DNA of 64,000 nucleotides from an uncultured Thermoleophilia bacterium (GCA_963715985.1 CAVQSP010000011.1:480001-544000); one strand, 5' to 3'. Shown: positions 1 through 64,000, counted from the first letter of the stretch. Notes: generated by a model not told the origin, from the sequence alone. Numbers and translations: made by a program.

Positions 1-322
1 ACACCGACTGCTCGCGGATCTCGCCGGTCTCCTCGTTGATGAACGAGACCTTCATCGTGAGCGGCGCCGAGAACGTCATGTCCTTGTTGCGGCACTCGGC
101 GATGGGCTTGGTGGGCTCGCCGAACTGGTGCTCGCCGAACTGCACGAGCAGCTTCTCGGAGTAGTCCTTGATGGGGTTGATGTCGGCGATGGTCTCGCTG
201 AGACCGTCGCTGAGGAACCACTCCCAGGACTTCTTCTGGATGTCGATGAGATTGGGGAGCGGCAGGGGCTGGTCGAGCTTGGCGAACGACGTACGCACAC
301 GAGGCGCCTGGGGCTCGTTCAA
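1..322 (-). CDS. rpoB: DNA-directed RNA polymerase beta subunit, 5' part (runs off window)
   Basis: Not in the ORF track. Manual translation from TTG at 322: MNEPQAPRVRTSFAKLDQPLPLPNLIDIQKKSWEWFL...ETGEIREQSV. GAGGAG RBS at 329-334; follows rplL. Confidence 0.97.
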   Translation of the reverse strand, partial: MNEPQAPRVRTSFAKLDQPLPLPNLIDIQKKSWEWFLSDGLSETIADINPIKDYSEKLLVQFGEHQFGEPTKPIAECRNKDMTFSAPLTMKVSFINEETGEIREQSV

Positions 323-413
323 GCGAGTCTCCTCTTTCTAGCGTGGACCAGGGAAAAAGAGCACACCATACCGGAGGTCGAGAGGCATGGCCGCGGGTAA
401 CGCACGGCCGAAA

Positions 414-442
414 AATATACCACAGCGCAATCAGGCGCGCAA
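414..442 (-). promoter_or_regulatory. sigma70-type promoter of rpoB
   Basis: TTGCGC-N17-TATATT with TG extended -10 on minus strand. Confidence 0.6.
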
Positions 443-497
443 GACGAATGTCGGCGCCGATCAGAGGCCCCGTCGGCGCGGGGAGGCCGCACCGACG

Positions 498-535
498 CGA
501 AGGGCCGGGGCGCCTCACGGCGCCCCGGCCCTTCG
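498..535 (-). terminator. hairpin downstream of rplL
   Basis: Perfect 17-bp stem CGAAGGGCCGGGGCGCC/GGCGCCCCGGCCCTTCG with 4-nt loop. Confidence 0.65.
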
Positions 536-560
536 GGGAAGATCTGGTGACGGACGATCG

Positions 561-953
561 CTACTTGATCTCGACGCTCGCGCCGGCCTCTTCAAGCTGC
601 TTCTTGGCCTCCTCGGCCTCGTCCTTGGTGACGGCTTCCTTGATGGCGCTCGGCACGCCCTCGACCACGTCCTTGGCCTCCTTGAGACCGAGACCGGTGA
701 GCGCGCGCACGACCTTGATGACCTGGATCTTCTGGTCACCGAAGGCGGTGAGCATCACGTCGAACTGGGTCTGCTCTTCGGCGGCCTCGGCCGGGGCACC
801 GGCGGCGGGGCCGGCGGCGGCGGCGGCCACGGGAGCCGCGGCGCTGACGCCGAACGCCTCTTCAAGCGCCTTGACCATCTCGCTGAGCTCGAGCACGGTC
901 ATGCCCTTGATTGCCTCGATGAGCTCGTCTTTCGTGAGAGTCTTGTCTGCCAT
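561..953 (-). CDS. rplL: 50S ribosomal protein L7/L12
   Basis: [12 protein letters not shown]...[24 protein letters not shown] signature. Confidence 0.99.
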
Positions 954-1013
954 TGTCAGTTCACCTCGCGTAGGGCTGGAAAGCCTTGATGGACAGTGTC
1001 GTGGCGGGGCGCC

Positions 1014-1544
1014 TCAGGCCTCGCCGGCGGCGGCGCGCTGCTCGGCCACCTGGTTGAGCGCACGCACGAACCCGCTCACGGTGCCCTGGAGCACGGTGAC
1101 CAGGCCGATCATGGGCGCGGCCATGGTGCCGACGACCTGCGCGATGAGCACGTCGCGCGACGGCAGCCCGGCCAGCGCTTTCACGGCGTCCGTGTCGATG
1201 AGGCTCGACTCGAGCAGGCCGCCACGGACCACGAGCTGGGGGTGCGTCTTGGCGAAGTCGGCGAGCGCCTTGGCGGCGCCGACGAGGTCGTCACCGCAGA
1301 AGGTGACGGCGGTGGGACCGCTCAGCATGTCCTTGACGACCTCGCGGCCGGAGCGGTCGGCGGCGATGCCGCCCAGTGTGTTCTTGACGATCTTGAACCT
1401 GGCCCCGCTCTCGCGGAGCTTGCCGCGCAGCTCGGCCAGCTCGGCCACCGTGAGACCGCGATAGTCGCTGACGAACAGGTTCTCCGTGTCCGTCAGAAGC
1501 TGCGCCACCTCGGCGATCACGGCTTCCTTCTCGTTTCTCAGCAT
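1014..1544 (-). CDS. rplJ: 50S ribosomal protein L10
   Basis: DYRGLTVAELAELR...VKNTL motif; upstream of rplL. Confidence 0.98.
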   Translation of the reverse strand: MLRNEKEAVIAEVAQLLTDTENLFVSDYRGLTVAELAELRGKLRESGARFKIVKNTLGGIAADRSGREVVKDMLSGPTAVTFCGDDLVGAAKALADFAKTHPQLVVRGGLLESSLIDTDAVKALAGLPSRDVLIAQVVGTMAAPMIGLVTVLQGTVSGFVRALNQVAEQRAAAGEA

Positions 1545-1561
1545 CTCGACCTCTCAGTCGC

Positions 1562-1685
1562 AAACAAAAACCCGCTCCCGAAGCGGAAGCGGGCTCAGGC
1601 GGTAGCGCCGGCTCGATTCGCCTCGGGTGGCGGATCCGGATGGATCCCTTCGGCTCCCGGAGGAGCACCGGCCGTCTCAGGCCGC
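1562..1685 (-). promoter_or_regulatory. L10 leader with intrinsic terminator/attenuator
   Basis: GAGACGGCCGGT...GAAGG...CCACCCGAGG arrangement upstream of rplJ, then CCCGCTTCCG-CTT-CGGGAGCGGG-TTTTTGTTT (1562-1593). Confidence 0.7.
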
Positions 1686-1768
1686 GGCGCGAGAGGCGCC
1701 GCGAAGCGGCAGTATAGAACGTAGCAGGGGCGCCGGCAACTGCCGCGGCGCCGGCGCCCCTGTGAGAC

Positions 1769-2476
1769 TCAGCCTTCCAGCAGGTCGCGCGTGCGCGCAG
1801 GGTCCAGCTCGACGCTCGGGCCCATGGTGGAGGCGATGTTGACGCTCTTGATGTACTTGCCCTTTGCCGCCGACGGCTTGGCGCGCACGATCTCGTCGAG
1901 CACGGCGCCGTAATTCTCCACCAGCATCTCCTCGGTGAAGGACTTCTTGCCGATGCTCATGTGCACGATCCCGGAGCGGTCGGTGCGGTACTCGACCTTG
2001 CCGCCCTTGGCGTCGGCGACGGCCTTGCTCACGTCGAAGGTGACGGTGCCCGACTTGGGGTTCGGCATGAGGCCGCGCGGACCGAGGATGCGGCCGAGCT
2101 TGCCGACCGTGCCCATCATGTCCGGCGTGGCGATGGCGATGTCGAAGTCGAAGACGCCCTCCTGGATCTGCTTGGCCAGGTCCTCGCTGCCCACGATGTC
2201 GGCGCCGGCGTCCTTGGCCTCACGCGCCTTGTCGCCCTCGGCGAACACGGCGACCCGCATCTCCTTGCCGGTGCCGTGCGGCAGCACCGTGGTGCCGCGC
2301 ACGATCTGGTCGGCGTGGCGCACATCGACGCCGAGGCGGAAGTGGGCTTCCACGGTCTCATCGAACTTGGCGCCGGGGAGCGTCTTGAGCAGACGCATGC
2401 CTTCGAGGGGGGTATACAGCCGGCCCGGCTCGATGGAGCGCTTGGCGGCGACGTAAGTGCGGCCTTTCTTGGCCAT
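1769..2476 (-). CDS. rplA: 50S ribosomal protein L1
   Basis: [32 protein letters not shown]; ATG at 2476 after GGAGG. Confidence 0.99.
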
Positions 2477-2487
2477 TCGCGTACCTC

Positions 2488-2523
2488 CTGTGGTGCAAAC
2501 GGCGACCGCGTCGCCTCCCACAT
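2488..2523 (-). promoter_or_regulatory. probable L1-binding autoregulatory RNA site
   Basis: TGTGG-GA-GGCGAC-GCG-GTCGCC-GTTTGCA-CCACA stem with internal loop adjoining the rplA RBS. Confidence 0.55.
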
Positions 2524-2561
2524 CGGCGGCCGGGCGGCGAGCCCGGCCTCATTCGATCTTC

Positions 2562-2668
2562 AGCTTACAGTCGCAGAGCCTTCGGCCCTTGCGACGGTGA
2601 CTTCGCTTCGTAGCTTACTGTCGCATCGCCTGCGGCGATTGCGACGGTAACCCACCTTCGGTGGTTAC
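2562..2668. repeat. tandem REP-like hairpin repeats between rplK and rplA
   Basis: AGCTTACwGTCGCA...TGCGACGGTrA twice at 50-nt period (2562-2600, 2612-2650), plus a third hairpin 2647-2668. Confidence 0.6.
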
Positions 2669-3090
2669 TCGGCCACCTCGACGCCCATGCTGCGGGCGGT
2701 GCCCTCGATGATCTTCATCGCGGCGTCGACATCGTTGGCGTTGAGATCCGGAAGTTTGGTCTCGGCGATGGCACGCACCTGGTCGCGCGTGACCTTGCCG
2801 ACCTTGTGGCGGTTGGGCTCGCCCGAACCTTTGTCCAGACCGAGCGCCTCGCGCAACAGCACGGCCGCCGGCGGCGTCTTGGTGACGAAGGTGAAGGAGC
2901 GGTCCTCGTACACGGTGATCTCCACCGGCACGATGGTGCTGCCGGAGCCCTGCGTCTGGGCGTTGAACGCCTTGCAGAACTCCATGATGTTGACGCCGTG
3001 CTGGCCCAGCGCCGGACCGACCGGTGGCGCCGGACTGGCGGCGCCGGCCGAAATCTGCAACTTGATCTTGGTGAGGACCTTCTTGGCCAC
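2665..3090 (-). CDS. rplK: 50S ribosomal protein L11
   Basis: [25 protein letters not shown]. Confidence 0.99.
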
Positions 3091-3112
3091 TGCTGCCTCG
3101 CTTACTGCCCGA

Positions 3113-3637
3113 TTAGGATGTCTTCTTGACCTGGTCGAAGGCGAGCTCGACCGGGGTCTCCCGGCCGAAGATCGACACCATGACCTTGAGCCGGCTCTGG
3201 TCGAGGTTGACCTCGACGACGTCGCCGGAGAAATCGCTCAGCGGGCCGGACGTGACGCGCACGTTCTCGCCAACTGTGAACTCGGCCTTCTGCTTGGGAC
3301 GCTCGACCGACGCCGTGTGCATGATGCGGTCGACCTCGGCACGCGAGAGGGGCACCGGCTTGTTCTGGGCACCGACGAAGCCGGTGACGCCGGGCGTGTT
3401 CTTGACCAGCGACCAGGTGTCGTCGGTGAGCTCCATCTGCACCAGCACGTAGCCGGGGAACACGCGCCGCTCGCTGGTGACCTTCTCGCCGTCCTTGGTC
3501 TCGACGACCTGCTCCGTGGGCACGACGATCTGGTGGATGCGGTCCTCCTGGTGCATCGACTGCCGCCGATGCTCAAGATTCGCCTTCACCTTGTTCTCGT
3601 GCCCGGAGTACGTGTTGACGACGTACCACTTATACAC
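3113..3637 (-). CDS. nusG: transcription termination/antitermination factor NusG
   Basis: [25 protein letters not shown] region, [12 protein letters not shown]. Confidence 0.99.
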
Positions 3638-3649
3638 GCGCGACCTCTC

Positions 3650-3985
3650 TCACTTGATGACCGAGAGGACCACGTCAACGGCCTTGGAGAAGACGAAATC
3701 GAGGACCCCCGTGTAGACGGTCGCGATGCCGACCGCCACGAGCACGACGATGGTGGACTGGATGAGGTCCTTGCGGGTCGGCCAGGTGACCTTGCCGAGC
3801 TCGATGCGCACGTCGCGCAGGAACCTCATGAGGCCGCGCTTCTCGCCGCCCTTCCCGGACTTGGCAGGGGCCTTGGACTTCTGGCGCGCCGGCTTGGCGT
3901 CCGACTTCTTGGCCACCGCTTTGCCGTTCGCGGGCGGCTTGCCCTTGCCGGTCTTGCCCTGTCTGTTGTCCGCAGTCTTCGCCAC
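3650..3985 (-). CDS. secE: preprotein translocase subunit SecE (Lys-rich N-terminal extension)
   Basis: ELGKVTWPTRKDL plus single TM helix; between tRNA-Trp and nusG. Confidence 0.95.
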   Translation of the reverse strand: MAKTADNRQGKTGKGKPPANGKAVAKKSDAKPARQKSKAPAKSGKGGEKRGLMRFLRDVRIELGKVTWPTRKDLIQSTIVVLVAVGIATVYTGVLDFVFSKAVDVVLSVIK

Positions 3986-4005
3986 TCAACCGCTCCGATT
4001 GTCAT

Positions 4006-4081
4006 TGGCAGGGCTGGAGGGACTCGAACCCCCGACCCCCGGTTTTGGAGACCGGTGCTCTACCAATTGAGCTACAGCCCT
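4006..4081 (-). tRNA. trnW: tRNA-Trp(CCA)
   Basis: 76-nt cloverleaf AGGGCTGTAGCTCAATTGGTAGAGCACCGGTCTCCAAAACCGG...GTTCGAGTCCCTCCAGCCCTGCCA with encoded CCA end. Confidence 0.98.
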
Positions 4082-4102
4082 AAGAACACAAGGGGGGAAC
4101 GC

Positions 4103-4252
4103 TCAGCGCGTCTCCTTGTGCACAGTGTGCGTCCCGCACCAGCGACAGTACTTCTTGAGCTCGATGCGGTCCGGATCGTTCTTCTTGTTCTTGTTCGTAT
4201 GGTAGTTGCGACGCTTGCACTCCTGGCAAGCGAGCGTGACCAGCTGGCGCAC
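4103..4252 (-). CDS. rpmG: 50S ribosomal protein L33 (zinc-binding type)
   Basis: Below ORF-track cutoff. Manual translation [49 protein letters not shown]. Confidence 0.97.
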
Positions 4253-4369
4253 GTCGTCGTCCTTTCAGAAAAGAAGCACGTAAGGATACCAAGGGTGTGC
4301 CGCGAGGGTCAACGCGGCCCACCGTGGCTCCCGGGCGCGGACCACAGGCCGCGCCGACCACGGCGGCGG

Positions 4370-4397
4370 AGTATAGCAGACAGCGGAGAAGGGACAA
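4370..4397 (-). promoter_or_regulatory. promoter of the rpmG-secE-nusG operon
   Basis: TTGTCC-N16-TATACT with TG extended -10. Confidence 0.55.
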
Positions 4398-4434
4398 ACC
4401 GGGGGTGGCCGACGCGCGTCTGCGTCTCGCCGCG

Positions 4435-4732
4435 TCACGGGCGTCGGGCCGATCGCGCAGCTCCGGCCCGTCGATGCGCGAGACGCGGTGCACGAGGGCG
4501 CGTGCCCGGAGTACCGGCGGAAGCGCCTCTTCGAGAACAGCCTCCCGCCCGGCCCGTCCAGCATGGCCCAGGCGCGGTGCTCGCCCACGTGGCAGCCCCA
4601 CCAGAACATGGAGCCGTACTGCGGCCCGCGGCCGATGATCTCGTCCATCATCCAGCCGCACTCGTCGGCGTCGTGCGGCACCTCGATGAGATAGCGTGTC
4701 TTGGTACGCTTTGGACCGGTGAGGAAGCTCAT
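4435..4732 (-). CDS. small hypothetical protein (apparent frameshift near 4545; 3' end uncertain)
   Basis: MSFLTGPKRTKTRYLIEVPHDADECGW...FWWGCHVGEHRAWAMLDG continues in another frame as EAVLEEALPPVLRARALVHRVSRI. Confidence 0.5.
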
Positions 4733-4918
4733 GGACCGGAGCTTCCCGGCAGCGGAGATGTGAAACGACCGGTGCGGACATGACCGAAGACCAGGGACCA
4801 GAGGGGATCGAGCGCGCAGACGCGCGGGGGACCGGCGCGCCCCGACCGGCGGCGCGCCCGCCGGTGCCGCCGCCGGAGGTCCCGGGCCGCGGCTGGAGAC
4901 CTGCGCCGCCGCCCCCGA

Positions 4919-5713
4919 GTGCGCCCGGCGGCGGCTTGCCGCCGCTCTTCCCATACGTCGCCGCCACCGGACCTCGCCAGGCCCGCGGGCCCACAGCCAC
5001 CACAGCCCGAGGCGGAACCCCCGGGCCCGCTGCGCCGCGCGGCGCCGTGGGGCTGGGGCGGGAGCCTGGCCGGGCTGGCCGTAGGCTTCGGCCCCGAGCT
5101 GCTGCTCTACGCCGCCTCACTCGGGCTGGCGGCGACCGACGCTTCCGCCACCAAGGTCACGACCGGTTCCGCGGTGGCGCTCGTCGTCATCTCGCTCGTC
5201 ATCTACGGCTGGCAGACGCTCGCCGCCTGGTTCTTCTCCGTGCGCGTGGCCGGCCGCCGACTCTCGGCCTGGGGCTTTCGGCGGCCGACCAAGGCCTACT
5301 TCTGGACGATACCGGTGGGCCTCGCGGTCGTGTACGTCGCGAGCATCCTGCACGACCTCGTGGTGCACCCCAAAGCGCAGGACATCATCGGCGAGTTCCC
5401 GCACACCCCCGTGGGCGTCGCCCTCTTCGTCATCCTCGCCGTGGTCCTTGCACCGCTGTTCGAGGAGATCTTCTTCCGCGGCTTCCTGTTTCGCGGGTTC
5501 TCCTCGTCGTGGGGCTGGCCGGCGGGACTGCTGATCTCGGCGGGGGTCTTCGGCATCGCCCACGCCCAGCTCGACGTCTTCGTGCCGCTCTTCACCCTCG
5601 GCCTGATGCTGGCGTGGGTCTACAAGCGCACCGGCTCGCTGTGGACGAGCATCTCCCTGCATGCGCTCTTCAACGCCATCTCGGTGCTGGCCTGGGCGTT
5701 GACGGCGCACTGA
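4919..5713 (+). CDS. CPBP (CAAX/Abi) family intramembrane metalloprotease
   Basis: EEIFFRGFL, FGIAH, HALFN motifs. True start may be ATG 4780 with an indel in the Pro-rich N-terminus. Confidence 0.9.
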   Translation: MRPAAACRRSSHTSPPPDLARPAGPQPPQPEAEPPGPLRRAAPWGWGGSLAGLAVGFGPELLLYAASLGLAATDASATKVTTGSAVALVVISLVIYGWQTLAAWFFSVRVAGRRLSAWGFRRPTKAYFWTIPVGLAVVYVASILHDLVVHPKAQDIIGEFPHTPVGVALFVILAVVLAPLFEEIFFRGFLFRGFSSSWGWPAGLLISAGVFGIAHAQLDVFVPLFTLGLMLAWVYKRTGSLWTSISLHALFNAISVLAWALTAH

Positions 5714-5783
5714 GCGAGGAGACGGGCTCCGAGAGGGGCGCCGGAGGCGGACCCGATCGGTGATCGGGCGGCGCGGCGGGCGG

Positions 5784-6608
5784 TCAGCCGAGGAGCGTCG
5801 GCTTGCGCAGCTCGCGGCAGTGACAGGCGTCGTCGGCGGGCAGCGAGGCGAGCGCCGTGAGCAGGATGCGGCCCATGAGCTCCGCATCGTCGGCGAATAT
5901 ACGCGCGAGCTCCGCATGCTCCCACTCGCGCACCACGCCCTCGGCGTAGTTCACGATCAGGTAGATCCCGGCGTAGCAGGCGCCGATGTCCCGGGCCAGC
6001 CACACCTCAGGGCAGAAGCTCTGCCCGACCACGTCGCCCATGGTCTGCAGGTAGCGCACCTCGGCCGGCGACTCGAAGCGCGGGCCCTCGGTGACGACGT
6101 ACGTCCCGCGGGTGAAGAGGCGGCGCTCGGGGGCCACCGCCCGCGCCGCCGACAGCAGCGCCTCACGGCCGGTCGCGCAGACCGGGTCGCGCATGATGAG
6201 CAGGTGACCTCCCGCGACGAGACCGTAGCGGTCACGGTCCGTGGTCTGGTCGACGAAGTCGTCGACGACCACGAGGTCGCCGGGGTCGAGCAGGTGGTTG
6301 AGGCTGCCGACGCCGGCGTCCGAGAGGATCCGTTTGACGCCGGCGCGATGCAGCACGCTGAACACCTGACGTGAGGCACGACCGCGCGAGACGCCGCGCC
6401 GCCAGCCGTGCATGCGCACGCTGAGCGCGGAGCGTCCCCCGATCTCGAAGAGCGTGAACGGCGGGCTGTCGCCCCACGGGGTCGCAAAGACGAGCTCGTC
6501 CTCCACCTGGCGCGCGTCAGGATGCAGGCCGGCGGGGAAGCCGGAGGCCAGCGACCCGGAGCCGCCGATGACGGCGAGCGCGGCGGAGGGGACCTCGGCG
6601 GCCGCCAT
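5784..6608 (-). CDS. MTAP/MTIP-family purine nucleoside phosphorylase
   Basis: AVIGGSG, EGPRFESPAE, DVVGQS...PEVWLAR, VNYAEG. Confidence 0.85.
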   Translation of the reverse strand: MAAAEVPSAALAVIGGSGSLASGFPAGLHPDARQVEDELVFATPWGDSPPFTLFEIGGRSALSVRMHGWRRGVSRGRASRQVFSVLHRAGVKRILSDAGVGSLNHLLDPGDLVVVDDFVDQTTDRDRYGLVAGGHLLIMRDPVCATGREALLSAARAVAPERRLFTRGTYVVTEGPRFESPAEVRYLQTMGDVVGQSFCPEVWLARDIGACYAGIYLIVNYAEGVVREWEHAELARIFADDAELMGRILLTALASLPADDACHCRELRKPTLLG

Positions 6609-6610
6609 GC

Positions 6611-7396
6611 TCAGAAGCCCTCCAGGTCGGGGGTCACCCGCAGCACCATGAGCTGCACGTGGTCGCCCGTGTCCGACGTGTACCGGCTGAGCGCCTGATC
6701 GAGGCCCGCCGGGAAGCCACGGACGACTCCGAGCTGGGTGTCGCCGGCGGCGACGGAATCGCCGAGGCTCACCTGGACCTCGGCCACGTGCGTGACCACG
6801 AGCAGCAGCGACGGGTCACTTGCGAGCTGGATGTCGATCTCCACATCTGGGTACCGCCCCAGGATGCTGTACGGCTTGATGCCCACCACTTTGCCGTCGG
6901 CGGGACTGACGACCGGTGAACCCGGCACCGCGCCCACGTCCAGGCCGGACGTGGCCGGCGACGTCTGTCCGCCGGTGCCGTCCATGAGGTAGTACTGCAC
7001 TCCTCCGCCGCCGGCGAAGATGTCGCCCAGTGTCTCGCCCAGCCCGCCGCCGCTGATGCGGTCGCCGCCGGGAGTGAACGGGACCGTGTTCGCATTGTCG
7101 ACGGGGTGGTACGCCACCGCCGTGGTCACGTCGCCGGCCACGGGCAGCACCATATCGACGCCCTCGACCCCGGCGACCACGACCTGCCCGGCGCCGCTGG
7201 GACTGGCCTCCGCAGCGGGCATGGCGGCGCTCTCCGGCACGCGTGCGGGAGTCTCCCCGGGGATGGCGTACGCAGCCCACACCGCGACGACGATGAGGAT
7301 GAGGAAGACGGCCAGCGCGATCACACGCCGGCGCAGAATCTGGTTCCGGCGCTGCGCCCGCGGGCGCCGCCGGTGGCTTACCGGACCCGTGTGCAT
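6611..7396 (-). CDS. membrane-anchored M23/LytM-like protein with degenerate active site
   Basis: Arg-rich N-terminus plus TM; GLDVGAVPGSPVVSPADGKV; promoter TTGCGG-N17-TACGTT at 7406-7434 just upstream. Confidence 0.7.
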   Translation of the reverse strand: MHTGPVSHRRRPRAQRRNQILRRRVIALAVFLILIVVAVWAAYAIPGETPARVPESAAMPAAEASPSGAGQVVVAGVEGVDMVLPVAGDVTTAVAYHPVDNANTVPFTPGGDRISGGGLGETLGDIFAGGGGVQYYLMDGTGGQTSPATSGLDVGAVPGSPVVSPADGKVVGIKPYSILGRYPDVEIDIQLASDPSLLLVVTHVAEVQVSLGDSVAAGDTQLGVVRGFPAGLDQALSRYTSDTGDHVQLMVLRVTPDLEGF

Positions 7397-7514
7397 ATGT
7401 GAAGCAACGTACACGGGGTACCGGCCACCCGCAAGCCGGGCGGCGTTGCCGGGCCGTCCGGGCGCCACCGAGAAGGTGTTGTCCCGACTGGCTAAGGAAG
7501 AGCCTGCACAGCGC

Positions 7515-7541
7515 TCAGTTTGTGGGGGGTGCCGCCGATAC
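7515..7541 (+). promoter_or_regulatory. sigma28 (FliA/WhiG)-like promoter
   Basis: TCAG-N15-GCCGATAC upstream of the CAP gene. Confidence 0.55.
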
Positions 7542-7613
7542 CAGTGCTAGACAGCCGTTCCACCCGGTACATCCGTCGGCCGTCAACAGCGTTGCTGGGC
7601 TCGGAGGTGAGCC

Positions 7614-8141
7614 GTGAAGTCTCGTTGCGGGATCGTGCTGCTGCTCGTCGCGCTGGCAGCGCTCCTCGTCGCAGCGATCCCCGCCGTGTCCCTCGCGAGC
7701 ACCGAGCTCACCACGTACGAGCAGCAGATCGTGAAGTACGTGAACCAGGAACGCGCCGAGGCCGGTCTCGGCAAGCTCAAGGTGAGCGCCAAGCTGGTGC
7801 AATCGGCCCGCGCGCACTCGACCGACATGGGCGAGAACAAGTACTTCGAGCACGACTCCCTCGACGGGACGGCATGGGGCGAGCGCATCGTGGCCCACGG
7901 CTACAAGCGTGACGGCTACCGCGTGTGGAAGGCCGGCGAGAACATCGCCTGGGGCGCCGGCCTGTACTCGGCTCCCGTGCTCATCGTGGACGACTGGATG
8001 GCATCGGCGACTCACCGCGCGGTCATCCTCAGCAAGGACTTCAAGGAGATCGGGGTCGGGGCCGTGAGTACGCAGGGCTACGGCTCGATCGACGGTGAGG
8101 TCTGGTTCTTCACGATGGACGCGGGACTTCGAGCCAAGTGA
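7614..8141 (+). CDS. secreted CAP/SCP domain protein
   Basis: Signal peptide; VNQERAEAGL, ARAHSTDM, FEHDS, GENIA, WMASATHRAVIL. Confidence 0.92.
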   Translation: MKSRCGIVLLLVALAALLVAAIPAVSLASTELTTYEQQIVKYVNQERAEAGLGKLKVSAKLVQSARAHSTDMGENKYFEHDSLDGTAWGERIVAHGYKRDGYRVWKAGENIAWGAGLYSAPVLIVDDWMASATHRAVILSKDFKEIGVGAVSTQGYGSIDGEVWFFTMDAGLRAK

Positions 8142-8163
8142 CGCGTGCGCACACCCCCTCTGC

Positions 8164-8194
8164 CGCGAAAGGGCGCCTCCGGCGCCCTTTCGCG
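8164..8194 (+). terminator. terminator hairpin after CAP gene
   Basis: CGCGAAAGGGCGCC-TCC-GGCGCCCTTTCGCG, perfect 14-bp stem. Confidence 0.65.
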
Positions 8195-8383
8195 TGAAGG
8201 AGAGCGGCCGGTGAAGGAGAGCGGCCGGTCTTCCCTGTGCCCCGTCAAGTAGGATGACGGCCATGAGCGAGCGAGGCACCGGGGGCCGGGCTGGGCGGGG
8301 CGACGGGCACAGCCGCCGCGGCGCCCGGCAGCGCGTCGACGGGCAGCGGGGGCGCCGGCGAGGCGGCCGAGGCGTCGCCCGCA

Positions 8384-10757
8384 GTGCAGCGGCGGCTGCG
8401 CGCGTTCTTCCGCGAAGGCGGCCACGAGCAGGTGGTCGCCGTGGCCCACGAGGCGGCGCGCAAGGGTCGCGCCGCCGAGCTTCCCGAGGATCTGCCGGGC
8501 GCGCTGCGCGAAGCGCTCCTCGCGGCCGGCATCCACTCGCTCCACGGGCACCAGCGCGCCGCCTTCGACCTGCTGCGCGCCGGCGAGCACGTGGTGGTCA
8601 GCACCGGCACGGCGAGCGGCAAGAGCCTCTGCTACCAGCTCGCCGTGCTCGACGACTTCGCCCGCGACCCGCAGAGCCGCGCGCTGCTCCTCTTCCCCAC
8701 CAAAGCGCTCGCCCAGGACCAGGCGCGCAAACTCGCGAGCCTGAAGCTGGACGCGGGGCCGGGCGGTGCGCCCTCCGTGCGGCCCGCCGTGCCCGCCATC
8801 TACGACGGCGACACGCCCTCGGACACGCGCGCCCACATCCGGCGCTCGGCCACCATCCTGCTCAGCAACCCCGACATGCTGCACCTCGGCATCCTGCCCG
8901 GCCACGAGCGCTGGGCGGAGTTCCTGCACCACCTGCGCTTCGTCGTGCTCGACGAAGCGCACGTGTATCGCGGCGTGTTCGGCAGCCACGTCGCCCAGGT
9001 CGTCCGGCGCCTGCGGCGCCTGTGCGCCCACTACGGCAGCGACCCCCTGTTCGTGCTCACGTCGGCCACCATCGCCGAGCCGCAAGCCTTCGCGGAGCGG
9101 CTGGTCGGGGTGCCGTTCGCCGCCGTGGACGAGGACCAGGCGCCACGCCCGGAGCGGACCGTGGTCTTCTGGAACCCGCCCCTGGAGGATCCCGCCGCCG
9201 GTACGCGGCGAAGCGCCCTCGCGGAGGCCAGCTACGTGGCCGCAGAGACCGTGCTCGCCGGGGCGCGAGTCATCGCGTTCGCACCCACGCGCAAGGCGGC
9301 GGAGCTCATCTACGGCCACGTCCGCCGCCGCCTCGAGGACCGTGACCCCGGTGGCGCCGCCACGCGCGTGCAGCCCTACCGCGCCGGCTACACCCCGCAG
9401 CAACGGCGCGACATCGAGCGCCGCCTGTTCGCGCACGAGCTGGACGCGGTGATCGCCACGCAGGCCCTGGAGCTCGGCATCGACGTGGGCAGCCTGGACG
9501 TGTCGCTGGTCACCGGCTTTCCCGGCACCGTGACCAGCCTGCGCCAGCGCTGGGGACGAGCCGGTCGCACCGGCCACGGCTGGGCCGTGCTGGTGGCCGG
9601 CCAGGACGCCCTCGACCAGTACTTCATGCGCGAGCCCGAACTGCTGCTCTCGCGCCGGGTCGAGGAGGCCATCATCGACCTGCACAACCCGCATATCTCG
9701 GCCCGCCATCTGGAGGCGGCCGCCTACGAGCGGCCACTCACGCCGCACGATGAGGCGTTCTTCGGCGAGGAGGGCATGCTCGCGGCCGGCCGCCTGGCCG
9801 ACGCCGGCCGCCTGCGCCGGCACCGCGACGGCCTGGTGTGGAGCCTGCCCCACTCGCCGGCCGCCGAGACCAGCCTCCGCACGGCCGGCAACGAGCAGTT
9901 CGTCATCGTCGAGACACGCGCCGGTGAGATCATCGGCACCGTGGAGCGCGAGCGTGTGTACCGCTTCGCCCACCCCGGCGCCGTCTACCTCCACCTCGGG
10001 CGCAGCTACCTGGTCACGCGGCTCGACCTGGAGGGCCGCACGGTGCTCGTGGAGGACTTCGACGGGACCTACTACACCCAGGTGAAGGTCGACAAGAACG
10101 TGCTCATCGCCGGGCAGGCCGGCACGCGCACCCTGCCCGGCGCCGTGCTCTTCTTCGGGGAGATCGAGGTGACCGAGCAGGTCATCGCCTACCAGAAGCG
10201 CGACATGACCGATCAGCACATCATCGACACCACCAGCCTCGACCTGCCGGAGCAGACCTTCATCACGCAGGCGTTCTGGCTCGCCATCCCGGGACCGGTG
10301 ATCGACGGGGCACTTGCGCACCTCGCGTCCGAACCTCGGGCGGGCGCCTCGGGCGACGAGGGACCGCGGGGGCCCGAGACGGTCACGCCGGGGTCGCTCC
10401 ACGGCGCCGAGCACGCCCTCATCGCCCTGCTCCCGCTGTACGCGATGTGCGACCGCTGGGACATCGGCGGGCTGAGCACACCGTGGCACTGGCAGACCGA
10501 TACCGCGAGCATCTTCGTGTACGACGGTTACCCGGGCGGGATCGGGCTCTCGAAGCGCGGTTACGAGGCCTTCGAGAGCCTCGCCGCCGACGCCCGCGCC
10601 CTCATCGCCGCCTGCCCCTGCGAGAGCGGGCTGCCCCAGCTGCGTGCAGAGCCCCAAGTGCGGCAACCTCAACGAGCCGCTGCACAAGGCCGGTTCCATC
10701 GCCCTGTTGCAGGCGCTGTTGCACGGAGCAGGGGACCCGGCCTCGGCACCGCACTGA
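8384..10757 (+). CDS. DEAD/DEAH-box helicase with DUF1998 C-terminal Cys cluster (MrfA/YprA/SftH family); frameshift near 10629
   Basis: [35 protein letters not shown] continues in a shifted frame as [17 protein letters not shown] to TGA 10757; the 1062-aa ORF is a read-through artefact. Confidence 0.9.
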
Positions 10758-10855
10758 GCCTCCCACCTGCGCCGGTCTCGCAGGCTGACCGGGCGAGGGC
10801 ATCGAGAGGGGCGGCGAGAACGGCCGCCGCGACGGCAGAGCCCGCCGGCGGGCCG

Positions 10856-11570
10856 TCACTCCGGTGCTGCGAGGCCCGCAGCAGCCGTGGCAGAGCGGCA
10901 AGGGTCCGCGGCGCGAGCAAGGAGACTACTCCTGAGACTCCAGGGACCCTTGGGCGGGCGCCCGACGACGGCTTCCTCGCCGAGGAGCTGGGTGGCGCGC
11001 AAGCCGAGGTAGAGCTCCATGATGTCGTCGGGGTCCTGGAGGTCGACGCCGAGGAGCGTCTCGATGCGCCTGAGGCGCTTCTGCAGCGTGTTGCGGTGGA
11101 TGAACAGGGCCTCGGCGGTCGGCTGGATGGCCCAGTGATGGTCCAGCCACGTGCGAAGGGTCTCGACCAGCCGCGCGTGCCGCCGCGCGTCGTATTCGAT
11201 GAGCGGCGCGATGGTGCGCTGCGCCATGTCGGCCAGTGCCTCCTCGCTCTGACCCTTCAGGAGCCGGAACCTCCCGCTCATCGACTCGAAGAGGACCAGC
11301 CCGCCGGCGTCGACGCCGCGCCTCGCGGCCGCGCTCGCGTCGAGCGCCTCCTGGAGCGCTCTGCGTCCCTCGTCCGGATGCGAGTGCGCGGCGGACGCGC
11401 CGATGGTCAGCGGCAGGCGGTAGGGTGCGTCGGCCGTGACCGCCTTGAACAGGAGCAGCAGGTCGCGCGCGCTGCCCGTGCCGACCGAGGTCGAGCCGCC
11501 CGGGAGGAGGATGGTGATGGACAGACGCCTCGGTCTGCTCAGGAACGGGATGAGGCGGTCCCCGCTCACT
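10856..11570 (-). CDS. PucR/CdaR-family regulator (GGDEF-like plus C-terminal HTH only)
   Basis: LVETLRTWL...TAEALFIHRNTLQKRLRRIETLLGVDL; no N-terminal sensor; both ends uncertain. Confidence 0.75.
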
Positions 11571-11697
11571 GACGCACACGAGGCGCGCAGCGTGCGATGC
11601 GATGCCCGCCGCGGCCGTGTGAGGTCACCCGACCCTGGGGTAGGCTGCAGCAAGGCATCCCGGCCACACGGGGAGCACCCCGCGAAGGAGCGGCAAC

Positions 11698-12876
11698 GTG
11701 CCCGACGGCATCAGCATCGAGCGCCTGCGGCGCGAGGACATCGAGGAGATCGCACCGCTGTGGAAGGCGCTGCTCGACCACGTCGCGGCGCTGCCCGACG
11801 CCATCGTGCCCGTGCGCCCGTCCGACGAGTCCTGGGAGCTCGAGCGCGCGCAGATGCTGGCGGCGCTGGCGGGCGACGCCTTCGTCCTGGTGGCGCGGCG
11901 GGACGGAGCAGCCGTGGGCTACGTCTTCGTCCTCATCGAGGGGCCGGATCCCGTGTGGTACACCGGCGATTCGCACGCCGAACTCGCTCACCTCAGCGTG
12001 GCTCCCGGAGAACGGGGAGCCGGCGTCGGCACCGCGCTCATGGACGCCATGGACGCCGAGCTCGAGCGCCTCGGCGTCGAGGACGTGGAGATCGGTGTGG
12101 ACACCGGCAACGACGTGGCCGCGCGCCTCTACGAGAGCCGCGGCTACAAGCCGGACTTCAGGATCTTCTACGGCTCGCCCGGCAAGAAGCCCTGGGCGTG
12201 CCTGCGGCGCGAGGCCGCGGACCAGAGGGCCGGGCGCGGGCGCTTCGCGCCGCCCGGCCCGGCAGCCACGGCCGCGCAGCCCGCGGCGGCCGGCGCTTCG
12301 ACACGCGACCTGCGTCGGGGCACCGGTGGCGCAGACGAGGCTCGCGCAGGCGCACCCGCGGCCGAGCCGCCGCTGATCGAGCTCCTCCCCGCCGCCGACC
12401 TCGACCTCCTCGGGCCGCTGTGGCGCGTCCTGCAGGACGACCAGGCGCGCCGGTGGGACGTGCTGCCGGCGCGCGATCCGGCGGACTCATGGGCGCTGCG
12501 CCGCCAGCGGTACGCGGACTGGCTGGCGACCACCGACTCGTTCGTCCTCGTCGCGCGTCGCGACGAGCGCCTCGTCGGCTACTTCATGGTCGCCGTGGCC
12601 GAGGGCGATGAGACCTTCGACACCGGCGAGCTGCTGGCGGAGCTGGAGTCGCTGGTCGTGCTCCCCGAGGAGCGCGGCGCCCACCTCGGTGAGCTGTTCT
12701 TCCAGGCCGGCATGCGGCGCCTGGAAGAGCTGGGCGTGGAGCACGTGGTCTGCGGTCTGCTGGTCACGAACCCCTTCATCCGGCGGTTCTGCGAGCGTCA
12801 CGGTTTCGTGCCGTTCGTGGACTTCATGTACGCCAGGCGCGCGGACATCCAGGCGGCCGAAAGGAAGGACGCATGA
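11698..12876 (+). CDS. tandem two-domain GNAT acetyltransferase
   Basis: LSVAPGERGAGVGTALM...NDVAARLYESRGY and LVVLPEERGAHLG...RFCERHGF joined by an Ala/Pro linker. Confidence 0.88.
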   Translation: MPDGISIERLRREDIEEIAPLWKALLDHVAALPDAIVPVRPSDESWELERAQMLAALAGDAFVLVARRDGAAVGYVFVLIEGPDPVWYTGDSHAELAHLSVAPGERGAGVGTALMDAMDAELERLGVEDVEIGVDTGNDVAARLYESRGYKPDFRIFYGSPGKKPWACLRREAADQRAGRGRFAPPGPAATAAQPAAAGASTRDLRRGTGGADEARAGAPAAEPPLIELLPAADLDLLGPLWRVLQDDQARRWDVLPARDPADSWALRRQRYADWLATTDSFVLVARRDERLVGYFMVAVAEGDETFDTGELLAELESLVVLPEERGAHLGELFFQAGMRRLEELGVEHVVCGLLVTNPFIRRFCERHGFVPFVDFMYARRADIQAAERKDA

Positions 12877-13343
12877 GCGACGTCAGGTACGTGAGCGTGA
12901 TCGGCGCGAGCCGGGCCACGCCGGAGCTGGCCGCCAAGGCCGAGGAGCTCGGCGAGCTGCTCGCGGAGCGCGGCGCCGTGGTGGTGTGCGGGGGCCGCAG
13001 CGGCGTGATGGAGGCGGTGGCCAGAGGCGTCAAGAAGAAGGGCGGCGTCTCGATCGGCATCCTGCCGGAGGCCGATCGCCACCGCGCCGCCCCCGACCTC
13101 ACCTACACGATCTGCAGCGCCATCGGCCTGGCCCGCAACCTCACGGTGGTGGCCAGCGGCGACGTGGTGATCGCCGTCGGCGGCGCCTGGGGCACGCTCA
13201 GCGAGATCGCCCTCGCGCGCAACGTGGACCGCGAGGTGATCCTGCTCGACACCTGGTCGATGGAGCCGCCGGAGGGCGGCGAGCTCGACGGGGTGCGGCG
13301 GGCGTCCACGCCCGCCGAGGCCGTCGAGCTCGCGCTCGCCTGA
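12873..13343 (+). CDS. TIGR00725/LOG (SLOG)-family protein
   Basis: VCGGRSGVMEAVARG, GILP, ARN, AVGGAWGTLSEIA. Confidence 0.9.
   Translation: MSDVRYVSVIGASRATPELAAKAEELGELLAERGAVVVCGGRSGVMEAVARGVKKKGGVSIGILPEADRHRAAPDLTYTICSAIGLARNLTVVASGDVVIAVGGAWGTLSEIALARNVDREVILLDTWSMEPPEGGELDGVRRASTPAEAVELALA
13156..13336 (+). repeat. direct repeat copy 1 (3' half of TIGR00725 gene)
   Basis: About 180 bp nearly identical to 15715-15895. Confidence 0.9.
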
Positions 13344-13374
13344 CGCCGCTGGTGTCGCCGCGCGCCCGACGCCG

Positions 13375-15350
13375 CTAGCGCTTCACCTTGAAGCGCACGG
13401 CGTTGCTCCTGCCGGCCGGGGTCGTCACCGTGATCTTGACCGTGCCGTACTTGGCCTGCCGAGGCACCTTGCAGGTGATCTGCCCATCGCTCCAGGAGAG
13501 ATAGGCGGTGCAGGTCTTGAGGCCGAACTTCACGACGCTCACGCCCCTCGCCGCGCCGAAGTTGACGCCCGCGATACTGACGAGCGCACCACGCTTCGCG
13601 GAGGCGGGCTCGCGCTTGGTGATCCTGGGGGGCGTGGTCGGCGCCGGAGGGAAGCCGCCGCTCCTCGTGACGAGGATGGTGCCGAGGGAACCCACCGCCC
13701 AGCCGTGGATCCCATCGGGGAAGGTGACGCCGAGGAGCGTCTTGCCGCCCCCGGAGGGCTGCAAAGCCCAGGTCGCGCCGCCGTTGGTGGTGACGAGGAT
13801 GCCGAGGGAGCCCACCGCCCAGCCGTGGAGCGCGTCGGTGAAGGTGACGGCGTTGAGTGACGCGACGCTCCCGGCGCTCTGCTTCGTCCACGTGACTCCA
13901 CCGTTGCCGGTGGCGAGGATGGTGCCGAGGGAGCCCACCGCCCAGCCGTGAAGCGCGTCGGTGAAGGTGACGGCGTTGAGTGACGCGACGCTCCCGGCGC
14001 TCTGCTTCGTCCACGTGACCCCGCCGTTGCCGGTGGCGAGGATGGTGCCGCCGGAGCCCACCGCCCAGCCGTGTGAGGCGTCGGTGAAGTCGACGGCGTT
14101 GAGGGTCGCACTGACCCCCGTGGTCTGCGTGGTCCAGGCGGCTCCGCCGTTCGTGGTGGCGAGGACGGTGCCGCCCTCGCCCACCGCCCAGCCGCGGGTG
14201 GCGTCGGTGAAGGCGACGGCGCCGAGGGACGCGCTGACCCCCGTGGTCTGCTTGGTCCAGGCGGCTCCGCCGTTCGTGGTGGCGAGGACGGTGCCGCCCT
14301 CGCCCACCGCCCAGCCGCGGGTGGCGTCGGTGGAGGCGACGCCGAAGAGCCCTGCGCTGTTCCCCGTACTCTGCTGGCTCCAGGTGGCGCCGCCGTTGGA
14401 GGTGGCGACGATGGTGCCGATGTTCGTCGAGGCGCGGGCGGCGCCGCTGGTGCCCACGGCCCAGCCGTGGCTGGTGTCGCTGAAGGCGACGGCGCGCAGA
14501 TCGGCGGTGGTCCCCGAGGCCTGTTGGACCCAGCCGACGGACGTGGGAGTCGGGGTGGGAGTCGGGGTGGGGGTGGGGTCGGGGTCGGGGTGGGAGTCGG
14601 GGTGGGGGTGGGCGTCGGGGTCGGCGTGGGCGTCGGGGTCGGCGTGGGCGTGGGCGTCGGGGTGGGCGTGGGAGTCGGGGTGGGCGTCGGCGTGTAGATC
14701 GTTGGGATCCCGTACGCAGAGCACATGCCATGGCCCATGGTGCCCGAATTCTGGGACCACGTCTCCGGGTCTGAATCGATCACCGTGTACGTGCCGGCCG
14801 GGATGTTCTCCCGCGGCTCGGCCACCCAGTAGGCGTTGGGCACTCCACCCTGCCCCGCCTGGCCCACCGCCTGCCACGGACCGTACAGCGCACCGTTCGA
14901 CGCCCTCAGCGAGATCTGCCCGGGCCTTGCGCCTTTGCCGTAGTTCCAGTGGTACGTGCGGACCGACGTGACGAAGTAGTCGGCGTCCTGCGTCACGGTG
15001 GGCGACGTGGCCCCGTTGTACACAGCCGCAGTGTTTCCGACCTCCCAGATGAGGACGGGTTCACCGGGCATGGTACGCGCGGGAGAAAGGTCATCGGCGG
15101 CGGCGGCGAGGACGAGACCCGGCCTACCCGCCACCCAGCCGAGAGTGACATGGCCGGCAGCCATGCCGCCGAGTCGCACGCTGGTCCCCGAGCTCCGCTC
15201 GCCGCGGCCGTCGCCGCCTCTAGAGACGTAGGCCGAAGCCGACGCGGACAGCGCCAGGGCGACGGCGAGCAGGATCGATGCCAAGCTGAGAAGCCTGCGG
15301 ACGCGCCGCCGAGCCGCCGGCTTGTCTGAGTGTGTCGCGGACTGCAGCAT
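13375..15350 (-). CDS. secreted protein: unnamed N-terminal domain, PT linker, YCF48/BNR-like beta-propeller repeats, IPT/TIG domain (frameshift within the PT linker)
   Basis: Signal peptide in ORF 13539..15350, then (TP)n linker; repeated GWAVGxxGTILATxNGGxTW and a C-terminal IPT (WSDGQITCKVP) in ORF 13375..14877. Confidence 0.85.
13670..14480 (-). repeat. about 123-bp (41-aa) propeller-blade tandem repeats
   Basis: CCCACCGCCCAGCCG recurs at about 123-nt period; adjacent pairs nearly identical at DNA level. Confidence 0.85.
14542..14695 (-). repeat. Pro-Thr linker hexamer repeat
   Basis: GTGGGA/GTCGGG/GTGGGC hexamers encoding (TP)n. Confidence 0.9.
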
Positions 15351-15685
15351 GTGCCACCCCCTGCGAAGGCGGGACGTCGGGCGTCACGCCGTTGACCAAG
15401 CCGTGCAAGGCACGGGTGCAGCGCCGCGCGCGGCGTCACCGCACACGGAAGACATGTGCCGCGCCTGCTCAGGGCCATTCCCGCGCAGGCACGAGCCCGT
15501 CAACCTCACCTTACCCCGGTCCACGAGGCGACACCATGGGACCGGACGTTGGGCGCCTGTCGCGGTCCAGATGAGCGCCGCCTCCGCGAGCGATCGTCGA
15601 GGCGCAGGCGCCCGCCGCGGGGCGCGGTGGCAGAGCTCCCGCCGGACGTGCCACGACGCTCCTCGACGAGGGGCCGAGGCGCCCT

Positions 15686-15898
15686 GGGCGTCGCGCGAGG
15701 GGCGAAGGAGAAGGGCGGCGACATCGTCATCGCCGTCGGCGGCGCCTGGGGCACGCTCAGCGAGATCGCCCTGGCGCGCAACGTGGACCGCGAGGTGATC
15801 CTGCTGGACACCTGGTCGATGGAGCCGCCGGAGGGCGGCGAGCTCGACGGGGTGCGGCGGGCGTCCACGCCCGCCGAGGCCGTCGAGCTCGCGCTGGC
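15686..15898 (+). pseudogene. internally deleted duplicate of the TIGR00725 gene (direct repeat copy 2)
   Basis: GVARGAKEKGG joined directly to DIVIAVGGAWGTLSEIALARNVDREVILLDTWSMEPPEGGELDGVRRASTPAEAVELALA. Confidence 0.8.
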
Positions 15899-16029
15899 GA
15901 CTGCTCGCCAGCGGCCGGAGTCGGCGCCGAAACGTCAACCAGGATGGCCGCCGTCCGGGCTATGCGGTAATGGCGCCCCTGCTATAGTTCACGCCGCCTT
16001 GTTGACCCAAGGGTCCTGAGAGCCGCACA

Positions 16030-18851
16030 TTGGCAGCTGAACCACTCAGCCTCGGCCCGGTGACGGCCAAGCTCGCGCGTCCACCTGCCGCGGACGCCGT
16101 GCTCCGTGCCGAGACCCTCGACGCCTACCGGGAGGCTCTGCGCCGCCGGCTGACCGTCGTGTGCGCACCCGCCGGCTACGGCAAGTCCACCGCCACGGCC
16201 GCGGCGACGGACCGTCTCGGAGTCGACTGCGTCTGGTACAAGCTCGACCTCCTCGACCGGGACCCAGTGCTGTTCCTGGCCTCTCTGACCGAGGCCTTCC
16301 GGCGACGCGTACCGGCGTTCGGAGAGGCCATCCGCGAGCGCCTCAAGTCGTCGGCCGCGGATCCGTTCCCCGTCGCACATCTGCAGGCGATGTTCGCGCG
16401 CGAATGCGAGGACCACCTCCGGGGCGACATCCACATCGTGCTCGACGACTACCACGAGGCGGCCGAGTCCGCAGCCACGAGCCGCGCCCTCGACTACCTG
16501 CTCTCGAACCTGCCCCCCTCGATCCGCTTCGTCGTGATCAGTCGGTACGACCCGGCCATCCAGGTCTCCAGATTGCGTCTGGACGACGAAGTAGCCATCC
16601 TCGATGCTGAAGTGCTTCGGTTCGACGCGGCACAGGCGGTGGAGGTCCTCACTGCACGCACCGGTGTGGAACCCGCGGCCGCTCTCGTGGCGAGGCTCCT
16701 CGAGACTGCGGAGGGCTGGCCGACCAGCATCGTCCTCGCGGGCCTCGCTCTGGACTGGATCTCGCCCGCCTCAGTCGAGGCCGCCCTCTGCGACCCGCGC
16801 CTCAAGCAGGACATCTACTCCTACCTCGCCGAGCAGGTCTACGTGCGGGAGAACCGTTCGGTCCGCCGCTTCCTCAAGCGCACCTGCTGTCTCGAGCACA
16901 TCACCGTGGATCTCGCGGCGCGCGTCGCGAGGACCGACGCGGCTCACAGGCACCTTCGCCATCTCGCCACGAACCGCGTCTTCACGTTCGCAGCCGGTCA
17001 GGATGGCGTCTACCGCTACCACAACCTCTTCCGTGACTTCCTGCGTCAGAAGTACCTGCAGGACGAAGGCGAGGCGGCATTTCGGGAGATCCAGAGAGAA
17101 ACGGCTGCGGCCCTCGAGGACGCCGGCGAGATCGAGATGGCAGTGGAACTCTTCCTCGGCGCCAACGAGCCTGCCGAAGCGCTCCGCGTGGTGGCGCGCG
17201 CCGGCGAGGCGCTGCTCGACGATGTGCCCTCCGACCGTCTCGCTTCCTGGGTGGACCGGCTGCCGCCTGCGCTGCGGATCGACGAGCCGTGGCCACGGCT
17301 CATGGAGGCGCAACTGGATTCCCGTGCGGGCGACTATGGGAGAGCCCTGCACAGTATCGAGGACGCGACGAGGCTGTTCGGCGAGGCGGGCGACAGGCGC
17401 GGCCTCTACGAGGCCTACTCGATTCGTGAGTGTGTGCTGTTCTGGCACGGCGACATGGCCGCGGCCATCCTGGCGTGTCAGCAAGCCCTCGCCTATGCGC
17501 ATACCGACCAGCAGCGCTTCCACACGCTCCTCAGTCTCGGCTCAGCCGCGGTGGAGTCGCGCGACTGGTCACTCGCCGAGCGAACCTTCGACGAGGCGGA
17601 CCGGCTTGCTGTGGAGACGGCGCCCCGGGAGCGACCACGGGCGCAGGCGCTGAGGGCGCATGCCCTCTTCTTCCAGGGCGCGGTGAAGAAGGGCAAAGAA
17701 CTCCATGCCGAGGCTTGAGGGTCCGCTGATCTCGCCTTCGCTCAAGGTCAACGCCGCCAACACCGTCGGCATGATTGAGACTGCGCTGGCCTCATACCAT
17801 TCGGCCCTGACAACGCTTCAGAACGCGAATGATTCAGGCTCGCCACTATGGCTTTGTCGGCTCTCGCGACATGATTCTCGACAACATCGGCCTCGCACAA
17901 GGTTCGCTCGGACGCTTCGACAATGGACTGGAGTGCGTGCGCACGGCCGTCCAGGAGCACCCCGTCGAGCAGCAACCCGGTCGGCATGCGTGGGCTCACT
18001 GCCACGAGGCGACGCTGTTGCGGCGAGCCGGACGTATCGAAAGCGCCCTGCCGGCGGCGGAGAACGCCCTCTCACAGGCCGCAGCCTTGGATGACGCCTA
18101 CGCACGCCTCAACTTCGAGGCCAATCTGCTGTTCACCCGAGGCCTTCTCGGAGAGGAGTCGGTCGCCGCTCTTGACGGCGTGGCGAAGAGGGCGGCCGAT
18201 GCGCGCGTCGCCTTCGTCGCCCTCAAAGCCCAGCTCTATGCGGCCGTCCTCTCCGGAATGGGCGAACGCACGAGTGAACGTGAGACCAGACTGCGCGCCT
18301 GCGTACCCCAGCAGCTCAGTCTGGGCCACCTGCACGTGCTGGCTCAGGAACTCTGCCCCAGGCCAGCCGGCGCCATCGCGGCGCTGTACGTCGCCGCCGA
18401 GCAGGGTCTGGAGCAGCAGCTCATGGACGCATTCGCTGCCCATTGGGCGTTCGCCGATCTCGCCGGAGTGGTCATCGCCGAGCATCCACGGTTCGCGCAC
18501 GTGGCGATCCACGCGGCACGCGCGAAGGCGGCCGACGAGGTACTGGCAAGGATCGTGGCGGCCGCGGAGGGTTCGGCGTTGCCCGCCGTCGACGCCGCAG
18601 TGGAGGCCGCACTGGCGTCAAGACCGGGCGTGTCAGAAGGGCAGGCGACGCCTCTCGACGGCTTGAGCCCGCGCGAATTGGAGGTCCTCGCACTGATGGC
18701 CGACGGGCTCCGGAACGCGGAGATAGCCTCGAGGCTCTTCATCGTCGAGGGGACGGTGAAGACTCACATCAACCACATCCTCACCAAGCTGGAAGTGACG
18801 ACCCGAGTCCAGGCGATCCTTCGCTTCCGCGACGCCCAGGCGCGACCCTGA
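16030..18851 (+). CDS. MalT-like ATP-dependent LuxR-family regulator (two apparent frameshifts, near 17700 and 17825)
   Basis: Walker A APAGYGKST, LDDYH, AEGWP, YRYHNLFRDFL, TPR-like middle region, C-terminal LSPRELEVL...TVKTHINHILTKL HTH. Confidence 0.88.
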
Positions 18852-18968
18852 GACCAGCCCGGATCTCTAACCACCGGCGGCGTCAGAATACAACCCAGGT
18901 ATGATTCGCCTGAGCGCCCCTCGGGCTACGCTGCGGACCCGCAGTAAGCGACCGATCGAGGAGCGACG

Positions 18969-19988
18969 ATGGAAGGCGCAACGTCTGTCATCTACATCGA
19001 GTCCAACCGTATGAGCCAGCGAAAGCAGACGGTCATCGACCTGTTGAGAGGCAGCCAGGACTTCGTCTCCGGCGAGGCCATGAGCGCCCAGCTCGGCATC
19101 TCGCGCAACGCGATCCACAAGCACGTCAAGTCACTGCGCCGGCGCGGCTACCGCATCCTCGGCGTCTCGCGCCGCGGCTACCGCCTGGATGAGGAGCCGA
19201 GCCGCCTCTCCATGGGCCACGTCACCGACCGCACCGCCGGAAGCGCGTTCGGCCGCTCCTACCGGTACTACGACGAGATCGAGTCGACCAACGCGGAGGC
19301 CAAAGCGCTGGCGAACAGCGGCGCCCCCGAAGGCACCGTGGTGATCGCCGAGGCGCAGACCGCAGGGCGTGGGCGCCTCGGGCGTCGCTGGACCTCGCCG
19401 GCCGGCAAAGGGCTGCTCTTCTCCGCCCTTCTGCGCCCCGCGCTGCCCATGGGCGATGCACACATGTTGACGTTGGTGGCGGCCTGCGCCGCCGCCGAGG
19501 CGATAGAGTCGCTGGCCGAGGTGCCGGTGCGCATCAAGTGGCCGAACGACCTCTTCATCGGCGACCGCAAGGTCGGCGGCATCCTGCTCGAGGTCGCCGG
19601 CGAACAAGACGAAGTCGACTGGATCGTGGTCGGCATCGGCGTGAACGTGAACACCGAGTACTCGGAGCTCCCGGTCGCGCTGCGGCGCACGGCGACGTCG
19701 CTCAAGATGGCCACGGGCGAACCCGTTGACCGCAGCGAGCTGCTCGCCAAGCTGCTGCTGACACTCGATGCCCACTACGCGCGTGCGCTCGCCGACGGTT
19801 TTGAGAGCGCAGTCAGCGTCTTCCGCAGCCGAGACTACCTGCTCGAGAGGACGGTCAGTGTGCAGACCCGCGATGGTGCGGTGGTCGGCCAGGCGAGCGG
19901 CATCGACGAACGAGGGGCGCTGCTGGTCGAGCTGCCCCAGAGGAGGATGCGGACCTTCCACTCCGGCGACGTCACGCTGGCCCCGTGA
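18969..19988 (+). CDS. birA: bifunctional biotin ligase/biotin repressor
   Basis: N-terminal HTH (VSGEAMSAQLGISRNAIHKHV), QTAGRGRLGR, KWPND, KVGGIL. Confidence 0.96.
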   Translation: MEGATSVIYIESNRMSQRKQTVIDLLRGSQDFVSGEAMSAQLGISRNAIHKHVKSLRRRGYRILGVSRRGYRLDEEPSRLSMGHVTDRTAGSAFGRSYRYYDEIESTNAEAKALANSGAPEGTVVIAEAQTAGRGRLGRRWTSPAGKGLLFSALLRPALPMGDAHMLTLVAACAAAEAIESLAEVPVRIKWPNDLFIGDRKVGGILLEVAGEQDEVDWIVVGIGVNVNTEYSELPVALRRTATSLKMATGEPVDRSELLAKLLLTLDAHYARALADGFESAVSVFRSRDYLLERTVSVQTRDGAVVGQASGIDERGALLVELPQRRMRTFHSGDVTLAP

Positions 19989-20042
19989 GGGAGCGCCGGA
20001 CACACCGGTGAGGACGCGCCTCCGGGCGGCTGCCGATCCCAC

Positions 20043-20103
20043 TTGACAGCCGCCCAGGGGGCCCCTACATTGTCACCTCTGTTCCGGAAGACGAGGTTGA
20101 CGA
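20043..20103 (+). promoter_or_regulatory. bioY promoter with BirA operator
   Basis: TTGACA-N17-TACATT (20043-20071) overlapped by inverted repeat TTGTCACCTC-N13-GAGGTTGACGA (20070-20103). Confidence 0.75.
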
Positions 20104-20104
20104 A

Positions 20105-20656
20105 CTGTCCTCGCTCACCGCTCGCGAGATCGCCTACTCAGCCCTGTTCACGGCGCTCATCGCCGGCGGCTCCTTTGTGGCGATCCCTTTGGGCCCAGTG
20201 CCCTTCACGCTGCAGGTCATGTTCGTGCTCCTGGCCGGACTTGTCCTGGGGTCTCGGCTTGGGGCCCTGAGCGTGATCGCCTACCTTGCGCTGGGCCTCG
20301 TCGCGCCCGTCTACGCAGGTGGCACGTCCGGGGCAGGCGTACTCTTCGGCCCCACGGGCGGCTACCTGTGGGGGTTCGTCGCTGCAGCGGCGCTCGCGGG
20401 TCTCGCGGCCCGTGGGAGCGATGATCCTGATCTGGGGCGCTTCGTGCTCGCCGGGCTGGCGGGTCTGGTGCCCATCTACGTGCTGGGAGCGGCGTGGCTC
20501 GCGCTCCAGCTCCACCTGGACCCGGCCGCGGCCATAGCTGCCGGCGTGGCGCCGTTCGTGTGGGGGGACGTGTTCAAGGCGCTCGCAGCCGCGCTGGCGG
20601 CGCGGAGCATGGTCAACCTGCCGCTGGGTCTTCCTTCGCCTCAGAGAGACCGCTGA
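20105..20656 (+). CDS. bioY: biotin transporter BioY
   Basis: PVPFTLQV, GPTGGYLWGF, PFVWGDVFK. BioY-like sequence (REIAYSALFTALIA) extends upstream of GTG 20177; candidate start CTG 20105. Confidence 0.93.
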   Translation: MSSLTAREIAYSALFTALIAGGSFVAIPLGPVPFTLQVMFVLLAGLVLGSRLGALSVIAYLALGLVAPVYAGGTSGAGVLFGPTGGYLWGFVAAAALAGLAARGSDDPDLGRFVLAGLAGLVPIYVLGAAWLALQLHLDPAAAIAAGVAPFVWGDVFKALAAALAARSMVNLPLGLPSPQRDR

Positions 20657-22047
20657 CGTCGGCCAGAGCGTGGCCGCGCAGCCGCAGGTTGATGCGCCCT
20701 CGCTCGTACTCGACCATGAAGTCCGTGGAGCTGCCGTCGCGGTAGGCGAGGTCCTTGTCGCGCAGCACGCGGGCGAGCGCCTCCACGTGGTCCTTCTCGA
20801 GCGTGCGCCCCGACATCATGCGCAACTCCTTGAGCGCCTCGAAAGAACTCCTCGCCGAGTGGTAGGGCCGGTCCGACGTCATGGCGTGATACGAGTCGGC
20901 CACGGCGAGGATCTTGCTCAACTCCGGAATGGAATCGCCCGAGATCCCGCTCGGGTAGCCGCTGCCGTCGAGTCGCTCGTGGTGATAGCGGACGATGTCG
21001 GCCACATCCTGATAGGCGACGAGGTGTGAGAGGACCTCGGCGCCCTTCTCGGGATGCTCGCGGATGCACGCCCAGTCCTGATCATCCAGCACGGTGGTCT
21101 TGCGCAGCACGGCGTCGGGCACTCCCACCTTGCCGAGATCGTGCAGCAGACCCGCCAGATGCAGGGCCTCCGATTCCTCCTCGGGCAGCTGCAGGGCGCC
21201 GGCGATGTCGCGACAGTACATGGCCACCGCCGCAGAGTGCTGCGCGGTGTACTCGTCCTTGCTGTCGAGCAGCACCACCATGGCCGCTGCCAGCCCGATG
21301 TTCATCTCGAGGTACTGGTCGCTGAGCTCCTTCTGCTTGGTCAGGTGCTGCTTCTCGCGGACCAGCAGCTTGAACATGTACTGGCTTGCGAAGAGAGGAA
21401 TGAAGAGGAGCGTGACCGCCACGATGCCCGCCTCCGCGTACAGCGCCGCGATGGCCAGCCCGAGCAGCAGGAGGACTCCGAGAGAGCGCAGGAATGGCGG
21501 CATTTCTTCGCGCCAGAAAGAGCCTAGATGCCGCCTGCGTATTTGACTCGCATCCCGAAGCTCACGAGCAAGAGATTGGCAGCCTCAAACGCGACTGCCG
21601 CCGCAGCGCCCGCGCACAGGAGGCCTACTGAGAGCTCGAAGGTGGAGACATCAAGCGCCGCGGTTACGCGGCCTCGAAGACCATCGTCGCGAGAAACACA
21701 GATAAGACCGTGTTTGCGGCATTGAAGGCGACAACGGCGCGCGAATCCTCCCGCCAGGCGCCCCAAAGGCCCATGATCAGGGCTATGGCGAGGGCCGGCA
21801 GCCGACCCGTGTACATGATGGCCAGCAGCAATGGGAGGTTCCCGGCCGCAAGCGTGACGCGATCCGAGACCTCCACCGACATCTCGTCGGCGATCACTGC
21901 CAGCACAGCGAAGACCACAGCATCGCGGAGTACCGTAGTGGACAGCGGAATGGGACCCGGCCAGTTAACGCAGAAGAGCGCGGCTAGCCCGGCACCGGCG
22001 GCCAGGCCCGCGGCGAACACGCGGAAGTTGCGCTCAGCTATGGACAC
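20613..22047 (-). CDS. membrane-bound HD-GYP c-di-GMP phosphodiesterase with multi-TM sensor domain (indels near 21670 and 21540)
   Basis: HDLGK, HHERLDGSGYP, AVADSYHAMTSDRPY; hydrophobic N-terminus spread over ORFs 21664..22047, 21524..21766 and 20613..21503. Confidence 0.88.
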
Positions 22048-22108
22048 GACACCTCACCCGGGTGTGCAGTGCCGAGTGTATCGGCACGACCCGGGAAGAG
22101 CTTGAGCG

Positions 22109-22189
22109 CTAATGGATCTTGCTGCTGCCGCCAGAAGCGACGAGCGCCAGGAGCAGCGAGGCAAGCGTGCGTTCGATCTTCTTGCTCAT
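22109..22189 (-). CDS. 26-aa hydrophobic peptide MSKKIERTLASLLLALVASGGSSKIH
   Basis: ATG at 22189 with GGAG RBS 6 nt upstream, TAG at 22109; 61 nt upstream of and co-oriented with the HD-GYP gene. Confidence 0.7.
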   Translation of the reverse strand: MSKKIERTLASLLLALVASGGSSKIH

Positions 22190-22283
22190 GATGGACTCCG
22201 TCCTTGCCTGGCGCGTCAGTGAAGCTTGGCGTAGGTCGAGTGAGATGGAGTTTGGCGTAGGAAGCGAGCATAAGAATCCCTCC

Positions 22284-22310
22284 TAAAGGTCCGGCAACAA
22301 CTGCCGATAA
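22284..22310 (+). promoter_or_regulatory. consensus sigma28 promoter
   Basis: TAAA-N15-GCCGATAA exact match. Confidence 0.7.
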
Positions 22311-22513
22311 CAAATGGTTGACGACTCCGTGGCCGCACTCTGGCAGGCTCGTCGCTCCCCGCGCATGCATCCGCGTATGGACATTCCTGGCAAATCGGCG
22401 GTTGACGATTGCCAGAATGGACAACACTTTGTAGGCTCGCGGCGCGCCGTCGCGGCGAAGCTACACCGCACGCGCTCGGGCGCGCCGCCGACGCGCGGGT
22501 CCACGCCCGCGTG

Positions 22514-23788
22514 ATGCGGCGGCCAGTGTCACGCCGAGCGACGACGAAGGGGGTCGTAATAGAGGCACACGGCATCACCGCAGCCGAGGCGCCGTCGGTC
22601 TCACTGGCCCGCAACGGCAACTTCCTGTTGCTGTGGACGGGCCAGTTCATCTCCCAGCTGGGCGACCGCCTGGCCATGGTCGCCCTGCCGTGGCTGGTCT
22701 ACACGAGCACCGGGTCCGCGCTGAGCACGGGGCTCGTCTTCGCTCTCTACACGCTCCCGTACGTGCTCTTCGGCGCCTTCGCCGGCGTGCTCATCGACCG
22801 CTTCGACAAGCGCCTTGTGATGATCGCCTCGGACGTCGCTCGCACGGGGCTGGTGATACTCGTGCCGCTGGCCGCCACGTGGTCTCTCCCCGCGGTGTAC
22901 GTGCTCAGCTTCCTCATCGCCAGCGCCGCGGTCTTCTTCGACCCGTGCAAGCTCGCCATCCTCCCCGACCTGGTGAGCCGCGACCGCCTGCTGCGCGCCA
23001 ACTCCCTGCTGGCCACGGGGGAGAACCTCACGGAGATCGTGGGCTACACCCTCGCCGGCTTCACGCTCGCCACCATCTCCACCACCAGCGCGTTCCGCAT
23101 CGACGCCGCGACGTTCGCCGTGTCCGCGGTGTCTCTGGCCCTCATCCGCTACCGCGCGCCGGCGCGCGAGGCGGCGCAGAAGATGGCGGGCTCGTTCCGG
23201 CGCGAGCTCCGCGAGGGACTCGACTTCCTCGTGCACCACCGCGGGCTTCGCACGAACACGATCATGGTCATCGGCTGCGTAGCGGGTCTTGGCGCCGCGT
23301 ACCCACTCACGTTCCTCTTCGCGGTGAACGTGCTGGACGCCGGCACAGGAGCCTTCGGCGTCTTCGAAGCCGTCATCGGTCTCGGGTACCTGATCGGCTC
23401 GCTGGCCCTGGCGACGCTGGCCACCCGTATCCCCAAAGGCCGCGCGATGACGATCGGGCTGGTCGTCATGGGCGCGAGCCTGGCCCTGGTGGCCGCGGCG
23501 GGCGGCGTGGTCGTGGCCTGCATCCCCTTCGCCGTCCTCGGCCTGGCCAACGCCGCGGCGCTCATCGCCATCGACACGTACCTGCAGGACGTCGTGCCCG
23601 AGCAGCTGCGTGGCCGCGTGTTCGGCACGCGCTTCACGCTGACCCAGGGCGTGTACGCACTGTCGGTCCTGCTCGGAGGCGCACTCGCGACCGTGGTGGA
23701 CGTGCGCATCCTCTTCATCGTCTGCGGCCTCCTGATCGCCCTGCCCGCGCTCGCGGGCCTGTTCGTGCGCGACATCCGGGAAGCCTGA
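22514..23788 (+). CDS. MFS transporter (DHA3/macrolide-efflux-like); start uncertain
   Basis: LWTGQFISQLGD, GVLIDRFDKR, PEQLRGRVFG; about 12 TM. Confidence 0.9.
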   Translation: MRRPVSRRATTKGVVIEAHGITAAEAPSVSLARNGNFLLLWTGQFISQLGDRLAMVALPWLVYTSTGSALSTGLVFALYTLPYVLFGAFAGVLIDRFDKRLVMIASDVARTGLVILVPLAATWSLPAVYVLSFLIASAAVFFDPCKLAILPDLVSRDRLLRANSLLATGENLTEIVGYTLAGFTLATISTTSAFRIDAATFAVSAVSLALIRYRAPAREAAQKMAGSFRRELREGLDFLVHHRGLRTNTIMVIGCVAGLGAAYPLTFLFAVNVLDAGTGAFGVFEAVIGLGYLIGSLALATLATRIPKGRAMTIGLVVMGASLALVAAAGGVVVACIPFAVLGLANAAALIAIDTYLQDVVPEQLRGRVFGTRFTLTQGVYALSVLLGGALATVVDVRILFIVCGLLIALPALAGLFVRDIREA

Positions 23789-23903
23789 CCGCCTGCCGGG
23801 TCGGACGGCAGGAGCGGCTGCGCGCGACGGGCGGCGGGTGATAGCCTAGCCTCCGGATTCGCGCCATTCCTGATGGGGCAGGGGCGCCGTTCAGGGCACG
23901 AAG

Positions 23904-25238
23904 GTGACCATGAGCTCACCGCAGCATCCACAGACACGATCGCTTCCGGGCACGCCGCGTACGGCGTGGCTGCAGCTCGGCGTGGTGTGCGCAGCCGAGT
24001 TCGTCGTGTGGACCGGCTTCGGCGCCATCATGCCGTACCTGCCCATCTTCCTGCGCGAACAGGCGCACAGCTCGATGTTCATGATCGGCGTGATCGCGGC
24101 CGCCTTCTACCTCGGCACGCTGCTGTTCTCGTCACCGTTCGGGTGGCTCAGCGACACCATCGGGCGCAAGCCGGTCATGCTCGGTGGCGTTGTGCTGTAC
24201 GCCGTGGCCATGTTCCTGTTCACACGCACGGCGGACCCCTGGTGGTTCGTGCTCTTCCGCTTCATGGAGGGGGTCGGCACTGCCGCGGTGGCGCCGGCCG
24301 CCATGGCCTTCGTCGCCGACATCAGCACCGAGCAGACCCGCAGCAAGGCCTACGGCATCCTGACCTCGGCGCAGTTCGGCGGGCTCATCGTCGGGCCGGC
24401 TCTGGCGCCGCCGATCTACCACCTCTTCGGCGGCGGCCGCTCCGGCTTCTACGCGATCTTCTACTTCGGCGCCATCCTCACCGCCGTGACGGCGGTGCTG
24501 GTGCTGGCGCTCGTCCGCGAGCCGGCGACCACCCACAAGCGGCAGGCGGCGCGGCGCGGCAGGAAGGCGGAGAGGCCGCCGTACCGCGCCATCCTGAGCC
24601 CGGCCATCATCGCCTTCCTCGTGGTCGGCTTCACCACGCACTTCGCCATGGGCGGCTTCGAGGTGGTGTGGAGCATCTGGCTCAAGGAGCTGGGTGCGTC
24701 CATGACGTACATCGCCCTGACCTGGATCGCCTTCAGCGTGCCCATGCTGCTCGCGTTCGTCGGCGGCATCGTGGCCGACAGGTACAGCCGCTTCACGCTC
24801 ATGTTCGCCGGCTACACCGTCTCGGCAGTGGCCTGGATCCTGTACGGGACGACGACGAACCTGGTGGTCTTCCTCGTCGTCAACGTGATCGAAGGGCTGG
24901 CGATAGCGTTCTCGTATCCGCCCAAGCAGGCGTTCCTCATCCAGGTGAGCCCGCCCAAGTGGCTGGGCACGGTGACCGGGCTGGAGGCCACGTCGATGCA
25001 GCTTGCCGGGATGATCGGCACGTTTCTGGCGCCGGTCCTGTACGGGTGGATCTCCGGCTACGTGCTCGCCGTGGGCGGCGTGATCAACCTGGTGGGCCTG
25101 GGCATCGCCGCACCCATCCTGCACCGCGAGTGGCGTCGGATCTCGTCGACGGGCCCCGTGCCCAGCACGAGAGCGCTTGAGTCGCGCGAGGGCGCGCTCC
25201 CCGTGGTGAGCGCCGAACCACCCAGTGGCAGAGAGTGA
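23904..25238 (+). CDS. MFS transporter (DHA1/TetA-like)
   Basis: GWLSDTIGRKPV motif A, FRFMEGVG, GLIVGPAL. Confidence 0.9.
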   Translation: MTMSSPQHPQTRSLPGTPRTAWLQLGVVCAAEFVVWTGFGAIMPYLPIFLREQAHSSMFMIGVIAAAFYLGTLLFSSPFGWLSDTIGRKPVMLGGVVLYAVAMFLFTRTADPWWFVLFRFMEGVGTAAVAPAAMAFVADISTEQTRSKAYGILTSAQFGGLIVGPALAPPIYHLFGGGRSGFYAIFYFGAILTAVTAVLVLALVREPATTHKRQAARRGRKAERPPYRAILSPAIIAFLVVGFTTHFAMGGFEVVWSIWLKELGASMTYIALTWIAFSVPMLLAFVGGIVADRYSRFTLMFAGYTVSAVAWILYGTTTNLVVFLVVNVIEGLAIAFSYPPKQAFLIQVSPPKWLGTVTGLEATSMQLAGMIGTFLAPVLYGWISGYVLAVGGVINLVGLGIAAPILHREWRRISSTGPVPSTRALESREGALPVVSAEPPSGRE

Positions 25239-25286
25239 GATCCGAGGCGGGCGGGTCGCCTGCCGGCGCCCCGGAGCCGGAACTGG

Positions 25287-26369
25287 TCAGTAGCGCCGGA
25301 CTTCCCGGTACAGCGTGTCGCGCTGCACCGGCGTGCGCCCGGCGGCGCGGATGAGCCGCACCATCTCGGGCACGTCACACTGGTTGCGCACCCCGGCCGC
25401 CGCCACCACGTTCTCCTCGATCATCGTGGAGCCCATGTCGTTGGCGCCGAAGGCGAGCGCGACCTGGCCCATGCGCAGACCCTGCGTGACCCAGGAGGCC
25501 TGGATGCTGGGCACGTTGTCGAGGTAGATGCGGCTCACGGCGAGCATGCGCAGGTAGTCGAAGCCGGTGGCGGAGACGTGGCCGGCCTGCAGCTCCGTGT
25601 TGCCGGCCTGGAAGGTCCACGGGATGAACGCTGTGAACCCGCCCGTCTCGTCCTGCAGATCGCGGATGCGACGCAGGTGCTCGACGCGGTCGGCGAGCGT
25701 GTCGGTCGAGCCGAACATCATCGTGGCCGTGGTCTTCATGCCCAGGCGATGCGCCACGCGCATGACGTCGAGCCACGTGTCGGTGGGGATCTTGTGCGGG
25801 CTGATCTCGAGGCGCACGCGGTCGACGAGCACCTCGGCGCCGCCGCCCGGCAGCGAGTCGAGTCCGGCGGCGCGCAGGCGCGTGAGCGTCTCCTCCACCC
25901 CGATCACGCTCACCTTCGCGATGTGCACGATCTCCGGCGGCGAGAGCGAGTGGATGTGGATCGGGTACTTCGCCTTGATGCCGCTGAAGACGCGCTCGAA
26001 CCAGCCGATGTCGAGGTCCGGGTGCAGACCGCCCTGCATCATGATGGCCGTGCCGCCGAGGGCGAGGGTCTCCTCCACCTTGCGGTGGATCTCCTCCTCG
26101 GCGAGCAGGTAGCCCTCCCCGCTCCCCGGCTTCTTGTAGAAGGCGCAGAAGCGGCAGCCGGAGATGCAGTAGTCGGTGTAGTTGATGTTGCGGTCGACGA
26201 TGAAGGTGACGTCGTCGCCGGGGTGGAGGCGGCGACGGACGGCGTCGGCGCGCGCGCCGACGCCCAGAAGGTCGCCGCCCTCAAGCAACGCGAGCGCCTC
26301 AGCGTCGTCGATGCGGCGCGCGGCGTCGCTCTCCGGGCCGGCCGGACCCGCCGGGGGCCGGCCACTCAC
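25287..26369 (-). CDS. mqnC: cyclic dehypoxanthinyl futalosine synthase
   Basis: DRNINYTDYCISGCRFCAF, LPGGGAEVL, TAFIPWTFQ, FGANDMGSTMIEENVV; GTG 26369 overlaps upstream stop. Confidence 0.92.
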   Translation of the reverse strand: MSGRPPAGPAGPESDAARRIDDAEALALLEGGDLLGVGARADAVRRRLHPGDDVTFIVDRNINYTDYCISGCRFCAFYKKPGSGEGYLLAEEEIHRKVEETLALGGTAIMMQGGLHPDLDIGWFERVFSGIKAKYPIHIHSLSPPEIVHIAKVSVIGVEETLTRLRAAGLDSLPGGGAEVLVDRVRLEISPHKIPTDTWLDVMRVAHRLGMKTTATMMFGSTDTLADRVEHLRRIRDLQDETGGFTAFIPWTFQAGNTELQAGHVSATGFDYLRMLAVSRIYLDNVPSIQASWVTQGLRMGQVALAFGANDMGSTMIEENVVAAAGVRNQCDVPEMVRLIRAAGRTPVQRDTLYREVRRY

Positions 26370-26863
26370 CGCGCGTCTCCTGCGTCCAGACGCCAGACCA
26401 TCTCGATGTAGTCCACGCCGCGACTGCCGGTATCGCGGAACAGAGGGGTGCCGTCGACCACGTCGTCTCCGGGCAGCAGTTCGAACCCGACCGTCTTGTG
26501 GAAGGCGATGGAATCGACGTTCCACGTGCCCACCTCGGCGAACACCTCGGTGCGGCCGCGGGCGCGCGTCATCGCGGCGAAGCGCCGGTACAGCTCGCGC
26601 CCGAGGCCGTGCCCGCGCAGGTCCGGGCGCACGCCCATGTAGTGCACGTATCCGCACGCCGGCCTGCGCTGGGACATGAAGCCCACGAGAAAGGCGATCA
26701 TCTCGCCGCCGTCCTCGACGATCAGACACGTGTCGCCCATGTGCTGGAAGAGCTGCGGACAGACGCCGTGGACCATGTGCGCGTGCGACCACCAGCCCTC
26801 GATGGCGGCGACCACCACCGGCGCGTCCTCCGGCTCGGCGGTGCGCCAGACGACGTCACTCAT
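26366..26863 (-). CDS. GNAT acetyltransferase
   Basis: GYVHYMGVRPDLRGHGLGRELY...NVDSIAFHKTVGF; paralog of adjacent gene. Confidence 0.88.
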   Translation of the reverse strand: MSDVVWRTAEPEDAPVVVAAIEGWWSHAHMVHGVCPQLFQHMGDTCLIVEDGGEMIAFLVGFMSQRRPACGYVHYMGVRPDLRGHGLGRELYRRFAAMTRARGRTEVFAEVGTWNVDSIAFHKTVGFELLPGDDVVDGTPLFRDTGSRGVDYIEMVWRLDAGDAR

Positions 26864-27374
26864 CGCCACTGCCCCCCTCCCCGTCGAGGGCCAGCTCGAA
26901 GTGCACAAGGTAGTCACCATAGGGCCCGGGCTCCCGCGATACCGGGACGCCGTCGACCTGGGCGTCGCCCGGCAGAACGTTGAAGCCGAGGCCTGTGTGA
27001 AAGGCGATCGAGAGAGTGTTGACCGGCGCCGTGACCGCGCGCACCGCCGTGCACCCCTGCGAGCGGGCGCGAGCGCAGAAGCGGCGGTAGAGGTCGCGCC
27101 CGAGCCCGGCCCTGCGCCAGGCCGGGTGCACCCCGCAGAAGTGCACGTAGGCCTCACCGGGGTGGTCGGGACAGGCGAAGCCCACAAGAAACCCGATCAG
27201 CTCGTCCTCGAACTCGGCGACCAGCGAGGTCGAGCGGAAGTGCTCGAAGAACACCCGAGGGAGCATGGCCCTCAGGTCGCGGCCCGCCCACCACTCGACC
27301 ATGACCGCCATGACGCGCTCGTGGTCGGCGGGGATGGGGCGGCGAAACGTGAGTGTGGTGCACGACACAGGCAC
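26856..27374 (-). CDS. GNAT acetyltransferase
   Basis: WWAGRDL...AYVHFCGVHPAWRRAGLGRDLY...NTLSIAFHTGLGF. Confidence 0.88.
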   Translation of the reverse strand: MPVSCTTLTFRRPIPADHERVMAVMVEWWAGRDLRAMLPRVFFEHFRSTSLVAEFEDELIGFLVGFACPDHPGEAYVHFCGVHPAWRRAGLGRDLYRRFCARARSQGCTAVRAVTAPVNTLSIAFHTGLGFNVLPGDAQVDGVPVSREPGPYGDYLVHFELALDGEGGSGDE

Positions 27375-27379
27375 GACTC

Positions 27380-28324
27380 TCAGTCTGACGTCGAGGCTGA
27401 GACTACGGAGTCTGACGGCCTCGAGAAGGTGGCGCCGGTGAGGTCCGGGGCGACGACGAGCTCCCCGGCCGCCACGGCGCGCCGGTAGAACTCCTCGAGC
27501 CCGGCGCGGTACTCAGGAGTGAACTCGAACTTGAGCTTGTCGAAGTAGTCGAGCAGATAGCGCTGGCTGAAGTCGTAGCGCTGCGCCGCGGCGGCGGCCG
27601 TCTCGTGCGGATGCGCGGCGCACTCGTCGCGGGAGGCCAGCAGGGCGGCGCCGACAGCGGCGGCGGCGGCGGGCCGGGCCGCCGTGAACTCGCGGCGCAC
27701 CGCGCAGACCGCGAACACCATGGGCAGTCCGGTGACCGTGTGCCACTCCTCACCGAGGTCGTAGTGGTATGGGTACACCTCGGCGCGCAGCACGTGGAGT
27801 GCCTCGTCGCCGATGAGCAGGAGGCCGTCGAAGTCGGCGAGCACCTCTGCGAGGGAGCCGCGACGGGGCGCGAAGTAGGGGTCCAGTCCCCACTCCCGGC
27901 AGAGGACCTTGAGGAGCGCGATGGAGGTAGCGCTCTTCTCAGTGAGGGCGATGCGCCGCACCTGCGGCAGCGGGACGCGTGTGAACAGCTGGACCGAGTC
28001 CACAGCCCCGAAGGCGCTGATGGAGACGTGAGGAAGAAGCGCCAGCTCACTCGCGTTGCGTGCGAAGGCGATCGAGGACGGGAGGGCGACGTCGATGAGG
28101 CCGTCCACCAGCATCTCGTTGAGCTGCGCCGGATAGCCTTCCACGATGGTCGCAGCCACGCCGCGGCCGGCCAGCTCCGCCGCGAAGTGGTGGTAGAGGG
28201 GGAAGCAGTTGACGAACTCGATGCGCCCGACCCGCACCGGGTTGTCCCCGGCGGCGGGGTGCGGCCGCGGGCCGGCGGCGGCACCGGCCATCGGCGACCC
28301 CTCAGGCGCCGGCGAGGTCGCCAT
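27380..28324 (-). CDS. mqnA: chorismate dehydratase
   Basis: RVGRIEFVNCFPL, GAVDSV, SATSIALL, LLIGDEAL, YDLGEEW...LPMVFAV. Confidence 0.92.
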   Translation of the reverse strand: MATSPAPEGSPMAGAAAGPRPHPAAGDNPVRVGRIEFVNCFPLYHHFAAELAGRGVAATIVEGYPAQLNEMLVDGLIDVALPSSIAFARNASELALLPHVSISAFGAVDSVQLFTRVPLPQVRRIALTEKSATSIALLKVLCREWGLDPYFAPRRGSLAEVLADFDGLLLIGDEALHVLRAEVYPYHYDLGEEWHTVTGLPMVFAVCAVRREFTAARPAAAAAVGAALLASRDECAAHPHETAAAAAQRYDFSQRYLLDYFDKLKFEFTPEYRAGLEEFYRRAVAAGELVVAPDLTGATFSRPSDSVVSASTSD

Positions 28325-29435
28325 CGTACCGGCGCACGACGTTGTAGAGCGTGTCCCGCTCCACGGGGACGCGGCCGGCGGCGCGGATGACGCGGATGAG
28401 CTCAGCTTTGCTGAGCTCCTGGCCCGTGTCGACGCCGGCCGCGTGGCTGATCTTCTCCTCCACCACGGTGCCGTCGAGGTCGTTGACCCCGAAGACCAGC
28501 GAGACCTGGGCCAGCTTGACGCCGACGTTGATCCAGAAGGCCTTGATGTGGCGGAAGTTGTCCAGCACCAGGCGGCCGACGGCGAGCATACGCAGGTCGT
28601 CGAAGCCGGTGGGGCCGGGCAGGTCGTCCAGACCGGTGTTGGCCGGCTGGAACGAAAGCGGGATGAAGGCGTTGAAGCCGCCGGTGTCGTCCTGGAGCTC
28701 GCGCAGACGCACCATGTGATCCGCGAGCTCGTCCGGCCGTTCCACGTGCCCGTAGAGCATGGTGGCGTTGGACTTGAGACCGGCCTCGTGCGCGGCGCGC
28801 ATCACGTCCAGCCACTCCTGCCCGGAGATCTTGCGCTCACAGATGAGGTCGCGCACGCGGCCGCTGAACACCTCGGCGCCGCCGCCCGGCAGCGATCCCA
28901 GCCCGGCCGCTTTGAGCTCGGCCAGCACGTCGGGCACCGGCTTGCCGCTGATCTTCGCGAAGTGGGCGATCTCGCTGGCCGTGAAGGCCTGGATGTGGAC
29001 GTCCGGCGCGAGCTCCCTGAGGGCCCGCATCATGTCCAGGTAGTAGGTGAACGGGAGGTCGGGGTGCTCGCCGCCCACGATGTGGATCTCGCTGATACTG
29101 CCCTCGGCGAGGGTCTCACGCGCCTTGTCGACGACCTCGTCGACCGTGAGCGTGAAGGCGTCGGCGTCGCCCTCGTCGTGGCTGAAGGCGCAGAACAGAC
29201 AGCGGTTGCGGCACACGTTGGTGTGGTTGATGTGGCGGTTGCGGATGAAGAACACGTCGTCGCCCACGGCGCGTGCACGGGCGAAGTCGGCCATCGCGCC
29301 GAGCGCGAGGATGTCGTCGCTCTCCAGCAGGGCGCGCGCCTGGGCGGCGTTCAGCCGCTCGCCCGCCTCGACGGCGCTCCAGACGTCACCGAAGCCGGCG
29401 CGCGCGCTCAGGGACGCGATCTCATAGGGTTCCAC
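28302..29435 (-). CDS. mqnE: aminofutalosine synthase
   Basis: NHTNVCRNRCLFCAF, SNATMLYGHVE, HIKAFW, DLDGTVVEEKISH. Confidence 0.93.
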   Translation of the reverse strand: MEPYEIASLSARAGFGDVWSAVEAGERLNAAQARALLESDDILALGAMADFARARAVGDDVFFIRNRHINHTNVCRNRCLFCAFSHDEGDADAFTLTVDEVVDKARETLAEGSISEIHIVGGEHPDLPFTYYLDMMRALRELAPDVHIQAFTASEIAHFAKISGKPVPDVLAELKAAGLGSLPGGGAEVFSGRVRDLICERKISGQEWLDVMRAAHEAGLKSNATMLYGHVERPDELADHMVRLRELQDDTGGFNAFIPLSFQPANTGLDDLPGPTGFDDLRMLAVGRLVLDNFRHIKAFWINVGVKLAQVSLVFGVNDLDGTVVEEKISHAAGVDTGQELSKAELIRVIRAAGRVPVERDTLYNVVRRYDGDLAGA

Positions 29436-29454
29436 GGGGCAGACTCCAGACGTA

Positions 29455-30435
29455 TCAGCTGTAGCGGTCCACGACCATGGCGGCGACCTGCTCGAGCAGG
29501 TCGCGCTCCACAGGGCCTGGGCACGCGTTCAGTACTTCACGGGCCTGTTCAATGTACCCCAAAGCAACGGTCCGGGCACGCTGCAAGGCGCTGGTGCGCG
29601 CGACCGCCTCGAGCACTACGGCCACGTCGGCGGCGCCGAGGTCGCGACGCGCCAGCAGCGCGGCCAGTTCGGGGCGCTCCTCCAAGGCGAAGATGAGCGG
29701 CAGCGTCACGGTGCCGTCCCGCACGTCGGTGCCCGGACGCTTGCCGGTGGAGAGCTCGTCGCCGCTGCAGTCGAGGATGTCGTCGAATACCTGGAAGGCC
29801 AGGCCGATGAGGCGGCCGTACTCGGCAAGGGCAGGAGCGTTGTCCGTGGCCCCGCCCAGCAGGGCGCCGAGCCGGCAGGCGGCGGCGAAGAGGTCCGCCG
29901 TCTTGCGCTCGCAGCGGCGCTCGTACTCCAGTACGGTCACCGTGCTGCGGTGGGAGTCGTCGCGCTGCAGCACCTCGCCCTCGGAGAGGCCCACGGCGGC
30001 GGCGCTGAGCGTGTCCACCGCCGCCGCGTCGCCGCTGCCCACGAGCTCCCTGAACGCCCTCGCCAGCAGGAAGTTGCCGGCGGAGACGGCGGTGTCCACA
30101 CCGTAGGCGTACGCGACAGTGGGGCGGCCGCGCCGCAGCTCGGCGCGGTCGAGCACATCGTCGTGTACCAGCGTGGCCATGTGCAGGAGCTCGACGGCGG
30201 TGGCGCCACGCACGACTGGCTCCCCCAGCTTGGCGTCACGCCGCGCGCAGAGCAGAGTGAGCAGCGGCCGCACGCGTTTGCCCCCCGCGGCCAGCGTGGC
30301 CCGGCAGGCCTCGCCGAGCTCGCCGGGCGGATCCGTGGCGACAGCCGAGAGGCGCCCCTCGACCTGGCGCATGCCTCGCGCGTACCGCGCCTTCTGGCGA
30401 GCGGAGGCCCACTCCAGCGCCGGCCCGGTACTCAC
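29455..30435 (-). CDS. polyprenyl diphosphate synthase (catalytic subunit)
   Basis: GGKRVRP, ELLHMATLVHDDVLD...RRG, KTA, FQVFDDILD. Confidence 0.93.
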   Translation of the reverse strand: MSTGPALEWASARQKARYARGMRQVEGRLSAVATDPPGELGEACRATLAAGGKRVRPLLTLLCARRDAKLGEPVVRGATAVELLHMATLVHDDVLDRAELRRGRPTVAYAYGVDTAVSAGNFLLARAFRELVGSGDAAAVDTLSAAAVGLSEGEVLQRDDSHRSTVTVLEYERRCERKTADLFAAACRLGALLGGATDNAPALAEYGRLIGLAFQVFDDILDCSGDELSTGKRPGTDVRDGTVTLPLIFALEERPELAALLARRDLGAADVAVVLEAVARTSALQRARTVALGYIEQAREVLNACPGPVERDLLEQVAAMVVDRYS

Positions 30436-31223
30436 GCCGCACCGCTTCCGGCAGGCCCTCCGGGCACTTCACCGACGTGCAGCGCCACGGCGCCGAACCC
30501 CAGCCGCCGGTAGCGGATGCGCGTCAGGCCTGCTTCACTCATGACGGCCGCCAGCTCGTCAACACGCGGAAACGCCTCGACCGAGGCGGGCAGATACGCG
30601 TAGGCGGACGGGTCTCCGCTCACCACGCGGCCCAGGCGCGGCACCACGCGGCCCATCCACAGATCCTGGAGCGCGCGCTCCGCACCCGGGGGAGCCACGG
30701 TCGACTCCAGACACACCACGCGGCCGCCGGGCCGCGTGACGCGCGCCATCTCGGCGAAGGCGCGGGGGACGTCCGGCACGTTGCGCACGCCCCACCCGAC
30801 GGTGACCGCGGAGAACTCACCGTCGGAGAACGGGAGCGCGAGCACGTCGCCGTGCACGAAGGAGACGCGGGCGCCCGCCCCGGCGTGCCGCGGTGCAGCG
30901 GCCTTGCGACGCGCCACCTCGAGCATGGCCTCCGTGAAGTCGAGGCCGACCACGGTGGCGCGCGGCCACAGCTCCGCAAGCTCCAGGGTGAGGTCGCCGG
31001 TGCCGCAGCAGGCGTCAAGGGCCCGACCCCCATCGCCCACGAGTGCCTCCAGGCCGGCGAGGCGGCGCCAGCCGCCGTCCATGCCCAGCGTCATCAGCCG
31101 GTTCATGAGGTCGTAGCGTGCGGCGATGCCCGCGAACATCGCGGAGATGCGTCCCGGCTCGCGATCGACGGGCAGCGACCGCCCGCCGCCGGGCGGGCCG
31201 GCGTGGGCGCCAGAGGTGATCAG
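30432..31223 (-). CDS. menG: demethylmenaquinone methyltransferase (UbiE/MenG); start uncertain
   Basis: MFAGIAARYDLMNRLMTLG, LDACCGTGD, GVRNV, AYAYLPASV. Confidence 0.92.
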   Translation of the reverse strand: MITSGAHAGPPGGGRSLPVDREPGRISAMFAGIAARYDLMNRLMTLGMDGGWRRLAGLEALVGDGGRALDACCGTGDLTLELAELWPRATVVGLDFTEAMLEVARRKAAAPRHAGAGARVSFVHGDVLALPFSDGEFSAVTVGWGVRNVPDVPRAFAEMARVTRPGGRVVCLESTVAPPGAERALQDLWMGRVVPRLGRVVSGDPSAYAYLPASVEAFPRVDELAAVMSEAGLTRIRYRRLGFGAVALHVGEVPGGPAGSGAA

Positions 31224-31836
31224 CCCCGGCCCCCGTCCCACGGCGGGAAGAGCGTCTGCTCGAAGCCCAGAGACGTGAGCACCTTGCCCACCACGTGGTC
31301 CACGGCATCCTGGAGGGTCTGCGGGCGCGAGTAGAAGCCGGGCATGGCCGGCAGCACCACGGCGCCCGCCTCGGCGAGCTCGAGGAGACGCCGCAGGTGG
31401 ATCTGCGTGAGCGGCGTCTCCCGGGGGACGACCACCAGCGGGCGCCGCTCCTTGAGCGCCACGTCGGCGGCGCGATGGATGAGCGTGCGCGTCGTCCCCA
31501 GGGCGATGTGCGCCACGGTGGCGACCGAGCAGGGACACACGACGACGGCGTCGGGAGAGCTGCTGCCACTCGACGCCGGCGCCGCGAGGTCGTCCGGCGC
31601 GTACACCCGCGCCTGCGCGCCCGCGCGCTCGAGGAACGCCGCGATGACGCCGTCCCGACCGTCTGCCTCCAGCTCCAGCTCGTGCTGGAGCACGAGCACG
31701 CCGTTGTCGGAGACGCACAGCTGCAGGCTGCAGCCGGCGGCGGCCAGCGCCTGAGCGAGCCGAAGGCATAGGGGGCGCCGCTGGCGCCGCTCACCCCCAG
31801 GAAGACGCTAGAGGGAGGTGTCGAGGTAATGGGCAG
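31220..31836 (-). CDS. ubiX: flavin prenyltransferase UbiX/MqnM (indel near 31765; start uncertain)
   Basis: VFLGVSGASGAPYA in one frame, then APASSGS, PCS, RAADVALKERR, PRETP, PGFY. Confidence 0.9.
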
Positions 31837-31845
31837 CCTCGGGCG

Positions 31846-33069
31846 TCACTGCGACAGTGGGGCCGGGTTGATGACGTCGCCGGTCACATGGCACTGGCCA
31901 CCATAGCACCCGTGCGGCCCGGTGCCGCCGTTGCCGTGGCACTTCATGCACACGCTGCCGCTGTTGTACACGTGGTTCGGGTGGTCGTTGATGAAGGCGC
32001 TGCCGTGCGGGAGCTCCACGCCGTGGCAGTTCACGCAGAACGAGCTGCTGTGGCACTTGGTGCACGTGCTCGGCGACGACAAAGCCGTGCTCGGGTGCGT
32101 GGAGAGCCAGCCGGACGGATGCGGCATCTGCAGGCCGTGGCAGCTGATACAGGCGTTCTTGCCGTGGCACTTCACGCAGACCCTGGGGTCCTTCTCGCCG
32201 ACCGTGCTGTGGCGGCTCACCCAGTCGCTCGGGTGCGGTATCTGGACGCCGTGGCAGTCGATGCAGAACCTGGGGTCCTTCTTGAGGTGGCACGACACGC
32301 AGATGCCCTTGCCGCGGTCGTTGACGATGGGGCCGTGCTGCTTGAGCCAGCCCGCCGGATGCGGCATGTCGAGGCCGTGGTGGCACTCGGCGCAGATGAC
32401 CTGGCCACGGTGGCACCCGGCGCACTCTTCCGGGGTCACGCGACCTTCGATGGGTACGTTGATCTCCTCCGGAGGCGCCCCGCCCACGTGGCAGACGCTG
32501 CAGTCGTCCGGCAGCCGCACGCCGTCGTGGCAGCGCGCGCAGATGGGCATCTTGTTCTGCGACACGCGCGCCGCCTGGATCTGCGTGCCTGGGTGGCTGA
32601 TGTTGGCGTGGCAGGTGACGCACTGGTACCCGGCCTCACGCAGCCCGGTGTGGTTGACGCGGATGTTGTTGAAGACCTGGTCCCGCTCGAGCTGCGACTT
32701 GGGATGGCACTGCACGCAGTTGTTGGTGCCCACCATGGTGGTGAGGGGGCGCTCGTACGTGTTGGACACGTAAAGGATGAGGTTGGTGACGCCCTGCAGG
32801 TTGCGGATGAGGTAGTTGAAGACGCCCGGCTTGGTGTGGCACTTCTGGCAGCCCACGCCGGCGCGGTAGTGCGCCGACTGCTTGTACGTCTCGACCTCAG
32901 GCTTGATCAGATGGCAGGTCTCGCACGTGGAGACGTTGTTCAGGGCGGAGAAGCCCACGATCGCGACGACGAGGACCGCGCCGAGGGCGAGAAGGACGCC
33001 GACCAGCCAGGGCCTCGGCACTCTGCCCTCGAGCAGGATCCGGCTCTTGGGGATGCGGTCCCTGAACAT
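31846..33069 (-). CDS. membrane-anchored NapC/NrfH-like multiheme cytochrome c (15 CxxCH + CX4CH)
   Basis: N-terminal TM, CETCH...SAH...CQKCH NapC-type head, repeated HPxxWxxxH-CxxCH-CxxCH modules. Confidence 0.9.
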   Translation of the reverse strand: MFRDRIPKSRILLEGRVPRPWLVGVLLALGAVLVVAIVGFSALNNVSTCETCHLIKPEVETYKQSAHYRAGVGCQKCHTKPGVFNYLIRNLQGVTNLILYVSNTYERPLTTMVGTNNCVQCHPKSQLERDQVFNNIRVNHTGLREAGYQCVTCHANISHPGTQIQAARVSQNKMPICARCHDGVRLPDDCSVCHVGGAPPEEINVPIEGRVTPEECAGCHRGQVICAECHHGLDMPHPAGWLKQHGPIVNDRGKGICVSCHLKKDPRFCIDCHGVQIPHPSDWVSRHSTVGEKDPRVCVKCHGKNACISCHGLQMPHPSGWLSTHPSTALSSPSTCTKCHSSSFCVNCHGVELPHGSAFINDHPNHVYNSGSVCMKCHGNGGTGPHGCYGGQCHVTGDVINPAPLSQ

Positions 33070-33072
33070 GGC

Positions 33073-34114
33073 TCAGCCGCTCCCCGGGACGATGGTCTTG
33101 GTGGGCGTCGGACGCGGCGCCGGTGTGTACTGGATGCCCTTGAAGAGGCTGTGAGCGCGCGGGTCGCCGGACGCGTGCTGCTCGTGACACGCCTGGCAGT
33201 TGTCCAGCACGTGGCAGTTGAAGCAGGTCGGAGCGCCCGCCTCGGCCACGGAGGCCGGGTGCTTGGCGACGAACGTCGTCCGGGTGCGGCATCTGCACCT
33301 GGTGGCAGGTCTTGCAGTACTTCTTGACGTCGTGGCACTGGGCGCACGAGTCGCGACCCTTGACCTCGGCGGTCTTGCCGTGCGCGTAGAGCCAGGCGTC
33401 GTTGTGGGGCATCTCGATGCCGCTGTGGCACTTGCTGCAGGCATCCTTCTTGATGTGGCAGGCGCTGCAGGTGGAGAGCACGCCGATGGCGCCGTGTCGC
33501 GTGCCCCAGTCGGGCTCGCTGTGCGATACAGGCTTGGCGCCGTACCCACGCTCGGCGTGGCAGAGGTCGCAACGTGACGTGGCCACCGTACCGTCCGGGG
33601 CCGTGTACTGGTTGTTGTGGCAGATGAGGCACTGCTCCATGACCGGGTACGTGCGCGAACCCTCGGGCACGGCGTCACCGTGGGCGGTGGTGGAGTGGCA
33701 GCGCTGGCAGAGGAAGCCGGCCTCGATGAGGTGCTCGTGGTTGACGCGAATGCCGCCTGCGCTGATGGTCTTGAACAGCGTGTCGTTGGTGTGGCAGCGC
33801 CGGCACGACTGGTTGAGCACATAGCCGAGGATAGGCTCCTCGTAGTCGCCCGTGATCTGCGCCAGAGGCTGCTGAAGTGCCTCGAGCTTGGAGGTGAGGA
33901 AGAACAGCGGCCCCGGCTTGGTGTGGCACTGCTCGCAGTTCACGTCGCCGTGCGCGGACTTGTCCCATTCTGTCACGTAGGGCACATGGCTCTTGCACGA
34001 GGAGCAGAAGCGGGCCGTGGAGGTGGCGGCCAGCATGACGCCGATGACCACCACCAGGACGGTGAGGCCGATGGCCCCGATCGTGAGGCCGCGGACGGTG
34101 AGCCGGAACTTCAC
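33073..34114 (-). CDS. membrane-anchored NapC/NrfH-like multiheme cytochrome c (11 CxxCH + CSSCK); indel near 33280
   Basis: TM, FCSSCKSH...WDKSAH..VNCEQCH; C-terminal CFNCH and CQACH lie in ORF 33073..33822. Confidence 0.88.
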
Positions 34115-34117
34115 GTG

Positions 34118-35143
34118 CTAGCGGATCCGGTGCAGGTACGGGTTGGCCGAGTGGACAAGGCTGGCGTGGCAGGTGGAGCAGGCGTAGTTGTCCGTGTGCC
34201 AACGCGCGCCCGGGTGGCAGCTCAGGCAGATCGACGACCGAGGCGCGGGGATGTTGTTGAGGTGGTACTTGTTCTTGTGGCAGGAGCTGCACGTCTTGAT
34301 ACCCGAGCCGCGCCTGGAGGCGTGCAGCTGCTTGGAGTGGCAGCCCGACTGGTTGCAGGTCTGCCGCTTCGTGACCGTGGTGGAGTGCTGCGCGACCGCG
34401 GAGGCGCCGGTGCCGGTGCCCTTGTGACACGTCGCGCACTTCTTCTGCGGGACAGCCCTGCCGGCGTGCCGCTTGGCGTGACACGTCCTGCACTGCGTGT
34501 AGCCGGGGCTCGTGGCCTGGTAGGTGTGGAACGCGTTGGCGTCGGCGTGGCAGGAGAGGCACGCGACCTTGCCGACGTGCTGCTTCTGCTGCTTGTGGCA
34601 GCGCGAGCACGGCGTCATGCCCACGGTGCCGCCGTTGTGATGCGGGCTGGCGCCCGGCTCCGTGACGCTGTCGCTCGGGGAGTGGCAGCCCAGACACTGG
34701 GGCAGCGACCCGAGGTGGGGGTTGTCGCCGTGCTCGAAGGGAGTCTCGTAGAGCGGGCCCCTGCTCTGCAGGTGACACTCTGCAGCGCAATCGGCGCTGG
34801 TGCTGGAGAGGTCGGACGTGTCCTGGCCGGGGTAGTGGCAGGTCCAGCAGGTCCGGCCCTCGAGGCTGACGAACCCGGTGTGGCACTGGACGCAGCTGGC
34901 ATCGGTGGGCTTGCCCTGAAGGTGGCAGGAGCAGCCGGTGGTGCCGTCGTGCTCCCACTGGTCGAAGGCCAGCGCAGGCCCGGAGAGGCTCGCGGCACCG
35001 AGGAGGAAGAACGCGCAGGCAAGAGCAGAAGTCATCACGGCGACGGTCGCCCACCGGCGCACACCTCTCACCCCGACTCCTCTCCCCTGACCCGTGCCCG
35101 CACCTGCGGCTCGGTCACCTGCCGGACTTCCCTCCACAGCCAT
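34118..35143 (-). CDS. secreted multiheme cytochrome c (10 CxxCH + CxCH, CX3CH, CX4CH); true start probably downstream of 35143
   Basis: Signal peptide ending GPALA-F; heme motifs counted in the translation. Confidence 0.88.
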   Translation of the reverse strand: MAVEGSPAGDRAAGAGTGQGRGVGVRGVRRWATVAVMTSALACAFFLLGAASLSGPALAFDQWEHDGTTGCSCHLQGKPTDASCVQCHTGFVSLEGRTCWTCHYPGQDTSDLSSTSADCAAECHLQSRGPLYETPFEHGDNPHLGSLPQCLGCHSPSDSVTEPGASPHHNGGTVGMTPCSRCHKQQKQHVGKVACLSCHADANAFHTYQATSPGYTQCRTCHAKRHAGRAVPQKKCATCHKGTGTGASAVAQHSTTVTKRQTCNQSGCHSKQLHASRRGSGIKTCSSCHKNKYHLNNIPAPRSSICLSCHPGARWHTDNYACSTCHASLVHSANPYLHRIR

Positions 35144-35217
35144 CGGCCTCGGGCGGGCGCGCCCCTCCGCTACGCCCGCTCGTGGCGGCTCACCACGACG
35201 GGTGAACTGTTCCCGCG

Positions 35218-35248
35218 AGTCTACCAGTCCTTGTGAAGCTCTTCACCC
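35218..35248 (-). promoter_or_regulatory. Rex operator next to an extended -10 promoter
   Basis: TTGTGAA-GCTC-TTCACCC (35231-35248) versus consensus TTGTGAA-N4-TTCACAA; TGGTAGACT on minus at 35218-35226. Confidence 0.75.
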
Positions 35249-36173
35249 TCAGAACCCCACGATCCAGTTGTACGCCACCCACACGACGAAGATGCAGAAC
35301 ACCGCCCACAAGAAGAGGGCCAGACCGGTGATGATCCACCACACGACGTTCTGCACCTTCATGCGCCGCTCGCTGACGGGAGCAACGAGCACCTCGTCCA
35401 GCGTGCCCTCGCTCACCCGGCGCACGTACTCGAGCGGACGCTCCCGGGCGTACTCCTCGAGCGGCATGCCGCCGGCGTACATGGCCTTGTCCATCGGGAA
35501 GGCCTCCGGCCGCAGGTGGGCGTGAAAGAAGTGCCAGAACACGACCACGAAGCCCATCGCCAGCAGCGCCCCGCCGGAGTGGTTGACGAGCGCGAAGTTG
35601 ATCACGATCCCCGGCAGGTAGCGGGCCGCGACCTCGGGATACCAGAGGATGGCCCCCGTGACGCACATGATCGTGACGCCGGCGGAGGCCGCCCAGAACT
35701 CGCCCTTCTCGTAGTAGGCATAGCGGTCGAGCTTGAGCAGCGGGCGCTGACCGCGGCCGACGAACCAGCTGATCATGGCCCTGAGGTCGCGGTAGTCCTG
35801 CCAGGTCGGCACCATGGTGCCCGGACCCCAGAAGCGCCCCTTCGTCTGGATGAGGATCTTGGCGAAGAAGCCCAGCATGCAGATCACGCACGTGACCATG
35901 ATGATGGCCGCGAAGCGGTGGATCATGCCGGCGCTCTCCACACCGCCGATGAACCCCATCCACGTCTGCGCCCAGGCCTTGTCGCTGTACTTCAGCGGCA
36001 TGCCGGTGAGGACGAGGATGGAGAAGCTGACCATGATGAAGAAGTGGACCCATCGCTGGAAGGGAGTGAACCGGCGGAAGTGGGTGCGCCCGGCGACGAA
36101 CGCGTGCGGTGGCCCTCAGTGCGGGTCGATGGGTGACGCCCTCGGTATCGATACCGCTGTCGACGCTAGCCAC
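35249..36173 (-). CDS. cytochrome b (FdnI/HydC-like di-heme) membrane subunit, CbcL C-terminal-like (indel near 36115)
   Basis: RRFTPFQRWVH, LTGMPLKY, IHRFAA, DRYAYYEK, NHSGGALLA, WHFFHAHLRPEAFP; paralogous to C-terminus of 39365..41152. Confidence 0.85.
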
Positions 36174-37031
36174 GGTGGTAGAGTCCCTCCTTCAGTCCGC
36201 GGTAGAAGTACAGGAAGCAGTGCAGCCCGCCGAGCGTGAAGAGCACGGCGATGAGGACCGCGTGGTTCATCTCCATCAGCCACACCCACAAGCGACGAAC
36301 TTGGGCGTGCTGCGGTCGACGTGGACCATGAAGCTGGAGAACTTGGTGTTGGCGTTGTCGTGGCACTTGCCGCACGTGGCGACGATGTTCTGGGGGTTCA
36401 CGGAGCTGTCGGGGTCCGACTTGGGCAGGATCTTGTGGTAGCCGTGGCAGTCGGTGCAGACGGCCCGGGAGTCGTTGCCCAGGGCGACCGACTTGCCGTG
36501 GTACGTGTCCTCGTAGGTCGCCGACTTCTCGCCGTGACACTTGCCGCACACGTCGGGGATCGACTCCCGGAACTCGGCCGAGGTGGGGTCCATGATGCCG
36601 TGCGAACCGTGGCAGTCAGCGCAGGCCGGCGCCTTGGTGGAGCCCTCGTTCAGCACGAGATCGCCGTGGAAGGACTGGTCGTACATCTCGAACTCGCCGG
36701 CGTGGCAATCGCTGCAGGCCGTGAGCTTGGCCTGCTCGTACCAGCCCGCGGTCTCCTCGGGCGTGTGGTCGCGAGCCTCGAAGCCGGCGTGACACGCCGT
36801 GCAATCGAGCCGCGAGTGCATGGAACTGTGCCACGTGTCCTCTGAGATCGTGAGGCTCTTCTTCACGCCGTTGACGTCGACGGTGCCGAGGTCGGGCTTG
36901 GCGTGACACTCCAGACAGCGGTCGCTGCCGCCCTGGGGGATGGTGAACGTGACGGCGCCGGCCGGCACTGCGGCGGCGGCCGGCAGCAGGCAGGCCGCCG
37001 CGAAGACGAACACTGCGGTGCGCAGCCTCAT
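36166..37031 (-). CDS. heptaheme cytochrome c with signal peptide and C-terminal TM, CbcL N-terminal-like (indel near 36290)
   Basis: 7 CxxCH; YEDTYHGK, SSVNPQNIVATCGKCH; paralog of N-terminus of 39365..41152. Confidence 0.85.
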
Positions 37032-37990
37032 TGTGTGGTGACCCCCTCCGTGCTGTGGCACTCGACACACATCTGGCGCGGATGGCACACCATGCACGAC
37101 GCGGTGCCCTTGGCCGCCACCGGCGCGTGCGACGTGGCCCAGTCGGCCGGATGATCCACTGTGTGGCACTGGTTGCAGAGCTGCTTCTCGGTATGGCAAC
37201 CCAGGCAGCGGGCGCGGTCCTTCTGCGCCTCCTTGCCGTGCGCGTACGGCCAGTTGCCCGAGTAGTGGCCGGGCGTCGGCTTGGCGTGGCAGGCGTCGCA
37301 GAAGGCCTGCTTGTTGTGGTGACACCGCAGGCAGTCCTGCTCGTTGGCGAGGGCCAGCTTGCCGTGCTCCTCGATGAAGCTGGTGGGGTGTGACGTGCCG
37401 GTGTCGGGCGGCGTGTAGTGGCAGAAGCCGCACTGGGCGGGGTCACTGGTCTGCTCGTGACACATGGTGCAGGGGGCCATGCTGACGGCGTCGCTCTGCC
37501 CGGGGGCGGCGTGCGCCGTGTGGTCGTGGCAGTCGATGCACTCGAGGTTGTTCTGGTTGATGTGCTTGGCGTGCGGCATGCGGATCTTGCCCGGGATGCC
37601 CATGAGCCCCTTGAGCGGGTGGCACTTGATGCAGTTCTCCGTGGCCGGGAGCGGCTGCCGGTCACCCGTCGGCTGCATGTTGAGATAGACGGCCCAGATG
37701 TTGCGGGCCTCCTTGGAGCGCCACTTGAAGGCGGCGAGGGCGCCCGTGGGCACGTGGCACTTGGCACACGGCACGGATGAGTGGGCGCCGCGCTTCCAGC
37801 TGGCGTAGGCCTGCTTCATGGAGTGACAGCTGCCGCAGTACGAGGCGGAAGACGTGGCCGCGACGGGGATGACGAGGATCGCGGCCACGACGGCGGCGAC
37901 GATCAGGATGCCGATGACGATGAGCCAGCGCGACCTGCGACGGGGTCCCATGCCGGCCTGCGCCGGCTCCTGGGCGTTGCTGTCGCTCAC
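37028..37990 (-). CDS. membrane-anchored NapC/NrfH-like dodecaheme cytochrome c
   Basis: TM, YCGSCHSM...WKRGAHSSVPCAKCH; 12 CxxCH. Confidence 0.9.
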   Translation of the reverse strand: MSDSNAQEPAQAGMGPRRRSRWLIVIGILIVAAVVAAILVIPVAATSSASYCGSCHSMKQAYASWKRGAHSSVPCAKCHVPTGALAAFKWRSKEARNIWAVYLNMQPTGDRQPLPATENCIKCHPLKGLMGIPGKIRMPHAKHINQNNLECIDCHDHTAHAAPGQSDAVSMAPCTMCHEQTSDPAQCGFCHYTPPDTGTSHPTSFIEEHGKLALANEQDCLRCHHNKQAFCDACHAKPTPGHYSGNWPYAHGKEAQKDRARCLGCHTEKQLCNQCHTVDHPADWATSHAPVAAKGTASCMVCHPRQMCVECHSTEGVTTQ

Positions 37991-38076
37991 CTATGCGTCC
38001 CCCTACGATTCCACAGCTCGGTGACTGGGCGTCGTCGCGGCCGCGGGAGCGGATGCTCGACGCCGAAGTGCGCGCA

Positions 38077-38085
38077 ATTGTACCA
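38077..38085 (-). promoter_or_regulatory. extended -10 promoter of cytochrome module 2
   Basis: TGGTACAAT about 90 nt upstream of 37990. Confidence 0.6.
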
Positions 38086-38126
38086 CATGGGGTATATGGC
38101 CGACGCCCTCCGCAGGCTCGCGCCGG

Positions 38127-39005
38127 TCACGGCGCCGGCAACGTGATCGTCGCCACCACGACTACGGCGCCGTACAGAAGGCCCACGGCGCCGTTCACGG
38201 TCATGAAGCTCATGCCGACGTGCTCCAGGCCGCGCCGCGCGATGTCGAGGTGAGGCCAGGCGAGCAACGCCGCCACGGCGACCATGCCGATCCAGTAGAC
38301 CGGCCCGAGACCACAGAGCGCGCCGACCGCCACGAGCAGGGCCACCGTGGCGACATGTGACGCGGCCGCGACCAGGAGCGCCCCGCGGGGGCCGACCGCC
38401 ACGGGCACCGAGTGCAGGCCTTCGCGGCGGTCCACGTCGAGGTCGAAGATCGCGTAGATCACGTCGAACCCGCCCACCCACAGGCCCACCGCGAAGAAGA
38501 GCAGCCACGGTACGGCCCCCAGGCGCCCGCTCACCCCGAGCCAGGCGGCCGCCGGAGCCAGGCCGAGCGTGAGACCGAGCGCGTAATGGCAGAACCACGT
38601 GAAGCGCTTGGCGTACGGGTAGAGCACGAAGGCGGCCAGGGGGATGGGCCAGAGGTACCGGCACGGCTCCGAGAGCTGGAAGGCCGCCACCACGAGCAGG
38701 CCCACGGAGACGATGGTGAAGAGCCAGACCTCGCGCCGACCCAGACGGCCGGCGGGCAGTTCGCGGGCGGCGGTGCGCGGGTTGCGCGCGTCCAGCTCGG
38801 CGTCGATGAGCCGGTTGAGGGCCATGGCGGCGCTCCTGGCGCCGACCATGGCCACGGTGATCCAGAGGAGCTGCTCCCACGTGGGCCATCCGCGCGCGGC
38901 CAGGAAGGCGCCCGCGTAGGCGAAGGGCAGCGCGTAGACGCTGTGCTCGATCTTGACCAGCCGGGCGAAGAGCGCCGGTTTGGAGGCCGAGACGCTCCCG
39001 GGCAC
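38127..39005 (-). CDS. mqnP: UbiA-like menaquinone prenyltransferase (MqnP)
   Basis: VKIEHSVYALPF, ARSAAMALNRLIDAELDARNPRT, WVGGFDVIYA. Confidence 0.9.
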   Translation of the reverse strand: MPGSVSASKPALFARLVKIEHSVYALPFAYAGAFLAARGWPTWEQLLWITVAMVGARSAAMALNRLIDAELDARNPRTAARELPAGRLGRREVWLFTIVSVGLLVVAAFQLSEPCRYLWPIPLAAFVLYPYAKRFTWFCHYALGLTLGLAPAAAWLGVSGRLGAVPWLLFFAVGLWVGGFDVIYAIFDLDVDRREGLHSVPVAVGPRGALLVAAASHVATVALLVAVGALCGLGPVYWIGMVAVAALLAWPHLDIARRGLEHVGMSFMTVNGAVGLLYGAVVVVATITLPAP

Positions 39006-39022
39006 GACCCGCCGGGTCCCGC

Positions 39023-39361
39023 TCAGCTCGCGACGCCCGCCGGGACGTCGCCCGCCGGGACGTCGCCCTGCTCATCGCCGTCGCCGGAGGCGTCCGGCGG
39101 GAGTGGTGTGGGCCGGTGCCCGAACTTCTCCAGCAGGTAGGTGAGCAGCGCCACCGCGACGGCGAACAGACCGATCACGAACAGGACCGTGTAGACGATG
39201 ATGCTCGCCGGTGACGTGATGCCGAGGTAGGCGCTGATCGTCCACGCGACGATGGCGACTCCCCAGTTGGCAAGAGACAGGCGCAGGAGAAAGCGCCGCA
39301 CGCGCGCGTCGCGCGCGGCGAGCTCTTCGTGTGTCTCATCTGTGATGGGCACAGTACTCAT
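39023..39361 (-). CDS. small 2-TM membrane protein
   Basis: Two hydrophobic segments and an acidic tail; 3 nt downstream of the CbcL-like gene. Confidence 0.7.
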   Translation of the reverse strand: MSTVPITDETHEELAARDARVRRFLLRLSLANWGVAIVAWTISAYLGITSPASIIVYTVLFVIGLFAVAVALLTYLLEKFGHRPTPLPPDASGDGDEQGDVPAGDVPAGVAS

Positions 39362-39364
39362 GGC

Positions 39365-41152
39365 TCAGACGAACACCGACCAGATGATGAACGCCGTCAT
39401 GAGAAGCGCGGCGAACCCCATGACCAGGGTGATTATCCACCAGATGCCGTCGCCGAACCTGGTCCGCCACGTGATGGTCTTCTCGACGAGCACGTCGTCG
39501 AGCGTACCCTCACGCACGTGGCGCGCGTACTCGAGAGGCCGCTCTTCCCGGTAGTGCTCCACCGGGATCGAGCCCGTGAAGATGACCTTGTCGATGGGGA
39601 ACGACTCAGGCCGCAGGTGGGCGCTGAAGAAGTGCACGAAGATGAAGATGACGCCCATCGCCAGCAGCGCCTCGTTGGAGTGGATGACCAGGGCGATGTT
39701 GAGGAAGATGCCGGGGATGTACTCGGTCGTCTTGATGGGGAACCACATCATGAAGCCGGTGACGCCGATGATGACCGTGCCCGCACCCAGGGAGAGGTAG
39801 TCGAACTTCTCCCAGTACGTGTAGCGGTCGAACTGCGGCTTGGGGCCCCTGCCGAAGAACCAGGCGAACATGCCGATCATGTCCTGGAGGTCCTTGGTGC
39901 GCGGCAGCATGGACTCGGGGCCGAACATGCCCTTGCCGCGGCGGCGCGCGACCTGGACCAGCATGTAGACGATCTCCGCCGTCCAGTAGACGACGGTGAC
40001 GATGGCGGCCAGCCGGTGGTAGACGCCGGCCGCCGTGACGCCCCCGAAGAGGTCCATGAACCACTGCGCCCACGGCGTGTCCTTGTACTTGAGCGGCATG
40101 CCGGTGAACACCAGGACCGTGAAGCTGACGATCACGAGGAAGTGCATCCAGCGGTGGAAGACGTTGAAGCGATGGTACTCGATGCGTTTGTCGCCCCTGC
40201 GGTCCCTGGGCTCGCGGTGTGCGCGTGAATAGAGGCCCTCTTTGGCGCCCCGGTAGACGTAGAGGCCGGTGTGCACGGCGGCGAAGGAGAAGACGACGGC
40301 GATGAGCGCCACGTAGGCCATCCAGAAGATCCAGATCTGCCACGACGAGCTGGGGCTCTGCGGATTCACGTGGACTCTGAAGTCGGCGAAGTTCTCGTTG
40401 GCGCCCGGGTGACACGTGGCGCACGTCTTGACCACGTTCGCCCTGTTGACCGTGCTGTTGGGGTCGGAGACGGGAAGGATCCTGTGACCGCCGTGGCACT
40501 CGCTGCAGACGGCGGTCTTCTTGTCGCCGAGCAGGTACGCCTTGCCGTGGTAGCTGTCGAGGAAGCTCTCCTCCTTGGCGCCGTGGCAGCGCGTGCACAT
40601 CTTCATCTCGCTGGCGCGGAACTCGGGCGTGCCGGGCGTGAGGATGTTGTGCGCGTCGTGGCAGTCGGCGCAGAGCGGCGCGTCCTTGCCGATGCTCGTC
40701 TTGGACAGGGCGCCGTGGAAGGAGCTGTCGTACATGAGGGCTTCCTCGCCGTGGCAGTCCGCACAGGCCTCGAACTTGGCGATCTGGAGCCAATCCTCGG
40801 TGACGCTCTCGGGATGCATGCCGGCGTTGAAGCCGATGTGGCAGCTGATGCAGGCCAGCTTGCCGTGGCGTGAGTCGCCCTGGTGCGCGCGGTCGACGTA
40901 GATGCTCTTCTTCTCGCCGTTGACGTCGATGATGGCGGGGACCTTCTGGCCGTCGACCTCGATGTACCCGTCCACCGGCTTCTGCCCGTGGCACTTCTCG
41001 CAGGCGGCGTTCTCGCTGGGACTGAGCGCGGAGCCGCCCTGCGTGGTGATGGGGCTCGTGGAGGCCCAGGCGGCGGCGGTGGACACGGCGAAGCCCGCGA
41101 GCACGGCGACGCACACCAACGCCCGCGCCCAGGCGGCGCGGCGAGCCGTCAC
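39365..41152 (-). CDS. CbcL-like fusion: heptaheme cytochrome c plus cytochrome b quinol-interacting domain
   Basis: Signal peptide, 7 CxxCH, then HRFNVFHRWMH, TGMPLKY, YHRLAA, FDRYTYWEKFDY, IHSNEALLA, HFFSAHLRPESFP. Confidence 0.88.
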   Translation of the reverse strand: MTARRAAWARALVCVAVLAGFAVSTAAAWASTSPITTQGGSALSPSENAACEKCHGQKPVDGYIEVDGQKVPAIIDVNGEKKSIYVDRAHQGDSRHGKLACISCHIGFNAGMHPESVTEDWLQIAKFEACADCHGEEALMYDSSFHGALSKTSIGKDAPLCADCHDAHNILTPGTPEFRASEMKMCTRCHGAKEESFLDSYHGKAYLLGDKKTAVCSECHGGHRILPVSDPNSTVNRANVVKTCATCHPGANENFADFRVHVNPQSPSSSWQIWIFWMAYVALIAVVFSFAAVHTGLYVYRGAKEGLYSRAHREPRDRRGDKRIEYHRFNVFHRWMHFLVIVSFTVLVFTGMPLKYKDTPWAQWFMDLFGGVTAAGVYHRLAAIVTVVYWTAEIVYMLVQVARRRGKGMFGPESMLPRTKDLQDMIGMFAWFFGRGPKPQFDRYTYWEKFDYLSLGAGTVIIGVTGFMMWFPIKTTEYIPGIFLNIALVIHSNEALLAMGVIFIFVHFFSAHLRPESFPIDKVIFTGSIPVEHYREERPLEYARHVREGTLDDVLVEKTITWRTRFGDGIWWIITLVMGFAALLMTAFIIWSVFV

Positions 41153-42093
41153 AGAGTCACCCCGCTCTGCTCGTGGCAGGCGTCACACATGCCCTGCGGG
41201 TGGCACACGAGACAGGCACTGGGGCCCTGCTTGGCGATGGCGCCGTGCGTCTGCAGCCAGGTGGCGGGGTGGTTCACGGAGTGGCACTGGGCGCAGTAGG
41301 CCTTGTCGTGACAGGCCTCGCAGCTGGTGGGGTCGGCGGTGGCATCGGGGCCGTGCGTGTAGCGCCAGCGGCCCGAGAAGTGGGTAGCCGGCGGGAACCC
41401 GTGGCACTTGTCGCAGAACGACTTCCTGTCGTGGTGGCAGCGCAGGCAGTCCGCCTCATTGAGCAGCGCCTTCTTGCCGTGGTCCTCCATGAAGTCCGGC
41501 GCGTGCTGCGAAGGCGGAGGCGCCACGTGGCAGAAGTCGCAGCGATCGGGGGCACCCTGCTCGTTGTGACACATGGCGCAGGTGACCATGCTGACGCCCT
41601 CGGGCTGGCCCGCCCTCTTGTGCGAGACGGTGGTGTGACAGTCGGAGCAGTTGAGGCCACGCAGCTTGAGGTGCTCGGCGTGGTTCATGCGCACGCCGTT
41701 GCTCTCGTTGGGGATCTCGGCGAGCGGATGGCACTTGAGGCAGTTGGCGTTGCTGGGCAGGTGCCCCTTGTCCGACGTCCCGGTCATGCCGAGGTAGTCG
41801 GCCCACACGTTCCTCGCCTCGTTGTAGCGCCAGCGCGACGCCGCCACGACTCCCGGCGGGATGTGGCACTGCGTGCAGCTGACGTCCTTGTGCGCGCCCT
41901 GGGCCCAGGTCTTCTCGGCCGGCTTCATGGCCTTGCAGGAGGTGCAGTAGTCGACGGAGTCCCGGGCGGCCACGGGGAGCACGAGGATGGCCACGACGGC
42001 GACGGCGACGACGAGCACCACGACCCAGGTGAACCACGTGCGGCGATACCAGGCACGCGGTGTCGGCCGGTGGCGATGACCGCTTTCAGTCAA
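41149..42093 (-). CDS. membrane-anchored NapC/NrfH-like multiheme cytochrome c (11 CxxCH + CTSCK)
   Basis: TM, YCTSCKAM...WAQGAHKDVSCTQCH; colinear paralog of 37028..37990. Confidence 0.9.
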   Translation of the reverse strand: MTESGHRHRPTPRAWYRRTWFTWVVVLVVAVAVVAILVLPVAARDSVDYCTSCKAMKPAEKTWAQGAHKDVSCTQCHIPPGVVAASRWRYNEARNVWADYLGMTGTSDKGHLPSNANCLKCHPLAEIPNESNGVRMNHAEHLKLRGLNCSDCHTTVSHKRAGQPEGVSMVTCAMCHNEQGAPDRCDFCHVAPPPSQHAPDFMEDHGKKALLNEADCLRCHHDRKSFCDKCHGFPPATHFSGRWRYTHGPDATADPTSCEACHDKAYCAQCHSVNHPATWLQTHGAIAKQGPSACLVCHPQGMCDACHEQSGVTL

Positions 42094-42174
42094 GTCGAGA
42101 CGCTCCCCAAGGCTCCAACCTCATACGACTCCCGGGCGGCCTGCCCCTCGCATGGCCGTCCACGGTTGGCGGGC

Positions 42175-42183
42175 ATTGTACCA
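42175..42183 (-). promoter_or_regulatory. extended -10 promoter of cytochrome module 1
   Basis: TGGTACAAT about 80 nt upstream of 42093. Confidence 0.6.
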
Positions 42184-42239
42184 TCCTGCCAAATGAGCTG
42201 CCACACGCGCGAAACCCGGCGCCGCGCGTCGCGCCACGC

Positions 42240-43676
42240 TCAGGAGAAGGGCAGGCCGAGCTCGCGCCAGCGCTCGTCCACGCGCCTGACGACCGAGGGG
42301 TCCATGGCCAGCTCCTCGGGCCACTCGCGCGCGTGGCCCTCGTCGGGCCACGTCTTGGTGGCGTCGATGCCCATCTTGGCGCCGTAGCGCGCGAAGGGGC
42401 TCGAGTGGTCGAGCACGTCGAGCGGCCCGGAGACGATCACCGTGTCGCGGGCCGGGTCGACGTTGTTGAACACCCGCCACGTGACCTCGCTGTAGTCGTG
42501 CACGTCGACGTGCTCGTCGACCACGACGACGAACTTGGTGAACATCATCTGCCCCATGCCCCACACGGCGTTCATGATCTTGCGCGCGTGGCCCGGGTAC
42601 TCCTTGCGGATGCTGATGATGGCGCAGTCGTGGAAGACGCCCTCGATGGGCAGGTCCATGTCGACGATCTCCGGCTGCACGAGCTGCAGCAGCGGCAGGA
42701 AGAGGCGCTCCGTGGCCTTGCCGAGATACGCGTCCTCCATCGGCGGCTTGCCGACGATGGTGGCAGGGTAGATGGGGTCGCGGCGGTGGCTCATGGCCGT
42801 GAGGTGGAACACCGGGTACTGATCGGCCAGCGAGTAGTAGCCGGTGTGGTCGCCGAAGGGCCCCTCGAGCCGCGTCTCGCCCTTCTCGACGTAGCCCTCG
42901 AGGACGATCTCGGCGTCGGCCGGCACGGAGAGGTCGACGGTCGCGCACGACGCCATCTCGACCGGCTCGCCGCGCAGGAACCCGGCGAACATGAACTCGC
43001 TGATGCCCGGCGGGAGCGGCGCGGTGGCTGCGTACGTGACCGCCGGGTCGGTGCCGAGGGCGACCGCCACCTCCATGCGATCGCCCGCCTCGCGGAAGTT
43101 GGCGGCGCCGTCGTGGTGGATGTGGATGTGCATGCCGGTCGTCCGCCGGTCGAAGACCTGCAGGCGATACATGCCCGCGTTCTGGCGGCCCTGCCGGTCC
43201 TTGGTCACGACGATCGGCAGGGTGATGAAGGGTCCGCCGTCGCCGGGCCACGTGGTGAGCACCGGCAGGCGGGAGAGATCGGGCGGGTCGACGACCACCT
43301 CGCGGAAGAGAGGCTTCTTGCCGTACTTGGGGCCGTAGGAGGCGAGCTCCTTGAGCTGGCCGAGCGCCTTGACCTTGCCGATGAGGCCGCTCGGCACCTG
43401 CAGCTCGAGCAGGCCGCCGATGCGCTTGGCGATGTCGTCGAGCGGCGCCCCGAGCGCCAGCTCCAGGCGCCGGTACGAGCCCAGCTGGTTCATCAGGACC
43501 GGCACGGCGGGCTGCCCTGCCGGTCGCTTCGGCTGCTCGAACAGGACCGCCGGCCCGTGCGCCTTGCTGGCGCGGTCGGCGATCTCCGCCATCTCCAGAT
43601 AGGGGTCGACCTCGGGGCGTACGCGCGCCAGCTCGCCCTCGCGCTCCAACAAGCTGATGAAGGCGCGCAGGTCCAC
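42240..43676 (-). CDS. mqnL: UbiD-family menaquinone biosynthesis decarboxylase (MqnL)
   Basis: DLRAFISLLEREGEL, WPGDGGPFIT, EGPFGDHTGYY, GKPPMED, KMGIDAT. Confidence 0.9.
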   Translation of the reverse strand: MDLRAFISLLEREGELARVRPEVDPYLEMAEIADRASKAHGPAVLFEQPKRPAGQPAVPVLMNQLGSYRRLELALGAPLDDIAKRIGGLLELQVPSGLIGKVKALGQLKELASYGPKYGKKPLFREVVVDPPDLSRLPVLTTWPGDGGPFITLPIVVTKDRQGRQNAGMYRLQVFDRRTTGMHIHIHHDGAANFREAGDRMEVAVALGTDPAVTYAATAPLPPGISEFMFAGFLRGEPVEMASCATVDLSVPADAEIVLEGYVEKGETRLEGPFGDHTGYYSLADQYPVFHLTAMSHRRDPIYPATIVGKPPMEDAYLGKATERLFLPLLQLVQPEIVDMDLPIEGVFHDCAIISIRKEYPGHARKIMNAVWGMGQMMFTKFVVVVDEHVDVHDYSEVTWRVFNNVDPARDTVIVSGPLDVLDHSSPFARYGAKMGIDATKTWPDEGHAREWPEELAMDPSVVRRVDERWRELGLPFS

Positions 43677-43678
43677 GA

Positions 43679-44272
43679 TCAGCTCACCGCCCCCGTCGGC
43701 ACCGCCGCCAGCGCCCGCTCCAGCGGGGCCGCGTCGCGCAGGCCGAGCCCGGCCGCCTCCCGGCGCGCGAGCGCCGGCACGTCTGCGCCGGCGCCGCCGA
43801 ACAGCGCCGCGTCGAGGCGCTCGAAGAGGCCCTCCGCGCCCGCGGCGCCGCCGCGGCGCAGGGCGGCCAGACCCGCGACCGTGTAGGCCCACAGGGCGTC
43901 GTCGGCGGCGAACGGAGCCTGCACGCTGCGCAGGTACGAGCAGGCGGCCATGAGCCGGGTCAGCAGGCCGACGGCGGCGACGTCGCCGCGCGCGGCGACC
44001 AGGCGCAGGCCGCGCGCGTACAGGAAGTCGCCGGCGAGCAGCGCGTTCTCGCGGCCGGCGGCGGCTTCGGCCGCACACACGCGGCTCTCGCGGTAGTGGA
44101 ACAGGTAGCCCTCGTAGATGAGCTCGATGGCGGTGACGTACCCGGTGTCGTCGTCGCCGTCGAGCTCGTCGAAGAGCGCGCCCCAGCACAGCGCGGGCGG
44201 GGACGCGGCCGGGGGGCCGAAGGCGGCCCCGGCCTCACCGAGCCCGCTCGCGACGGCCGCGGCGTCGACCAC
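43679..44272 (-). CDS. hypothetical protein, degenerate isoprenyl synthase fold (HepS-like)
   Basis: AIELIYEGYLFHY and LLAGDFLYARGL segments; no DDxxD. Confidence 0.6.
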   Translation of the reverse strand: MVDAAAVASGLGEAGAAFGPPAASPPALCWGALFDELDGDDDTGYVTAIELIYEGYLFHYRESRVCAAEAAAGRENALLAGDFLYARGLRLVAARGDVAAVGLLTRLMAACSYLRSVQAPFAADDALWAYTVAGLAALRRGGAAGAEGLFERLDAALFGGAGADVPALARREAAGLGLRDAAPLERALAAVPTGAVS

Positions 44273-44273
44273 C

Positions 44274-44915
44274 TCAGGCCCGCTCGTGGTCCAGGTAGAA
44301 GGTGAGCGACATGAGCTCGCTGGAGAGGTCCACCTGGCGCACGAGCACGCCGTCCTGACCCTGCACCTTGACGGGCGCGAAGTTCAGCACGGCCTTGACG
44401 CCCGCCGCGCTCAGACGGTCCACGGTGGCCTGCGCCTCGCTCGCCGGCACCGTGACGAGGGCGATGTCCACCTGCTCGCTGCCGCAGAAGTCCTCCAGGT
44501 CGGAGATGCTGCGCACGCGCCCGGTGCCGTAGCTCGCGCCGATCACCGTGGCCGAGCTGTCGAACATGCCGACGAGGCGGAAGCCCTGTTCCGAGAAGCC
44601 CCGGTAGCGGGCGAGGGCGGTGCCCAGAAGACCTGCACCCACGATGACCACGTTCCACTGGTGATCGAGGCCGAGGCAATGGGAGATCTCGTCGATGAGC
44701 CTCACGACTTCATAGCCCACGCCCCGCGTGCCGAACTCGCCGAAGTACGAGAAGTCCTTGCGGATCTGGGCGGCGTTCAGGCCGATGCTCTCGGCGAGGT
44801 CCTTGCTGGACACCCTCTCCACGCCGCGGGCCCGCAGCTCGCGGAGCTTGCGGAGGTACACCGCCAGCCGCGGCACTGTGACGGCCGGGACGTCGTTCTT
44901 GTCTACGTTGCGCAC
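44274..44915 (-). CDS. rex: redox-sensing transcriptional repressor Rex
   Basis: RLAVYLR, QIRKDFSYFGEFGTRGVGY, VGAGLLGTAL, LNFAP. Confidence 0.97.
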   Translation of the reverse strand: MRNVDKNDVPAVTVPRLAVYLRKLRELRARGVERVSSKDLAESIGLNAAQIRKDFSYFGEFGTRGVGYEVVRLIDEISHCLGLDHQWNVVIVGAGLLGTALARYRGFSEQGFRLVGMFDSSATVIGASYGTGRVRSISDLEDFCGSEQVDIALVTVPASEAQATVDRLSAAGVKAVLNFAPVKVQGQDGVLVRQVDLSSELMSLTFYLDHERA

Positions 44916-44929
44916 GACTCCTCCCGTCG

Positions 44930-46213
44930 TCAGGCTGCGAAGAAGCTGGCGGCCGCCTCGGCGGCCCTGGCGATGTCGTCCTCGCTCAGCGCCAGCGAGA
45001 TCATGGCGGCTTCGAACTGCGACGGTGCCAGGTAGACGCCGCGGTCGAGCATGTGCCGCCAGTAGGCGGCGTACAGGTCGGTGTCGGCGTGCCTGGCCGC
45101 CGCGAAGCTGTTCACCGGACCGTCACAGAAGAACAGCGTCATCATCGGTCCGACACGGTTGAGCGTGTAGGGCCGGTCGCCGGCGGAGGCGGCGATGACG
45201 AGGCCCTCCGCCGCTTGGGCGGCCAGCGCCTCGAGGCGCTCGTACACGCCGGGCTCGCCGAGCACGTGGAGCGTGGCGGCGCCGGCCGCCATGGCGAGGG
45301 GATTGCCCGAGAGCGTGCCGGCCTGGTACGTGGACCCGAGCGGCGCCACGGTCTCCATGATGTCGCGGCGTCCGCCGAAGGCGCCCACGGGGAGGCCGCC
45401 GCCGATGATCTTGCCCAGCGTGGTGAGGTCGGGCAGCACCCCGAAGCGGGCCTGCGCCCCTCCCCACGCCACGCGGAAGCCGGTGATGACCTCGTCGAAG
45501 ATGAGCACGGCGCCGAAGCGGCTGCAGAGGTCACGGCAGGCCTGCAGGAACCCGGGGTCAGGCGGCACGACGCCCATGTTGCCGGCCACGGGCTCGACGA
45601 TGAGCGCGGCGATCTCCTCCCCGCGCGCCTCGAAGAGCGCGGTGAGCGCCGCCACGTCGTTGTACTCCACGAGCAGCGTATCGGCCGTGGTGCCCTTGGT
45701 GACGCCGGGGCTGTCGGGCAGAGCCAGCGTGAGCACCCCGCTGCCGGCGGCGGCCAGAAAGGCGTCCGAGTGGCCGTGGTAGCACCCGATGAACTTCACG
45801 ATCTTCTCCCGACCCGTGAAGCCGCGGGCGACCCGCACGGCACTCATCGTCGCCTCGGTGCCGGAGTTGACCATGCGCACCATCTCGACCGACGGCACGG
45901 CCTCGCAGATGACGCGCGCCAGTTCGACCTCGAGCTCCGTGGGAGCACCGTAGCTGGTGCCGCGGTCCACCTGCACGTGGAGGCTGCCGAGCACGTCCGG
46001 GTGGCCCCATCCGAGGATCATCGGGCCCCACGACGAGACGAAGTCAATGAACTCGTTGCCGTCCACGTCCCAGATGTGCGCGCCTGAGGCGTGGTCGACG
46101 AACAGCGGATACGGCATGCCCACGCCCTTCATGGCGCGGACAGGCGAGTTCACGCCGCCCGGGATGTACTGTCGCGCCTCCTGGAACAGCCGCGCAGAGG
46201 TCTCCGTCTTCAC
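44930..46213 (-). CDS. hemL: glutamate-1-semialdehyde 2,1-aminomutase
   Basis: IPGGVNSPVRA, NSGTEATMSA, FDEVITGFR, LGKIIGGGLPVG, YQAGTLSGNP. Confidence 0.97.
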   Translation of the reverse strand: MKTETSARLFQEARQYIPGGVNSPVRAMKGVGMPYPLFVDHASGAHIWDVDGNEFIDFVSSWGPMILGWGHPDVLGSLHVQVDRGTSYGAPTELEVELARVICEAVPSVEMVRMVNSGTEATMSAVRVARGFTGREKIVKFIGCYHGHSDAFLAAAGSGVLTLALPDSPGVTKGTTADTLLVEYNDVAALTALFEARGEEIAALIVEPVAGNMGVVPPDPGFLQACRDLCSRFGAVLIFDEVITGFRVAWGGAQARFGVLPDLTTLGKIIGGGLPVGAFGGRRDIMETVAPLGSTYQAGTLSGNPLAMAAGAATLHVLGEPGVYERLEALAAQAAEGLVIAASAGDRPYTLNRVGPMMTLFFCDGPVNSFAAARHADTDLYAAYWRHMLDRGVYLAPSQFEAAMISLALSEDDIARAAEAAASFFAA

Positions 46214-46293
46214 CCAGTCCTCCCCACAAGAAGTGCGGCCACGTCCCCGCGTGGTCCGGAAAGACAGAAATGATACTACGCAGAGCGTCACGC

Positions 46294-46311
46294 ATGTGCT
46301 TTTGCGCACGA
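46294..46311 (-). promoter_or_regulatory. probable Rex operator upstream of hemL-rex
   Basis: ATGTGC-TTTTGC-GCACGA (GTGC-N6-GCAC, Rex spacing) upstream of a TATCAT -10 at 46270-46275. Confidence 0.55.
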
Positions 46312-46412
46312 TGTACCCAGAATCTGCCGGATGCACCCTCCCGCCACAGGAACAGCCGCCCCCCCGCCGAACGCTCAGCGAACAGGTGACCGAGGACGAG
46401 GAGCGCGCCACC

Positions 46413-46853
46413 ATGGCCATCACCATCCGCGACGCAGGCCCCGGCGACGAGCCCGCCGTGGTCGATCTGATCCAGGAGCTCGCCACGACGACGGACTATC
46501 CGACGACCATCGATGAGCACTACGTGAGGCACTACCTGGCCTCACCCGAGAGCGGCATCCTCATGGCGTTCGACGACGGGGCCCCTGTGGGCCTCGTGAG
46601 CTACGCCACGGTGCCGGGCCTCTTCCACGCCGCGGACTCGGGGCTGATAGAAGCGCTGGTGGTCACCGAGGGCCGGCGCGGCGAGGGCATCGGCAGGCAG
46701 CTGGTGCGCTCCGTGCTCGCGCTGCTCGAGAAGGCCGGCTGTGCCGAGATCTCAGTGAGCACGGGGGCCGAGAACGAGGCCGCCCAGAAGGTCTACGTGG
46801 ACCTCGGCCTCACCGAGGCGTCGGTGCTGCTGGAGAAGCACATCGAGAGGTAG
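46413..46853 (+). CDS. GNAT acetyltransferase
   Basis: LVVTEGRRGEGIGRQLV...NEAAQKVY; GAGGAG RBS. Confidence 0.85.
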   Translation: MAITIRDAGPGDEPAVVDLIQELATTTDYPTTIDEHYVRHYLASPESGILMAFDDGAPVGLVSYATVPGLFHAADSGLIEALVVTEGRRGEGIGRQLVRSVLALLEKAGCAEISVSTGAENEAAQKVYVDLGLTEASVLLEKHIER

Positions 46854-46879
46854 CGCGAGGGAGGGCGCGCCGGGAGGCG

Positions 46880-48014
46880 TCAGCCGACGCCCGGCGCGCA
46901 CCAGCCCTTGGGCACGTACGCGCAGTACGGCTCCTCGGCCATGTAGTCGCCGGTCGCCTCGTACGCTCGCGCGCGGCAGCCGCCGCAGACCTTCTTGAAC
47001 TCGCACACGCCGCACTTGCCTTTGAGCCCGTCGAAGTCCCGCAGCTCGTTGAAGAGCGGCGAGTCGCGCCACACCTCGGGGAAGGTCTGCTCGCGCACGT
47101 TGCCGGCGACCTTGTCGAAGTAGCCGCAGCCCTGCACGTCGCCGATGTGACTGATGAAACAGAAGCCGATGCCGGCCAGGCAGCCACGGCTGAGCGTGTT
47201 CATGCCGCCGTGGCTGTGCGGGTGCACCTCGAGCTTGCGGCCCTGCTCCTTGGCGCGCTGGCGCATGACGCGCCAGTAGTGCGGCACGTCGGTGGGCTTC
47301 ATGAACAGGTCCGACTCCTGCTGGGCGTCGTACATCCACTCCAGGGCGCGCTCGTACTCCTCCGGCGGCAGCTCCTGCGCCTCCAGCTCCTTGCCGCGAC
47401 CCGTGGGCACCAGCATGAACGGGTGGAACGAGACGGCGCCGAGGTCGGTGGCCAGCTTGAGCAAGGCGGGCAGCTCGTGGGCGTTGAGCTTGGTGATGGT
47501 GCTGTTGATCTGCACCTCCACGCCGGCGTCGAGGCAGTTGCGGATGCCCCGCACGGCGCCGTCGAACGCGCCGGGCACGCCGCGGAACTCGTCGTGCTCC
47601 GCGGCGGTCGGGGAAGTCGATGGAGATGCTCACGCGGGCGATGCCCACCTCGTGCATGCGCCTCGCGACCTCGGGCGTGACCAGCGTGCCGTTGGGCGAC
47701 ATGACCGTGCGCAGGCCGGTGGCGATGGCGTGCTCGGCGATGTCGAAGATGTCGGCGCGCATGAGCGGGTCGCCGCCGGTGAGGATGAGGATGGGGTTGG
47801 CGAACGAGGCGATCTGGTCGACGAGGGTGAAGCACTCCTCGGTGCTCAGCTCGCCCTCGTAGGGGCCGTGGACGGCCGAGGCGCGGCAGTGCACGCAGGC
47901 CAGGTTGCAGCTGCGCGTGACCTCCCAGGCCACCACGCGCGGCGGGGCGACGCCGCCGGCGTCGCCGAGCCGCGCGTCCGTACCGTGAGGGTTTTGTGTG
48001 CCTGGATGGTGCAA
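46880..48014 (-). CDS. ahbD: radical SAM/SPASM heme b synthase of the siroheme-dependent pathway (indel near 47610)
   Basis: AWEVTRSCNLACVHCRASA, ILTGGDPL, LVPTGRG, RGCLAG, KCGVCEFKKVCGGCRARAY; next to hemB. Confidence 0.75.
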
Positions 48015-48097
48015 ACCTGTCCTAGTCTGCCAGACGGGGCGGGGCGGCGCAACGCGGCAGTGCCGCGCCGCCCCTCACGTCGATCTGCCCGGGCCGC

Positions 48098-49075
48098 TCA
48101 GCCCTGCTGCAGCCAGCGGGCGATGTCCTTGGCGTGGTACGTGATGATGAGGTCGGCGCCGGCGCGCTTGATCCCGGTGATGGCCTCCATCACGGCGCGC
48201 TCCTCGTCGAGCCAGCCGTTGGCCGCCGCCGCCTTGATCATCGCGTACTCGCCGCTGACGTTGTACGCGGCCAGCGGGTACTTGGTCTCCTGCTTGACGG
48301 CGTGGATGACGTCCAGGAACGGGATGGCCGGCTTGACCATGATGATGTCCGCGCCCTCCTCGATGTCCAGCAGCGACTCGCGCACAGCCTCCTCGAGGTT
48401 GGCCGGGTCCATCTGGTACGTCTTGCGGTCGCCGAAGGCGGGGGCCGACTCGGCCGCCTCGCGGAACGGCCCGTAGAACGCCGAGGCGAACTTGCTCGAG
48501 TACGCCATGATGATGGTGTCGGGAAGACCTTCGTCGTCGAGCGCGTTGCGGATGGCGGCCACGCGCCCGTCCATCATGTCGCTCGGGGCCACGATGTCGG
48601 CGCCACTGTCGGCGTGCGTGACGGCCATCTTGGCGAGCAGCTCCAGGGTGACGTCGTTGAGGATCTCGCCGTCCTGGGTGACGCCGCAGTGCCCGTGGTC
48701 CATGTACTCACAGAGGCACACGTCGGTGATGACCACCAGGTCGGGGAACTCGTCCTTGATGGCCCTCACGGCCATCTGCACCACGCCCTCGGGGTCGTAG
48801 GCGCCCGTGGCGGCGGAGTCCTTGTGCGAGGGGATCCCGAACAGCAGGATGGCGGGGATGCCCAGGTCGACGGCCTCGCGGACCTCGCCGATCAGGTTGC
48901 CGATGGAGAGCTGGAAGCAGCCCGGCATGGAGCTGATGGGGTTCTTGACGTTCTCGCCGGCGATGACGAAGTACGGGTAGATGAGGTCGTCGATCTTGAG
49001 CGTCGTCTCGCGCAGCATGTTGCGGATGGCCGGCGTGCGGCGCAGGCGGCGCATGCGGTAGCTGGGGTAGTACAT
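48098..49075 (-). CDS. hemB: porphobilinogen synthase
   Basis: [49 protein letters not shown]. Confidence 0.97.
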
Positions 49076-49204
49076 GGGGTCGTGTCCTTTCGTGCGGGAA
49101 CGGCTGCGAGCCCGTTGTGCGCCAGCAATCTTCCCCCGCGCGGGAGGGCTTGACAACCGTTCCGTGCCGGCCGGGGCCGGCGCGAGCCCGGCGCCCGGGG
49201 AAAC

Positions 49205-50473
49205 TCAGCCCGTGACGAGGTCCAGCGCGGCCTTGACCACGGCGCTCACCGACTCGCGGTCGCGCAGATGGCAGGCCATGACCGGCACCGCTCCCTCGAG
49301 GCCGAGAGCCTTCGTGATCTGCTTGTGGGTGAGCTCCTCGCCGGGCATGGACATGTAGGTGGCCACGACGAGCGAGGTGTCGCCCAGCGAGCGCACGAAC
49401 TCGAGGTCCTTGAGCGTGGAGCGCAGGCTGTCGAGGTCGTTGGCGTTGGCCAGCAGGACCCAGGCGGAGCTCTCGCCGGCCAGGCGCCGCCAAGCGCTCT
49501 CGGGCGAGCTCGCGGCCGCGGTGAACACGATGACGTCCTCGCTGACGGCCGGTCCGTCGTCTTCGTCGTCGGTCTCCACGCCGAGCGCCAGCTGCCCCGC
49601 GATGACGGGGATCTCGACCTCTTTGTCCTCGACCAGCTCCACGCGCAGCTGCTTGACCACGTTGGAGTCGGTGAGGGTGTTGAGGAAGATCTCGTTGTAG
49701 AGGTCGATGGGGCCGCGGATCGCCACGCTCAGGCCGCGGCCGATATTGTCGATGGCCGGCTCGCTGACGGTGACGAGACCGCCGGAGAACAGGCTGTAGA
49801 TCACCTTGGCGCCGTGGAACCGGTCGAGGCCGCAGTCGCGCAGGATGACGTTGATGTCGGCGCGCCCGTCGATGCGCACGATCACGCGCCACTCCTGGGC
49901 GGTGAGGGAGAGCTCGCCGCGCTCCTCGATGCGCTCGCTGTAGGCCAGATGGGGCACGCGCTCGAGCGAGCCGAGCTGCTCGAAGATGAGCTCCCACTCG
50001 TCGATGCGGCGGCAGCCCTCCATGATCACGTTCTCGACATCCATCTGCACGAGGATGTCCTGGTCGGTGGTCTTCTCGTCGGCGCTGAACTCGAACTCGC
50101 CGTCCAGCCAGCTGAAGAAGTCGAAGGCGGCGTCCTGGATCTGTTCGCGGACCGCCTGCTCAAGGGTGGAGCGGTCGATGGCGCCGCCCTCGAGGAGGAT
50201 GGCGCCGATGCGGGCGCCCTCGCCGGCCTTCTTCTGGGTGGCGAGGGCGGCCTTGAGCTGCTCGCCGCTGATGGCCCCGGACTTCACCAGGCGCTCGCCG
50301 AGAGGCAGGTGCTGCGGCACCGAGTAGGCGTAGTAGATCTGGCCGTTGCGGAAGAAGATCTTGCCCCAGTCCTCCCCACGCCGGATGGTGAGCGCCCCGG
50401 ACTTGGCGCTCATCTTCACCAACTGGAAGATGTTGGGGAGACTGAACTCCTTCAGGTTGCCCTGGAGAAGCAA
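49205..50473 (-). CDS. DUF4388 (PatA_N) protein with tandem MshEN-like motifs and a degenerate small-GTPase-like C-terminus
   Basis: LQGNLKEFSLPNIFQLV...WLDGEFEF...MEGCRRIDEW; LGERLVKSGAIS...LATQ and RIGAILLEGGAID...VREQ; VPVMACHLRDRESV. Confidence 0.8.
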   Translation of the reverse strand: MLLQGNLKEFSLPNIFQLVKMSAKSGALTIRRGEDWGKIFFRNGQIYYAYSVPQHLPLGERLVKSGAISGEQLKAALATQKKAGEGARIGAILLEGGAIDRSTLEQAVREQIQDAAFDFFSWLDGEFEFSADEKTTDQDILVQMDVENVIMEGCRRIDEWELIFEQLGSLERVPHLAYSERIEERGELSLTAQEWRVIVRIDGRADINVILRDCGLDRFHGAKVIYSLFSGGLVTVSEPAIDNIGRGLSVAIRGPIDLYNEIFLNTLTDSNVVKQLRVELVEDKEVEIPVIAGQLALGVETDDEDDGPAVSEDVIVFTAAASSPESAWRRLAGESSAWVLLANANDLDSLRSTLKDLEFVRSLGDTSLVVATYMSMPGEELTHKQITKALGLEGAVPVMACHLRDRESVSAVVKAALDLVTG

Positions 50474-50522
50474 CGGCCACCTCGCTCAGTACGAGCACGG
50501 CCACGACGGCCGTCCGTCTCCA

Positions 50523-50549
50523 TCATCGGCAACGGTCCGCGAATCTTCA
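50523..50549 (-). promoter_or_regulatory. sigma28-like promoter of the DUF4388 gene
   Basis: TGAA-N15-GCCGATGA on minus, 50 nt upstream of start. Confidence 0.55.
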
Positions 50550-51929
50550 TACCTTGGCAGGGCTGACGTCCAGCCCGGCCTCCTCGACCTCCGCGAGGTC
50601 GATGGTCTCGGCGAGCGCCTCGGCCGGCGCCGGCTCGTCGGGCAGGCACGCCGGGCCCTCGCACGAGCCCTCCTGGAGCCTGCGGCGCCGCAGCGAAGGA
50701 TACGCCGCGGCGGCGGTGGCTATGGTGGCGAAGCCGCCGATAGCCACCGCCCAGCGCACCCCCAGCCCGCGCACGAGCAGGCCGGTGATCGGCCCGCCGA
50801 TGGGCGTGCTGCCGAGGAACACCACCGCCCACAGCGCCATCACGCGCCCACGCATCGCCTGCCCGGCGTTGAGCTGCAGCAGCGAGTTGGTGGTGCCGTT
50901 GAACAGCATGGCCGAGCCGCCGATGCCGACGAGCAGCACGGCGGCGGCCACGTACCCCGGTGCCACGGCGAGCAGCAGGGCGCCGGCGCCGAAGGCGAAG
51001 GTGCTGGCCACGAGCAGCCGGGTGGAGGGCCTGGCCCGGCCGGCCATGAGCAGGGCGCCGATGAGGGCGCCGGCGCCCATGGCCGCGGAGAGGGCGCCGT
51101 AGGCGCCGCCGCCGCGGCCGAACACCGACTTGGTCATGAGCGGCAGCACGACGGAGTAGTTGTAGGCGAGCGTGCTGACCACGGCCATCATCACGAGCGG
51201 AGTGCGCAGCTCCGGCGTGCGCCACACGTAGCGCAGCCCCTCGCGCACCTGGCCGCGCTTGCGAGCCACCGGCTTGCTGCGGAACAGCTCGGTGGTCCGC
51301 ATGAGGAACAGGGCGGCGATGACGGCGAGAAACGACGCCGCGTTGAAGAGGAAGCACGGCGCCACCCCGACGCCGGCGATGAGCACGCCGCCTATCGCCG
51401 GCCCGACGATGCGCGACGAGTTGATGATCACGCCGTTCAGCCCCACGGCGTTGGCGAGGTCGTCCGGCCCCACCATCTCGTACACGAAGCTCTGGCGCGA
51501 CGGCATGTCGAGCGCCACGGCCGTCCCCGTGAGGCCGGCCAGCACCCAGATCATCCACACGGTGACGACGTCGGCAAGGGTGAGCACGCCGAGGACGAGC
51601 GCCAGCGCCGCGGCAGCCGACTGGGTGGCGATGAGCAGCTTGCGCTTGTCCACACGATCGGCCAGGGCGCCGGCCCAGGCGCCGAGCACGAGGACCGGCC
51701 CGAACTGCAGGCCGACCGTGACGCCCAGGGCCACGCTGCTGCCGGTGAGCTGCAGCACGAGCCAGTTCTGGGCCAGCGACTGCATCCAGGTGCCGCTCAT
51801 GGAGACGACCTGGCTGAAGAAGAAGAGCCGGTAGTTGTAGATGCGCAGCGAGCGGAAGGTGCGCCGGGCGATGCCTCGCCGCGCCGCGGGGGCCGGTGCC
51901 GGGGGAGTGTCCGGGTGCGTGCGGGTCAC
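50547..51929 (-). CDS. MFS transporter (MFS_3-like)
   Basis: FRSLRIYNYRLFF...GTWMQ, GALADRVDKR, MRGRVMAL. Confidence 0.9.
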   Translation of the reverse strand: MTRTHPDTPPAPAPAARRGIARRTFRSLRIYNYRLFFFSQVVSMSGTWMQSLAQNWLVLQLTGSSVALGVTVGLQFGPVLVLGAWAGALADRVDKRKLLIATQSAAAALALVLGVLTLADVVTVWMIWVLAGLTGTAVALDMPSRQSFVYEMVGPDDLANAVGLNGVIINSSRIVGPAIGGVLIAGVGVAPCFLFNAASFLAVIAALFLMRTTELFRSKPVARKRGQVREGLRYVWRTPELRTPLVMMAVVSTLAYNYSVVLPLMTKSVFGRGGGAYGALSAAMGAGALIGALLMAGRARPSTRLLVASTFAFGAGALLLAVAPGYVAAAVLLVGIGGSAMLFNGTTNSLLQLNAGQAMRGRVMALWAVVFLGSTPIGGPITGLLVRGLGVRWAVAIGGFATIATAAAAYPSLRRRRLQEGSCEGPACLPDEPAPAEALAETIDLAEVEEAGLDVSPAKV

Positions 51930-52184
51930 GCGCGACGCAGGTACGCCAGGCCGGCCCGGGAGACCACCCGGCCGCGAGCGCCGCTCGCCTCAGCGGCCGT
52001 GCGCGAGCCCAGCGGAGCCAAGTCGTTGGGCACGAGCCTGGACTGCTTCGCGGTGCGGGCCACGGCGGCCACCTCCGGCTGCGACTGTGAGGCGCCGCGC
52101 GACCGCGCGGCGTGCAGGCCGAGTCTACGCCACCCGCAAACGGGGTACAGCCAGAGCGCACGCGAGTCCTCGCGGAGGTCGCAG

Positions 52185-52568
52185 ATGGCGGTGAAGAACG
52201 AAGCTCTGTTGCCGCTGTTCGCGCGCCTGAAGACGCTGCTCGAGCCCTACGCGGAGCTGCTGGTGGTGCGGCGGGACGAGCCCGGCTACTACGACCTCTG
52301 GTCCGAGAAGGAGATCGAGCTCGCCGGGCGCCGGCGGCCGGACGTCTTCTTCGCGGGCCTCATCATCCAGAAGAGCTACGTGGGCTTCTACTTCATGCCG
52401 CTGTACGCGGATGGAGACCTCGCGGCGGTCTTCGGGCCGGACCTCCTGGCGACCCTGAAGGGGAAGACCTGCTTCCACCTCAAGACCCTGACGCCGGCGC
52501 TGGAGGAGCAGCTGCAGGCCGCTCTCGCGTCGGGCTACCGGATGTACGAGGAGCGCGGCTGGGTGTGA
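52185..52568 (+). CDS. DUF1801/YdhG-like protein
   Basis: FFAGLIIQKSYVGFYFMPLY...LKGKTCFH...YEERGWV; GGAGG RBS. Confidence 0.7.
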   Translation: MAVKNEALLPLFARLKTLLEPYAELLVVRRDEPGYYDLWSEKEIELAGRRRPDVFFAGLIIQKSYVGFYFMPLYADGDLAAVFGPDLLATLKGKTCFHLKTLTPALEEQLQAALASGYRMYEERGWV

Positions 52569-52717
52569 CGGGGCCGGGGCCGCCCAGCCCGGCCTTGACG
52601 CCTGGCGCCATCGTCCACCCTTGACGCCGGGCCGCAGGGCGGCGAACGTTGCGGGAGCGGACACCAGGCGCCCGGCCCGACCTCCTGCCGCCGGGCGCGC
52701 GTGCGGGAGGGGCATCG

Positions 52718-53715
<998 letters not shown>

Positions 53716-53719
<4 letters not shown>

Positions 53720-54514
53720 CCGAGACGGTGTCGCAGGCGCAGGTCGGCGCATGGCTGCGCGCGTTCGCGGCCGCCGTGGCCGCGCGGCGCGACGAGCTCA
53801 CCGACCTCGACGCCGCCATCGGCGACGCCGACCACGGCATCAACATGGACCGCGGCATGAAGGCGGTCGTGGCGAAGCTGGACGAAACGGGCGGACCGGA
53901 GGCTGCTGCCGGCGGCGGGGCGGCAGCCGATGCCGCGGCCGGCAGGGCGGCTGACGGGGCGGCCGGCGGCGGCGTCGGCGCCCTGCTCAAGACCGTGGGC
54001 ATGACGCTCGTCTCCACGGTGGGCGGCGCAGCCGGGCCGCTGTACGGGACCTTCTTCCTGCGCATGGCGACCGCCGCCGGCGAGCGGGAGGAACTGACGA
54101 CTGCGGAGCTCGCGGACGCGTTCGCGGCGGGCGTGGAGGGCGTGCGTGCACGCGGCAAGGCACAGCTCCAGGACAAGACGATGGTGGATGCGCTCGTGCC
54201 GGCCGCAGAGGCGCTCGCCGCGACCGCAGCGGCCGGCCACACGCCGGCAGCTGCGGTCGCGGCGGCGAGAGACGCGGCGGAGCAGGGCATGCTGGCCACC
54301 GTCCCGCTGGTCGCGCGCAAGGGCCGCGCCAGCTACCTCGGCGAGCGCAGCGCCGGGCACCAGGACCCCGGCGCCACGTCGTCGTGGCTGCTGGTCGCGG
54401 CGGCGGCCGACGTGCTGGCCGGCCATGCGCGACACGCCGGCCGGCGGAGCGGCGGCCGACAGCGCCGGGGCCGGGGCCGCCGGCACGAGAGAGGGCGGTG
54501 CCGGCACGCCGTGA
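53716..54514 (+). CDS. dhaL: dihydroxyacetone kinase ADP-binding subunit (probable indel near 54430)
   Basis: [44 protein letters not shown]; alternate frame stops at 54514 overlapping the next GTG. Confidence 0.9.
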
Positions 54515-57093
54515 TCGGCCTGGCCCTCGTCAGCCACAGCGCCCGGCTCGCGGAGGGCGCCCGGGAGCTCGCCGCGCAGATGGCCGGGCCGGACCTGCGC
54601 ATCGGCGTCGCCGGAGGGCTCGACCGGCCCGGCAACCCGCTGGGCACCGACGCGGCGCTGGTGGCGCGGGTCATCGACGAGGTCTGGTCGGAGGACGGCG
54701 TGCTCGTCCTCATGGACCTGGGCAGCGCCGTCCTTGCGGCAGAGCTGGCGCTGGAGCTGCTGCCCGTGGCGCGGCGCGCACGTGTGCTTCTGACGGCGGC
54801 GCCGTTCGTGGAGGGCGCCGTGGCCGCGGCCGTGGCCGCGGCGAGCGGCGCGCCGCTCGAGGACGTGGCCCGCGAGGCGCGCGGCGGACTGGCGGGCAAA
54901 GAGGCTCACCTGGGTGAAGACGCCGACGGTGAGTCCGGCCCCGGCGACGCGGCGCAGGTCGCGACAGGCGTGCCGGCGGCGGGCCCGCAGTCCGCGCCGG
55001 CCGGGAGCCTGCGCCTCACTGTGGATCTGCCGTTCGGGCTGCACGCGCGACCGGCGGCGGCGCTCGTGCGGACCGCGGCCGCCTTCGACGCCGCGGTGAC
55101 GGTCGCCGACGCCACGTGCGGACGCGGACCCGTGAGCGCCCGCAGCCTCAACGCAGTGGCCACGCTGGGCGTGCTGCACGGCCACGAGATCGTCGTGCAG
55201 GCCGGCGGACCGCAGGCAGTCGAGGCGCTCGCCGCCATCAGACGCCTCGCCGACGAGCGCTTCGGAGAGACGGCGGCGCCGGCCTCGCCTCCGTCCGGCG
55301 CCGCCGGCGCACCTGCCAACGAGAGTGCGCCGCCGGCGAGCACAGACGCGGCGGCCGCGCGCACCAACGAGGCCCCTGCGCCCGGCACGGTGCTGCGCGG
55401 CCTTCCGGCGTCGCCCGGCATCGTGGAAGGCGCGGCGCGCAGGCTGCACGCGACGCCGGTCACGGTCCCGAACCTACCGGCCGGCGACCCCGACGAGGAG
55501 CTCGCCGCTCTCGGCCGGGCTCTCGACGTGACGGCGGCGGACGTCCGCCGGAGCCGCGCCGCCGTGGCCCTCCGCGCCACACCCGCCGAGGCGGCGATCT
55601 TCGACGCGCACCTGCTGTTTCTCACGGACGAGGCGCTCCTGGAGCCCGCGCGCAGGTGCGTGCGCGAGGAGGGCGCGACGGCCGCGCGCGCCTGGGCCGA
55701 CGCCGTGGCCGCGGCGGCGGCGCGATGGGACGCGCTGGAGGATCCCTATCAGCGCGCCCGCGCCTCCGACCTGCGCAGCGTGGGCGAGCAGGTGCTTCGC
55801 CACCTCACCGGCACCGCTGCGAAGCTCTGCGTGGCCGGCGAGGGCATCCTGGTCGCGGCCGACCTCTCACCGGCCGAGGCGGCCGCCCTGGACACCGTCA
55901 GCGTTCACGGCGTGGCCTGCGCCTTCGGTGGGTCGACCTCCCACGGCGCCATCCTGGCCCGCTCGCTGGGCATCCCGGCGGTGATGGCGGCCGGCGAGAC
56001 GCTCCTGCGCGTGGAGGAGGGCACCACGCTCATCGTCGACGGCGCGGCCGGCACGGTCACTGCAGATCCGCCGCCGGCCGCCAGGCGGGCGGCGGAGGCG
56101 CGGCGGATCGAGTGGTCCCGGCGCGAGGCTGAGGCCCGCGCGCGGGCCCAGGCTCCCGCCCTCACGCGTGACGGGGTCACACGGGTGGTCGCCGCCAACA
56201 TCGCCCGGCCGGCGGAGGTGGCGGCAGCACTGGCTGCCGGCGCAGACGGCGTCGGGCTGCTGCGCACTGAATTCCTCTTTCTCGACAGTGACCATCTGCC
56301 CACGGAGGAAGAACAGGAGCACGTCTACCGGGAGGTGGCGGTGGCACTTGGCGGGCGCCCGCTGACCCTGCGCACGCTCGACGCGGGCGCCGACAAGCAG
56401 CTCCCCTGCCTTCCCCTGCCCGCCGAGGCCAACCCGTTCCTCGGCGTGCGCGGCATCCGCCTCAGCCTGCGGCAACCAGAGGTCCTCGCGACGCAGCTGC
56501 GGGCGGCGCTCCGCGTGGCCGCCCGCCACCCGCTGCGCGTGATGTTCCCCATGGTGGCGACCGTGGACGAACTGCTGAGGGCCCGTGAGTGCCTGAATGC
56601 CGCGCGAGCGTCGCTGAGCGCGGCCGGCGTTCCGACACCCCCACACGTCGAGGTGGGGATCATGGTGGAGGTGCCGGCCGCCGCCCTGCTCGCCGACGCC
56701 TTTGCGGCGCACGTGGACTTCTTCTCGGTCGGCACCAACGACCTCGCGCAGTACACACTCGCCGCAGACCGTGGCAACGCCGAACTGGGCGCGCTCGCAG
56801 ACGCGCTCCACCCGGCGGTGCTGCTGCTCATCGACCGCACGGTGCGCGCGGCCGCGGCCGCGGGGCGCTGGGTCGCCGTATGCGGCGAGCTGGCCGGCGA
56901 CCCGGTGGCGATCCCGGTGCTCCTCGGTCTGGGCATACGCGAGCTCTCGATGGCACCGGGGCGTGTGCCGGCGGCCAAGCAGGTCGTGCGTGAGACTTCG
57001 CTGGCTGCGGCGGCGGTGCTCGCCCAGGCGGCGCTGGCGACGGAGTCCGCAGAACAGGTGCGACGGCTGGTGGCGTCTGGCGCTCAACGCTGA
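54511..57093 (+). CDS. multiphosphoryl transfer protein DhaM-HPr-Enzyme I
   Basis: LVSHS and DLGSA (DhaM/EIIA), GLHARPAA (HPr), STSHGAIL, GLLRTEF, NPFLGVRGIR, GTNDL, VCGE (EI). Confidence 0.93.
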   Translation: MIGLALVSHSARLAEGARELAAQMAGPDLRIGVAGGLDRPGNPLGTDAALVARVIDEVWSEDGVLVLMDLGSAVLAAELALELLPVARRARVLLTAAPFVEGAVAAAVAAASGAPLEDVAREARGGLAGKEAHLGEDADGESGPGDAAQVATGVPAAGPQSAPAGSLRLTVDLPFGLHARPAAALVRTAAAFDAAVTVADATCGRGPVSARSLNAVATLGVLHGHEIVVQAGGPQAVEALAAIRRLADERFGETAAPASPPSGAAGAPANESAPPASTDAAAARTNEAPAPGTVLRGLPASPGIVEGAARRLHATPVTVPNLPAGDPDEELAALGRALDVTAADVRRSRAAVALRATPAEAAIFDAHLLFLTDEALLEPARRCVREEGATAARAWADAVAAAAARWDALEDPYQRARASDLRSVGEQVLRHLTGTAAKLCVAGEGILVAADLSPAEAAALDTVSVHGVACAFGGSTSHGAILARSLGIPAVMAAGETLLRVEEGTTLIVDGAAGTVTADPPPAARRAAEARRIEWSRREAEARARAQAPALTRDGVTRVVAANIARPAEVAAALAAGADGVGLLRTEFLFLDSDHLPTEEEQEHVYREVAVALGGRPLTLRTLDAGADKQLPCLPLPAEANPFLGVRGIRLSLRQPEVLATQLRAALRVAARHPLRVMFPMVATVDELLRARECLNAARASLSAAGVPTPPHVEVGIMVEVPAAALLADAFAAHVDFFSVGTNDLAQYTLAADRGNAELGALADALHPAVLLLIDRTVRAAAAAGRWVAVCGELAGDPVAIPVLLGLGIRELSMAPGRVPAAKQVVRETSLAAAAVLAQAALATESAEQVRRLVASGAQR

Positions 57094-57163
57094 ACGGCAG
57101 CGGCGCGCCGGTAGATGCCTGCCGCGCCACCGCGCCGGCCGGGTCCGCCTGCGCTCCCGCTCG

Positions 57164-58261
57164 TTACCCTCGGGCCCCTGCCGGTGCCCCGTCCGGCCCG
57201 GCCGCCAGGGCGGCGTGATCAGCGACCGCCGCGGCCGTGCGCCGGATGAGCTCCAGGTTGGCGTCCAGCTTCATCATGCCGCCCACCGCGAGCGTGACCA
57301 CCATCGCCTCGAACGGATAGGCGAGATGCGCCCGGAACCTGTTCACAAGTATCTGCGGAGCGGGCGCCGACACGCCGTGCTCCACCAGCGCCTCCCGGTA
57401 CCGCGCCAGAAGCCGCGCCTCGTGCTCGCGCCGCGTCTCGGGCAGCAGCGCCGTGCTGAGGAAGTACGCGACGTCGCTCACGCCCTCGCCGGCCCGCACC
57501 AGGTGCCAGTCCAGCAGGCCGGGGCGCCCGCCGCGCCAGAAGAAGTTGCCGGGATGCACGTCGTGGTGGATGAGCGTGCGTGGGCCCGCGGTGAGGAAGC
57601 GCATCCAGCGGCGGCGGTGGTGCGCGTACTCCAGGGCGGGGCCGTGCAGCGCCGCAGGAACGACCTCACCGGCGCGCGCCAGGCCCCTCCGCATCAGGGG
57701 CACGGCCAGCGCCGACCCCAGCGCGTCCTCGGTGCGGCGCACGGGCCCTGCCAGCCAGCCGTACTCCCGCGCCAGGGAGGGATGCTCCCAGAGAAGGGCG
57801 TGAAGGCGGGCCAGCTCGTCAATGGCCAGGCCCGCCTGCTCCGCCGTCCACGCGTCGCCGGGAGCGCCGGCCACGGCGCCGCTCTCGGTCACGTCCTCCA
57901 GCACCAGCGTGGATCCCCACCCCAGGCGCACCTGGCCGGCGAGCACCGAAGGGTGGAGCACGGGGACCACCCGCGCGACCTCGCGGTAGAAGCGCGCCTC
58001 CGCCTGCAGCAGGCGCGGCAGCATGGTGATCCACCGCGCCTTCCACGAGAGCGACGGCAGCTTGGCGAACCAGCGGTGAGGGAAGCCGGGGGCGTCGTGC
58101 TCGACGGCGATGCGGACGCGCGTGGTGGTGCCCACGTCCACGGAGAGCACCTGGGCCTGCGAGACGGTCGCACCCGGCTGGTGGTGAGAGACGATGCGCT
58201 GCGCCCAGGCGACTGTGACGTCGTCCGGGTGGCGCGCGAGGACTATGCCGGTTGAGACCAT
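57164..58261 (-). CDS. APH/EcKL-like phosphotransferase
   Basis: EARFY, LVLEDV, LARLHA, TLIHHDVHPGNFF, LLDW. Confidence 0.85.
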   Translation of the reverse strand: MVSTGIVLARHPDDVTVAWAQRIVSHHQPGATVSQAQVLSVDVGTTTRVRIAVEHDAPGFPHRWFAKLPSLSWKARWITMLPRLLQAEARFYREVARVVPVLHPSVLAGQVRLGWGSTLVLEDVTESGAVAGAPGDAWTAEQAGLAIDELARLHALLWEHPSLAREYGWLAGPVRRTEDALGSALAVPLMRRGLARAGEVVPAALHGPALEYAHHRRRWMRFLTAGPRTLIHHDVHPGNFFWRGGRPGLLDWHLVRAGEGVSDVAYFLSTALLPETRREHEARLLARYREALVEHGVSAPAPQILVNRFRAHLAYPFEAMVVTLAVGGMMKLDANLELIRRTAAAVADHAALAAGPDGAPAGARG

Positions 58262-58384
58262 GAGGCAGCTCGCTTCACTCGCCCGCGGGTCCCTCCCTTC
58301 CTATCACACGCCCCGCATGGGCACCACGTCCTTGCACGCCGGCCGACGCATCGCGTCAGCGAGCGTCTGACCTATACTCTCGCC

Positions 58385-60346
58385 ATGCCCGGCCGCGCAT
58401 CCCCAGAGGACGCCTCCTTTGACGGCCACGTCGCGGTGGCCGGTCCGCGCGTCGTCCTCGTCAACCTGCCGTTCGCCGGGTACCGCCAGCCCTCGCTGGC
58501 GCTCGGGCTTCTCAAGGCTGAACTGGAGCAGCTGGGTGCCGAGGTGACTGTCATCGACGCCACCCTCACCTTCGCTGAGATGATAACCCCCGAGGTCTAC
58601 GACGCCGTCGCCGGCTGGCCCGCGCAGGACCTGCTCGGCGACCGCGTGTTCGCGGCGCTTCGCGCACGGCCGCCGTTGCCGCACGACGACGAGTACGAGC
58701 AGCTCATCCTCGGGGGCGGCGAGCCGGCGCACGACATCCCGCACTTCGGCAAGCCGCCGCTCACACCGCAGCTGCGCGCCGGCCTGCGGGAGGCGCGCCG
58801 GAGGGCCGCCGACCTGTTCGACGTCTGCCTCGCGGAGATCACGGAGCTGCAGCCGCAGGTGGTCGGCCTCACGACGACCTTCAGCCAGGTCTCCGCATCG
58901 CTCGCCTTGGCGGAGCGCGTCAAGGCGGCAGTGCCCGAGGCATGGACCGTCCTGGGAGGCGCCGGCTGCCGCGGCGAGATGGGCGCCGAGGTGCTGCGCC
59001 GCTTCCCCTTCGTCGACCAGGTGGTGGACGGTGAGGGCGAGCGAGCGCTGCCGCAGATCGTGCTGCGCCGCGCGAGGCTCGGCAGCGTCGGCGCGACCGG
59101 CGGCGGCGGCGCGGCCGACGACGCGGTCGCAGGCACAGCGGCCGGCCGCACCCCGGCGGGAGCGCCCGTCGACCTCGACGCCCTGACGTACCCGGACTTC
59201 AGCGACTACTTCGCCCGCCTGGCCGCAAGCCCCCTGGTGGGCACCTTCGTGCCGCGCCTGCCCATGGAGACGTCACGCGGCTGCTGGTGGGGCGAGAAGC
59301 GGCGCTGCACGTTCTGTGGCCAGGCCAGTGAGGTCCTCGCCTACCGGCAGAAGAGCCCGGAGCGCGCCCTCGACGAGCTGCAACACCTCATCCGCGTGCA
59401 TCCCGGCTGCCCCGTCTTCTTCACCGACGAGATCGCGCCGCGCGACGCCTTCGACACGTTCATCCCACGACTCGGCGCCCGCGCGCCCGGCCTCGAGGTC
59501 GTGTACTTTGAGGTGCGGCCCGACCTGCGGCGCGAGCACCTCGCACAGCTCGCGGCCGCCGGCATCCGCCGCCTGGAGACCGGCATCGAGAGCCTCAGCA
59601 CGTCCGTCCTCAGGCTCATGCGCAAAGGCACCACAGCGCTGCAGGGCGTGCAGTTCCTCAAGTGGGCCCGCGAGGAAGGACTGGACGTGGTCTGGAACCT
59701 CATCTGGGGCATCCCGGGTGAGGACCCACATGAGTACGAGCGCATGGCGCGCATGGTCCCACTGCTGACCCACCTGCAGCCGCCCAACACGGTGGGCGAG
59801 TTCCGCCTGGACCGCTTCTCGCCGATCTTCGACGACCCGGCGCACTTCGGCGTCACCGATGTGCACGCGATCCCCGCCTATCGCCACGTCTACGACCTGC
59901 CCGGCGAAGCGCTCGATCGGCTGGCCTACTTCTTCTCCTTCGAGTGCAAGCGCCCGGCGCCGGTGGTGGAGTACACGAAGGATCTCGCGGCGGCGATCGT
60001 GGCGTGGAAGGCCGGCGCCGCCGGCGCCGGCCTCTGGTACACCGACGACGGCGAGAGCCTGACGGTCGACGACGAGCGTCCGGGCTTCGCCTCCGACGAG
60101 TACACGGTGCTGACCGGCGCGCATCGGGCGGCGTACCTGAGCGCGGATACCGTCAAGACCGCCGAGGCGCTGCGCGCGGCGGTCGCGCAGGCGGAGCGGC
60201 GCGCGGTCTCCGCGGACGAGCTCGCGGAGACGCTCGCGCCGCTCCTCGACCAGGGCCTGATGCTGCAGGACGGCGAGCGGTATCTGAGCCTCGCCGTCTG
60301 CGCACGCTCAGGCTTGACGACGCTGCACATGCCGGGACAGCAGTAG
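58385..60346 (+). CDS. RiPP-maturation-type B12-binding radical SAM protein (TIGR03975-like)
   Basis: VLVNLPFA..PSLALGLLKA, ETSRGCWWGEKRRCTFCG (CX7CX2C), GIESLS, WNLIWGIPGE, RLDRFSP; TATACT 6 nt before ATG suggests a leaderless mRNA. Confidence 0.85.
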   Translation: MPGRASPEDASFDGHVAVAGPRVVLVNLPFAGYRQPSLALGLLKAELEQLGAEVTVIDATLTFAEMITPEVYDAVAGWPAQDLLGDRVFAALRARPPLPHDDEYEQLILGGGEPAHDIPHFGKPPLTPQLRAGLREARRRAADLFDVCLAEITELQPQVVGLTTTFSQVSASLALAERVKAAVPEAWTVLGGAGCRGEMGAEVLRRFPFVDQVVDGEGERALPQIVLRRARLGSVGATGGGGAADDAVAGTAAGRTPAGAPVDLDALTYPDFSDYFARLAASPLVGTFVPRLPMETSRGCWWGEKRRCTFCGQASEVLAYRQKSPERALDELQHLIRVHPGCPVFFTDEIAPRDAFDTFIPRLGARAPGLEVVYFEVRPDLRREHLAQLAAAGIRRLETGIESLSTSVLRLMRKGTTALQGVQFLKWAREEGLDVVWNLIWGIPGEDPHEYERMARMVPLLTHLQPPNTVGEFRLDRFSPIFDDPAHFGVTDVHAIPAYRHVYDLPGEALDRLAYFFSFECKRPAPVVEYTKDLAAAIVAWKAGAAGAGLWYTDDGESLTVDDERPGFASDEYTVLTGAHRAAYLSADTVKTAEALRAAVAQAERRAVSADELAETLAPLLDQGLMLQDGERYLSLAVCARSGLTTLHMPGQQ

Positions 60347-60631
60347 CGCCGGCCACCCACGCGCGACTGGCATTCCAGCCGTCGGCGCGCTCGGCGCTGA
60401 GATGTTTGCGTGGCGAGCCGAGGCGCGAGACACTCGTGACTCGCGAACGACGGGGTGGGCGCCGGCAGCTGCCGAGGACCGCCGCCGCTCTCGCACCGCA
60501 CGCCGGCCGCCGTCGGGAAGGTCCTGACACGGGCTGCCGTGGAGTCGCCGGACCGCCGTGTCGTGGAGAAGGCGGGTCCGGCCCGCACGGCACGTCCTGC
60601 CGCACAACGCTCGGCCAGAAGGAGCACCGCG

Positions 60632-61408
60632 ATGAGGAGACTGACAGGCAAAGTGGCCATCGTCACCGGCGGAGCCATGGGGATCGGTGCGGCGACCACG
60701 GAGATGTTCGCCCATGAGGGTGCCAGCGTCGTGCTCGCCGACATCGATGAGGCCGCCGGCCGCGAGCTCGTCGCGCGCATCACGGGCGCCGGCGGCACGG
60801 CCTCCTTCATGAAGCTGGACGTGCGCAGCGAGGACGAGTGGCGGCGCGTCGTCGCCGACACCGTCACGCTGCACGGCAAGCTCAACGTGCTCGTCAACAA
60901 CGCCGGCATCTCGCTGGGCCACGACGTCGAGGAGACCACGCTCGAGGAGTGGAACCACCTCATGAGCGTGAACTCCACCGGCGTCTTCCTCGGCATGAAG
61001 CACGCCATCGCGGCGATGAAGGACAACGGCGAGCTGTGTTCCATCGTCAACCGCTCCTCGATCGACGGCCAGGTCGCCGAGGCGGGCCTCTTCGCCTACT
61101 GCGCCTCCAAGGGCGCCGTCACGATCATGACCAAGTCCGCAGCCCTGGCCGTGGGCGCCAAGGGTTACAGGATCCGCGTCAACTCGGTGCACCCCGGCTA
61201 CGTGCACACGCCGCTCACCGAGAAGGAGGCGGCCGACTTCGGCCTGAGCCCGGCGGAGTACTTCGAGAAGGTCGGAGCGCAGCACCCCATCGGCTTCATC
61301 GGCGAACCGGTCGACATCGCCTACCTCGACGTCTATCTGGCCTCGGACGAGTCCAGGTGGGTCACGGGCGCCGAGTTCACGATCGACGGGGGCTGGACGG
61401 CGCAGTGA
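60632..61408 (+). CDS. SDR-family oxidoreductase (hydroxysteroid/glucose dehydrogenase-like)
   Basis: TGGAMGIG, NNAG, YCASKG, IRVNSVHPG. Confidence 0.92.
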   Translation: MRRLTGKVAIVTGGAMGIGAATTEMFAHEGASVVLADIDEAAGRELVARITGAGGTASFMKLDVRSEDEWRRVVADTVTLHGKLNVLVNNAGISLGHDVEETTLEEWNHLMSVNSTGVFLGMKHAIAAMKDNGELCSIVNRSSIDGQVAEAGLFAYCASKGAVTIMTKSAALAVGAKGYRIRVNSVHPGYVHTPLTEKEAADFGLSPAEYFEKVGAQHPIGFIGEPVDIAYLDVYLASDESRWVTGAEFTIDGGWTAQ

Positions 61409-61450
61409 GGCGCAGGCGGCGCTAGCCGTCGCGCGACGGCCGGTCAGATC

Positions 61451-61948
61451 GTGTTGAGGGCGCTGATCGCCTACTACTCGCTCTCCGGCTTCACGGAGCG
61501 GCTCGCGGAGGCCACGGCCGAGGCGCTCACGGAGGCCCGCGTGGAGCTCCTGCGCATCGTGCCGGCGAGGGAGTACAGCTACTTCTCCGCCGGCATCCGC
61601 GGCGTGACCGAGGCCATGGCCGGCACGATCGTCGAGCTCGAGAGCGCCGTCCCCTCCCGCGAGAGGTTCGACGCGCTGGCCGTCTTCTCGCCGACTTGGG
61701 GATGGATGTCGTCGCCCCCTGTGCGGAGCTTTGTGGCGCGGCTCCCCGACGGGCACGGTTCGCCGGCAGTGGTGGGCGTCACCCATGCTGGCGGTCCGAT
61801 CGGCTCGGGTGAACGGCTTGCCGACCTTGTGCGCGAGCGCGGCTACCGCGTGCTCGCGACGCTGTCCGTGTTCTGCTACGCGCGGACCGCGATCGAGGCC
61901 GCGGCAGCGGAGGCGGCCGCGGCACTGCGGGGTGCCGCCACACCGTGA
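61451..61948 (+). CDS. flavodoxin-like protein
   Basis: YYSLSGFTERLA, SPTWGW. Confidence 0.7.
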   Translation: MLRALIAYYSLSGFTERLAEATAEALTEARVELLRIVPAREYSYFSAGIRGVTEAMAGTIVELESAVPSRERFDALAVFSPTWGWMSSPPVRSFVARLPDGHGSPAVVGVTHAGGPIGSGERLADLVRERGYRVLATLSVFCYARTAIEAAAAEAAAALRGAATP

Positions 61949-61996
61949 GGGACGGGACGCCGCACAAGCGCCGCGCCCCTCACGGTCTGCGTCGCC

Positions 61997-62770
61997 TCAC
62001 TCGACGGCCCCTGCCCCCTCGGGCAGCACCTGGCCGCCGTCGACGACGATCGTCTGCCCGGTGATGTAGCTCGCCTCGTCCGAGGCGAGGAAGAGCATCG
62101 CGTAGCCGATGTCCGCGGGCGTGCCGAGCTTCTTCATGGGGATGGACGCCGCCAGGGCGTCGATATACTCCTGGCCCATGCCTTCCATGCCCGGCGTCAT
62201 GATGTTGCCGGGCATCACGGCGTTGATGGTGATGCCCTGCTGCGCGACCTCGATGGCGGCGCTGCGCATGAAGCCCAGCATCGCCGCTTTGGTCGCTCCG
62301 TAGTGGGCCCAGCCGGGGTACCCGGTGAGCGGCCCGGTGACCGAGGACGTGAGCACGACGCGTCCGTGCCCGCGCTCGCGCATGCCGGGCAGCACGGACG
62401 TCACCATGAAGAACATGCCCTTCACGTTGATCGCGAAGATGCCGTCCCAGTCGGCCTCTGTCATCTCCGCCAGGAAGGCTTGTGGGTAGATGCCGGCGTT
62501 GCTCACCAGCGTGTCGATGCGGCCGTGCTTCTCGAGGACGGCGGCCACGGCCGCCTCACACGACGCCCGGCTGGTGACGTCCACGCGGACGAACTCGGCG
62601 GCCGCGCCGGCACCGGCCAGGTCGACCGCCGCCTGCTTCCCGCCCTCGGCGTCGATGTCGGCGATGACGAGCGTGGCGCCCTCGGCCGCGAACACGCCGG
62701 CGATGCCGCGGCCGATGCCTTTGGCCGCGCCGGTGATGAGTGTGACCTTGCCGTTCATGCGGTCTGCCAA
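61997..62770 (-). CDS. SDR-family oxidoreductase (FabG-like)
   Basis: TGAAKGIG, SNAG, YPGWAHYGATK, VDGGQ; TTG start after GGAGG. Confidence 0.92.
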   Translation of the reverse strand: MADRMNGKVTLITGAAKGIGRGIAGVFAAEGATLVIADIDAEGGKQAAVDLAGAGAAAEFVRVDVTSRASCEAAVAAVLEKHGRIDTLVSNAGIYPQAFLAEMTEADWDGIFAINVKGMFFMVTSVLPGMRERGHGRVVLTSSVTGPLTGYPGWAHYGATKAAMLGFMRSAAIEVAQQGITINAVMPGNIMTPGMEGMGQEYIDALAASIPMKKLGTPADIGYAMLFLASDEASYITGQTIVVDGGQVLPEGAGAVE

Positions 62771-62798
62771 AGGGTCCTCCCTTCGAGAGGTCCTTGAC

Positions 62799-62831
62799 GG
62801 GTGAGGGGGCGGCACAGCCGCCCCCTCACCC
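62799..62831 (-). terminator. hairpin between permease and SDR genes
   Basis: GGGTGAGGGGGCGGC-ACA-GCCGCCCCCTCACCC, perfect 15-bp stem. Confidence 0.6.
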
Positions 62832-62848
62832 TCACGCAGCGTGTGATC

Positions 62849-64000
62849 TCAGTACTCCTTGATGCCGTCCGGCGTCTCCATCCAGACGGGCTCCTTGCGC
62901 CACTTCCAGACAAGCATCCAGATCCACAGGATCGCGCCGAGGCCGAGATACTCGAGCATCGTCGTGTACCCGGCCTGGCCGAGCGTCGTGAGGAAAGCAA
63001 AGACGATCGAGATGATGAGGCTGAGGACGCGCATGAACATGCCGCCCGGGATCTTGTACGGGCGCTCCCAGTCGGGATGCTTGACGGCGACCACGATCGA
63101 GGAGAGCGAGATGATCGCGTAGCAGCACGCCGCCGCGAACGCCATGAGCGTGAAGAACTTCTGCAGGAAGGTGGTGTAGTTCATCGTCATGATGGCCGCC
63201 AGACTGATCCCCAGGATGAGCAGGTTGGGGAGGATCGGCTGGTGGTGCTTGTTGGTCTTGGCGAACGCCTTGGGCAGGAAGTTCTGCCGCCCCATGGCGA
63301 ACATCATGCGCACGCTGCTCAGCCAGAAGCCCAGGACCGACGTGGTGATGGGGAACAGAGCCGCGCCGATGCCGAAGATCCACAGCCACACAGCCCAGAA
63401 GCCGGTGTTTCCGATGTTGTCCTTGAAGGCGTGCAGCGAGGCGAACGGCGCGCCGGTGCCGTCGCCGGTCAGGGCCGCCCAGTTGTCCATGCCCGACAGG
63501 GCGAAATAGTACAACATGTACAGCAGGCCGCAGGAGATGATGGAGCCCAGGATCGCCTGGTTCTGCTTCTTGATGGGAAAGTCGCCCTCCTCCACCATGT
63601 TGGGGACGATCTCGAAGCCGAAGTACGGCGTCACGAGCAGCGCGACGCCGATGACGGCCGCCGGTATGCCGAAGTGAGTGGCGAGCCCCGACTGGACGAA
63701 GGGGTTGAAGTTGTCCCAGCTCCATGCGTCGCTGGTAATCCAGAGGATGCTCCCGATGATGCAGACGATGAAGCCGAAGAGCAGCATGAACGTCTGCACC
63801 TGCCCCGAGATGGTGATGTTCTGCAGGCTCAGGAGGGTGTAGAGGCCGAGGACGACGCAGCTGATGAGGGCGATCCAGCCGACCGACAGGTTGAGATCGA
63901 ACATGTAGTCGATCCACGAGACGATGCCGAGCACGCCGGCCGGCGGCACCGCCAGCCAGGCGGCGAGGATCAGCCACGTGGACCAGAAGCCGGCGTGTTT
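62849..64000 (-). CDS. APC-family amino acid/amine permease, 5' end outside window
   Basis: Multiple TMs, YFGFEIVPNMVEE, RMMFAMGR..FLPKAF, RPYKIPG. Confidence 0.88.
   Translation of the reverse strand, partial: KHAGFWSTWLILAAWLAVPPAGVLGIVSWIDYMFDLNLSVGWIALISCVVLGLYTLLSLQNITISGQVQTFMLLFGFIVCIIGSILWITSDAWSWDNFNPFVQSGLATHFGIPAAVIGVALLVTPYFGFEIVPNMVEEGDFPIKKQNQAILGSIISCGLLYMLYYFALSGMDNWAALTGDGTGAPFASLHAFKDNIGNTGFWAVWLWIFGIGAALFPITTSVLGFWLSSVRMMFAMGRQNFLPKAFAKTNKHHQPILPNLLILGISLAAIMTMNYTTFLQKFFTLMAFAAACCYAIISLSSIVVAVKHPDWERPYKIPGGMFMRVLSLIISIVFAFLTTLGQAGYTTMLEYLGLGAILWIWMLVWKWRKEPVWMETPDGIKEY

Follow-up and report, generated by a model that had tools for sequence, protein, structure and literature searches.

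A multiheme cytochrome cassette embedded in the menaquinone operon of an uncultured wetland actinobacterium, with a possible role in electron transfer to the cell surface

Results

Organization of the locus

The DNA analyzed (64,000 nucleotides, hereafter referred to as the window) comes from an uncultured wetland actinobacterium, and a check of its taxonomy placed this host in the class Thermoleophilia. Between positions 25287 and 49075, a set of cytochrome genes is embedded in a futalosine-menaquinone operon, behind hemB-ahbD-hemL-rex. This cassette comprises two bc cytochromes of the CbcL/MtrH/MtoC family, four proteins with an NrfH fold (N11a, N12, N11b and N15) and one secreted 13-heme protein (S10); all the genes of this interval described below lie on the minus strand. 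A six-frame count reproduced the 73 CxxCH motifs reported for this interval in a preliminary description of the locus, all on the minus strand; the background in this genome is about 0.6 lone motifs in every 24 kb. The six atypical sites reported with them, in N11a, N11b, N15 and S10, are also real, bringing the total to about 79 heme sites. Both cytochrome b domains were recovered, as were the heme, menaquinone and rex genes listed below. A scan of 66 window ORFs likewise identified no molybdo-, hydrogenase- or NrfA-type catalytic subunit, porin or Ccm gene; Ccm maturation genes are located elsewhere in the genome. Four genes carry frameshifts (33274, 36106, 36291-36301 and 47610), which look like assembly errors; their extra bases are missing from wetland metagenome contigs aligned there.

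Heme, menaquinone and rex genes

The upstream part of the locus contains hemB (porphobilinogen synthase, 48098..49075; PF00490, E 6e-152), ahbD (46880..47990, 5' end approximate) and hemL (44930..46216). The ahbD gene encodes a radical SAM/SPASM heme b synthase matching TIGR04545 in two pieces (157+338 bits). Its one-base frameshift near 47610 is probably an assembly error: the extra base is missing from the contigs of two of four runs, and the gene is a single ORF in most relatives. The hemL product is a class III aminotransferase (PF00202) that we take to be glutamate-1-semialdehyde aminomutase, from the gene neighborhood and sequence features. It is followed by rex (44274..44915), encoding an NADH/NAD+-sensing repressor that scored above the cut-off of the NCBIfam Rex models and is one of three rex paralogs in the genome, and by a conserved hypothetical gene (43679..44272) without a family match, recognized by synteny and retained in relatives lacking the cytochromes.

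The menaquinone genes are mqnL/ubiD, for a decarboxylase (42240..43685; TIGR03701, 606 bits, cut-off 496), mqnP/ubiA, for a prenyltransferase (38127..39005; PF01040 and TIGR01475 above cut-off, MqnP models below it), ubiX, for a flavin prenyltransferase (31220..31830; TIGR00421 above cut-off), and menG/ubiE, for a methyltransferase (30432..31200; TIGR01934 above cut-off), the 5' ends of the last two being approximate. They continue with a polyprenyl diphosphate synthase gene (29455..30435; PF00348), mqnE, for aminofutalosine synthase (28302..29435; TIGR03700 above cut-off), a gene of the MqnA/MqnD family assigned as mqnA by position (27380..28284; PF02621), and mqnC, for cyclic dehypoxanthinyl futalosine synthase (25287..26369; TIGR03699 above cut-off). 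Two GNAT acetyltransferase genes (26366..27374; PF00583) precede mqnC and vary in presence among relatives. A small membrane protein that could not be assigned to a family (39023..39361) co-occurs with ubiD/ubiA, and not with the cytochromes. The preliminary description presented heme, menaquinone and multiheme genes as one supercluster. The genes are indeed there, but the heme/menaquinone/rex neighborhood occurs without cytochromes in three other families; to judge from these comparisons, this backbone is ancestral in Thermoleophilia and nothing special.

CbcL-type bc cytochromes

The fused bc cytochrome CB1 (39365..41152) has a signal peptide, seven c-hemes, all at CxxCH motifs, and six membrane helices. 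The CbcL-type assignment proposed previously was borne out by the helices, the histidine pattern and the fold. His294, 337, 379, 491 and 507 were invariant in 45 of 45 aligned proteins and are distributed as in CbcL, with one in each of helices 1-3 and two in helix 5. The modeled helices (271-304, 331-355, 372-403, 446-470, 482-512 and 562-594) are spaced like those of GSU0274. The b domain has the diheme fold of the FdnI/HydC type, with a sequence match to 1kqf_C (E 6e-5) and a model that superimposed on FdnI (1kqg_C) with Z 13.0 and an rmsd of 3.2 over 204 aligned residues.

The second bc module is naturally split. Its c partner, C2 (36166..37031, indels at 36291-36301), is a separate gene in relatives too and encodes seven CxxCH motifs (36276-37031) and a single C-terminal membrane helix with a histidine. 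Its b partner, B2 (35249..36173, frameshift near 36106), is a divergent paralog that shares 45% identity with the b domain of CB1 and has Gly in place of the family-conserved Glu494. The seven sites of CB1 and of C2 fall within the range of 3-23 CxxCH given for the N-terminal c-type domain of the CbcL/MtrH/MtoC family (PMC6295460). The c domain weakly matched PDB entry 28PB (E 2e-8). This entry is probably CbcA, for which a review gives the code '2BPB'.

Cytochromes with an NrfH fold and the secreted cytochrome S10

The NapC/NrfH-type assignment in the preliminary description held for all four proteins (PF03264 above cut-off), each of which has an N-terminal membrane helix and a tetraheme NrfH fold followed by additional diheme repeats. 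N11a (41149..42093) has 11 CxxCH motifs, a first site of the form CxxCK-x-M and three diheme repeats. N12 (37028..37990) has 12 CxxCH motifs, the first being CxxCH-x-M; it matched NrfH (2j7a_C) by sequence (E 9e-8), and its model aligned with the same chain with Z 8.3 and an rmsd of 4.3 over 133 residues, the next row scoring 3.8. N11b (33073..34114, frameshift at 33274) has 11 CxxCH motifs, read here as 9+2 in two frames, and a first site CxxCK-x-H; the ORF is intact, with 11 sites, in 18 of 18 genus loci (12 in one of them). N15 (31846..33069) has 15 CxxCH motifs and one CxxxxCH.

None of the four scored as NrfH proper: three reached 45-56 bits against the TIGR03153 model (cut-off 134 bits; N11a is among those below it), N11b had no match, and no canonical NrfA partner was found in the 89% complete genome. 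NrfH is characterized by CxxCH-x-M at heme 1 and by Lys82 (10.1101/2022.01.10.475773). The heme-1 Met was found in 10 of 10 N12 homologs, 12 of 19 N11a-type proteins, one of 18 N11b and none of 15 N15 proteins. The Lys82 position is occupied by Lys in N11b, Arg in N11a and N12, and Asn in N15, which thus lacks both features; the residue corresponding to Asp89 is almost always Asn or Gln. The quinol-site residues of NrfH, as judged from these alignments, are kept only partly.

S10 (34118..35143) is a secreted protein with an acidic N-terminal half, a basic C-terminal half and no recognized catalytic domain. It has 10 CxxCH motifs and three atypical sites (CxCH, CxxxCH and CxxxxCH), the Cys and His residues of which did not vary among the 20 sequences aligned. 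Members of its family have basic C-terminal surface-type domains, and one carries an LPXTG-like anchor.

Promoters and operator-like sites

A Rex-type operator (35231..35248), with two mismatches to TTGTGAA-N4-TTCACAA, overlaps the predicted promoter of S10-N11b-N15 (-10-like word at 35218-35226); it is the only match in the window, with 0.04 expected. A box with the same arms and a variable spacer precedes S10 in 11 of 18 genus loci, being degenerate in one and absent from six. Further upstream, a degenerate palindrome GTG-N8-CAC on the minus strand (46294..46311), which 17 of the 18 upstream regions in the alignment share and which has six mismatches to the Rex consensus, lies immediately before a conserved -10 word (46272-46281). 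It is a candidate Rex- or Crp-type operator for hemL-rex-hyp-ubiD; Crp-family sites resemble Rex sites, and Crp-family proteins are present in the genome. N11a is preceded by an extended -10-like word on the minus strand (42175..42186) that is retained by 22 of the 23 upstream regions compared and altered in the relative with a decayed cassette, and N12 has its own -10-like word (38077-38087). The promoter regions ahead of N11a and N12, where the two bc modules begin, showed no conserved Rex-type box in the aligned upstream regions of relatives; read-through from the hemL promoter into these modules may occur. Rex-type words are over-represented in the genome: 34 were counted, whereas 20 permuted palindromes gave 7.5 on average. 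Of the 34, 22 are intergenic, and such words are located ahead of genes for hydrogenase, Hdr, an alanine dehydrogenase-like protein and Rex. The Rex gating previously proposed is thus supported in part: an operator-type site lies before S10-N11b-N15, but none at the bc-module promoters, nor before S10 in six of 18 relatives.

Conservation and genomic context

The cassette was present in all 18 fetched genus loci with a bc match, with fixed gene order and heme numbers, which suggests specific contacts; no catalytic partner was found in any of them. It was missing or decayed in five near-complete relatives, and the same parts, together with rex, were found in four genomes of another class. In Betaproteobacteria, Ramlibacter lithotrophicus among them, homologs of the CB1 family adjoin genes of the MtrC and MtrA types. 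Near-identical DNA occurs in 24 wetland metagenome runs, contigs of four of which were aligned to the locus.

The monoderm nature of the host, assumed in the preliminary description, was borne out by the lack of outer-membrane markers: the genome (89% complete) contained no match to Omp85 (PF01103) or the MtrB/PioB porin (PF11854). The exported cytochromes should thus face the wall. A group 1 hydrogenase small subunit and a canonical NrfA were not found in this genome either, and of the 12 Mo enzymes checked, the only one with a Tat signal has its own NrfD anchor. Qcr-type cytochrome b/c, an aa3 oxidase and a bd oxidase are encoded, and a heme-copper oxidase occurs in 21 of the 25 relatives that carry the cassette.

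An OcwA-like nonaheme protein (7+2 sites) is encoded elsewhere; its best and only PDB match, a distant one (E 9e-9), is 6I5B, identified as OcwA (PMC7911101). In this assembly the gene is interrupted by an in-frame stop, and most relatives have it whole; a Rex-like box precedes it. It was found in all 25 relatives whose bc gene is intact; with this query, two genomes, G044 and G059, had bc cytochromes and no OcwA-like match. The joint loss of the OcwA-like gene and the cassette is not specific: the six genomes concerned also lack a heme-copper oxidase, four of the five near-complete ones lack CcmF, and related genomes are not independent. The genome further encodes an octaheme protein of the HAO family, found in six of 25 cassette-bearing relatives, and a giant S10 paralog (about 36 hemes) was present in seven of the 25.

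Discussion

Relationship to known systems

The cassette resembles systems of Geobacter and of Gram-positive iron reducers, and precedents exist. The CbcL/MtrH/MtoC family is a known system (PMC6295460; 10.1101/2021.04.15.440034; 10.1101/2022.08.31.506072). CbcL of Geobacter sulfurreducens (GSU0274) has nine c-hemes, versus seven here, where there are two paralogs, one of them split and lacking a conserved Glu, in a host without an outer membrane or porin and in predicted co-transcription with NrfH-fold proteins. In CbcBA of the same species, as at this locus, a heptaheme protein with a His-bearing C-terminal helix adjoins a b gene; the CbcBA b subunit has four helices and three His, whereas B2 has five and four, like CbcL, and the locus here lacks a sigma-54 regulator. 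The NrfH/NapC/CymA proteins share the N-terminal helix and the tetraheme fold, and, in N12, CxxCH-x-M at heme 1; the proteins described here differ in having 8-12 more hemes, CxxCK at heme 1 in two of four, scores far below the NrfH cut-off and no nrfA, napA or torA partner. A porin-cytochrome conduit (Mtr/Mto) involves a porin and an outer membrane, neither of which was detected in this host.

The preliminary statement that no equivalent had been characterized in this lineage was too strong. CbcL homologs in Thermoleophilia MAGs have been mentioned in print in one line (10.1101/2022.03.26.485925); a 2018 survey listed none in Actinobacteria (PMC6295460). Parvivirga hydrogeniphila (Actinomycetota, Coriobacteriia, Anaerosomatales), an obligate Fe(III) reducer with a Gram-positive wall, is described as having a cluster of multihemes, a quinol-oxidizing candidate, cytochrome c biogenesis genes and Rex (PMC9686372); compared by description only, it differs in that the paper names no CbcL and reports no quinones detected. 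Carboxydocella thermautotrophica, a monoderm Firmicute, likewise has two CbcL-like clusters, in both of which a b-type gene is paired with one for a membrane-anchored multiheme c protein, as well as a NapC-related ImcH homolog and secreted multihemes; again compared by description, these clusters are not reported to be embedded in menaquinone genes or controlled by Rex (PMC6085454). Monoderms with such genes are not always iron reducers: Fe(III) is reduced neither by Carboxydocella strain 041, one of two strains, which carries CbcL- and ImcH-like genes (PMC6085454), nor by Anaerosoma tenue, with 18 multihemes (PMC9686372). The ImdcA-PdcA-CwcA-OcwA chain of Thermincola also combines a membrane-anchored, a secreted and a surface nonaheme cytochrome in a monoderm (PMC7911101), the last having a counterpart in the distant OcwA-like gene; here there are two bc cytochromes and four anchored proteins, and no hexaheme CwcA-type ORF appeared in the six-frame list.

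Proposed function

We consider it somewhat probable that the cassette serves menaquinol-to-surface electron transfer, forming the section of an outward respiratory chain that lies in the membrane and the cell wall. From gene content, families, two core-domain folds, topology predictions, conservation and operator-like sites, we infer quinol oxidation, the order of the chain, its contacts and direction, the acceptor and Rex binding. Menaquinone would be reduced by complex I and other dehydrogenases, and menaquinol oxidized by the CbcL-type cytochromes, electrons crossing the membrane via two b hemes into the seven-heme outer domain; an alternative oxidation site could be heme 1 of the NrfH type, which N12 and N11b preserve best. 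The four NrfH-fold proteins would act as membrane-anchored posts, with diheme repeats taking electrons 12-16 hemes outward, and S10 would relay them across the wall to surface proteins encoded elsewhere, such as the OcwA-like nonaheme and, in some genomes, the giant S10 paralog. The final acceptors would be extracellular, for example Fe(III) or humic quinones, and a build-up of NADH would lead Rex to de-repress S10-N11b-N15.

The OcwA-like and HAO-like multihemes encoded elsewhere could be soluble-acceptor reductases. The cassette might be a quinol-oxidizing hub feeding such enzymes, whose substrates would be nitrite, hydroxylamine or other oxyanions, in the way that NrfH supplies NrfA. This would fit the four NrfH folds, the OcwA-like gene in all 25 cassette-bearing relatives, and the reported reduction of oxyanions and soluble shuttles by OcwA (PMC7911101). 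We nevertheless regard this reading as rather unlikely: no canonical NrfA was found, the HAO-like gene is sporadic, G044 and G059 have no OcwA-like match, and four hemes would suffice for such a hub, not 55-79, leaving the extra repeats and S10 without a role.

Electrons might instead flow inward, from surface Fe(II) or reduced humics through FdnI-type b domains to menaquinone, and then via bcc-aa3 or bd oxidase to O2, consistent with the oxidases encoded and with the altered conserved site of B2. Electron transfer from Fe(II) to menaquinone is uphill, which counts against this route. FdnI itself reduces menaquinone, as has been proposed for MtoC. This protein of Fe(II) oxidizers is a member of the CbcL family (PMC6295460), so the family does not fix the direction. 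However, a Rex-type box implies that repression is lifted under an excess of NADH (PMC5355995), which fits a sink, and among cultured actinobacteria the nearest one with a cluster of this kind is described as reducing Fe(III) (PMC9686372); inward flow thus appears quite improbable. Less likely still are hemes acting mainly as a capacitor, charged by menaquinol in short anoxic spells and later discharged to O2 with little outside transfer, since the very high heme count, facultative respiratory set, wetland occurrence and Rex-type control that would suit it are set against a secreted S10, surface-type C-terminal domains on relatives of S10 and of the OcwA-like protein, and an LPXTG-like member, all indicating a location beyond the membrane, and against the constancy of the 18 loci.

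An extension of menaquinol-to-surface transfer, which we advance as speculation with a low probability, is that two uncultured Thermoleophilia families are widespread, overlooked electroactive bacteria of wetlands and sediments, with their own porin-free conduit operating as a two-way geobattery. NrfH domains would then have become membrane-anchored wire posts through diheme repeats, a repeat-expandable family of secreted cytochromes (13 to about 36 hemes) would cross the wall, and two CbcL paralogs with differing quinone sites would deliver electrons to humics or iron under anoxia and draw them back when O2 is available.

Heme sites and integrity of the cluster

A six-frame scan identified 73 CxxCH motifs between positions 25287 and 49075, spread over seven minus-strand genes, against a chance level of about 0.6 lone motifs per 24 kb. 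Six atypical sites brought the total to 79, in agreement with the counts of the preliminary description. The heme, menaquinone and Rex neighbors claimed for these cytochromes were also recovered: hemB, ahbD, hemL, rex and a futalosine menaquinone set (mqnL/ubiD, mqnP/ubiA, ubiX, menG, a polyprenyl synthase gene, mqnE, mqnA and mqnC).

Four genes of the cluster are frameshifted in the assembly of the source genome (G000), at 33274, 36106, 36291–36301 and 47610. The extra bases are absent from the contigs of two (33274, 36106 and 47610) or three (36291–36301) of four wetland metagenome runs, and the genes are whole in relatives. The frameshifts are therefore most likely long-read errors, and pseudogene status was rejected on the same grounds. 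An origin as a horizontal island was rejected on the basis of GC content (0.67–0.69, versus 0.70 for the window) and conservation across two families and another class. On the 5' side of hemB, a gene for a DUF4388 protein with a C-terminal GTPase-like part (49205–50473) is constant throughout the genus, even where there are no cytochromes. Very GC-rich and Arg-rich minus-strand ORFs without a Pfam match (53602–57270) adjoin a phosphotransferase and a B12 radical SAM gene.

The bc cytochromes

CB1, a fused bc cytochrome of the CbcL/MtrH/MtoC family, has a signal peptide, seven c-hemes and six helices (mean model pLDDT of 65.5). Residues His294, 337, 379, 491 and 507 are invariant in all 45 aligned proteins, a five-histidine pattern also given for CbcL in 10.1101/2021.04.15.440034. 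Helix spacing is similar to that of GSU0274 (PMC6295460). The b domain matches FdnI, and the c domain was barely probed by the structure search. Homologs of CB1 were found at 79 loci in many phyla; in Ramlibacter lithotrophicus and a Paucibacter MAG they adjoin MtrC/MtrA-type genes.

The second bc copy is a naturally split pair, consisting of a c partner (C2) and a cytochrome b partner (B2); split CbcL-like pairs are also described in Carboxydocella (PMC6085454). B2 is 45% identical to the b domain of CB1, forms a separate clade (99% SH-aLRT support) in a quick tree used only to group the two paralogs, and has a glycine where 130 of 153 family rows have a glutamate. The b domains were rejected as formate dehydrogenase or hydrogenase parts: no such subunit occurs in 18 loci, and no group 1 hydrogenase small subunit was found in G000. 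A canonical NrfA was not found in G000 either. A small membrane protein was rejected as a subunit of the cassette (the multiheme and bc cytochrome genes within the cluster), as it persists where the cassette decays. In several other phyla (loci L128, L129, L119, L163, L166, L176, L180 and L185), a 19-heme CbcL-family gene lies beside a divergent 11- to 16-heme paralog, and this pairing of CbcL paralogs may reflect a general design.

NrfH-type and secreted multihemes

Each of the four membrane-anchored NrfH-type multihemes (N11a, N12, N11b and N15) has one N-terminal helix, repeats of the form H-x-W-x3-H..CxxCH..CxxCH and, consistent with the NapC-family affiliation proposed for them, a PF03264 domain in HMM searches. 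Residues 23–166 of the N12 model matched NrfH (Z of 8.3; next row, 3.8), and Foldseek gave no match for this model at E≤0.001; its diheme-repeat part (pLDDT 53–72) was barely probed by structure searches. The heme 1 motif is CxxCH-x-M in N12, CxxCK-x-M/T in most N11a and CxxCK-x-H in N11b, with no methionine in N15. The study 10.1101/2022.01.10.475773 gives methionine, rather than the motif histidine, as the heme 1 ligand of NrfH, and such ligation would explain the tolerated lysine in CxxCK. The quinol-site lysine is retained only in N11b, which suggests that wiring rather than quinol oxidation may be the role of some of the four. A fifth NrfH-type protein, with nine CxxCH (G000, C10:207515–208522, L048), and a 12-heme protein (C21:47969–49036, L049) are encoded outside the cassette; a pyridine nucleotide oxidoreductase and a ferredoxin were noted as neighbors.

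S10, a secreted multiheme, has a cleavable-looking signal peptide and 13 sites, the Cys and His of its atypical sites being invariant in 20 of 20 sequences; the N half carries a net charge of −11 and the C half one of +21. In the ESM Atlas, it matched generic multiheme clusters only (scores ≤0.90). Its family comprises 54 representatives at E≤1e-30 and, among 20 members inspected, several end in a basic domain of beta type, while a sortase-like tail was seen in one. A secreted paralog with about 36 sites (C14:30400–33019, L050), present in 7 of 36 relatives, has tandem 6-heme repeats, a C-terminal beta-type domain and a frameshift near its start. The only PDB match of a G000 nonaheme (C11:79645–81738, L047) was 6I5B, listed as OcwA of Thermincola potens; a counterpart occurs in 30 of 36 relatives, including all 25 that bear the cassette. 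This OcwA-like gene has a Rex-like box on its 5' side and a mid-gene in-frame TAG in the G000 assembly; it is whole in most relatives, in several of which it encodes a basic C-terminal domain. An HAO-like multiheme (C9:591–2252, L045), followed by a PKD domain, has a counterpart in 9 of 36 relatives.

Conservation of the cassette and its neighborhood

An intact bc gene was found in 25 of 36 genus relatives, a 26th match being a remnant. Synteny across related MAGs, drawn from 18 of these 25 loci, placed the cassette between ubiD/ubiA and ubiX in all 18, with 55–75 CxxCH each. Eleven loci have the order of the window, one has the second module deleted, two have both modules reordered and four have a single module. 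In the near-complete genomes G004, G007, G010 and G031, ubiA adjoins ubiX, and ahbD and hemL are also missing at the locus. G002 has kept the flanks, with N11a, the b gene, S10 and N15 reduced to scraps; there (L074:9700–10640), intact ubiA and ubiX enclose about 0.7 kb of joined fragments, the remains of a cassette of several kb, and a promoter word is damaged.

Within Thermoleophilia, the bc gene or b domain was present in 25/46 and 14/44 genomes of two families and in 0/160 of ten other families; the b domain was found in 12 of 400 genomes of a phylum sample. Proteins about 70% identical to CB1 carry the name Thermoleophilia. Ten cytochrome genes lie between ahbD and hemL in G044, and 4 of 11 loci from other classes have hemB-ahbD-hemL, a bc pair, two decahemes, a 12-heme gene and rex. 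The hemB-hemL-ubiD backbone occurs without cytochromes in G037, G038 and G041, from three other families and, in Streptomyces, rex and heme genes share a transcript (PMC5355995). This gene order indicates that the supercluster is an old neighborhood, with the cassette placed at varying positions within it. The supercluster initially described is real in the window, but its backbone is ancestral in Thermoleophilia.

Regulation

The single match to the Rex consensus in the window (35231–35248; 0.04 expected) overlies the predicted promoter of S10-N11b-N15. This candidate operator of the NADH/NAD+-sensing repressor Rex has conserved arms and a variable spacer in 11 of 18 loci, is degenerate in one and is absent from six, in which S10 lies directly 3' of the b gene; in G013 it is retained despite the loss of upstream genes. 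N11a and N12 each have their own conserved −10-like word, without a Rex-type box. The Rex gating put forward in the preliminary description is partial: a candidate box lies before S10-N11b-N15 in 11 loci, and none was found before N11a and N12 or, in six loci, before S10. A looser palindrome lies 5' of hemL in 17 of 18 rows, one of them that of G002, which lacks the cassette; this palindrome may be a Crp-type site. Genome-wide, 34 Rex-type sites were found (≤3 mismatches; 22 intergenic), versus a mean of 7.5 and a maximum of 17 for 20 permuted palindromes. In three of the four other-class loci, a Rex-type box precedes the 12-heme gene and rex. Two further rex paralogs of G000 (C20:278281 and C22:39858) each have a Rex-like box on their 5' side.

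Host genome and proposed direction of electron flow

The G000 assembly (4.35 Mb) is 88.8% complete and 7.3% contaminated, and neither Omp85/BamA nor an MtrB porin was found in it. Near-identical DNA occurs in 24 runs, all labeled wetland metagenome and possibly from one campaign, with no RNA dataset among the runs listed. System I cytochrome maturation is unusual for Actinomycetota; ccmE, F, A, B and C adjoin hemA and hemC on a contig other than that of the window (operon at C13:371000–379000, L034, with an extra PF01578 protein). Searches by motif (CcsA/CcmC Trp and Rieske) gave no match and were judged too strict, because a family search did recover the Ccm genes. A Pfam scan of 154 of the 294 ORFs called in 20 host regions identified complex I, Qcr-type cytochromes, aa3 and bd oxidases, Mvh/Hdr and other cytoplasmic-type hydrogenases, many pyrogallol-transhydroxylase-like Mo enzymes and two NrfD-anchored Mo complexes.

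Detailed knowledge of extracellular electron transfer comes chiefly from Gram-negative bacteria and a few Firmicutes. For the cassette, the best fit is a flow of electrons outward, from menaquinol to an acceptor outside the cell. This reading is, on balance, slightly favored, because no catalytic partner is encoded in the 18 loci, hemes are in large surplus, some members are exported or of surface type, the predicted control is of Rex type and all 25 cassette-bearing relatives have the OcwA-like gene. Against this reading, such genes are present without iron reduction in Carboxydocella 041 and Anaerosoma tenue, according to PMC6085454 and PMC9686372, respectively. Genomes without the cassette and the OcwA-like gene also lack a heme-copper oxidase, so this joint loss may be a loss of respiration as a whole. 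The cassette might instead feed soluble-acceptor reductases encoded elsewhere, with the OcwA-like nonaheme or the HAO-like multiheme as candidates; we consider this unlikely. Inward electron uptake to O2, for which G000 has terminal oxidases, is more doubtful still, and a role of the hemes as a capacitor is the least probable reading.

Literature searches turned up no account of the cassette. The initial claim that the lineage has no characterized equivalent nevertheless goes too far: in the obligately Fe(III)-reducing actinobacterium Parvivirga hydrogeniphila, multihemes cluster with Ccm genes and Rex (PMC9686372), and 8 of 19 Thermoleophilia MAGs have both CbcL homologs and multihemes of the surface according to Olmsted and colleagues (10.1101/2022.03.26.485925). 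The cassette is real and conserved, a variant among monoderm multiheme electron-transfer systems, and the advance is a defined architecture rather than a principle, as the principle is precedented. If outward transfer operates as proposed, iron or humic matter serves these uncultured wetland bacteria as a respiratory acceptor, which could place them in competition with methanogens for electrons. The conserved b domain can be used as a marker gene and the Rex-type box as a switch open to testing; the CxxCK heme 1 variants and the Glu-less CbcL paralog offer clean targets for biochemistry.

At least seven pyrogallol-transhydroxylase-like molybdoenzymes with IclR regulators are encoded in G000 (C14:525000–539000, C13:467000–486000 and C11:59500–62000; L036, L038, L039 and L041), which hints that phenolics, in peat a plausible source of electrons, are broken down anaerobically. 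Trimethylamine (MTTB) and dimethylamine methyltransferase family genes lie close to Mo enzymes (L040 and L041). A formate dehydrogenase-like Mo enzyme fused to a flavin domain (C10:180663–184493, L035) has an in-frame TGA that probably encodes selenocysteine.
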